A DNA stretch of 61,585 nt, filler included, from Collodictyon triciliatum (GCA_043381765.1; 24 parts of 24 records of this genome joined end to end with filler, not necessarily neighbours in it), one strand, 5' to 3'; counted from the whole stretch's first letter, positions 1 through 61,585 are shown. The notes: a model not told the origin generated them from the sequence alone. Translations and numbers: made by a program.

Positions 1-12982: not shown

Positions 12983-13600
12983 GCCATTCAGATGGGTTTT
13001 CATGGTTTGGTGACCAGCCGTAACGTGAGCCGAGCGTGCATAGAAAGTATGGGCATTCCTCGATAGATTCAAGGCAGCTGATGACGACCTATATAATCGA
13101 GATAATTTAAAACTTCCAAAAATTGAATTAAAATAAAAAAATCAGAAAGAACTTTAATTATTCCCACCAATCCGTTTTCAGATATTTCACTGGTCAGTCC
13201 CCAGCGCAAGTCGATGAATACAAGGATGACACCCTTCTTCTTGGCAAAGTCTTTGAGTCTGCAACGGATTTTTTTGACTCATCAATAAACCGAACATATA
13301 AATGCTCAATCATGGATTTTTGTAATTGAATAAAGCAGTGCTACTTTTTTTCGGCATTTGCAAAGAACTCGTCTCTTTCTTTTTGCATGTCTCGAAATGT
13401 GGAGGACATGAAGATTCTCAAGACTCTGGCATCATAGACAACAGTCCATCTCCCTTCGCCATCAGAATAAACTGCGCCTGGAATCAAGCCTCTGCGGATT
13501 TTCTCATCAGCTGGTGCGGGTTCTCGGGTTGGTTCCATAAGTTTCTGGTCTCCAGATTCTTGCTGGTTGGTGGCGTCGGAAAACTCGCTTGTTGATTGCT
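12983..13600 (-). CDS. DUF4062-domain protein (TEP1/NWD/NPHP3/TTC41-like N-terminus), partial and spliced
   Basis: Exons read VLRIFMSSTFRDMQKERDEFF / LKDFAKKKGVILVFIDLRWGLTSE / VISCLESIEECPYFLCTLGSRYGWSP, which are the RxFxSSTFxDMxxER, DLRWG and GxRYGW signature motifs. Confidence 0.88.
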
Positions 13601-15753
13601 CGTATATCTTTATATTGATAGAATGCGAATATTTCATCATATTAAGAAGACCTCATAATATACTTTACACAAATTTTATTCTCTTTGTTCGACCAGCTCG
13701 GTTGATTCTTAATTGACTCATTTCTCCTCTCACTTTTAATTTTCATGATTACTCCACTAAAAAGGATTATTATTGATAGAAATTATCGGATAAATATATT
13801 TGGCTAGTATAGTGAGGGTTAAGACTCCACTCTTGATTACAATCTTGTTTGCTTATTAGCAAAATGATAGAGAAATAAATGCATCCTTAAATAGGTTGGT
13901 ATTTGAAAGTAAATGTAAAAATAGAACAAAAAAATATGGATAAACAATATAACATCCATTTATAGAATGAAAGACGAAGTTCTATCATAATTAAAAGTTG
14001 CTTTTAGATTATAACATTGGTTATTTTTTTTAAAAAGGATTCTGAGAAAAACAAATCATAATTCTTGATACCTTCAACCCACTAGAGAAGTTATGCTTGA
14101 ATTTTCTACATAAAAAATTGCTTACTTTGTTGAAGAAAGCATTCAATACGAAATATTCACCTCAAATACTTCAGAGTGAAGTCGATGCGAAAGCCTTCCA
14201 TATTCCCTTACTTACCTAATTAGCTCCCAAGGGATGACACCGAACTAAAAATTTGGTTAGGTGCTGTAATCTGAGGCGAAATCAAACATTCACATAATCT
14301 ACAAACTATTGGTTATACTTACAGATGATGTCGATTGTAACTAATCGTGATACATGGCCCATCATACCCTAGTAGATTTTGGAGATGGTTCGACAACTCT
14401 GCATTCTTCTTACACTAATTCAGATTAAGTCAATATGACATAGAATATTTGCCTTGCATGAATGTGAGCTAGGTTAAAAATGTATAGAACATTATGAAAT
14501 TTCATTTTAACTGTTTAATTTATGATAAATGATAGGCGACTTCATGACCCATGTAAAAGTTCAATTTTAAAACAGACAGATTTCGAGATGAACCGTATTG
14601 TCAGAGTTTAAAGCATAGGCGGTGCGAGTAGAACGACTAAGCTTCCTATAATTCAATATTTTTTTTTTAAAAAGAATCATTTTGTCTGATATGTCTGCGT
14701 TAAGATATGAGTCATGTGTGCGTGGGTGTAAGAAATACTCACAGGAAAGAGGGTGTAGGCTGTCTGCGAAAACGGCAGTTCAGCCATTAACCCCAGGTTT
14801 GAAAATATGCTCTTTCATCTGACATTTTTGAGATTGAGAGGTGTGCGGACTATTTGGAAATCTTCAAACGTACAAATCCTGCAAAAAAGGACTCATTCTA
14901 AAATTGGTAGAATGAGAGAGTAAATTATTTTTTTCCTTGAATCGAGTGAAGGGGAAAAATTATGTAAAAATGAGTACAGAACTGAATTTGTAGTAAATCT
15001 ACATACGTCAGTAAGAGGCTTCGTACTGTTGTAATTGACTGGTGTAGTGCCGGTGCGTTATTCGCAGTCTCACATATTTAAGGAGGGGCAATATCTTACA
15101 TATATATCTCTGATTAGGTATGTCATTTACAAGATAGGGTTAAACAACTTTTGAATAAGCTATGGAGATGATTCACATGTACGCATCTGCACTTTACATG
15201 GGTGCGTATCTAATAATTCCACATGGGAGGAGGATGTCCGAATGAGTGTTCATGATCGAAATAATGTAAAATTTTGGCATATCTTCTGTGTATTTATCGC
15301 GTTCATCAGCCTTTTTTATCTTTATTTTTTCATGCCTCCTTATGTAAAATAGAAGCAAATAAATTTCAAATATATTCTTCATGTATGTATGTATGTATGT
15401 ATGTATGTATGTATGTATGTATGTATGTATGTATGTATGTATGTATGTATGTATGTATGTATGTATGTATGTATGTATNNNNNNNNNNNNNNNNNNNNNN
15501 NNNNNNNNNNNNNNNNNNNNNNTTAATTAATTAANNNNNNNNNNNNNNNNNNNNNNNNNNNNNNNNNNNNNNNNNNNNCCCCCCCCCCCCCCCTTTTTTT
15601 TTTTTTTTTTCTTTTTTGCTGGAATCCTCTTTATGTGTCGAAAAAAATATTATAAATCCACATGCTTAAATTGGAATATCTAAGGATATGATGTTTTCTA
15701 CCCCTTCACCTGTTCACCTCTTCAACCCCATTTGTAGTTTTCTATTATTTCGA

Positions 15754-15806
15754 ATAATTTAAGTATCTTTTTTTTTCCTTTATTCGATTATAATTTAAGT
15801 ATCTTT
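15754..15806 (-). mobile_element. 19-bp retroposed LINE 3' tip with 17-bp TSD
   Basis: ATAATTTAAGTATCTTT (15754-15770 and 15790-15806) flanks TTTTTTCCTTTATTCGATT, the reverse complement of AATCGAATAAAGG-A6. Confidence 0.8.
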
Positions 15807-15811
15807 AATAG

Positions 15812-17150
15812 AAAAAGCACAACACCACAGATAAATCCTCTTCTTTGATCTTTGGCTCTCTGAAAAAGATCGGCAAACCACCAAAACCTGAAGATAAGAA
15901 TACAATTATATACGGAAAAAACAAGTATTTGGGCATGCGCAAGGTTTTGATTCACCTATTTATTCACTTATTTTTTGTTCCATTTATTCACTCACATGTT
16001 TAATTTCTATCTCATTCACGGATTTTTCATATATATAACTCCTGGCATTTCAATATTTTCAGAAACTCTGCTGTGGATTTTACTACTTCACACTCATCAG
16101 ACACCCTTTGGAGCGTCTTTTATCGAAATATGTTTCTCACAGTCCCCTGAATTCACACAAGCAATCTGTCCCATCAACAAGTTTTTATGATTATCTCATT
16201 CGAAATTCGAAAACAGAACACGCCAACGAACAATGCAAGCATCTCGGGATTGCGAGCAAATCTGTGTGTATACATACATTTCTTATACATATGTATTTGC
16301 GATTACCAGATTGACTAAAGTCCTAGAAAACCATAGGAAATCCCTTTGATTGTGGATTCTTTCGATCTTGTAATTGTTACCGACATGTTTGATGAAGGAT
16401 TGCTGCTTTTAAAGGACGAGTTTGAGATCGACACCATTTCATACAGCCCTCGAAGGGTATTTTTGAATTGATTTATTTTCTTGATACATCGAGGTAGTTT
16501 ATTAGTTCACTTTTTCGCTGTAATTCGTATCGGACAGGTCACTCAAGGTGTCCCTAAAGTCAAAGATATAGACAAGAGATACCGAACTTTGGTTGAATTG
16601 TAAAGATCTTTTAAATTATTTTATTTTTTATGGCAGATATCCATAATCTGAAAATTCCCTTATCGGCGAGCCCTTTTTCTGATGCATTTGTTTTACTTTT
16701 CAAAGACATGCGCTTCTTTCGCTCAAAGTTTAATTCCCAATATTCTCACACCCAGAACAAACTCGTGTGATGTTGCACTTTACAGCTACGCTAAGAGAAA
16801 AATGACCGAGAGACTAAACAAACGGTACGAAATACAATTTACGCGGTACAAACATAATTATATGATTTAGCTTAATGGTCGCTTAGGCAGTGTATATTTT
16901 CTTGCGATATTCATGATTATTGATTTTACCGGAAAAGGGAATAATTATATATATGTCCTTTTGCAGCTACAAGAGCAACAAGGCTATTCAGGAGAAGTTG
17001 AGTGATTTTCGTAGCGGACTCCCCAAAGCTGTGTGCGTAGATGATGAGCTCCCATCTGAAGAAAACGAGCCCCTTTGTGACTTGATGGATTACAAAAAGA
17101 TAGCCAACTACCTAAGTCAGATATTTTTGTATCCAGAAATCGAGCACTAA
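15812..17150 (+). CDS. Sulfotransferase, galactose-3-O-sulfotransferase-like (3' exons)
   Basis: Exons contain YYFTLIRHPLERLLSKY (3'-phosphate-binding motif), FDLVIVTDMFDEGLLLLK and NSCDVALYSYAK; stop codon at 17148-17150. Confidence 0.75.
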
Positions 17151-18634
17151 GCACAGAATACAGAATAAACAATACCAAACTAATTTATGATATCCCCTGT
17201 TTTTTTTTTTAACCCAATCACCACAAATATAATGCATAGTACAGTGGTTCTGCTTGAAATACATGGATCATATTAATTATTATATTTTTTGGGGCCTCAT
17301 GTGCCACAAGAACATGATCCTTAGTGTTGATATTTCGACTTTATTTTTATTGTATTTGTCTATTGTGTGTATTTGTGTATTTTAATATTATTTTAAAAGG
17401 AGAAAAACAAAATACGAGAAATATCACTGGGTCCATAGAATCGCTTAGGGATGCAATTTATTACGTCGACTAGTTGTGCACAATTATCGTTTGAGGAAAA
17501 AAAAAACCAGTGCTATAAGACAGCCCATGCCAAGGGATACTAATGTTGCACCTCCATAGATGCCACCGTAAACCTATTATATTGCATAATATACGACTTC
17601 GAATCAAATAAAGAGAAAAATAGTATACTAACTACAATTCCTAATGAGAAAACATATTGATAAATCCTAAATGTGTGTGTGAGTGGGGGGGGGGGGCGGA
17701 GGCTGTTGTTCTGTATTAGTTCATACTATAAATATACTGTAATGGAGATAATTTTAAAATCAATATGAATTTTTTTTCTTACCCAAGTTTCCTTCGTATC
17801 CGCTTATTATCTCCATAAATAATACCATTCCAAAATCCCTCTAGTGGCCCGAAGAAAAAGTGACACCAGTAGAGCCAGAACTGATGTGGAAAGAAACGCA
17901 GAATAACGAGTTTGTATGTACTAACCAAAGCTGAAGCTTTCATTTGCTTTCATTATTTCCTTTTTCTTATGTTTTTTTTTGTTGATTAAGAAAGCTTACA
18001 TTTGGGGACGGATCAAAAAATATGTAAATTCTATTAGCCATCGGCATCGCCCAAGTTACGATAAAAACGAGAANNNNNNNNNNNNNNNNNNNNNNNNNNN
18101 NNNNNNNNNNNNNNNNNTTAATTAATTAANNNNNNNNNNNNNNNNNNNNNNNNNNNNNNNNNNNNNNNNNNNNACAAACACACAAACACACAAACACACA
18201 AACACACAAACACACAAACACACAAACACACAAACACACAAACACACAAACACACAAACACACAAACACACAAACAACCTTCCTCCTCTCTGCCGGTCCA
18301 CTTGCCGGCCGTCTCTCACTTGTCGTCCTTGCAGGTGTCCCACCGGGAGAGACTCAGCGCCGCCCGTTCGCATGCGTCCTGCGCAGTCCCCGCTCTGCCC
18401 CTCGAGCCCCACAATAAACCCAGTATTCGAAAACCCACGAAAATAAGCGTATTTTCCTCGAGGCCTTTTCTTGCTCATTTCGCGGAAGCGTGGCCCCAGC
18501 ACCTTCCCGGAAGATGCGCGTTTGTCTGCTATATTCGCCTGTCGTGCTGGCGGACGAAACCTAAGTGTCAGCCACAAACCAAAGCTCATCTCATCTGAAA
18601 AGAGCATTCGATCGTTCGCCAAGGATTCACACGG

Positions 18635-20436
18635 ATGGGCGGCGAGCAAAGTCGTCCGACCAGAGGCAGGGAGGAAGAAAGACAAGGAACTTGTGATGCG
18701 TTCGAGGCGCGAAGAATCGGCCAGTTGGTTGGCGAAGTAGCAAGGAAGTACGCCCAACGCTCAGATCAGGTTCTCATACACATGCACCTCCGCATACACA
18801 TACACAAGTACATACCCACAGCTCTTTAAAATGCCAGATAGCAGAGAGTTTCGAGGTTGCTGACTGGGACGCAGCAAAACACTTTGCGCAATTGATCGAT
18901 CATTTGCTCGGAGAGACAGAAGAGGTAGCCCTAACATGCGCACGCAGACACCTGCGCACCAAAGGGAAAGCAATGGAATTATGCCGAGACGCAATCCATG
19001 GGCGTCTACGAGAGACACGCGAGGCCGTTGCCGGGCTTCGGGCCGGAGGAAGCAGGGCGCCTGGCTGGTTTGGGCGGACAGGGCGCTCATGCAGAATCCT
19101 GCACTTGGAGGCAATAGAGAGCCGAGAGGAAAATGCACAGATGAGCCGGGCCATAGAGCCGCACCAGTGGGGGACAGCATTGCTGGGCATGTGGCTGGAG
19201 TTTACAAGAAGCCGCGAATTATCTCTCCACAGATCTTTGCATCGGTCGCTTGCATGCGGGACGGAGCCCGAGAAGCCGACCGCATACAGGCTGCTTTGCA
19301 CAGGCGGCGTCGGGAATCGTGGGCGAGGCTGGTGGCAGCTGTCCGGGCCACTTGGTCTGGCGGCTGCTGTTCACATGGGGCGCCCAAACACGACGCAGGC
19401 GGATATCGGCAGTCCGGCTGCCACAAACGCCGCCGTGCTTGTTTATGTCGTCGACAGCCAGAACGGGCGTATCCAGATTCTGGACGGGGCAACCATGCAG
19501 TTTGTGGGCACGCTGCCACCAGATGCAAAGGAGGGACTTACACGCGGCCAGGGCCTGCTTGTGCACCCCGTTGATCTTGCTGTTCATCTTCCAACCGAGA
19601 TTTGGGGATCTGAACAGCCCAAAGCGCAGGTTGCTGTGGCTGATGTGCTGGGCAATAGGATTGTTGTTTTTCTTCACCAACCAGGCACTGAAGCCCCCAC
19701 TGGCTCGACAGGCAATGTCCCAACCAACGCACCGATTGTTTACAGGAGACGGGATGAAATGATTGTTCCTGGATGCTCGCATGGATCGACTTTTGTTGCA
19801 CCGCGCGCAGTGTGTTTCACGCAAACAGGCGATGTGATTGTTGCCGATGGCGGCTACGGGCCTCGTATCCATTGCTTTCGACTTCCCAGCAAGAGTACAG
19901 AGACCGGCAAAATCCTTCCTATATGGAGAATGGGACCTCCATGTTCCCCCGATTGTACTCTAGCTTATGGCACCGACACTGCACCTATGATACCAGCAGT
20001 TGCAGCTGTAGAGTCTCTTTGTGTGTCGCCCCGAAACAACGTCTTATTTCTGTGTCGACATGACCACCGCAGGGTCCATATTCTCGATGCCAGCAACGGA
20101 CAGTACTTACAGACAATAGGACTTCCGATCCCCACATCGGTATCGTTCAGCTCTCCGATGCCTGGCTCAGTTGCATCGCCGGGAGATAGCAATCTATCCA
20201 GTGAAGGAGTAGATGGGCCAATTGCCCCTCGTTTGGCATGTACTCCGGATGCAGGCTTTATTCTTGTGGACAAAACACGTTCTGCATTAGACATGTATGA
20301 CCCACAAGGGAACCATGTAGACTCTGTCTTTGCACCATCACCAACCGCGGCAGTCTTTGGCGCAGATTTTAATATATACGTGTCATGCGCACACGATCAT
20401 GCCATCCGGCAGTATGCATTTTCTTTTACTTCATAA
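18635..20436 (+). CDS. NHL-repeat beta-propeller protein with predicted N-myristoylation (2 exons: 18635-18769, 18838-20436)
   Basis: A 68-nt GT-AG intron joins MGGEQS...RSDQ in frame to the long ORF. NHL-like repeats: VYVVDSQNGRIQILD, HPVDLAV..VAVADVLGNRIVVF, FVAPRAVCFTQTGDVIVADG and PTAAVFGADFNIYVS. Confidence 0.72.
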
Positions 20437-20519
20437 GGCTACAAAGGTGGCTTCCTAACGGACTCCGGGTTCTTGGGGGTGGAGGGATGAGCATAAATCT
20501 TCAAAGAATAAATCAAACG

Positions 20520-20593
<74 letters not shown>

Positions 20594-20915
20594 AAAACAA
20601 TATGGACTCTGCGAGCTGTGAAAGATTGTGAAGCCTAGCCGTACTTTCTTAGATTTCTTTTTTTTCTTNNNNNNNNNNNNNNNNNNNNNNNNNNNNNNNN
20701 NNNNNNNNNNNNTTAATTAATTAANNNNNNNNNNNNNNNNNNNNNNNNNNNNNNNNNNNNNNNNNNNNATAAAATAATAATAATAAAATAATAATAATAA
20801 AATAATAATAATAAAATAATAATAATAAAATAATAATAATAAAATAATAATAATAAAATAATAATAATAATAACAACAACATTGTCCAGCAGGTTCAATA
20901 GGAAACTATTCACTC

Positions 20916-22900
20916 ACCTTTAGCTTGATTTGCAACCGCGTTTACACGTGGGCGACAATCGATGATGTAAAGGTGGTCACTCCTTTTATTCAATGCAGAA
21001 ACAGCTATGTAACAGTTAATTTACAGGTTTGCGTATCGAATAAAGAAGATCGAGTCGGGATATTTTCACTCGATTGCCGTGTGGTGGTTCTTTTGATAAT
21101 ATACAATCAAAGCTCACCTGTGGCAATTGTACTATGAAATATTACTGAAGTGATACATTCAAAAGGGAAAAAGCAAATACAAACGAAAGAACAGAAGAGG
21201 GTAAGAGCAAAGAAATAAAACGTATTAAAAACCTTTCAACAATTTTTCATCTTCTGCACATCTGTAACCGGTAATACCAGCTCGCGGTTGGCTTGAACGG
21301 CAAATGGTTGCACCTTTTTCAATTATAAACAGTTTATTTAACTTTATTTTTTGACAATATTTGTTAGCACGATTTCAATTCATTCCTGTCCATTTGAGAT
21401 TCATAAAAATTGATGAATGATTGGGTGAATAAATGGATCACCTGTCGACGGTTTTCTCCAGCATAAAGCTGGAATCCGGGCTCGGCTTCTAAACTGAGCC
21501 ACAGATTTAAGCTCACTATCCAGCATAATCGTTGGAACAGCGAAGCGCTTGTTGTAAGTTGGGCACAGACGAAACTCTGAGTTAATATCAGTGATCTTCC
21601 ATTCAGGATCTACATATGATGAAAGAAAATATTATATTTGGACCTGTAAACTACATTCTTTAAGTATTTTTCCAATAAATATACATCATAAATTTATTGA
21701 AGTTTCTGGAGAAATAACGAAATTTCAACACCAACCTGGTACATTCATCCTTGAAAAGTCTGACTCTACTGAGTAAACTGACCAACCATCTTCGGCAGCA
21801 TTTGGAATTGAGTGAAAAAATGCAAATGGCGAGCAATTGTCACATAATGTTTTTTGAACTCTCTTCCTGTTATCAGAGGCCTGGTATGTTCACATTCATG
21901 TGGGTGGTGTGAGTACAAAAATATGCTCAAACCATAACAAAGGAATATGCAAGCTGCTTCTATAAGTCTGAAAAGGAGGTAAACAATATTACATGACTGA
22001 AGCCCAATCGAACAATTCGAAAATCTTTGCATCGAAGCTCTAGACCGGCTGAGCGAGTGCCGGTTAGTCTATTATAATATTAAGTATGCCTTGACTACGA
22101 ATAACTTTTTTTTTGAGTAGAGAATTTTGCATCGATGATTTTTTAACATGTTTTGTAATGTTCCTACGATATTTTATCGACAGCTTCGATCGTATTCAGA
22201 GGGATGTCATATTGGAATCCAAGCGGACTCTAATGAGAATAGTTTTAGAAAATTAAAATTACTAAGTATTCCTTAGCCCATATGTAGAGCCTAAGACGAA
22301 GTAAAAATTAAAGAAAGAATTACATCTCCTTTGGACGAGGAATAAAGAACCAGACGGTAGTTTGTAATGAACAATCTAACTGGGCGGTTTACATTCCCAC
22401 TTATGAAGTCAACAACCTCGTCTATCTAAATTTAAATGGGTGAATAATAGTCTCCACATGTATATTAGATAAATACACAACGATCAGAAAGACACCTTGA
22501 TTGCGATCGATTCTCCATATAACAAGTCAACAGATGTCTCCTCACTGAGAACATCCATGATTGGAAGTGTAGCTGCTGTATGCCTATTCTTCTCACGTCC
22601 TTGGCTGCCTTGTTTTGTCGTTTTCTCTGACAACTCTGGTATGGCATTTGTTCCAAGAGTCGAAACAAGGGAAACTGATAGAAAACATTCGGTAAAATAC
22701 CGACATGGAAATAAAAAGAGGAGTGCAATCATTTTATTTCTCATAATTTACCATACCAACTTATTTAGATAAAACAGTCACGAAATAACATTGAGAAAAA
22801 AATGATAGCTTACATCTTTTATTCTTTCCTGATGAATAATCTACGAAATAATTTGGCTTCATGAATAATATGTTCATCGAGGGTTTGAATGGTGCATGAT
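20916..22900 (-). CDS. Myotubularin-family phosphoinositide phosphatase (GRAM region and start of the phosphatase domain; partial)
   Basis: Exons read RLFITNYRLV (GRAM-like), EWKITDINSEFRLCPTY...VAQFRSRARIPALCW, ICRSSQPRAGITGYRCAEDEKLL and LYIIDCRPRVNAVANQAKG. The catalytic CX5R lies off the contig. The start is approximate. Confidence 0.9.
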
Positions 22901-23209
22901 AACTCATATTATATAAGTAGATATCAGCTTCAATCATTTCGTGCGGCGGAGGTTTTCTTTTCTTTTCGTTTTTTTTTTTTTTTTAAAAAAAATAAAGTAG
23001 TCTGAATTGTAAGTATATAAAGATCACCAAAATTTACCTTCGATGAGGCGCTTTAGAGTCACCAAATTGGTGGAATTAGCAGGATGGCGCCCACTAGTGT
23101 CAGATATTTTTGGATCCGCTCCCTTCTCTAAAAGCAAACAGGTTGCTTTCATATGGTTTCCCATGGCTGCCATATGAAGTGGCGTTTCGCTATATATATA
23201 TATATATAA

Positions 23210-23261
<52 letters not shown>

Positions 23262-23547
23262 NNNNNNNNNNNNNNNNNNNNNNNNNNNNNNNNNNNNNNN
23301 NNNNNTTAATTAATTAANNNNNNNNNNNNNNNNNNNNNNNNNNNNNNNNNNNNNNNNNNNNCTTTTTCTTTTTCTTTTTCTTTTTCTTTTTCTTTTTCTT
23401 TTTCTTTTTCTTTTTCTTTTTCTTTTTCTTTTTCTTTTTCTTTTTCTTTTTCTTTTTATATACGATTTTCTTCTTGAAGTATTATACCACGAAAATCAAT
23501 CTATCCAAACATTATTTGCGAACAAGTATTCTGAGCTCTGAATACAG

Positions 23548-23937
23548 GAAACTATCTGGCTGTTGGGTCGCACGACAACTTTATTGATATTTATGACTGT
23601 GAGCAAAACTTTGCTCTCATAAATACCTGCAAAGTATATTTTGGACTCATACCCATCAAATAGCACATAAATGTACTAGTACCAGCATCGCATGTATTCA
23701 TTTCTTACCTCAAACAATTTTGGAGACAGTTCGGTTCAAATAATTACTGTAACGCAGGGGCATTCAAGCTATATAACTCACTTGGATTGGTCGCTTGACT
23801 CTCAATTCATGCAGAGCAACTGCGGCGCTCATGAGCAATTATTTTGTAAGCTTTGACTTTTCTATCGTCATATCCCCACAAACCTTCAATAGCGTCTGAA
23901 ATCATGGGACTCAAATATCCAGTCTAATTCAGATATC

Positions 23938-23988
<51 letters not shown>

Positions 23989-24988
23989 CAGGGAGTATAC
24001 CCTCATGCCAGAGAGCCTCGAAATCTGCCACTTCAGATGCCGAATGGGCGACATATACATGCTCGATTGGTTGGCACGTCCAGGGTACTGTTCTTGTTAT
24101 TTCTGTTAAGTTTAATATAATATGCTCTTAAGCACAAGTCGAAAATCCTGCACCGAATACTTGCAGACAACTTTACGCTCCTTGTTGAGTTTCTGAAGAT
24201 ACACATATCTTATTTTTTTTTCTGTGATGTAAGGTATTTGGCCAAAGTTTAGTGATAAAACAGACGTGAATTCTGTTGACCGCTCCCACAGCCAAGTTGT
24301 TTTTCCTAACATAGATATCGAATTCTATTTACATGTTTTTGTATTTATGGATCATTCTTTTGTTAGAATAGGCCTTATCAATACTAAACTTCTGCGAAAT
24401 GAACAGAAATACCTCGTCAGTGGCGATGATTTCGGCTCCGTTAACCTATTGAGATTCCCTGCTGTTGAAAAAAATGTAGTAATGCCAATAAATCGCATAT
24501 CTTATGACCACGTGGTATCATCCTATGTATCACATTGCTGTATATTCCCACATGATGAACTCATTTCTAACTCACCTTTTTTTTATCGCCTCGTTTTCTG
24601 GTTTTATTTGTGTTTTTCTACTGCTTTTGTGACAAGCAATCGTCCCGGAAGTTTCGAGGCCACTCTTCCCACGTTACTTGTGTTCGCTTCAGCTCTGATG
24701 ATTCGACTATAATGACGGCTGGCGGGGCTGATTTGTGTCTGATGCAATGGACTGTTGCAGAAAACATGTCCAAAGTGGAGCAACCGGCCAAGATTGAACG
24801 TATGGATAACAATATAATAGTGAAATTCATAACCTTGTCGTTCTGGAAAAAAAAAAATCACTTTATTGCCACCTTTACTTATTTGCCAATTGTTCACTGC
24901 ACCTATATACACATAATGTATCATCTGCTCAGACTCGCAAGATTTGGAGGATGAATTGGAGCTCAGGTCAAACGTCCTTTGCAAATAA
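23548..24988 (+). CDS. Echinoderm microtubule-associated protein-like (EML5/6-type) WD40 protein, 3' exons
   Basis: Exons read YLAVGSHDNFIDIY, GHSSYITHLDWS, WATYTCSIGWHVQGIWP, YLVSGDDFGSVNLLRFPA and FRGHSSHVTCVRFS; the inferred last exon ends in TAA at 24986-24988. Confidence 0.92.
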
Positions 24989-25949
24989 GCAGACAAGCTC
25001 GTTACATCAAAGATAACTTCATAAAAAAAAAAAAAAAGACATATATATCGGGCTGCTTCAGCACAAGTGGTGGATGGAATATCGCAAAGATGAATAAAAG
25101 CCATCCACACCGCACAGAGAGAAGGAAACAATTCTCTATAAAGGAAAAAAAGAAGGAAGAATTATAACAAAGCAAACGTATTGAAAGAGAAAGCATGAAT
25201 CTAAACGCTACAAAGAAACATCTGTCTGGCACTCCTCGAGGATGGAGATTCCGATGCCAAGCTTTTAACCCCGACAACAGCAATTCTTGTCCTTTTCATC
25301 TTTTTTTTTCTTTTTCTTTCCAAGGGCCAAGAGAGAAGAAACTGTTTCTGTGCAGGAGAAAAGCTTTGTTGCGTCGGTCGCATTTCCATTCATCGCTTTG
25401 GTTTGGTGGCGCATGAAGGAAACTCAAAAGGATATATTTGGCATTGCAAAACGCGCCGGAATGAACCGAAACGGGCGATGTTTTCCTCTCAAATGGGACG
25501 GAAGTGGATATCAAGTGGAGCAGCAGAAACGACACAAAGTGCAGAAAACCAAAGAGAGAGAAAAGCCCGAAGGGAGTGTGATCGATGCAGCGGAAGGACG
25601 GCTTGAGGCCTTTGATTCTGATTGGAGGCGTGCCTTTCGTGCTCTTTCTTCTCTTTTTTATTCTCTCTTTTTTTTATTCTCTCTTTTTTTTATTCTCTCT
25701 TTTTTTTTTTCTCTCTTTTTTTTTTTCTCTCTTTTTTTTTTTCTCTCTTTTTTTTATTCTCTCTTTTTTTTATTCTCTCTTTTTTTTATTCTCTCTTTTT
25801 TTTATTCTCTCTTTTTTTTATTCTCTCTTTTTTTTATTCTCTCTTTTTTNNNNNNNNNNNNNNNNNNNNNNNNNNNNNNNNNNNNNNNNNNNNTTAATTA
25901 ATTAANNNNNNNNNNNNNNNNNNNNNNNNNNNNNNNNNNNNNNNNNNNN

Positions 25950-26044
<95 letters not shown>

Positions 26045-26095
26045 TGTAAAGTGCTTTGTAGTCGAAACCTTAATGCCTCCCTCATTTTTTTCTGC

Positions 26096-26772
26096 ACTGA
26101 ATGTCAGTATATTCTGTTTGGGCTGATGCAAACTGCTTTGCGATTTGTGGAGATAGTCACAGAGTTTCCAGAGCCTCACGATTCTGTTGGGTCTTTAACT
26201 GCAGCAATATCAATTGTTCTACACGTATGTTCTTCACCTTTAGCCCAGAAGCCACTTGGATATGAGATTGTATATAAATCGAAAAAATAATTTTGATTCG
26301 TTCCTTTTTACTTCTGAATCCTACGAGTTGTTACGAATATGTGGTCAAATGCATCTAAACCAAGCTTTGTTTGGTATTCACAGCTCCTTTCTATTGGCCT
26401 TGGGTCATTCCTTCTGTTTTATAACGACGGTAATTATATGAATTTATATGTGCGCAATCCTTCTAATCAGTTTTTTGAATTCGTTTTGCAATCAACAACA
26501 CCAAAAAAAAGTACAAACAACATCACTTTACCAATTTTTCTAATACTTAAGCTGGAATGAAATCAACCTTATTTCTTATTGTTTCCCCCCTTTAGATTGT
26601 GTTTTTTTACGATAAATATATATGCGATGATATAATAGAGTAATTGCCCCATACTCAAACCAAAATCAATTAGGTGAGCTACACAAATTCGCTACTTTGG
26701 AGGAAGAATACCGCGTCGGGCATGTGCTATTCTCTACAGAAAGCCTGAACGACGTCAAACTCAAGATATAAA
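26096..26772 (+). CDS. Possible terminal exons of an unidentified protein
   Basis: Open coding-like segments between AT-rich intron-like DNA (ECQYILFGLMQTALRFVEI..., ESYELLRICGQMHL..., ELHKFATLEEEYRVG...*). No family recognised. Confidence 0.3.
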
Positions 26773-28541
26773 CTAACAAAAATGAAGATAATAAACAAAA
26801 AATAATTGGTATATTTACTCCGATTATACAAGTAGGAAGGATTGTTAATATCGGTGTATGTATCTCAAACCAAAAGACAACACACAAAGGCACAACACTA
26901 AAAAACGAGCATCTGATGGGCCATGCAAAGACTCGCACAAAAGAGAACATGAAAGTACCGTACATGTCGATACCAAACAGCGTGTGGGTTACCGACCAGA
27001 TAATATATAGAGACGATTGACAACACAAATTTTACATCGTTAACCCACAATCCTATGTCCCAATCTGACCGAAGGCTCACCAAAACAAACTTGGAGCGTG
27101 GCTGAATTCGCGAACAGCCCGACCGAAGACCGGCACACAGAAGCCACACACGCACGGTTCGAACCCCGCTGAATGCAACTACAGAAGAACGCATCGACCT
27201 GAAGCCGTGTGCGAGTAAGGACGCAGAGAAAACACTGGTGGCCTGCCTGCCTGCCTTTCATGCGGTTACAAAGAATGTGGCTGCCAGTGGCTTTGGACTT
27301 GGATACCTGTGGCGCTTGAATGAGGACTTGTTAGCCATCGTTCAAAGTTCATGTATTTTTTTTTTCCAAAAAAGAAAGAGAATAGGAAAAAAACTAGCCC
27401 GAACTCAGTGGCAGACTCTACCTGATGCATGACTCAAAGCTTTGTTGGTAATATGACTACCCTGTAAAATCCGGGCATCATACTTCTGACTATGTGCAGA
27501 ATAAGCTTGTTCCACGTCCAAACAGGCAGTTTGTTTTCCCCCACGAAGCCTTTTCTTTGGTTGGCTTCGTTTCGATTTGGTTGAGGGTGTTTTCTAACAG
27601 CAGCTTACTGAACGCATATCGGTCTCACCAAATCACCTATTTCTTTCGAATGGTCAAGAAAAACAAAAACAAAAACAAAAACAAAAACAAAAACAAAAAC
27701 AAAAACAAAAACAAAAACGAGATTCTTGGTTTGAAACGAGGGAAATAAAATTATCGGTGGTAACCCAACTGTGTTTTATTCAGCCCATCTCACCTTCTGA
27801 ATAGCTAGTCCCTTCATGGTTATACGAAATCACGCAGATAATCTGTTATTCGACTTATTCTCTTACTCATTTGATAGATTAGACCGGTGCACATTGTCAG
27901 TCTGCTGAGGCACTCAAGATTTTCCCCTCCGAAGCTCCAACTGCACTTTCGAAAACTCAAACAACTGCGTGTTCAGACTTCACGCCCATTCCACGCCAAA
28001 AGCTTCATATAGAATCGCACGTCCAACTAGTTTGTTTTTCTGTTCTTGATCCTTTGAATTATTGTTATTTTACAGCGTGAAAAAAAGCATCACCAAGATT
28101 GATTACCAAAGTAGAAATTCAAAGGGCTTGTTCTTGTATTCACCTTGGTTCATTTCGTAGCGCTGTGCTCCTGTTTTCGTATCCGTTCTTGTCATTCTTG
28201 AAGGACATATTTGGTTCAAGGGCAACGACTGGTGATGTCAAATTCAACTACACTATGGAATTTTGAATTATAAGTATTTACTTTAAGTTGGCCTATCAAT
28301 ATTTTTTCAAGGCTTTTCTATTCCAATATCTGATGGGTGCAAAAGCCGCCTTACGCCCTTTCCCAATCAATCGATAAGATTAAACCAAAAAAACCAAAAA
28401 AAAACCAAAAAAAAACCAAAAAAAAACCAAAAAAAAACCAANNNNNNNNNNNNNNNNNNNNNNNNNNNNNNNNNNNNNNNNNNNNTTAATTAATTAANNN
28501 NNNNNNNNNNNNNNNNNNNNNNNNNNNNNNNNNNNNNNNNN

Positions 28542-28637
<96 letters not shown>

Positions 28638-29254
28638 GAGAAAATGGGTGTGGCCTTTCTCGCTAATGATTTGAATGAAGGGCATGCCACTAGAAAAAAA
28701 ACTACAGGAAAAGCGCGCCATGCAACTTATTGTGCCTGTATGTTGCTTTCTGCACAGATTGTTGAGATGGGCTCGACAGTTAAGATTTTTAGAATAAAAA
28801 AAAAGTTGCTTTCTGTATGGATCATCGCTGGAAGGAGAAGGCAAAGCTTTTGGGTTGGGTGAGGGATGTGTTGGGTATTCGGCTGTGGCGAGGTTAACAA
28901 GCGCACAATAGCGTACTTTATTATTATATAATAGCACACTTTTGATGACTAATATAGTGTTATAATAAATAAAATTTGCAATAATGATTCTAAAATAATT
29001 TATATAATATATTTTCCATATTCTAATATTCGGAGTTTGGTTTGTATTTTTTTGTATGTGTGAACCTGTACCGTTCTCTCTGGCTCTGGTGCAAAGAACC
29101 CCCGAGTCATCAATACCCCTCATTTACCACTTCCCCAGCGGATCTCACGAAAAAAAGAAAAGAAATCGAACGATCAAAGTGAAAAGCATAGTTGATTCAT
29201 AATATGGTTGTTCTTGGCGAAGAGTTACAAGTGACAACCTTTACTCTCCATATT

Positions 29255-29321
29255 ATCTTTGTAGCGTTACTCTGCACAAAATTGTAAGGAATAAAGGAAA
29301 AAAAATCTTTGTAGCGTTGCT
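29255..29321 (+). mobile_element. 33-bp poly(A)-tailed micro-insertion (variant body) with 17-bp TSD
   Basis: ATCTTTGTAGCGTT(A/G)CT (29255-29271 and 29305-29321) flanks CTGCACAAAATTGTAAGGAATAAAGG(A)n. Confidence 0.7.
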
Positions 29322-29478
29322 TCTTTTTGTATGTGTTTGGCCCTTTTCATGTGCTCGCTTGCTTTTTTATCTTCAGATTCGTCTGTAAGCAATTGAAATA
29401 TTACACACGTATTTAATAAGTTGCAGGTGCATGTTGCATCTGAATTCTATATTATCAATTCAGCGCCCTTCTGTGACT

Positions 29479-30552
29479 ATGGATGTGCCTGTCAAACTTG
29501 TCCTTGGCAACGACGCACGCCGTGTTCGAATCAGTCAAGTAGCCTGTACGCTCTCCACTGTGCAAACCCTGGTGCAAACAACATTTGGGTTGTCTCCTTC
29601 GGATTATGTTCTTCGATATGTCGACAATGATGGGGATCGCGTGTCTCTGGTCACTGATGGTGATTTGAGGGAAGCATTTCTTTGGGCTGCCCGGGTCAAC
29701 CTCTCTCTGAAGTTCATCGTCGACATTGGTGCAGTCTCTATCGTGGCGCATGTGTCCACCTTTATGTTTTCCTTTTATATATATATATTTATTTTTGGTT
29801 CATGAGCTGATTTGTTAATCGATTTGTTTTGTCAGCCGATCTTTGTACTTTTATGTATTACGGTCTGTCATTTGCAGTCTATTTTGTTCGTTTTTATTTT
29901 TTTAGAGGAATATATTTTGGTTCGCTTGCATTTCCTAACTTTGCTACAACGTTACAGACAAGAAGCTCCCAGAGGGTCCATCCGAAAAAAACATCAGTGA
30001 GTTCTCTATTGCTTTGCGCAAAGCGTATACAGCCTGCCCTGATCAACAAAGAATCACCACTATTGTTTGTCAGGTCAGCTAAAGTCCTCTTAAATAGACC
30101 CCGAATTTAGTTTATTGGCATTAGTGTTTATCAGTATTTTTGGTATATTTTATTGTATTTCAATAGGCAATCAGAGAACTCCACTCGGTATCTCAACCCT
30201 CCACTCAAGCTCTTATGAATCCTACCCCATTCCAGGCTTCTAATGCACCAGGATGTATGCTTCGGTTATTTCTCTCACCTTGCATATTTTATTTTTTATT
30301 TTATTTTTTGCTATGGTTCATATTAGTCACACTGCTACATTCGTTCGGTCAGGGATGGCACACTATGGAATCATCTGTGATGGCTGTGGAAGCTCACCAA
30401 TCCTTGGAATTCGATTTAAGTGCAAGACATGTCCTGATTATGACCTGTGCTTTAAATGCAAAAACTCGGATATTATATTGGAACATTTGAAAATACACTC
30501 ATTCACGGAAATTACTCTGCCGCCCAACGCCGGGCCTGCACCTTTCCAATGA
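29479..30552 (+). CDS. PB1 plus ZZ zinc-finger protein (SQSTM1/NBR1-like N-terminal architecture)
   Basis: PB1 domain with a basic Lys (PVKLV) and OPCA motif ([19 protein letters not shown]). ZZ finger [30 protein letters not shown]...H. A stop follows shortly after the ZZ finger. Confidence 0.88.
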
Positions 30553-30911
30553 AGTCTCCATCGTTTTGACTACTCTCGAGGTCGTAGTCACAAGGAAAAA
30601 AATGCCGCATTTTATTCCCCCTTGTTATTGCTGAATTTGGGCATCTTCTCTCGCAAATAAATCAAACACAAATAGCTTTCACTTTATTCCGTGGTTTTAT
30701 GAGGAAAAGTTTTTGTTGTGTTCAATATTCATGAAACATGCATCCGATGAATGCGACCACCGAGAGTATAGGTTAAGAAGCAGGCTAAGCACAACTGCTC
30801 ACATCTTCTCGTAAATTCTAATTTTACAGTTATGTGTACAATATATTTGAACTCCTACCCAGGACTAGAATGCGTGCATTATTTCATCCTGTTAGTTAAA
30901 ACTACCTCATG

Positions 30912-31033
30912 TCTCGTGCAATACAGCTTCCTGAACAGTCTGCTGAAACACGCTCGCATTCTTCGCTACTCTGACCGCAAGCGAAGAGAGATGTGGGAAT
31001 GTGTCGTAAGATATCTCCCACAGCATATCCAAC
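30912..31033 (+). mobile_element. Fragment of the L1/Tx1-like LINE ORF2 C-terminus
   Basis: Closely matches the reverse complement of about 51522-51642 and encodes VQYSFLNSLLKHARILRYSDRKRREMWECVVRYLPQHIQ. Confidence 0.85.
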
Positions 31034-31133
31034 NNNNNNNNNNNNNNNNNNNNNNNNNNNNNNNNNNNNNNNNNNNNTTAATTAATTAANNNNNNNNNNN
31101 NNNNNNNNNNNNNNNNNNNNNNNNNNNNNNNNN

Positions 31134-31218
<85 letters not shown>

Positions 31219-31389
31219 TTAAAAAAGAAAAAGATTAAGGCCTAACGTGTTGGTTCCCTTTTTATGAGTTATCTATTGTCTTTTCTCTTGATTTTTCACC
31301 CCTTTTTTTACACTCTCTTTTTCCTTCTTATTAATCTTCCTTTTCTGTGAGAGTTGGGTGATAAGCTATAAGGGCGCGATGGTACTCAC

Positions 31390-33223
<1,834 letters not shown>

Positions 33224-33831
33224 CTTCTCTCGGCTACTTCTGGGAGAGAGTTAAAAGTTTAGAGTCAGGAAAGCCACAGTCCTGCTACACCACAACAAAG
33301 TCTACAGTTTATTTACCAGTGGTCTATGAAAATAAATGTGAGTATACATTAAAAAAAGCCATAAAAAAAAGGGTAAGAAAAAAAGAAGGGGCTATAGAAA
33401 AGAACTGAAAGGAAACCAACAACCCGCTCCGAGTTGACAAGTTTATTGTTCTCGTTGTGATTTCAGCAAAATATCAAAGTGTTCACCACCAGCCAGCCTC
33501 GACTGCCAATTCTCTTGTTTTGGGTTTTTTATTGGTTTTTTATTGGTTTTTTATTGGTTTTTTATTGGTTTTTTATTGGTTTTTTATTGGTTTTTTATTG
33601 GTTTTTTATTGGTTTTTTATTGGTTTTTNNNNNNNNNNNNNNNNNNNNNNNNNNNNNNNNNNNNNNNNNNNNTTAATTAATTAANNNNNNNNNNNNNNNN
33701 NNNNNNNNNNNNNNNNNNNNNNNNNNNNTTGTTTTATTATTTGTTTTATTATTTGTTTTATTATTTGTTTTATTATTTGTTTTATTATTTGTTTTATTAT
33801 TTGTTTTATTATTTGTTTTATTATTTGTTTA

Positions 33832-36095
33832 TCAAAAGTTCTTTTCTGTGCGTTGCGAAGCCGTCAAAGTCGATGAGGATGAAGCACCTGGCACAATCGG
33901 CCTTGTGCTGGAGCTAAACGACAATGCCGCAGTCCGAACGCTGTTGCGAGATGATTGCAAAAAAGCCAACTCAGCAGTTGTGTCGGTCGATGTGCTTTGA
34001 GCCGAACTGAGTCCAGAGGACTGTGAAGGAGGCGTGTTTGTTGTCGGGGGGACATGACTGATTGCCGTGTGTGATGGCGCTGATGTGTTGGATGCTATTG
34101 GTGTAGTTTGCATTGAGCGCGTCATCACGCTCGTGTTTGTACCTTTGCCTTGGCTGGGTGACGGAACAGCCCATACCCGGGGTGACTGGTTTGCTGTCGG
34201 CTGTATCGCTGGTCTCGCATTGATGGATGGAGATGAGGAGAATCCTTGAGATGTCGGTGCCTTTGTGGCTCCGTAGTATCCTGTGGGCGCTGGTGGTTTT
34301 GTATGAAAGCTAGTGTTTGTATTGCTAGGTACGATTTGTTTGGTGGCTGTTGCTTTTGCTGTTGCTATCGTTGAAGATGGTGTCGTGTTTGCAATCGATT
34401 GGTTGGTTGGTGTTGGTACTGTGGCGCTTTTTACTGGTAATGCCCAGCTATCAGTATCAGAGCTATCGCTTTGGTCTTGAAGGTCGGGTTGATTAAGTTG
34501 ATTAAGTTGATTTGACGATTGGGAAACGTATTGTGAAGTAGCTTGTGGTGTTGCTTGTGGTGTTGCTTGTGGTGTTGCTTGTGGTGTTGGTTTTGCTGTC
34601 GCTTGTGATGTTGTTTTTGCTGTCGTGGATGGAGATGAGGAGAATCCTTGAGATGTCGGGGCCTTTGTGACTCCGTAGTATCCTGTGGGCGCTGGTGGTT
34701 TTGTATGAAAGCTAGTGTTTGTGTTGCTAGGTACGATTTGTTTGGTAGCTGTTGCTTTTGCTGTTGCTACCGTTGAAGATGATGTTGAAGATGGTGTCGT
34801 GTTTGCAATCGATTGGTTGGTTGGTGTTGGTACTGTGGCGCTTTTTGCCGGTAATCCCCAGCTATCAGTATCAGAGCTATCGCTTTGGTCTTGAAGGTCG
34901 GGTTGATTAAGTCGATTTGACGATTGGGAAACGTATTGCAAAGTAGCTTGTGGTGTTGCATGTTTAGAAGCTACTGCTCTTGGATGTACACTCACTGGTT
35001 CAGAATCACTGACATCCATCTCCGGCGTTTCTTTAAATATGAGCGGTGATATTTCCCACGAGACTTTGGTGGAATCACGGCCATTGGCAGGGACCGCAGG
35101 GGCGACTTGCTGCTTGGGCAGAAATGTTTTGTTTCCTGTGTTGGTAGAGGGTAAAGTGGAGGTAGAGAAAGACGGTGTCGTAGAATCAGACCTAGATGCA
35201 AGGGAAAGGGCATGTGACTTTTGTTCCTTTATGGCTTTTTCGACAGCCGCTGTCACAGACTGGCTGACCGCATCTGCAATTGTTTTTGTCAGGCTCTGCA
35301 AGATTGCCTTTGTTATGGCATCTGCGTCGATCTGCAGCGTATTGATATCTTCATCTCGAGGTGTATTCGATTTTGCAACGGCTATCTCCTTGCTAGGCTG
35401 CTTGCGCTCTACTTCGTACGATGAACCAGAGTATAGGTGGCTACTTGACTGCTTTCCTTCGCTATTGATAGATTCAGTTGGTGCAGTGGGTTTGGGATTG
35501 AGATTGTTGCTGGGAGCGAAAGATGTAGTCTTTGGAAAAGCGGTGTTTCCAGCTGGGGCGACTGATTTGCTGTGAAGAGGTGTTGGCGCATCGGCGCTGT
35601 GGTTGGGCAGAGTTGCTGGGGCGGATGATCCTGTGGAGGACTGATTGGGATTTGATGCGACAGATGATCTGTCAGAGGTGCTTGTTGTCGGGACTGTATT
35701 GATTGGGGCGCTTGTCTGAGATGGTAGCGGTGTACGAGAGGTGATTGTAGTTGGCATCTTTTCTAGGGGTATGTGAGATATCCGTTTATAATGTGCGTTT
35801 GAATGAACAGAGGAAAAAGTTGATTGCAAATAGTGATTGCAAATACCTGTTGGGTGCACATTTTTTACAACATCGTCGGTGATTGGGGATATGGGCTAGT
35901 TCGATGATGATGATGATTATGGTGATGATATAAGTAGATGGAGCGAGTGTGTATGTGTTGTATTGAAAGAGTGTTAAGTACTTCGAAACTTACAAAAGTA
36001 GTTGAAAGACGGTGAAATACTTTCGTTTTTGAGCAGTTGGAGCATTTCAATTGGTCTAAGGCACTCGGGCTGAAACCAGTGCAAGCGGAAGACAT
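33832..36095 (-). CDS. Large S/T/P-rich disordered protein with an N-terminal C3H motif and an internal ~135-aa duplication (partial, spliced)
   Basis: Exon 1 is MSSACTGFSPSALDQLKCSNCSKTKVFH, followed by a GTAAGT donor. A ~1.9-kb open exon follows, in which 34225-34565 is duplicated at 34627-34960. Confidence 0.7.
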
Positions 36096-36578
36096 AATTT
36101 TCTATGGTTTTTCATGGCATAATTTTGTTTGTTTGTTTGTTTGTTTGTTTGTTTGTTTGTTTGTTTGTTTGTTTGTTTGTTTGTTTGTTTGTTTGTTTGT
36201 TTGTTTGTTTGTTTGTTTGTNNNNNNNNNNNNNNNNNNNNNNNNNNNNNNNNNNNNNNNNNNNNTTAATTAATTAANNNNNNNNNNNNNNNNNNNNNNNN
36301 NNNNNNNNNNNNNNNNNNNNAATAAAAAATAGAAATAAAAAATAGAAATAAAAAATAGAAATAAAAAATAGAAATAAAAAATAGAAATAAAAAATAGAAA
36401 TAAAAAATAGAAATAAAAATAGAAATAAAAAATAGAAATAAAAAGACAATAGAAATTACCGAAATAACAAAGAAGAAAGAAAATCATAGACAGTTACACG
36501 ATACACATTCCAAACTTCAGAGGTTTTAGCATCATTTTTTTTTTGACGATTGTCGAAAATATTAATAAGTTTCCTTAC

Positions 36579-38625
36579 CTCAAAACTCAAGCCACCACTT
36601 TTTGTGTCTAAAAAAGCAAATAAAGGGTATACTTCATCGAAGCAAATAAATGAGAATCCCAAAAGGCAATATAACGAAATGGAAACATAGCACTGAGTTC
36701 CCAAGTCAAATATACCCCCAGCACATCTATCAGACTGTAAAGTTTGTGCTTACTATTAACATATCATTTTGAATTTGATTTGTATTGAACAGGGCAAACA
36801 CTCATATAAGCTTCACATTCAATCACATAAAAAAATACCATGGTATTTTGCTCGTCAATTCTACTTTTGACAGGGCCTACATTTGTTGCCTCAACCAAAG
36901 TTAGTGGTACCCTAGATGATTACCGAATGGCAGGTATCAGAGATTAGAGCAAAGTGGATGAACCGAAAAAATAAAGAGACAAAATCTAGAGCTTGCAGTA
37001 CCATGAATAAAATATAAATATTTGTATAAAATAAATTCCATAAACATGTCCTTGAAAATTACAAGTAAAATTACTCAGAGTATTCATCAGTAATGGATCT
37101 TTCTTTATCAAAGTGTTTGATATACACAAATTTGTTCCACTGGATTCCTTTTTTCTGTGTGCCTTTTTCTCGCCTTACCTTTTTGCACACAAAAAATGGC
37201 GTATAGATTAAGATTTAAAATTTTCGGAGCCTTATCTCCCAAAACGTCAAGGTTAAAACAAAACATCTGGTATACATGAAAAACTCAATTGATTCCCTTT
37301 TGATCAAATACTTTTTTCAATATTCCCTTGGTAGATTTCTTTGGTGATAAACCAACATTCATTTGAACCGTGGTAGATGATGTTGTGGGTGCATCAGATG
37401 CAACATCATATGATATATCACCCACATCAGGGTTAAAATCTGTCTGATGGGCAATGTCTTCAGTCTGAATATCATCTAACAAACCAACAGTCTCCTCTGA
37501 AGATGGGTCTAAAGACTTCATTTCGGTGGTAGAACCGCCATCTTTTCTAGCCTTTTTCAGTGTTTCTTCGAGAAAAATTAGGCAAGAAAAGAAACCAAAG
37601 AGGGCCACAATCGAAGCGGTGATGCTTGGCAAGAGAAATGGATGTGTGCAAAATACAGAGTTTTCGTGAAAAGCATCGGGATATTTATCACACGGCATAC
37701 AAAGGACTCCACCGATGAAACTGCCCACTAAATTTGAATTAAAAATGAGTTATATTGATTCATGAGCTCTATTCATTAGATGTTATGTGGGTCAAATACT
37801 TCCGATTTTATCGGTTATACGTACACAAAGACCCGACCCCCCATGTCATACCCACCACACTAAAGCTTCGGGCTATCTGTGACTCTGTGCTGATCTCTTT
37901 CAAATATGTGCGCGCAGCGGCTATGTTACCTTTTTTTTTTTTTTTTAAGTGGCAAAGAAGTCAAAATAAATTGATATGAAAGGTCTCAATGAATGTAACG
38001 TAAATTATTCGTTTACTTTTTATAATTTTTTTTTGTAAGAGACCTATTACAAATATAACATGAAGCAGAATGCAAGATTAAAAAGAAATAAGACTGCTCG
38101 TGTTGCATTTGACATATGCAGCTATATTTTGTTACAAATGCGCCTACCATTCATCATTCCTGTCAATCCCCGGCAAAGAACAGCCCACCATAGATTTGTG
38201 CTAAATCCAAACATAAGAATAAAGAATCCGTTCCCGATGAGGCCAAACAGCAACGTTATTTTACGACCATAGTTATCTGAGACATACCCCCATGGAGTGC
38301 TGTTATTATATCACAGGATAATTAGGAACGAGAGAAGAAATCAAATATGAATTCAATTATACACAATCCACAAAAGAATGAAAAGAATTTAAAAATAGAA
38401 GAAAGTAATAATGAAAAACCTCGTCAAGAATTGACCGAGAAAGAACGCACTCGCCAACAAGCCAGCATAGTAACCAACCTCTTCATCGGATTCCGCAATA
38501 TCAAAATATTTTATCATGAACGGAAGCAAGGGGAAAATCATGTTTGCGCTAAACGACTCGCTTAGAAGAACAGCCGAAACCACGAGAAGCTTCACATGAT
38601 ACGACGTCGTGGAGGGAGCCGCCAT
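36579..38625 (-). CDS. Major facilitator superfamily transporter, ZIFL1/YCR023C-like (5' part)
   Basis: Reads MIFPLLPFMI...EVGYYAGLLASAFFLGQFLT, WGYVSDNYGRK (MFS motif A), GNIAAARTYLKEI, HPFLLP...FLEETL and GGLSF. Confidence 0.9.
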
Positions 38626-38749
38626 TCAGACACCAGCGCCACAAGGCCACACAGGCTTTCTATCTAGAAAAAACTGTAAGGGAAAAAAAAAAGAACGAAA
38701 ACAAAAAAGAACGAAAACAAAAAAGAACGAAAACAAAAGAAAAAAAAAG

Positions 38750-38811
<62 letters not shown>

Positions 38812-39008
38812 NNNNNNNNNNNNNNNNNNNNNNNNNNNNNNNNNNNNNNNNNNNNTTAATTAATTAANNNNNNNNNNNNNNNNNNNNNNNNNNNNNNNNN
38901 NNNNNNNNNNNAACACATAACTCGTTTCATATTGTCTCCAGAGATATAAAGAGGGAGAGGTGAAATCCCTTGAAACCAACATAAAGAAATAAAGAAATAA
39001 AGAAATAG

Positions 39009-39104
<96 letters not shown>

Positions 39105-39198
39105 CAATAACACATAATGTTAGTTCTCGTAGAAGTCAAATATGAAGTAATGGTAAATTTACATATATACGTGATTCAGATGTCGCTCATGAACGCAA

Positions 39199-39250
39199 TA
39201 GGATCATCTGTGTATTTTTTCCCTTTATTCGATTAGGATCATCTGTATAT
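39199..39250 (-). mobile_element. 18-bp retroposed LINE 3' tip with 17-bp TSD (1 mismatch)
   Basis: TAGGATCATCTGT(G/A)TAT (39199-39215 and 39234-39250) flanks TTTTTCCCTTTATTCGAT. Confidence 0.78.
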
Positions 39251-39279
39251 ATTTTGACGCTTAGTAATTTTCTCTTCAG

Positions 39280-40241
39280 ATATGCCCTAGTGTTTTTCCC
39301 TGGACTAGAAGAGTTTGTTGAGGCCATTCTGTTCTACTTTTATCTATTCGAAAAGAAAGTCCCAACACCAGAAGAAATCACAAATTATGTCTGGACAACA
39401 ACATCTCAAGCTAGCTCCAACGCGGTAATCTATCATGATGCTACTCCTACTTCCTTTTCATGAATAATATACATCAATACACCATGACATATTTTAATAA
39501 AAATCCCCAGTATTTTCATTTCAAGCACAGTGCATCTTCAAGCCTTTAAAATGACAAGACTTGTATTCTTTCCCTCTGAATTGATTTCGATCGATAACTG
39601 TGCTTCTTCCTTGTACATATTACGAGAAAGAGTCAGATGCACCAATGTACCCATATCTTATCATCCCTGATCGTAAAATTGGCTCTAGATATTTCGATTT
39701 TCTATCCCGACTGAAGTCTATATCGGCGGTCTGTCTGATTACACTGGCGAACTTATGAGGTTCTCGACAAACCTAGTTTCCAGTGGCAAAATTGACCAGA
39801 TTGGCCCCATACACGAACTTTTGCGGGAACTTACAACGGGTCTACTTTTATTTGTGCACATGGATAATATGTGTAATTGCTACCAGCCATTTCCTGCTCA
39901 AGTTTATGTCTTTGCCTAGCCTTTTTTCTTCTTTTTTTCTTAATCATTCATGGCGTTCCTTCCTTTTTCTACCCACTAACAACACTAGGTACAATGTCCG
40001 TCTTTCTCACTCCCAAGTTGTTACAGAAACTGGATGCAATGAAAGCTAATTTGGCGAAATTGGATGCTTGTATGTTTAATGATTGATAACATCGCTGCTA
40101 CGCTGAAAATGGTGTCTTCGGTTCGTCTGGAGTCTTTCCTCATCTTAACCTCACCTAATTTTGTTGGTAGTGTGCTACAACATCGAAGTCCGTGGATCAG
40201 AAAGGTCCTCGCAAATGATGGCGTTTGAGGAGGAAAAATAA
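39280..40241 (+). CDS. TSNAX: Translin-associated factor X (TRAX, C3PO subunit), 3' exons
   Basis: Reads PGLEEFVEA, YIGGLSDYTGELMR, KLDAMKANLAKL and VCYNIEVRGSE; the acidic active-site residues are retained; stop at 40239-40241. Confidence 0.85.
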
Positions 40242-40814
40242 AAAAGAAATGTATGATTGGATAATCGTCCCTGTTTAAATTCTCACGTCCTTTTTAAGCT
40301 TGTGTATGAACACGTACACATCTGCACAAGAAAAATGAGTAGAAAAATATATTTCTTAATAAAGTTGGGAATGGGTGCAGAGGAATAGTAATGTTGTTGG
40401 GTTTCAATATCGTGATGCAAGATTAAAGTGAGCCACTGCGTTCTTGGGCTAAAGTTGGTGATATGAAATAATAATGATAATAATAAAGGGGGAATAATCC
40501 TAGAGGGTGTGCTTGAACTTGGTGTGTTGATTTATTCATTTTGATGCCATGAAAATTGCCAAAGGAACTCCTTTCGATACTTCACCTTCTTTTTTGATTT
40601 TTTTTTTTTTTGAGGAACATCTCACGCTACTTTGAAAACTCTGTCAAAAAACTCTTTAGAAAGTAATCAAAAGCTTGAAACTCTTCCACAGAATTTTGTA
40701 AAAATGAGGGCGGTGTGATTGCAACCCAGGAGCCACCAAACCGATGGCGCTGTGATGCATAACATTTATGTTAATAGAGTGTCACCATTTGCATGTATGC
40801 TATGGTCAATATAC

Positions 40815-40866
<52 letters not shown>

Positions 40867-41129
40867 AAAAAAAAAACAAAAAAAAAAAAAAAAAAANNNN
40901 NNNNNNNNNNNNNNNNNNNNNNNNNNNNNNNNNNNNNNNNTTAATTAATTAANNNNNNNNNNNNNNNNNNNNNNNNNNNNNNNNNNNNNNNNNNNNTAAA
41001 AATTAATAAAAATTAATAAAAATTAATAAAAATTAATAAAAATTAATAAAAATTAATAAAAATTAATAAAAATTAATAAAAATTAATAAAAATTAGATGA
41101 AATCAAGTAACATAGTGGAATTTTTTTAG

Positions 41130-42763
41130 GTTAAGGAAAAATTGGGCCTCGACCGAGCGCATTCATTATTCACAGCTGCCGCCCCTATCAACCGCTCCAC
41201 ATTGAGATTCTTCAATTCAATAGTAGGAATACCTCTACATTTTCGTGGCAAGCGCGAACGCGTGAACTTACTCCCCCTTTTTTTACACTAAATTCTATAA
41301 CAACTTACCAATAACTTGGTTCGATCTGACAGGGGCTTCCAATATTCGAGATTTATGGAATGAGTGAATGTACTGGTCCGGCTACATGTAACAGTCCTGG
41401 TTGGTATAAGCTCGGGACCGTAGGCAGTGCTGTAATGCTTTAAATTAAAGAGCAAAGATTAAATGGAGTACATTTTAATTAATTTTCAATTAATTTGTAA
41501 AGGGTATGAATGTAAATAAATATTTTACTACATATCAGCTCCCCAATACAGAGATTAAGATTTATGAAGATGGTGAAATATGCTACAGAGGACCACATGT
41601 ATTTGTGAGTAATTCTATACATACTTGGTTGACCAATAAAACATGCTTCAAATTTATTTTTTTCGCTGGTTATCGCAAATTCAGCTGATATATGCGAATG
41701 AGAAAATTGACAGAAATGAAACGTAAAGAAAGGCTACTGGAAGGATTCTGAATCGACCAGGAATACGATTGACGCAGAAGGATTCCTTCACTCAGGAGAT
41801 ATTGGAGTATTTGACAACGAGGTATTATCAAGATTCTTTTCAATTCTTCTCAGGTGAATCAAAGTAAGATGCTGAATTGTATTAGATATATGTTTGTCTT
41901 GATGGTGAAATATAAAAACTTAACTCAGAAGGAAATACTAATTAACCAAAAAATAATGTTTTTTTTGTCAAAAAGGGCTTCCTGACCATTACTGACAGAA
42001 AGAAAGAATTACTCATCACGGCGGGAGGAGAAAACATCGCACCAGCCGTTATAGAAAGCATGCTACGCCAAATACCTGGAATTTCTCAATTTGTAGTGTT
42101 TGGGGATAGACAAAAATATCTTGGTAAGCATCATTTCGCTATTTTATTTATAATTAGCAATGGCATTAACCTCTTCTCAAATATTCATTAAGTATAGAAA
42201 GAATCCTAGGTTAGAGTAAGTGTTCATCATTTAAACTGATTGTATAATTACCATATAGTTGGCCTTGTGATTCTTGACTATGAAAATCTTCAAGTAGTTA
42301 ACCATAAACTTGGGCTGTTTTTACAAACTATTCAAGAAGCCTCGAGGTGAACAGAAATTTCAAGTTTAAATTAGTCATGTATAAAACAAAAAGTATCTAA
42401 ACTTGTCACGTAATAGCAATTCAGTTGTCGATAAATACTTTAAAGAACAAATTGAAGAGGTAAACAAAGCACTGGCCCAAGTACAAACAATCAAAAAGTT
42501 CAAGGTAGTTCCAAATGAATTTTCATTTGAGGGAGAGTTGGCAGAGATGACTGCAACAATGAAGCTCAGACGGCATATCATCAACAAGTATGTCATGAGA
42601 AGCAAAAGTGAATGGACTGTAATATATGCATCACCGACAATTTATCATTGACAGCCACTTTATGGTAAACGTTGTATATTTTAATTTTGTACACTATCAT
42701 TTAAGGAAATACACGGCCCTCTTTCAGGATATGTACGGGGCTGATTTTATGGTCAAAAACTAA
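41130..42763 (+). CDS. Long-chain fatty acyl-CoA synthetase (ACSBG/bubblegum-like), 3' exons
   Basis: Reads [58 protein letters not shown] and TMKLRRH; stop at 42761-42763. Confidence 0.92.
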
Positions 42764-43389
42764 AGGATTGTGGCAAAGAATGAAACTAAGCAACTTTTAT
42801 TGGTGCCTTGATGAAAAGAAGAAAAAAAAGGCTTCGCTTCAAATTGTCACAAGAATTAAAAACCTCCTCTCTCTCAAATCGCTATTCCTTTCTTCCTGGG
42901 TGGGATAGGAGAAAAGATTTGATAACAAAAATAAACACCTGTCTTCGGGCCAACAGATATCTGTTGCCAAACCAAACCATTCCCTTGAACTAAACTTGAA
43001 TCTTCTCAATGCAGCTCTCTGGATCAATATATAGTAATTAACACCATATTATTATCAGATCTATTAGTACCAACAAAGCTGTAGATTTGAAGCAATCATA
43101 ATTCAATATTACTTTCCACAACAAGTATGAATACACCATGTACCAAAGATAGAACTTGACAAATCGAATTGATCGATTCTGATCAACCCAAAAATCAAGA
43201 GTGTCAGTGGTTCCTGCGCCTTTGAAAACTTCCCAAGACAACAAGCCCAGTTATATGTGCAAACGCGGCCCACACATGATCCAGAGTCTATTCATTGTAT
43301 TTCAATATTTAAAGATGCCGCCTAAGCCAATCAAGAAAAAGAGCCCAGGAAGCCGCTCTCTCTCTCTCTCTCCTTCTCTCTCTCTCTCT

Positions 43390-43451
<62 letters not shown>

Positions 43452-43585
43452 CTCTCTTTCTTTCTTTTCTTTTTTTTTTTTCTTTNNNNNNNNNNNNNNN
43501 NNNNNNNNNNNNNNNNNNNNNNNNNNNNNTTAATTAATTAANNNNNNNNNNNNNNNNNNNNNNNNNNNNNNNNNNNNNNNNNNNN

Positions 43586-43684
<99 letters not shown>

Positions 43685-43721
43685 TCTTCCAATTATTCAA
43701 GAAATATTCATATTCGAAATA

Positions 43722-46073
<2,352 letters not shown>

Positions 46074-46424
46074 NNNNNNNNNNNNNNNNNNNNNNNNNNN
46101 NNNNNNNNNNNNNNNNNTTAATTAATTAANNNNNNNNNNNNNNNNNNNNNNNNNNNNNNNNNNNNNNNNNNNNAGAAGTAAAAAAAGAAGTAAAAAAAGA
46201 AGTAAAAAAAGAAGTAAAAAAAGAAGTAAAAAAAGAAGTAAAAAAAGAAGTAAAAAAAGAAGTAAAAAAAGAAGTAAAAAAAGAAGTAAAAAAGAAGTAA
46301 AAAAAGAAGTAAAAAAAGAAGTAAAAAAAGAAGTAAAAAAAGAAGTAAAAAAAGAAGTAAAAAAGAAGTAAAAAAAGAAGTAAAAGTGAAAGAAAAAGAA
46401 AAAGAAAAAGAAAGAAAAGACTCA

Positions 46425-48184
46425 CCAATAACACCCATCGTCCCAAGGGCTGTCCATTTAGTACTGACGCATCCTCCGATGCAAATACCGCATATGGTCA
46501 ACCAAATAAACCATGAAGAGGTCAAAGGTTCCAAGTTCTATGTCAAACAGAAGATTGGAGAATAACTGATTGTTTTCCAAAGAAACAAAAAAAAAGCATT
46601 TTTTAGGGTTAAAAAAAACTAATTGTGTATAGAAACCCTGATATGAGAATGTGAGTAAAATGATGCCGCCACAAAGAACATCAAAATGGCGTCAGTGACG
46701 ATGATTCGAGATTCAATAAGAAGGCACATATCGAATATCAGGAAAGCTGAACTGACGGCAGCAGCAAAAACGTTAACGCTGCAACGAGTACATAATTTAG
46801 CCTTAACTATCAAGAATTCATATATTCGTAGTACAACTAAACATTAAATGAAGATAACAGGTAATTGTCTTATTTTTCGAAAAGAAAGATTAAATAAATT
46901 GACAAAGCACAAAAAAAAAAACTAGCAAAATAATAACTTTTTTTCCTTTATTCGATTCAAAGAGCAAAATAATAACTTAAAGTTACCGAAACTCTCGCAA
47001 AGTCAAGTAAACTAAGACTGGTACAAAGCCACCAGATATAGCAGGTAGCATGCGAAGGTAATAATATGCTTCTCCATCATAGACATTCGTTATTTTCTCA
47101 AAATCGTAGTGTCCGTCATATCTATGGAGAAGGGATAATCGTCCTTGAATGAAAAGAAAAGCTCAAAATTATACACTTGATACTTCGTTTTATGTGGTTC
47201 AAATCAGGACGTACCCCGTAAGCAAAGACACGTAGTAAAAAAGAATCTTTGTAAGTGGGGGATGAATATCGAAAAAGTATTTCCCCTAGTTTGGTCAATT
47301 TTCGAGCGTAAGAATAGAAACGGCTTCTTCTAAGGATTTATATAAAAGAAACTACCAATCACTTGAAAGATTGTGTTCGGCATACACCGATGTTCAAATC
47401 TAATATAACTATCTTTTACCCTCAAATAGTTGTTGGTAAATCCTCCAAAATGCACTTCGTCGAATATTACCTGATAGTTTTATAATGTCAAATGCAAAAA
47501 TAAATTAAAATTATATAATAAAAAATTACAAAAACGAAATGAAAAATTACCACCGGATTTATAAAAACGAGAACAAATACAATAATGTATTATAAGTTAA
47601 TAAATGCAACCAACTTCTTCGAGTAATATAAAAGAGTGAATGAGGGGATTTAAGCTGACTTTTTTTATGCCAGAAAAATAACTTTAACAAAAGATTATAT
47701 GCCCGTGATGTGTTCGGGGGGAAAGAGGCGAAGGTAATCCACTTTGCTATAAGATGATACAGTATCGGATGTGAAAAGAGAGGTAAGAAGAAAAAAAAAC
47801 CTCGTTGGGAAACTCTAGGCGATAAAACCGGGTTGAGAAAGAAATCAGCAGAAGCACAAACGCTGCGATATCGAAGGATGGCGGGGCAAACCAAAGCGCC
47901 ACTCGAAACAGCCTGGGCAACATAATCCCAAAAGAATTCTGCAGCAGCGTCTCTGCAGAGCATGTGTCGGGCTCTGTCTTTCTGCGTGTTTCATTCTGCC
48001 TCGCCCACTCAAGAAAACTCGACCGGACAGATTCCAGTGGAGTCCAGTTACTGGCATCGGAAGATGTGCTGCATGATTCGCATATCTGGGACGTTGTGCG
48101 AGATTCGGGGTCTTTTGAGGATGCGCGGACCGACTCATTGGCAGGGTCGTCTGTGTCGCGTCGAGTCCCGCTTCTTTGGTGCAT
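46425..48184 (-). CDS. Dolichyl-phosphate-mannose:protein O-mannosyltransferase (PMT/POMT family), 5' part
   Basis: Reads TRFYRLEFPNE/VIFDEVHFGGFTNNY (catalytic DE motif), YFFDIHPPLTK, GYDG, LLIESRIIVTDAILMFF and STKWTALGT. Confidence 0.92.
46924..46978 (-). mobile_element. 23-bp retroposed LINE 3' tip with perfect 16-bp TSD, inside a PMT intron
   Basis: AGCAAAATAATAACTT (46924-46939 and 46963-46978) flanks TTTTTCCTTTATTCGATTCAAAG. Confidence 0.85.
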
Positions 48185-48598
48185 CGGTTGCGGGGTTGAG
48201 AGTGCAGGTTTCTTAAGGCGGTCCTGGGCCCTTTGGTGCGAGGGAATAGTACAGCTTGGAATGTTTTGTTTTGTCTATTTTCTTTTCTTTTCTTTTGTTT
48301 GTTTTTTGTTCTTTTTTTGTGTTTTTGTTTTTCTCTGTTTTTTTTGTTTTTCTCTGTTTTTTTTGTTTTTTTTGTTTTTCTCTGTTTTTTTTTGTTTTTG
48401 TTTTTGTTTTTTTGTTTTTTGTCTTTTTTCTTTTGTTTTTTGTTCTTTTTTTTGTTTTTTTGTTTTTTTTTATTTTTTTGTTTTTTGTTTTTTGTTTTTT
48501 GTTTTTTGTTTTCTGTTTTTTTGTTTTGTGTTTTTTGTGTTTTTTGTGTTTTTGTTTTTTGTTTTCTGTTTTCTTTGTTTTTTTGTTTTTTGTTTTTT

Positions 48599-48644
<46 letters not shown>

Positions 48645-49812
48645 TTTTTTTTTTTTTTTTNNNNNNNNNNNNNNNNNNNNNNNNNNNNNNNNNNNNNNNN
48701 NNNNTTAATTAATTAANNNNNNNNNNNNNNNNNNNNNNNNNNNNNNNNNNNNNNNNNNNNAGACTTGAAGGAGTTTGTCCCCGAGCTGAAATCCCTCCAC
48801 ATCCGCGCCGCACTCAATCTCATCGAGGAGGCCAAGCGCACCTAACCACCGCCCCACTCCCTCGTTCATTCATGGGTTTTGTGCATTCGCTTGACCCTCT
48901 GTTGATTTCTGTCCCACACATCCCTATCGCACCCTCAACTGAATAAAGGAAAAACAAAACAATTCTCCGCTCCGCCCCCATCTTACGAAAGAATAATAGT
49001 AGCCGTTGTCTGGTTTTGCTGATTGGTTGCATTGCAGGGAAAAAAGCTGATTCTTCCGCGAGCCTGTGGTGCGTGTAACCGAAATCCGTTTTCACGGAAC
49101 AGGAAGTTCGTTACATTTGTGTAAAATATACAAAAGTGGATTATATACAAATAAACACAAATGATATCAAATATGCAATAGATATCAACTATAATTCTAT
49201 ATTTCAATTATATATTATCATTTGTACTTGCATTACTGAATTTCATTTATGGTGGATTGTCATTGAATGCTTGATTGTTGGTGTGGCACAGAAACACCTT
49301 TGCAAAGACCCAGATATGCTGCAGATCGATTGAAAAAAAGTCGGCTATGTTGTGCGCTTGGAAAATAGTATAGATAGCAAGCGACTTACATATAATCGCT
49401 ATAATTGCCCTTAATCTGGTGCAATTTTTGGGTAATTTTCTTTGAATGGTTCGAAAATCGTGACAGAAACCCTCAATCCGAGTTTGGAATTGACCACATG
49501 AACTTTTCGTCAAATTGGGTTATATTCAGTGAATTGAAAGTTTTGTGGGTTGAGTTCTTTTGTCATAATTCATAGAATTATAATTTCAGTGAATATATCC
49601 AAAATTGAATTATTCAAATATGGAATATAATTATTTTATCATAAAATATCATTATTAAAGGGCATGTTACAAAATATGAATAAAGACTTAATTACAGAAA
49701 GGCAGAAGTCAAATATACATACAAAAAGATTCATACATCCCACCCTTGTTCTCTGATCACATATTCTATCAAAGCCTAACCCGTATTAATACTTTAAAAT
49801 ATATTTTGCTGC

Positions 49813-49905
49813 ATACCCCTTCATCACACATTAGAGTACTTATTTCTCCCGTTATTCGAGTCAAAGTGCAGCGAGGATACCCCTTCATCACACATTAGAG
49901 TACTT
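49813..49905 (-). mobile_element. 35-bp retroposed LINE 3' tip with perfect 29-bp TSD
   Basis: ATACCCCTTCATCACACATTAGAGTACTT (49813-49841 and 49877-49905) flanks the reverse complement of CCTCGCTGCACTTTGACTCGAATAACGGGAGAAAT. Confidence 0.88.
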
Positions 49906-50538
49906 TGCTAAAAAGTATTTTTCTTTTTTATTCCAGAGCTAATATGTTGGGGCAAATAAGGTTCCTAATATCCAGCCGTCTGGCTTATCAACGACCGCGG
50001 TGGAAGCGACAGTTTCTTCGGGATTGTTTTGCACAACCCTTTTCGATGACGTTCCGTGGGATTAATTTATGGGGATGTAGTAAGCATTATAGAAGAAATG
50101 CTGCCCTTGTAAGTGGAACTGGTATATTAAATATATCAGAAGTATCCTTGGGATAAGTACAGTTTCACCTTTTGCGCATCCTATCAGGATTTCTTGCCTT
50201 CGTAAATCAGCACTCTCTCACTTCATATCACAATCAGATTTCGTTACAAAGCCCCAGGGGCTCCAAAGTGCGCAGCAAGAATACTGGAAACCACCCTTTT
50301 GATTGCGTTTAATGGGATAGAAATCGAGGAGGGTCCAAATTATCCAAAAACACCACGGGAGATATCATAGAATGCTAATGGTCAATATCAGAATCAAAGA
50401 GATTTATAAATAGTCAAATTATTTGGTACTTCATCTCGTATCATTATATTGATGTAGAGAACCACCTGAATACCTAAGTCAAGTATGATTTCTTTAGCCA
50501 TCCAAACGTTATCAGTAGCTTTTATTTTATCTGATATT

Positions 50539-50616
50539 ATGATATACTGTATTCATACCTCGCTACACTTTGAATCGAATAAAGGCAAAAAAAAAAAATG
50601 ATAAACTGTATTCATA
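50539..50616 (+). mobile_element. 40-bp retroposed LINE 3' tip with poly(A) and 19-bp TSD (1 mismatch)
   Basis: ATGATA(T/A)ACTGTATTCATA (50539-50557 and 50598-50616) flanks CCTCGCTACACTTTGAATCGAATAAAGGC(A)n. Confidence 0.88.
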
Positions 50617-51347
50617 GGAGTATCCATGGAGATAAAAAGTGCAAACCCCTTAATCAGAAGGTAATAAACTTACTTGTATGCTCCATTATCTTCACATCCT
50701 TAGTCCCATCAAATTGTTACGCAACATCTTTACTTGAGCAAAATAACAAAACAAAAAAATCCTCATTATTTTTTTTGTATTTTTCATTCAGGGTTTATGA
50801 TATTCTACATAATACGAATTATTCAGATACACATCTAATCCATTAGGTACAATATCATTCGGCAATACAGCAAGAGTGTGTTTAAAGTCGCCAGAAAATA
50901 GAACCTTTACCATCCAATTATGACCAATTCCGTCGGACTGTAAAACAAAAAACAAAACAAACAAACAAACTATAAACCCGCCCTTCCCTTGAATCGAATA
51001 AAAGGAGAAAAAACCTCCAATTATATCACTGTTTTCTCCTATATCTTTTATAGTTATTGCTGACTTCTCCAACGACCTTTCTGTAAGATGTGGTAGATTC
51101 ATTCCATATGATAATCTTGCATACTTGGAGCAAATGCCCTTTACCGGTATTCTATTCATTGCACTTTTGGCTGAAAAATACGGTAGAATCTTAATTAGAG
51201 TCAGCTTTCTGCCACCTTGTAGGACATTTATAGCTATACCTGATGATNNNNNNNNNNNNNNNNNNNNNNNNNNNNNNNNNNNNNNNNNNNNTTAATTAAT
51301 TAANNNNNNNNNNNNNNNNNNNNNNNNNNNNNNNNNNNNNNNNNNNN

Positions 51348-53300
51348 AAAGTGCAGCGAGGTTGTGCCGTACAAAGAAGGGAATAAAAGTGCGCATGGTA
51401 GATAGCAAACGCGAGTAGGAGAAGACACTACCGTGGAGAGGGTAGCACTGGAAAGAAGTCAGTGATAGCGAGCTGGTCAGGTGGGCGTCCCAACTGGTTG
51501 ATTTGTTGTGTGGACAGCAGGGGTTGAATATTCTGCGGGAGACACCGCACGACACATTCCCACATCTCTCTTCGCTTGCGGTCTGAGTAGCGAAGAACGC
51601 GAGTGTGTTTCAGCAGGCTATTCAGGAAGCTTTATTGCACGACGCTTTCCAGCCTGGATACATTGATTTCTCGTTCGGGTGAATCATCAGAGCGAGAGAA
51701 TGCGCGCAAAATCCATAAGAACCACAGCATATGTCCCTTTGTGACTGCCCAGAGTATTCCAGAGTCGTGGGTCATTTACTATTATTATGGGCCAAACAGG
51801 ATGTCGGACGTGCTGAGTTGGTTGGGAGCATAATCAAGCTCAGTGAGCATCTCGTGGGTAGATTCTGTCACTTTTTGAGCCAGAGCACTTCACAAATGTG
51901 TGTTCGATAGAGTCATCTCCACTATGGCACATGGTGCATTTTGGAGAGGTCGTTGCTGAGTCGATGTTTTTCAATGTAGTCTGCTTTCTTTCCGACTCTT
52001 ATCTTGTCTGGTTCGATAAAATCACCCCTGAGCTCAACAAGACAATAGATTTTAACAGCGCAAGTGTACCTTGCACGTGGTCAAGTTTATTTTGGGTTCC
52101 GAATCCTCATAATAAATCAAATGTGACCGACATAGCACGATTAAAAAAATGTGATTGAAATGAAACTATTGGAAAACAAAGACGACTTTGTATGCCTTTA
52201 TGATAAGTAATAACCAATGCTTTCCTTCGTAAGCCACAAGAATATGTGCGGTCAACAAGGTGCTGCGATGTAAGCCCGAAAGTGCTGCGAAGATGACGCA
52301 ACAATCAAGGTGGAAACTCTGCCCTCAGCCTGAGAATCGTTATTAGAAGACAAGAAAACACGGCAGTCTTCATTAAGAATGATTCTTTCAGTTCTTCAAC
52401 TGCTTACACATTCCCATGACTGCCAAAACTATAATTGAAGTTGTATAGCCATCCAACATCACACTGGAACTCAGCTGGAACGACATCTTGGAATCCTGAA
52501 GTATTTCATTCCAATAAAAGTCAACAGGATAAGGTCGAGGGAATATTGTGAGCGAAATACTCGTTACCTTTGATGAAGAGCCAGGAAAAAAAATGGGAAA
52601 ATACCCTTCCATCAATGTCATTCATGCTGTCTTGCGGAGATACGGGCCCTCAAAGAGACTGACGTATCATCGACTCTCCCGACAAGCTTAAAAAATAAAG
52701 AAAGAAGAAAATATGGCAAACAAGGTCAACGCATCAAGCAAATGATTAGCATGCCAACCACTACCAATCCAGTGGCCTCTAATAAGCAAAATGTTACCGC
52801 GTGTACCTCGAGCTTCACGACAACAGCAATCAATTACAGCGCCGATTCTTGGCTAGGTATTTCCCCTTTCGAGGATAGCAAAACCCCCCAATATTGATTT
52901 TTAGTAATTAAATATTTTTCCAAACCGAACCAAATAATTGAAAAAAAAAATAATAGACATATTTTCAAAGAGTTTGTAAAATATATTCAAGTTGTTTTTT
53001 GGACAAATCTGAGCAAACAACGGGCATATCCTAATCCTCCGCACCCGTTCTTGGTTTGTAATGCTCGTGCTAACCCCTTTTCTCTTCAAAATGAGCAGCT
53101 ATTCTAGAGTAAGTAGCACCTGTGCAAAGATTGGGCAATAGGAGAGAAACGAGTCCTCAAGCAGATGTTCAAGAAAAGCTCTGGCGCTCAAGAAGAGACG
53201 AAAGACCCTAGTCTGGGAAATATACATAAAAGTCATCAAAGTTAGAAGATAAAGCCAATTTCGTCGAATTATGATGGGAGGACTTGCCACCGTAGTTATA
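51348..53300 (-). mobile_element. Decayed L1/Tx1-like LINE, 3' half (possible RT remnant, CCHC zf-RVT finger, 3' UTR)
   Basis: Reads PKCTMCHSGDDSIEHTFVKC (zf-RVT), LWAVTKGHMLWFLW and SFLNSLLKH...WECVV. The 3' UTR ends ...GTACGGCACAACCTCGCTGCACTTT at the contig edge. The portion above about 52100 is heavily decayed and its limit is uncertain. Confidence 0.75.
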
Positions 53301-54229
53301 GATTGCAGAAAATACTGTCGAGCGAGAGGTTGTATTTGTCAGGTTTTTTTTATTCTTCCTTTCAATTTTGTGCAGGATGGTGGAATTGCATTTGTCAGGT
53401 AAGCACTGGTTGCCCCAGAGCATCAACATCTTCGTCACCGGCGTAGATTATGGACAACCCCTAGTGCATATCATAAAAATAGGAGACAAGGTAACGCGAT
53501 ATAACTTATTCTCCTGATTATTATTATTTATTTTTTTTTTTGGCCCGCATGCGTGCAAGCAGACATAAGACTTGCATCAGCCATCTAGCTATCGCATGCG
53601 CTCACAATTTTATTATGATTACAAACTCCGCTATCAGTACTTGTAATGTTGCGATTCATAGCGGGAGTATATTGGTTTTCTGAATATCTTATAAAATCCA
53701 CATTAGATTATCAAATAAGACATGAGTAAGCTTCGATTCGCCCACAAAAACAAAAACAAAAACAAAAACAAAAAACAAAAACAAAAAACAAAAACAAAAA
53801 ACAAAAAACAAAAAACAAAAAACAAAAAACAAAANNNNNNNNNNNNNNNNNNNNNNNNNNNNNNNNNNNNNNNNNNNNTTAATTAATTAANNNNNNNNNN
53901 NNNNNNNNNNNNNNNNNNNNNNNNNNNNNNNNNNTTTTTTTTGTTTTTTTTTTTTTGTTTTTTGTTTTTTTTTTTTGTTTTCTTTTTTTGTTTTCTTTTT
54001 GTTTTTTGTTTTCTTTTTGTTTTTTGTTTTCTTTTTGTTTTTTGTTTTTTGTTTTTTGTTTTTTGTTTTTTTAACTTATCTATTCAACCTGTTGATTCAT
54101 ATCGCAGTATATACAAGGTGGGTTCCATTAACATCCTACTATGACTCGATATAGAATTGTCATTCAAAGGTTTAAAGTGCGGCTGCATTGTGTTGTTTTG
54201 TCGCTTTATGTGTTTAGAGATATATGTAC

Positions 54230-54906
54230 ATAGATGAGGCTTCCCATTACGAGCTGGAGACAAGCACGAACCCCGCAAGTCCTTTCAAATCACCGCTCTC
54301 TAATGCTCAATATCACCAATAGGGAGCTATGGATAGGCACGCGCGCGGCAAAAGCTGTCAAAGTCTCCCAACAATGCACACTTTGCAGCAACGGTGATGA
54401 ATCCATTGAGCACACATTTTTGCAATGTCCCATCGCTCAAAACCTGCGCGAAACAGCCGGTGAGATTCTTCGGCTGACACTGAAGACGGCTGCAGCTGTT
54501 TGTCCAATCCAGGCGATGTTTGGGCCTCTGCAACAGCTGCGTCCAGAGGTGCGAAAACATTCTGGGTAGTGATACGAGGCCATTCGCTATGGACTATGTG
54601 GATAGCAAACATATGTTCACGCAAAGCAAGACTCAACAACCAGCCACCCATTCCTGATAATAGGCTGGATGGCATCATACAAATCTCCTTCATCAGCTTT
54701 CTTCGCCACCTGTACGTTCTCTATTACTCAGACCCTGTGAGAAGAGACAGGTGAAAGGAAGCTGAGAAAGATATTAAAGCTTGCTTTGTCTCTTTCATGC
54801 AGGCACAAGACCCAGCCTACAGATCAAACCGCAGGATGCAATTCCTGATTACCGACTACTTCTACGCCATCCGGCCAACAAGTAGCGTTCATGCAAACGA
54901 AGTCTA
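54230..54906 (+). mobile_element. LINE ORF2 C-terminal fragment (zf-RVT), related subfamily
   Basis: Reads LWIG...QQCTLCSNGDESIEHTFLQCPIA, then after a frameshift FWVVIRGHSLWTMW...ISFISFLRH...ITDYF. It is homologous in motif order to 51420-52000. Confidence 0.85.
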
Positions 54907-55179
54907 GCGAACCAAAGCCAACATCTTCACCATCCTGCACAAAAGTGAAAGGAAGCGCAAAAAAAGAAGAAAGAAGACCCCGGATAAGTCATACGCCGCA
55001 TAACGCATATTACAAAGTCTCGCCTCCAAAAAAATGAAGTAAGATACCCATCCGTGCAGAACGTTGAGCAGCGAGTACCCGGACAATGACAGCGACGACC
55101 AGCAAGTGGACAAAGACACCGGGCACCGCGACACAGAATGGGGCCTGGGTAGGAGACTCGGGCGGAGCTGAAGCAACTG

Positions 55180-56125
55180 CTCCACCTGGGAATCCCCACA
55201 GTATTGACATATCTGCTGCTGACTCTACTGCCCACTGCGGACCAGATGATGGTGGGGCACCAAACAAAAATGAGCTGGCAGCAGCAGCGCTGAGCAACAC
55301 ATGTTTCAAATTGTCGTGGTTCTTTTGCGTCGGTGTGAGCACCCATCTCGACATCCCGGGGACAGGATGCAACCATCGCGCGGCTGACGGGCGACTACTG
55401 CCTCTGGCTGATTCCCGGGGTGTCGTTTCTTGTTGTGTACTCGGTCCTGCAGAAGCACCAGCAGGCGCAAGGCTGTATGGCTCCGTGTCTGGCCCTGGGC
55501 CTTGCTGCCAACTTCTTCAACATCCCAGCAAACTATGCGCTCATTTGCACTGCAGAACTCGGGCTCACAGGCACAGCCATGGCGACGTCTCTGATGCGCA
55601 CGATGCTCAGAGCGGGCTTTGCCTGGTGCGTGTGACAGACGGATGTATGTGACGAGGCAGCAGCCGGAGCCATGGCCGCGCTGGAGGTCTCGAACTTCCA
55701 AGGAGCCGCGGTTCTGGTCAAGGCAGCGGGTGACATTGTTGCACTGGATGCCCATGCCATCCTCCTGACCATCTGCAGCCTGCTCTACGTGGCGCTGGCC
55801 ATCTGCGTGGCTGCCCTTGTCGGACTTGTGCTGCTGCCCTTCGTTGCGACCCTAATCCATCTCACGCGTGCCTATGTGCCTGCGGCATTCACTAGGGATG
55901 TGCAGCCGCCCTCATCCCAGTCGGCACCCTCTTCCACATTGCCGACAGGCTGCAGGCATCGCGGCCAGGGCTGTCACTGTCTGGATGCTGTGTGGTATCT
56001 TCTCGGCTACTCGCTCGTCGCCATGTCTCTGGCGGCACTCCTGGCCTTACGCCTCCCTTTTCTGCTCGACCTCTGCATCGGCCTCGTCGGTATCTGGTGG
56101 GCGCTCTTTGCCGTCGCATTAGCCC
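55180..56125 (+). pseudogene. MATE-family efflux transporter pseudogene (no introns seen; frameshifts and deletions)
   Basis: Reads GIPTVLTYLL..DQMMVGH / ELAAAALSNTCF, LQKHQQAQG..ANFFNIPANYALI..LGLTGTAMATS, ALDAHAIL and GLVGIWWAL. A stop at 55633-55635 and several frame changes interrupt it. Confidence 0.8.
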
Positions 56126-56843
56126 CACACGGACAGGCACGCTTGCGCCCTCGACGCTTCTACTTATCTCCTTCAGGACGTCTGCAGCAGTGCACGGCTA
56201 TCCGTCTCAGTCGATGATTCTTTGGTAGGCGTAAAGTCGCAAAAATGGTGAGGTCTTCTATTCTCTTCTTCCTCCTCCTGCTCTGTTATCGATACCAATA
56301 CAAATATATGTTCCGGTCTGTGCTCTCTGGGTTCGATTATGGCTGAAAGGAGACAAAGTGCTCTGTGGGTGCAGGATTAAGTGGATGAGATGATTTCTTT
56401 TTTTTTTTTTTTTTTTTTNNNNNNNNNNNNNNNNNNNNNNNNNNNNNNNNNNNNNNNNNNNNTTAATTAATTAANNNNNNNNNNNNNNNNNNNNNNNNNN
56501 NNNNNNNNNNNNNNNNNNATTTAGTTTATGCGACAATAACACAAGCAAACTATGTATGTAATCAAACAAAACATGGGGAGAAAATCGTCAGGGTAGGTGC
56601 CTACAGATAGAAAAATGACAAGCAAACGAACAAAACCATATTTTCTAGCAGGAAAACTATCATATCCAATCAGGCATATGGTTTGTGGTAGCGGTGAAGG
56701 GTGTTTTCATTTTTGTGTATATCAGACCCCGTTAAGGGATTCCATTTTAGATTGTGAGAGACCATCACACTGATGAAGCATGGCGCGAAAGAAGGATTTA
56801 TCATGGGCATTGTCTATAGGTTACAAAAGAAATGGCTGCCAGC

Positions 56844-58175
56844 TTAGAATGCACGGCTGTGGTGGGATGTTGCTTGGTCAAACTTGTTTTCCAGGACAAA
56901 GCGGTAGCGGACACCACCAGCACGAACGCGCTCGAGGGCAGTATTGATGTTTTGGATGGGCAGAACTCCAATCCAAGGACTGATGTTGTACTCAGAAGCA
57001 AATCGCAACATTTCTTTGATTTTGAAACTGGAGCCAATGACGCTGCCACACAGGCCGACTTGGCTCATGATAAGATTGAAGGGCGCGATTTTGGTGAGTT
57101 CCTCAGGGAGACAAACCACGACCATTTTTCTGTGAGTGCGGAAAAGTGACAGATACCCGCCCTAGTTCATGTCGTTGCTGTTGGCTATCACAAGGATAAC
57201 ATCCAACTAATTAATTCTGACCGTAAAACAAAGTTCCTTCATTTATTTTAGCAATAGATAAACACATATTGACGAACTTTTGTGTTTGATTCGCAAACGG
57301 TCTTTGCAGCAGCAGCGATTTCGGCAGGGTTGCTACTGTTGATGAAGTGGTTCGCTCCAAGCTTGATAGCTTCCTCTTTCTTTTTCTCTGAGTGAGAAAT
57401 GGCGGTTACTTCGCCTCCTAGGGCCTGTATTTTTATTTTATTTTTTGTTTTAAATATATAAACACGCGAATCCTCTTTAAAGTGATATTTGCCGTGAAGT
57501 TATTTTATTTTGTAACATAAATATCATAGTGAAAACAAACCTTGGCAAACTGAATTCCGAAATGCCCATGTCCTCCGATACTAATGATTCCCACCTTGAT
57601 TCCGTTGCTTGCACGGTCGCTGCTTATAAAAAAAAACCGTAAAAATTTAGCGCTTCGTTTCTTGTATCAAGAAATTGTGTAACTTAGGTATCTGTGAGTC
57701 CAAATGATGTCCCTACCGCCTCAGGGCAGTGGAAACTGTGATTTCAGCGCATAGAAGAGGAGCAGCAACATCAGAAGGGATACTCTCTGGGAAGAGGAAG
57801 GCGAAGTCGGACAAGAGACGGATACGGTCAGCATATCCGTCCCTTGAGAGCTCACCGTCAGCGTAGGGTATATTGTGGGTGAAGACTTTCTTTGGGAAGC
57901 ATTGATTATCCTATGCTGCACTCATAAAAATCGGGCTTCAGGCAGGCAAAACACTGACGCCCACACCCACTCGGTCATCTACCTTGAAGGAAGGTCGATA
58001 TTGATGAGAGGTGAGCGCAAGACTACGTAACATGCAAAGCTTTACATGGATGGCATATTTTTCATGAGACTTACCATCAAGTTCGTCATGTTATAACCTG
58101 CAGCAACAACCTCGCCGATAACCTCATGTCCAACCACCATAAGATAGACTGACCTCTTCCAGTCGTTATCGATGG
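56844..58175 (-). pseudogene. NADP-dependent zinc alcohol dehydrogenase (CAD/ADH6/YahK-like) unprocessed pseudogene
   Basis: Reads VVGHEVIGEV, DRVGVG, GYAD...AAPLLCAEITV, IGGHGHFGIQFAK/ALGGEV and GVRYRFVL. Introns are retained. There is an in-frame TAG near 57162, frameshifts near 57960 and 57905, and no upstream GxCHSD motif. Confidence 0.82.
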
Positions 58176-59262
58176 TATAGTATTTGTGAAGTTGTGAATA
58201 ATACGGGTAAGTGGAGCAACAACATCAGAGTCTATGGTGCGGCGTTGCTTCTCATCACAAGCTGAGCTTTACAACCTGCTGCAGTCTCTGTGTGTTTGTG
58301 ACAAAGGTCACTCACCCGACCCGCAGATTCTCAGTGGGTGATTTTGAACTCAAAGCTGCGCGGGCCAAGGATGCGGGGGTGATACGTTTATGGCTCAAGA
58401 GCTACTCCGGCACTAAATGCGGCATAGGAGTGGAATGAAACGCTAGTGTCAACGGCCATATGGCTGCAATTTATATGGGATAGATGCGGGGTAAGTTGAA
58501 AGAAAATAAAGCAATCTTGATGGGCATTATCATTGGCGTGCTGGGTTGAAATATCATTCCCAAGATGCTCTGACAAGGTTGAGGCAGGGGATGAAAAATA
58601 AATAATGGTTATTTAGATTGTGGTTTTTAAGATTCTCGTCACTTTATTGTTTTTCTTTTGCAGTTGGTTTGCTGTTGATAGGTCAATTCATTGAGAAAAC
58701 AGAGATATTTCACGCGTGGTGCTCGGCAAAGCAATCCACTTATCGTTTAGATTTCATAAGGAAATATCTTACCTCTTCAATCTTCTGTCTTATGTCAAAC
58801 CGGACGCCTATTTGTGTGTTCCTAAAGCTGGACATGCGTTTTTTTATATGTTCTGTTAAATCCCAGCCGGTAATGGCGAACCACATTCGAAACGCATTAG
58901 GTGAAGTCCCTTTGGCGAGGTGGCAGGCAGGATGACATGTGGGCCCTATTGGGTCAAAGGTATCCCAGAAGCTTCTGGAAGCTTTCGCCTTCAGTGCAAC
59001 CTNNNNNNNNNNNNNNNNNNNNNNNNNNNNNNNNNNNNNNNNNNNNTTAATTAATTAANNNNNNNNNNNNNNNNNNNNNNNNNNNNNNNNNNNNNNNNNN
59101 NNTTTTTTGGTTTTTTGGTTTTTTGGTTTTTTGGTTTTTTGGTTTTTTGGTTTTTTGGTTTTTTGGTTTTTTGGTTTTTTGGTTTTTTGGTTTTTTGTTT
59201 TGGTTGTGCTACATACAAATTCTAGGGTAACAAAAGATATAGCAACTGTGATAAGGTCAAAC

Positions 59263-61186
59263 CAGCATCAATGGAGCGAAGGAGGAAGTCGACTGCTTTT
59301 TTCTGATTCGGAAAGGCCGGGTTTTGGTGATAGAGCCAGCCAAGCTGTTGCAATACTTTTGCGTTTGGAGTGTCCTGAATCGCTTTTTCGTAACAATCTT
59401 TGGCTTCGTGATACTACAGAGTGAAGTTGATAAAGGAGGTATAATGCAGGAATTCAATGGGGACGAGAGTGGCTTTTCTCTTGATTTTTATCAGCTATTA
59501 GATTTCAAATCTAACTCATGTCACTTGGTATGCGATCTTTTGATATTACGCTACAAAATAATAATTATAATTAAAAACAATAATAAACCTGCTTCTGTAA
59601 TTCGTATATCTGACCCATCTGAAAGTGAATATCAGATTCATTGACGGAGCGGGGCATATTCTTCAAAAGAAATTGGAGGCACTGTAGGAATTAAATTTAG
59701 AAATCCATAATAGAAGAATGATTTATGGGATATGATTTCTCGCATGAATATTCTAGTACATATAGATGTATGACAAATGAGAGGAAAGGAAAATGAAAAA
59801 AGACAACATAATTACAGCTAGTATATGACATGGTGAGTGAATTGTAAACCAGAATATTGAAGAAAAATGGAATTAGGGAGGAGAAAAACCAAGTGTGGTT
59901 AAGGTGGAATCCTTACCTCTTTGGCCTCGTCGTATTTGAGTTGGTGTTTGTGAATAACGGCAAGCTTGAAATAAACATCCGAGGCCTTTTCGAACTTGGG
60001 GTCCATCTTGAGAACAGCAGTAAAAGCTTCTTCTGCGTGGTCGTACGACTGGAATTTTTCATAGAGTACTCCGATACCATACCACAGGTTGGGGTCCTAC
60101 TCAAATCAGGATTCAATGAGTCATACAGAGAATTAAGTTTTTACCCGCAAAGTGTAAAACTTTAGATGAGTGAGAAAGGAATATCTACATTCATGAGTCT
60201 GACGTTTTGCTTAACGTATAATTGTTTTCTTTGAATCGAATAAAGGAAAAATATATATAATTGTTTTGTACAGGCACATTAAATAGCTAAATGAAACAAT
60301 GACACGCTATAATAATGACGTACACGGGGATTGGACAGGTAAGAAAGGGCATGCTGATACGCCTTGTACGCCTGTTGCAAATCTTCCATGCGTAAATAAC
60401 AATGACCCAAAATCCCCCATGCGTCTCCTTGGGTGGGTTCCTTGGCAATTATTTTGAGAAGACATTCCACAGCCTGATGAAGACAACGGCAATCAATATC
60501 AATATCAATATCAATATCAATATCAATATCAATATCAATATCAATATCAATATCAATATCAATATCAAAACAACAAAAGGGATATCGAGACATCAATTTT
60601 TAATCAAGACGAAGTTGTTTGTTGTTGTTTTTGGGGAGTATGGGCTGAGAAAAAGTGCACGGAGTTAGTTAAAGGAATCAGGAGGGAAACCTTCTGGTGT
60701 GCATCTTTGCGGACATAAATGTTTGCCACTTGAATAAGGGCGCGTGTGTTTGTGGGATTATGCTGGAGAGCATTGTCGTATGCAAAGAGGGCTTTGTCCA
60801 AGTCCTGCATGAGCTCGTTGAGACTCGCTAAAAAGAAATCGGCTGTTTTAGCTGAAACTGCGTGCTTATGCTTGCGGGAATTGGTATGAAGAAGTGACGA
60901 GACTCTCCAGCAGGGTTTCGAGTCAGGAACAGGGAAGAGAACTCGATAAAAGTCGAGAGGTTTTTGGATCATGATCGCGGAAGAGAGAGAGAGAAGAGAG
61001 AACAAACAGAAAAAGAAAAAGAAAAAGAAAAAGAAAAAGGTATTAAGAAAAGGAGAGAGAAATAAGAGAAAAAGAAAAAGACAAACCTATCTGCAGCCAC
61101 GTTTGTTCGTTGGCCTGATTCAGCTTATCCACCAACTCGCGCGCAGCAGATGGCGCAGTGTTTGAGGCCGATTCCTTCCCGTTCAT
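59263..61186 (-). CDS. Cyc8/Ssn6-like TPR transcriptional co-repressor (5' part)
   Basis: Reads MNGKE...ANEQTWLQI / ASLNELMQDLDKALFAYDNALQHNP / GDAWGILGHCYLRMEDLQQAYKAYQHAL / DPNLWYGIGVLY / KVLQQLGWLYHQ. Confidence 0.88.
60217..60267 (+). mobile_element. 27-bp retroposed LINE 3' tip with 12-bp TSD, inside a Cyc8 intron
   Basis: TATAATTGTTTT (60217-60228 and 60256-60267) flanks CTTTGAATCGAATAAAGGAAAAATATA. Confidence 0.8.
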
Positions 61187-61585
61187 CGCCCGTCTCTATG
61201 GTCTTTGGCCTTTGTGTGGTTTGTCTGTGGGTGGTTATTTGCAAGTGGGATGGGCTGGTGAGGAGAATAACAGAAGTCCCGTGTCTTTGTGCCCGGGTAT
61301 GATTGATCACACAGCCGCTGTAATAGGTTGCTTCGTGACCTGCTTCACACCTCTTTTCTTTTTCCTTTTTTCTCTTTTTTCTCTTTTTTCTCTTTTTTCT
61401 CTTTTTTCTCTTTTTTCTCTTTTTCTCTTTTTTCTCTTTTTTCTCTTTTTTCTCTTTTTTCTCTTTTTTCTCTTTTTTCTCTTTTTTCTCTTTTTTCTCT
61501 TTTTTCTCTTTTTTCTCTTTTTTCTCTTTTTTCTCTTTTTTCTCTTTTTTCTCTTTTTTCTCTTTTTTCTCTTTTTTCTCTTTTT

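What the first reader, a model, noticed from the sequence alone, without database searches (positions are those of the whole stretch)
15754..60267. Ultra-short (18-40 bp) TSD-flanked retro-insertions, all matching the 3' tip of one LINE family
Seen: six loci on five unrelated contigs (15754, 39199, 46924, 49813, 50539, 60217) carry nested pieces of CCTCGCTGCACTTTGAATCGAATAAAGG(A)n between direct repeats of 17, 17, 16, 29, 19 and 12 bp. Weaker candidates lie at 14922-14963 and 17586-17633. The longest pieces overlap the 3' UTR of the LINE at 51348-51361 (AAAGTGCAGCGAGG). Several sites read TT|A on the element strand. Established: poly(A), variable TSDs, 5' truncation and TT|A nicking are hallmarks of target-primed reverse transcription by L1-clade elements. 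Inference: this LINE very often aborts after fewer than 40 nt, leaving roughly one micro-insertion per 10 kb here. The inserts are often no longer than their TSDs and too short for standard repeat annotation. This would be a steady source of short duplications and AATAAA signals in introns.
Basis: partly seen in the sequence, partly recalled or inferred. Interest (0 to 1): 0.82.

Follow-up and report, generated by a model that had tools for sequence, protein, structure and literature searches.

The report
Tiny LINE-tail insertions with target duplications
A jumping gene (LINE) in this AT-rich freshwater eukaryote has repeatedly left only the last 13-45 bases of its tail plus a short poly(A), each copy framed by a duplicated piece of the target, so ordinary retrotransposition here mostly makes tiny scars that standard repeat annotation would miss.

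Summary
All six named loci carry nested 3' pieces (13, 13, 18, 18, 28 and 28 nt) of one tail, followed by an A-run and flanked by direct repeats of 12-29 bp. A screen that ignored the tail sequence found this geometry far above shuffled and mirror-image controls.

The link to the LINE holds. An outside copy (L023) is 89.6% identical over 614 nt to the LINE at 51348-51958. It runs straight on into GAATCGAATAAAGG(A)10.

A contig from a public freshwater run joins 50545 to 50605. It skips exactly the insert plus one 12-nt repeat, which is an empty-site allele.

Three things are new here:
- A second, related LINE (3' end at 54234-54962) left micro-inserts at 29255 and 53334.
- A ninth insert at 28742 is unassigned.
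- The 5' ends cluster at -13, -18 and -28.

Best reading: endonuclease-dependent target-primed reverse transcription with extreme 5' truncation. Why synthesis stops so early is unknown. The L1-clade label is only inferred, and the density (9 per 59.6 kb) comes from a biased sample of ~2.5-kb contigs. This is a new variant of a known kind, of moderate interest.

The parts
15754..15806 (-). Family A micro-insert. Repeats at 15754-15770 and 15790-15806 (17/17). Insert 15771-15789 is AATCGAATAAAGG plus A6 (5' end at -13).
39199..39246 (-). Family A micro-insert. Repeats of 13 exact (17 with one mismatch). Insert 39212-39233 is (A)ATCGAATAAAGGG plus A6 plus TAC (5' end at -12/-13).
46924..46978 (-). 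Family A micro-insert. Repeats 16/16. Insert 46940-46962 is CTTTGAATCGAATAAAGG plus A5 (5' end at -18).
49813..49905 (-). Family A micro-insert. Repeats 29/29. Insert 49842-49876 is the 28-nt tail variant (GACTCG, AACGG) followed by GAGAAAT instead of a long A-run (5' end at -28).
50539..50616 (+). Family A micro-insert. Repeats of 19 with one mismatch (12 exact). The insert starts at 50558 with CCTCGCTACACTTTGAATCGAATAAAGGC plus A11-12 (5' end at -28). An empty-site joint 50545>50605 is seen in run X1.
60217..60267 (+). Family A micro-insert. Repeats 12/12 (T-rich). Insert 60229-60255 is CTTTGAATCGAATAAAGG plus A5 plus TATA (5' end at -18).
29255..29318 (+). Family B-like micro-insert. Repeats 14/14. 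Insert 29269-29304 is ACTCTGCACAAAATTGTAAGGAATAAAGG plus A7. Its 5' end lies at the position homologous to -28 of family A.
53334..53400 (-). Family B micro-insert. Repeats 11/11. Insert 53345-53389 (45 nt) matches the 3' end of LINE B at 89.5% over 38 nt.
28742..28815 (+). Unassigned micro-insert. Repeats 11/11. The 52-nt insert ends in AGAATAAA plus A-run. The source RNA is unknown (another LINE or an mRNA 3' end).
51348..51958 (-). LINE A, a 5'-truncated copy. It holds the C-terminal Cys/His knuckle of ORF2 and the 3' UTR. The contig ends 14 nt before the end of the tail (…CCTCGCTGCACTTT|).
30914..31033 (+). LINE A fragment running off the end of contig 12. It is 96.7% identical to L023 and 89.2% to contig 21. 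Its 5' truncation lies about 310-325 nt from the poly(A).
54234..54962 (+). LINE B. It holds the ORF2 C-terminus with zf-RVT (54234-54566) and a 3' UTR ending …CACCATCCTGCACAAAAGTGAAAGGAAGCGC(A)7.
14939..14952 (+). Diverged family A tail motif (2 mismatches) with only a 7-nt flanking repeat. It may be an old insert; this is not established.
17601..17614 (+). Diverged family A tail motif (2 mismatches) with only a 5-nt repeat. It may be an old insert; this is not established.
50991..51004 (+). Tail variant CCTTGAATCGAATAAAAGGAG plus A6. A possible insert of about 90 nt lies between TCCAATTAT repeats (9 exact). Uncertain.

Best explanation
These are genuine retrotransposition events of two related poly(A)-tailed LINEs with an ORF2 C-terminal zinc knuckle (families A and B).

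Inferred mechanism: the element's endonuclease nicks the target, preferentially at TT|A. The freed 3' end primes reverse transcription on the poly(A) of the LINE RNA. Synthesis ends after only 13-45 nt of the 3' UTR tip. A staggered second-strand break 11-29 bp away and gap filling then seal the short cDNA, leaving repeat - tail piece - A-run - repeat.

Shown here:
- The nested collinear series.
- The A-run lying on the 3' side only.
- Repeats of variable length that are nearly all perfect.
- The LINE 3' end carrying the same tail.
- One empty-site allele.
- Many other loci with the same tail in public runs.

Inferred only: that an APE-type endonuclease and the element's own reverse transcriptase do this, and that the shortness reflects early termination or an early jump on full-length RNA rather than a template that was already short.
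For: - **Nested series:** the alignment is.
- **Geometry:** 6 family A, 2 family B and 1 unassigned insert have repeats of 11-29 bp. Only 2-3 mismatches occur across all repeat pairs. The poly(A) is always next to the downstream repeat, and the mirror geometry scores 0 once tandem duplications are set aside.
- **LINE A tail:** its true 3' end is shown by L023.
- **LINE B tail:** its 3' end sits in the window beside zf-RVT.
- **Empty site:** run X1 shows the joint 50545>50605, skipping 59 nt with 12 nt shared, one contig, shorter side 41.
- **Other loci:** summed contig depth over 50504-50669 is 15-30 times that of the flanks in all 4 runs laid. In X4, contigs of 51-257 nt match only 50557/8-50592/5 and have other flanks.
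- **Possible non-reference insert:** an X1 contig carries the reverse complement of the LINE A tail abutting 50783, where the window has none.
- **Target site:** TT|A at 5 of 9 sites.
- **Relatives:** distant full-length relatives P0009-P0012 have Exo_endo_phos + RVT_1, and three of the four also have zf-RVT. The best solved match for P0009 is human LINE-1 ORF2p, E 3e-57.
Against: - No endonuclease or RT domain of family A or B is in the window, so the enzyme is inferred from relatives about 30% identical.
- The empty-site joint rests on one contig of depth 3.1 from a metagenome. The tool marks 'between: not known', so a close relative or a precise repeat-mediated deletion cannot be excluded.
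- Two of the six A inserts lack a clean poly(A): 49842-49876 ends GAGAAAT, and 60229-60255 ends A5TATA.
- 5' ends cluster at three positions, which simple random abortion does not predict.
- The excess of short over long copies is inflated. Long young repeats break a short-read assembly, and this window samples only contigs of about 2.5 kb.
Confidence: 0.8

Rival explanations
1. The enzyme and the TPRT route are the same, but the template is already short. Polyadenylated 3' fragments of LINE RNA would be what is copied to their 5' ends. Such fragments could be what remains under the bound ORF2 protein after 5'-to-3' decay or after cleavage. This would explain discrete insert lengths.
For: - The 5' ends of the six A inserts fall at only three positions (-13, -18, -28, two each). 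P is 0.003-0.015 under uniform nulls.
- The B-like insert at 29269 starts at the position homologous to -28.
- In X4, three contigs that differ from one another (agreement 0.64) have non-LINE flanks directly before 50558, the -28 position.
- The last ~28 nt is the only part of the 3' UTR that aligns recognisably between families A and B.
- No insert of poly(A) alone or with fewer than 12 nt of tail was found, although the screen could have detected one.
- Microhomology at the 5' junction is only 0-1 nt (read).
Against: - The sample is small and the hot spots were noticed after the fact.
- Longer copies exist: 45 nt, about 42 nt in X1, about 320 nt and at least 610 nt.
- No RNA data on fragment ends is available.
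- RT pausing or preferred jump sites would give the same pattern.
Confidence: 0.2
2. The source is a short non-autonomous element (SINE-like, or a tail-only transcript) that shares the LINE's 3' tail and is mobilised in trans, rather than the LINE RNA itself.
For: - SINEs that borrow the 3' tail of a partner LINE are an established pattern (general knowledge).
- Pieces of 28 nt or less cannot tell the two sources apart.
- The recurrent 5' end at -28 could be a defined element start.
Against: - Inserts start at several nested positions.
- None is long enough to carry a promoter.
- The X1 loose end at 50783 and L023 agree with the LINE 3' UTR up to -42 and beyond.
- No dispersed repeat with this tail other than the LINE was found by self-BLAST of the window.
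Confidence: 0.1
3. The motif is a host polyadenylation or regulatory signal, and the flanking repeats are coincidence.
For: A host gene's 3' end at 48940-48955 reads CTGAATAAAGGAAAAAC. RNA-like contigs of X2 and X3 go on into poly(A) at 48953/4. AATAAAGG is therefore also a genuine host signal context.
Against: - Repeats of 11-29 bp at 9 loci, against 0.2 expected.
- One empty-site allele.
- The same 28 nt ends a LINE.
- The host gene's end has no flanking repeat.
Confidence: 0.02
4. LINE cDNA or RNA was captured at random double-strand breaks during repair, without the endonuclease.
For: Short templated fillers at repaired breaks are known (general knowledge).
Against: Such events typically lack target-site duplications and a TT|A site. 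Here every insert has an 11-29 bp duplication, and 5 of 9 sites read TT|A.
Confidence: 0.03
5. The structures are assembly artefacts of a fragmented short-read assembly.
For: Contigs are short, and contig 21 breaks inside the tail.
Against: - Assemblers do not create locus-specific duplications of 11-29 bp.
- Independent public runs contain the tail inside contigs with other flanks, and one contains an exact empty site.
Confidence: 0.02

Closest known systems
5'-truncated ('dead on arrival') L1-type LINE insertions made by target-primed reverse transcription
   Same: - Collinear with the element's 3' end.
- Poly(A) after an AATAAA signal.
- Target-site duplications of variable length around 11-29 bp.
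- T-rich/A nick site.
- Presence/absence polymorphism.
Truncation as the majority outcome is standard. In an experimental human system, 76 of 99 new L1 insertions were 5'-truncated, with median length 712 bp (PMC11702581, passages read).
   Different: Six of the eight family A copies in this window are only 13-28 nt before the A-run. That is one to two orders of magnitude shorter than the human median. Their 5' ends cluster at three positions.
Extreme truncation products reported in vertebrates
   Same: - A poly(T)-only insertion in human NF1 was interpreted as a severely truncated Alu, L1 or pseudogene (PMC3219598, passage read).
- About a third of stickleback Maui (L2) copies are shorter than 100 bp (PMC3381678, passage read).
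   Different: Those are rare cases, or were attributed to fragmentation. Here the tiny inserts have intact duplications, are the commonest class in the sample, and none is poly(A) alone.
Models of LINE 5'-junction formation (microhomology-mediated joining, template jump; abortive retrotransposition)
   Same: They give a route by which an unfinished cDNA is joined to the upstream target. Sources: PMC2912911 (passages read) and PMC4245944 (title and abstract only).
   Different: Microhomology at the six A junctions is only 0-1 nt (read). These models do not predict stops at fixed positions within 30 nt of the poly(A).
SINEs and processed pseudogenes mobilised in trans by LINEs
   Same: They also have a poly(A), target-site duplications and dependence on the LINE machinery. 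The unassigned insert at 28742 may be of this kind.
   Different: The pieces here are too short for a promoter or a defined head, and they match the LINE's own 3' UTR.

Membership tests
APE-type, poly(A)-tailed non-LTR retrotransposon (L1-like LINE): the source elements A and B | Reverse transcriptase domain in ORF2 | tested here: inconclusive
   No RT domain of A or B lies in the window or in L023; only the C-terminal ~200 aa are present. Relatives P0009-P0012 are 26-38% identical over that part and carry RVT_1. A word-based search for longer relatives found none.
APE-type, poly(A)-tailed non-LTR retrotransposon (L1-like LINE): the source elements A and B | N-terminal apurinic-type endonuclease | tested here: inconclusive
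   It is seen only in the distant relatives P0009-P0012 (Exo_endo_phos). It is supported indirectly by duplications of 11-29 bp and by TT|A at 5 of 9 sites.
APE-type, poly(A)-tailed non-LTR retrotransposon (L1-like LINE): the source elements A and B | C-terminal Cys/His zinc knuckle of ORF2 | tested here: met
   - Family B: zf-RVT, E 3.1e-8, at 54234-54566.
- Family A: the motif C-x2-C-x8-H-x4-C is visible in the translations of contig 21 and L023.
- P0002, 62% identical to L023, scores zf-RVT at 8.5e-9.
APE-type, poly(A)-tailed non-LTR retrotransposon (L1-like LINE): the source elements A and B | 3' end with an AATAAA-type signal and a poly(A) tail | tested here: met
   - L023 ends …GAATCGAATAAAGG(A)10.
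- The LINE B copy ends …GGAAGCGC(A)7, and its micro-inserts end …GAATAAA(A)n.
L1 clade in the strict phylogenetic sense | Placement of the RT within the L1 clade on a tree with reference clades | not testable with these tools
   No RT sequence of A or B is available, and no reference set of LINE clades is at hand. Among solved structures only L1 and R2 types are represented, so the best match of P0009 to human ORF2p does not discriminate among APE-type clades.
TPRT insertion with 5' truncation: the micro-inserts themselves | Collinear with the source 3' end, with nested 5' ends | tested here: met
   Alignment A1 and blastn of L023 against the window.
TPRT insertion with 5' truncation: the micro-inserts themselves | Target-site duplication directly flanking the insert, with the A-run next to the 3' copy | tested here: met
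   Nine loci, with shuffle and mirror controls.
TPRT insertion with 5' truncation: the micro-inserts themselves | Empty site equal to the filled site minus the insert and one duplication copy | tested here: met
   Shown for one locus only (50539-50616). The X1 joint skips 59 nt with 12 nt shared, in one contig. The 49813 locus had no useful cover.
SINE | Defined 5' head with an internal pol III promoter | tested here: not met
   Inserts are 13-45 nt with several different 5' ends. Rfam found nothing at gathering thresholds in the window.

The most novel reading that the evidence does not exclude
In this organism the main product of LINE activity may be a discrete class of 'tail-only' retro-insertions with preferred 5' ends at -13, -18 and -28, rather than LINE copies. 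On this reading the template is the conserved ~28-nt terminal box plus poly(A). Either that box is all that remains of the RNA under the bound ORF2 protein, or the enzyme leaves the template at the edge of its footprint. The insertions would then be a natural in vivo footprint of a LINE initiation complex. They would also be a major, unannotated source of short duplications and ready-made polyadenylation signals across the genome.
Probability: 0.15. Interest if true: 0.75.

Novelty: new variant of a known kind. Interest (0 to 1): 0.5.

Why it matters
- **Annotation:** if the window is representative, LINE endonuclease and RT activity here is several times higher than counts of recognisable LINE copies suggest. 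Insertions of 19-52 nt fall below usual repeat-annotation limits, yet each adds 30-80 nt and a tandem-like duplication.
- **Gene expression:** each insert carries AATAAA plus an A-run. That context resembles a real host gene end in the same window (48940-48955). Sense-oriented inserts in transcribed DNA could cause premature polyadenylation. This was not tested.
- **Mechanism:** the clustered stops within 30 nt of the poly(A) offer a natural system for an old question: why and how TPRT products become 5'-truncated.
- **Recency:** nearly perfect duplications and a presence/absence polymorphism suggest the process is recent or ongoing.

Tried and rejected
- **Whole-genome census:** impossible, because no assembly is held.
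- **Metagenome scan with the 18-nt tail motif:** of the 95 stretches returned, 94 are chance matches, mostly in prokaryote-like DNA. Only L023 is relevant.
- **Genome-contig scan:** two hits, both inside bacterial-looking coding sequence in MAGs, taken as chance. The viral-contig scan gave 0 hits.
- **Word-based search for longer relatives of the LINE A ORF:** none found. Cluster look-up gave no informative names.
- **Rfam on the whole window:** no match at gathering thresholds.
- **A stable RNA hairpin just upstream of -28 as a roadblock:** not supported. The LINE A 3' UTR folds no better than shuffles (z -0.19). LINE B is marginal (z -1.95).
- **Laying reads on 46174-61585:** Around the 49813 locus the bins 49674-49839 had depth 0 in all four runs, and 49840-49922 had only X4 at 1.98, so nothing can be said about that locus.
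- **Depth as copy number:** the 15-30-fold summed depth over the tail is not a copy number.
- **Earlier findings of this scan:** none.
- **'The host is an animal':** my first reading, now dropped. A PRMT exon is 84% identical to an unnamed EukProt transcriptome protein. It is only ~53-61% identical to the named hits listed, which are oomycetes, fungi, algae and Acrasis. Runs that share words with contig 20 are mostly freshwater metagenomes, at shares of 0.05-0.16. A freshwater protist seems likely, but the taxon is not established.
- **Individual loci:** the motif hit at 21033 is taken as chance. The 65-nt candidate at 56541 is doubtful. The repeats at 5361-5422 and 15958-15992 are tandem duplications.
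- **Literature:** four keyword searches turned up no paper describing abundant LINE-tail insertions of 50 nt or less. The searches were narrow and supplements are closed, so this is weak evidence that the phenomenon is unreported.


Full report
**What the window is.** It is not one locus. It is 24 contigs of 1985-2499 nt, in nearly descending order of length, joined by N44-TTAATTAATTAA-N44 spacers, with 59,561 non-N bases. Most contigs have 32-38% G+C. Exon-like ORFs match eukaryotic families: EML beta-propeller, PRMT, PB1 and ZZ, anoctamin, and TPR repeats with a marginal TT21-like ARM match (E 9.5e-4, below cutoff). A PRMT exon is 84% identical to an unnamed EukProt transcriptome protein. 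It is only ~53-61% identical to the named hits listed, which are oomycetes, fungi, algae and Acrasis. Runs sharing 31-mers with contig 20 are mostly freshwater metagenomes, at shares of 0.05-0.16. The host is therefore a eukaryote, probably a freshwater protist. The taxon is not established. No whole genome is held.

**The observation.** GAATCGAATAAAGG with up to 2 mismatches occurs 10 times, against 0.70 expected. Read in element orientation, the six named loci are:
- 15754-15806 (-): repeat 17/17, insert AATCGAATAAAGG+A6.
- 39199-39246 (-): 13 exact or 17 with one mismatch, insert (A)ATCGAATAAAGGG+A6+TAC.
- 46924-46978 (-): 16/16, insert CTTTGAATCGAATAAAGG+A5.
- 49813-49905 (-): 29/29, a 28-nt tail variant followed by GAGAAAT.
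- 50539-50616 (+): 12 exact or 19 with one mismatch, 28-nt tail + C + A11-12.
- 60217-60267 (+): 12/12, insert CTTTGAATCGAATAAAGG+A5+TATA.

Alignment A1 shows them as a nested series ending at the same 3' position.

**Controls.** I screened without using the tail sequence.
- Exact direct repeats of at least 10 nt, 10-80 nt apart: 17 pairs, against a mean of 4.9 (largest 10) in 30 Markov shuffles.
- Pairs whose spacer ends in at least five A next to the second repeat: 7, against 0.2 in shuffles. The mirror arrangement (A-run next to the first repeat) gave 0.
- Of the 17 pairs, 5 are parts of tandem arrays, 4 are short or tandem-duplication-like, and 8 are the inserts discussed here. Two of the 7 'TPRT-geometry' pairs (15992, 5422) are ambiguous tandem duplications.
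- A second screen took 12-mers with up to 1 mismatch at all 588 A/T runs of at least 5. It gave 12 real against 3 mirror. The 3 mirror loci are those tandem duplications and are also among the 12. Of the other 9, five are family A, two family B, one unassigned (28742) and one doubtful (56541).
- The 49813 locus has no A5 run and so appears only.

In total there are 9 convincing inserts in 59.6 kb, or one per 6.6 kb. Family A alone gives one per 9.9 kb.

**Link to the LINE, family A.** Contig 21 carries on its minus strand the end of a LINE ORF2 (C-x2-C-x8-H-x4-C) and a 3' UTR. It runs off the contig at …CCTCGCTGCACTTT. A metagenome scan with the tail motif returned 95 stretches, of which 94 are chance. 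The remaining one, L023, aligns to window 51958-51348 at 89.6% over 614 nt, ending exactly at the contig end. It then continues GAATCGAATAAAGG(A)10 and goes into unrelated sequence. In L023 the ORF stops about 95 nt before the poly(A). A further LINE A fragment lies at 30914-31033, cut by a contig end. Its 5' truncation is about 310-325 nt from the tail.

**A second family.** The same screen found inserts with another tail at 29255-29318 (+, repeat 14, insert 36 nt) and 53334-53400 (-, repeat 11, insert 45 nt). Their shared core, CTGCACAAAATTG(A/T)AAGGAA, also ends a LINE copy at 54234-54962 (+). That copy has a zf-RVT domain (E 3.1e-8) and ends in (A)7. LINE B is 68.8% identical to LINE A in the coding part. 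The two share only the terminal box of the 3' UTR (CTGCAC … TTGAA … GAATAAA). A ninth insert (28742-28815, 52 nt, ending AGAATAAA+A9) matches neither family.

**Evidence from public runs (contig 20 only, four runs, all Logan contigs).**
- One X1 contig joins 50545 to 50605. It skips 59 nt, with 12 nt fitting either side, depth 3.1 and shorter side 41. This equals the 47-nt insert plus one 12-nt repeat copy, so it is an empty-site allele. The tool marks 'between: not known', and it is a single contig.
- Summed depth in bins 50504-50669 is 15-30 times that of neighbouring bins in all four runs.
- In X4, contigs of 51-257 nt match only 50557/8-50592/5 internally. Loose ends before 50558 disagree with one another (agreement 0.64) and do not resemble the LINE. 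These are therefore other loci where the insert starts at -28.
- An X1 contig has the reverse complement of the LINE A tail (up to -42) directly before 50783, where the window has no insert. This may be a non-reference micro-insert.
- X2 and X3 behave like RNA: an 81-nt GT..AG skip, and poly(A) loose ends at 48953/4.

**Mechanism.** The following features are the established signature of endonuclease-dependent target-primed reverse transcription:
- The A-run lies on the 3' side only.
- Duplications are 11-29 bp long.
- TT|A stands at 5 of 9 sites (P about 3e-4 at a generous null of 0.08).
- The inserts are collinear with the LINE 3' end.
- There is an exact empty site.

The enzyme itself is inferred. 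The closest full-length relatives (P0009-P0012, 26-38% identical over the C-terminal part) have Exo_endo_phos + RVT_1, three of the four also with zf-RVT. The best solved match for P0009 is human LINE-1 ORF2p, E 3.4e-57. Only L1 and R2 types are available among solved structures, so the strict 'L1 clade' label is untested.

The unusual feature is the length. Family A copies in the window measure 13, 13, 18, 18, 28, 28, about 320 and at least 610 nt. The 5' ends are not spread evenly: six inserts fall at three positions (P 0.003-0.015, a post hoc test). The B-like insert at 29269 begins at the position homologous to -28. No poly(A)-only insert was found. Microhomology at the 5' junction is 0-1 nt (read). 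No stable RNA structure explains the stops. I favour early termination or an early jump on LINE RNA. I cannot exclude that short, protein-protected 3' RNA fragments are the templates.

**Caveats.**
- The ratio of micro to long copies is biased. Young long repeats break short-read assemblies, and the window samples only contigs of about 2.5 kb. Only 2 of 48 contig ends are LINE A.
- Genome-wide numbers are extrapolation.
- Effects on transcripts were not tested. A host gene end at 48940-48955 (CTGAATAAAGGAAAAAC, then poly(A) in RNA contigs) shows that the inserts carry a host-like polyadenylation context.

**What is known.**
- Severe 5' truncation is standard for LINEs. In an experimental human system, 76 of 99 new L1 insertions were truncated, with a median of 712 bp (PMC11702581, passages).
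- A poly(T)-only insertion in NF1 was read as an extreme truncation (PMC3219598, passage).
- A third of stickleback Maui copies are under 100 bp (PMC3381678, passage).
- Abortive retrotransposition and 5'-junction models exist (PMC2912911, passages; PMC4245944, abstract only).
- Four keyword searches found no report of a genome where duplication-flanked LINE tails of 50 nt or less are the commonest product. The searches were narrow and supplements are closed.

**Verdict.** This is a new variant of a known kind. Interest is 0.5.

Noticed in passing
window 48761-48955 (+): This is the end of a G+C-rich ORF (…IEEAKRT*) followed by a 3' UTR ending CTGAATAAAGGAAAAAC. RNA-like contigs of X2 and X3 cover it at depths of 240-1300 and go on into poly(A) at 48953/4. 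It looks like the 3' end of a highly expressed host gene whose polyadenylation context resembles the LINE tails.
   Followed up: partly
window 50783 (contig 20): One X1 contig carries 30 nt of the reverse complement of the LINE A tail (reaching -42) directly before 50783, where the window has no insert. It may be a non-reference micro-insert in another population.
   Followed up: partly
window 5196-6965 (-): A 590-aa open frame in a contig of 26-32% G+C has a D5_N (primase/helicase N-terminal-like) match, E 1.1e-5. It looks like a virus- or mobile-element-like gene. The contig also holds 20-nt tandem-like duplications at 5361-5422.
   Followed up: no
window 9228-9893 and 10388-11053: Contigs 4 and 5 share a 667-nt stretch at 91.8% identity, either a dispersed repeat or diverged alleles. 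Both contigs have about 46-48% G+C, unlike most of the window.
   Followed up: no
window 3981-5095 and 34190-34963: There are tandem arrays here: units of several hundred nt at 79-82% identity in contig 2, and a ~380-nt repeat at 88% inside the 687-aa open frame of contig 14 (33835-35895, -), which has no Pfam match.
   Followed up: no
window 53730-53834, 53935-54070 and 50937-50976: (AAAAAC)n-type microsatellites sit at the end of contig 21 and, as the reverse complement, at the start of contig 22 just upstream of the LINE B copy. A similar (AAACA)n run lies just upstream of the tail variant at 50991.
   Followed up: no
window 49842-49876, 50991-51015, 17601-17620: Several tail copies read …AA(A/C)(G)GGAGAAA… instead of …AAAGG(A)n. 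This suggests a LINE A subfamily with a GAG interruption and a short A-run, rather than random decay. Likewise, CTGCAC (contig 21, 49849) versus CTACAC (L023, 50572) marks two subfamilies, and both left micro-inserts.
   Followed up: partly
window 18697-20433 (+): A 579-aa open frame in a contig of 52% G+C has only a weak NHL-repeat match. It may come from a different genomic compartment or a different organism than the AT-rich contigs.
   Followed up: no
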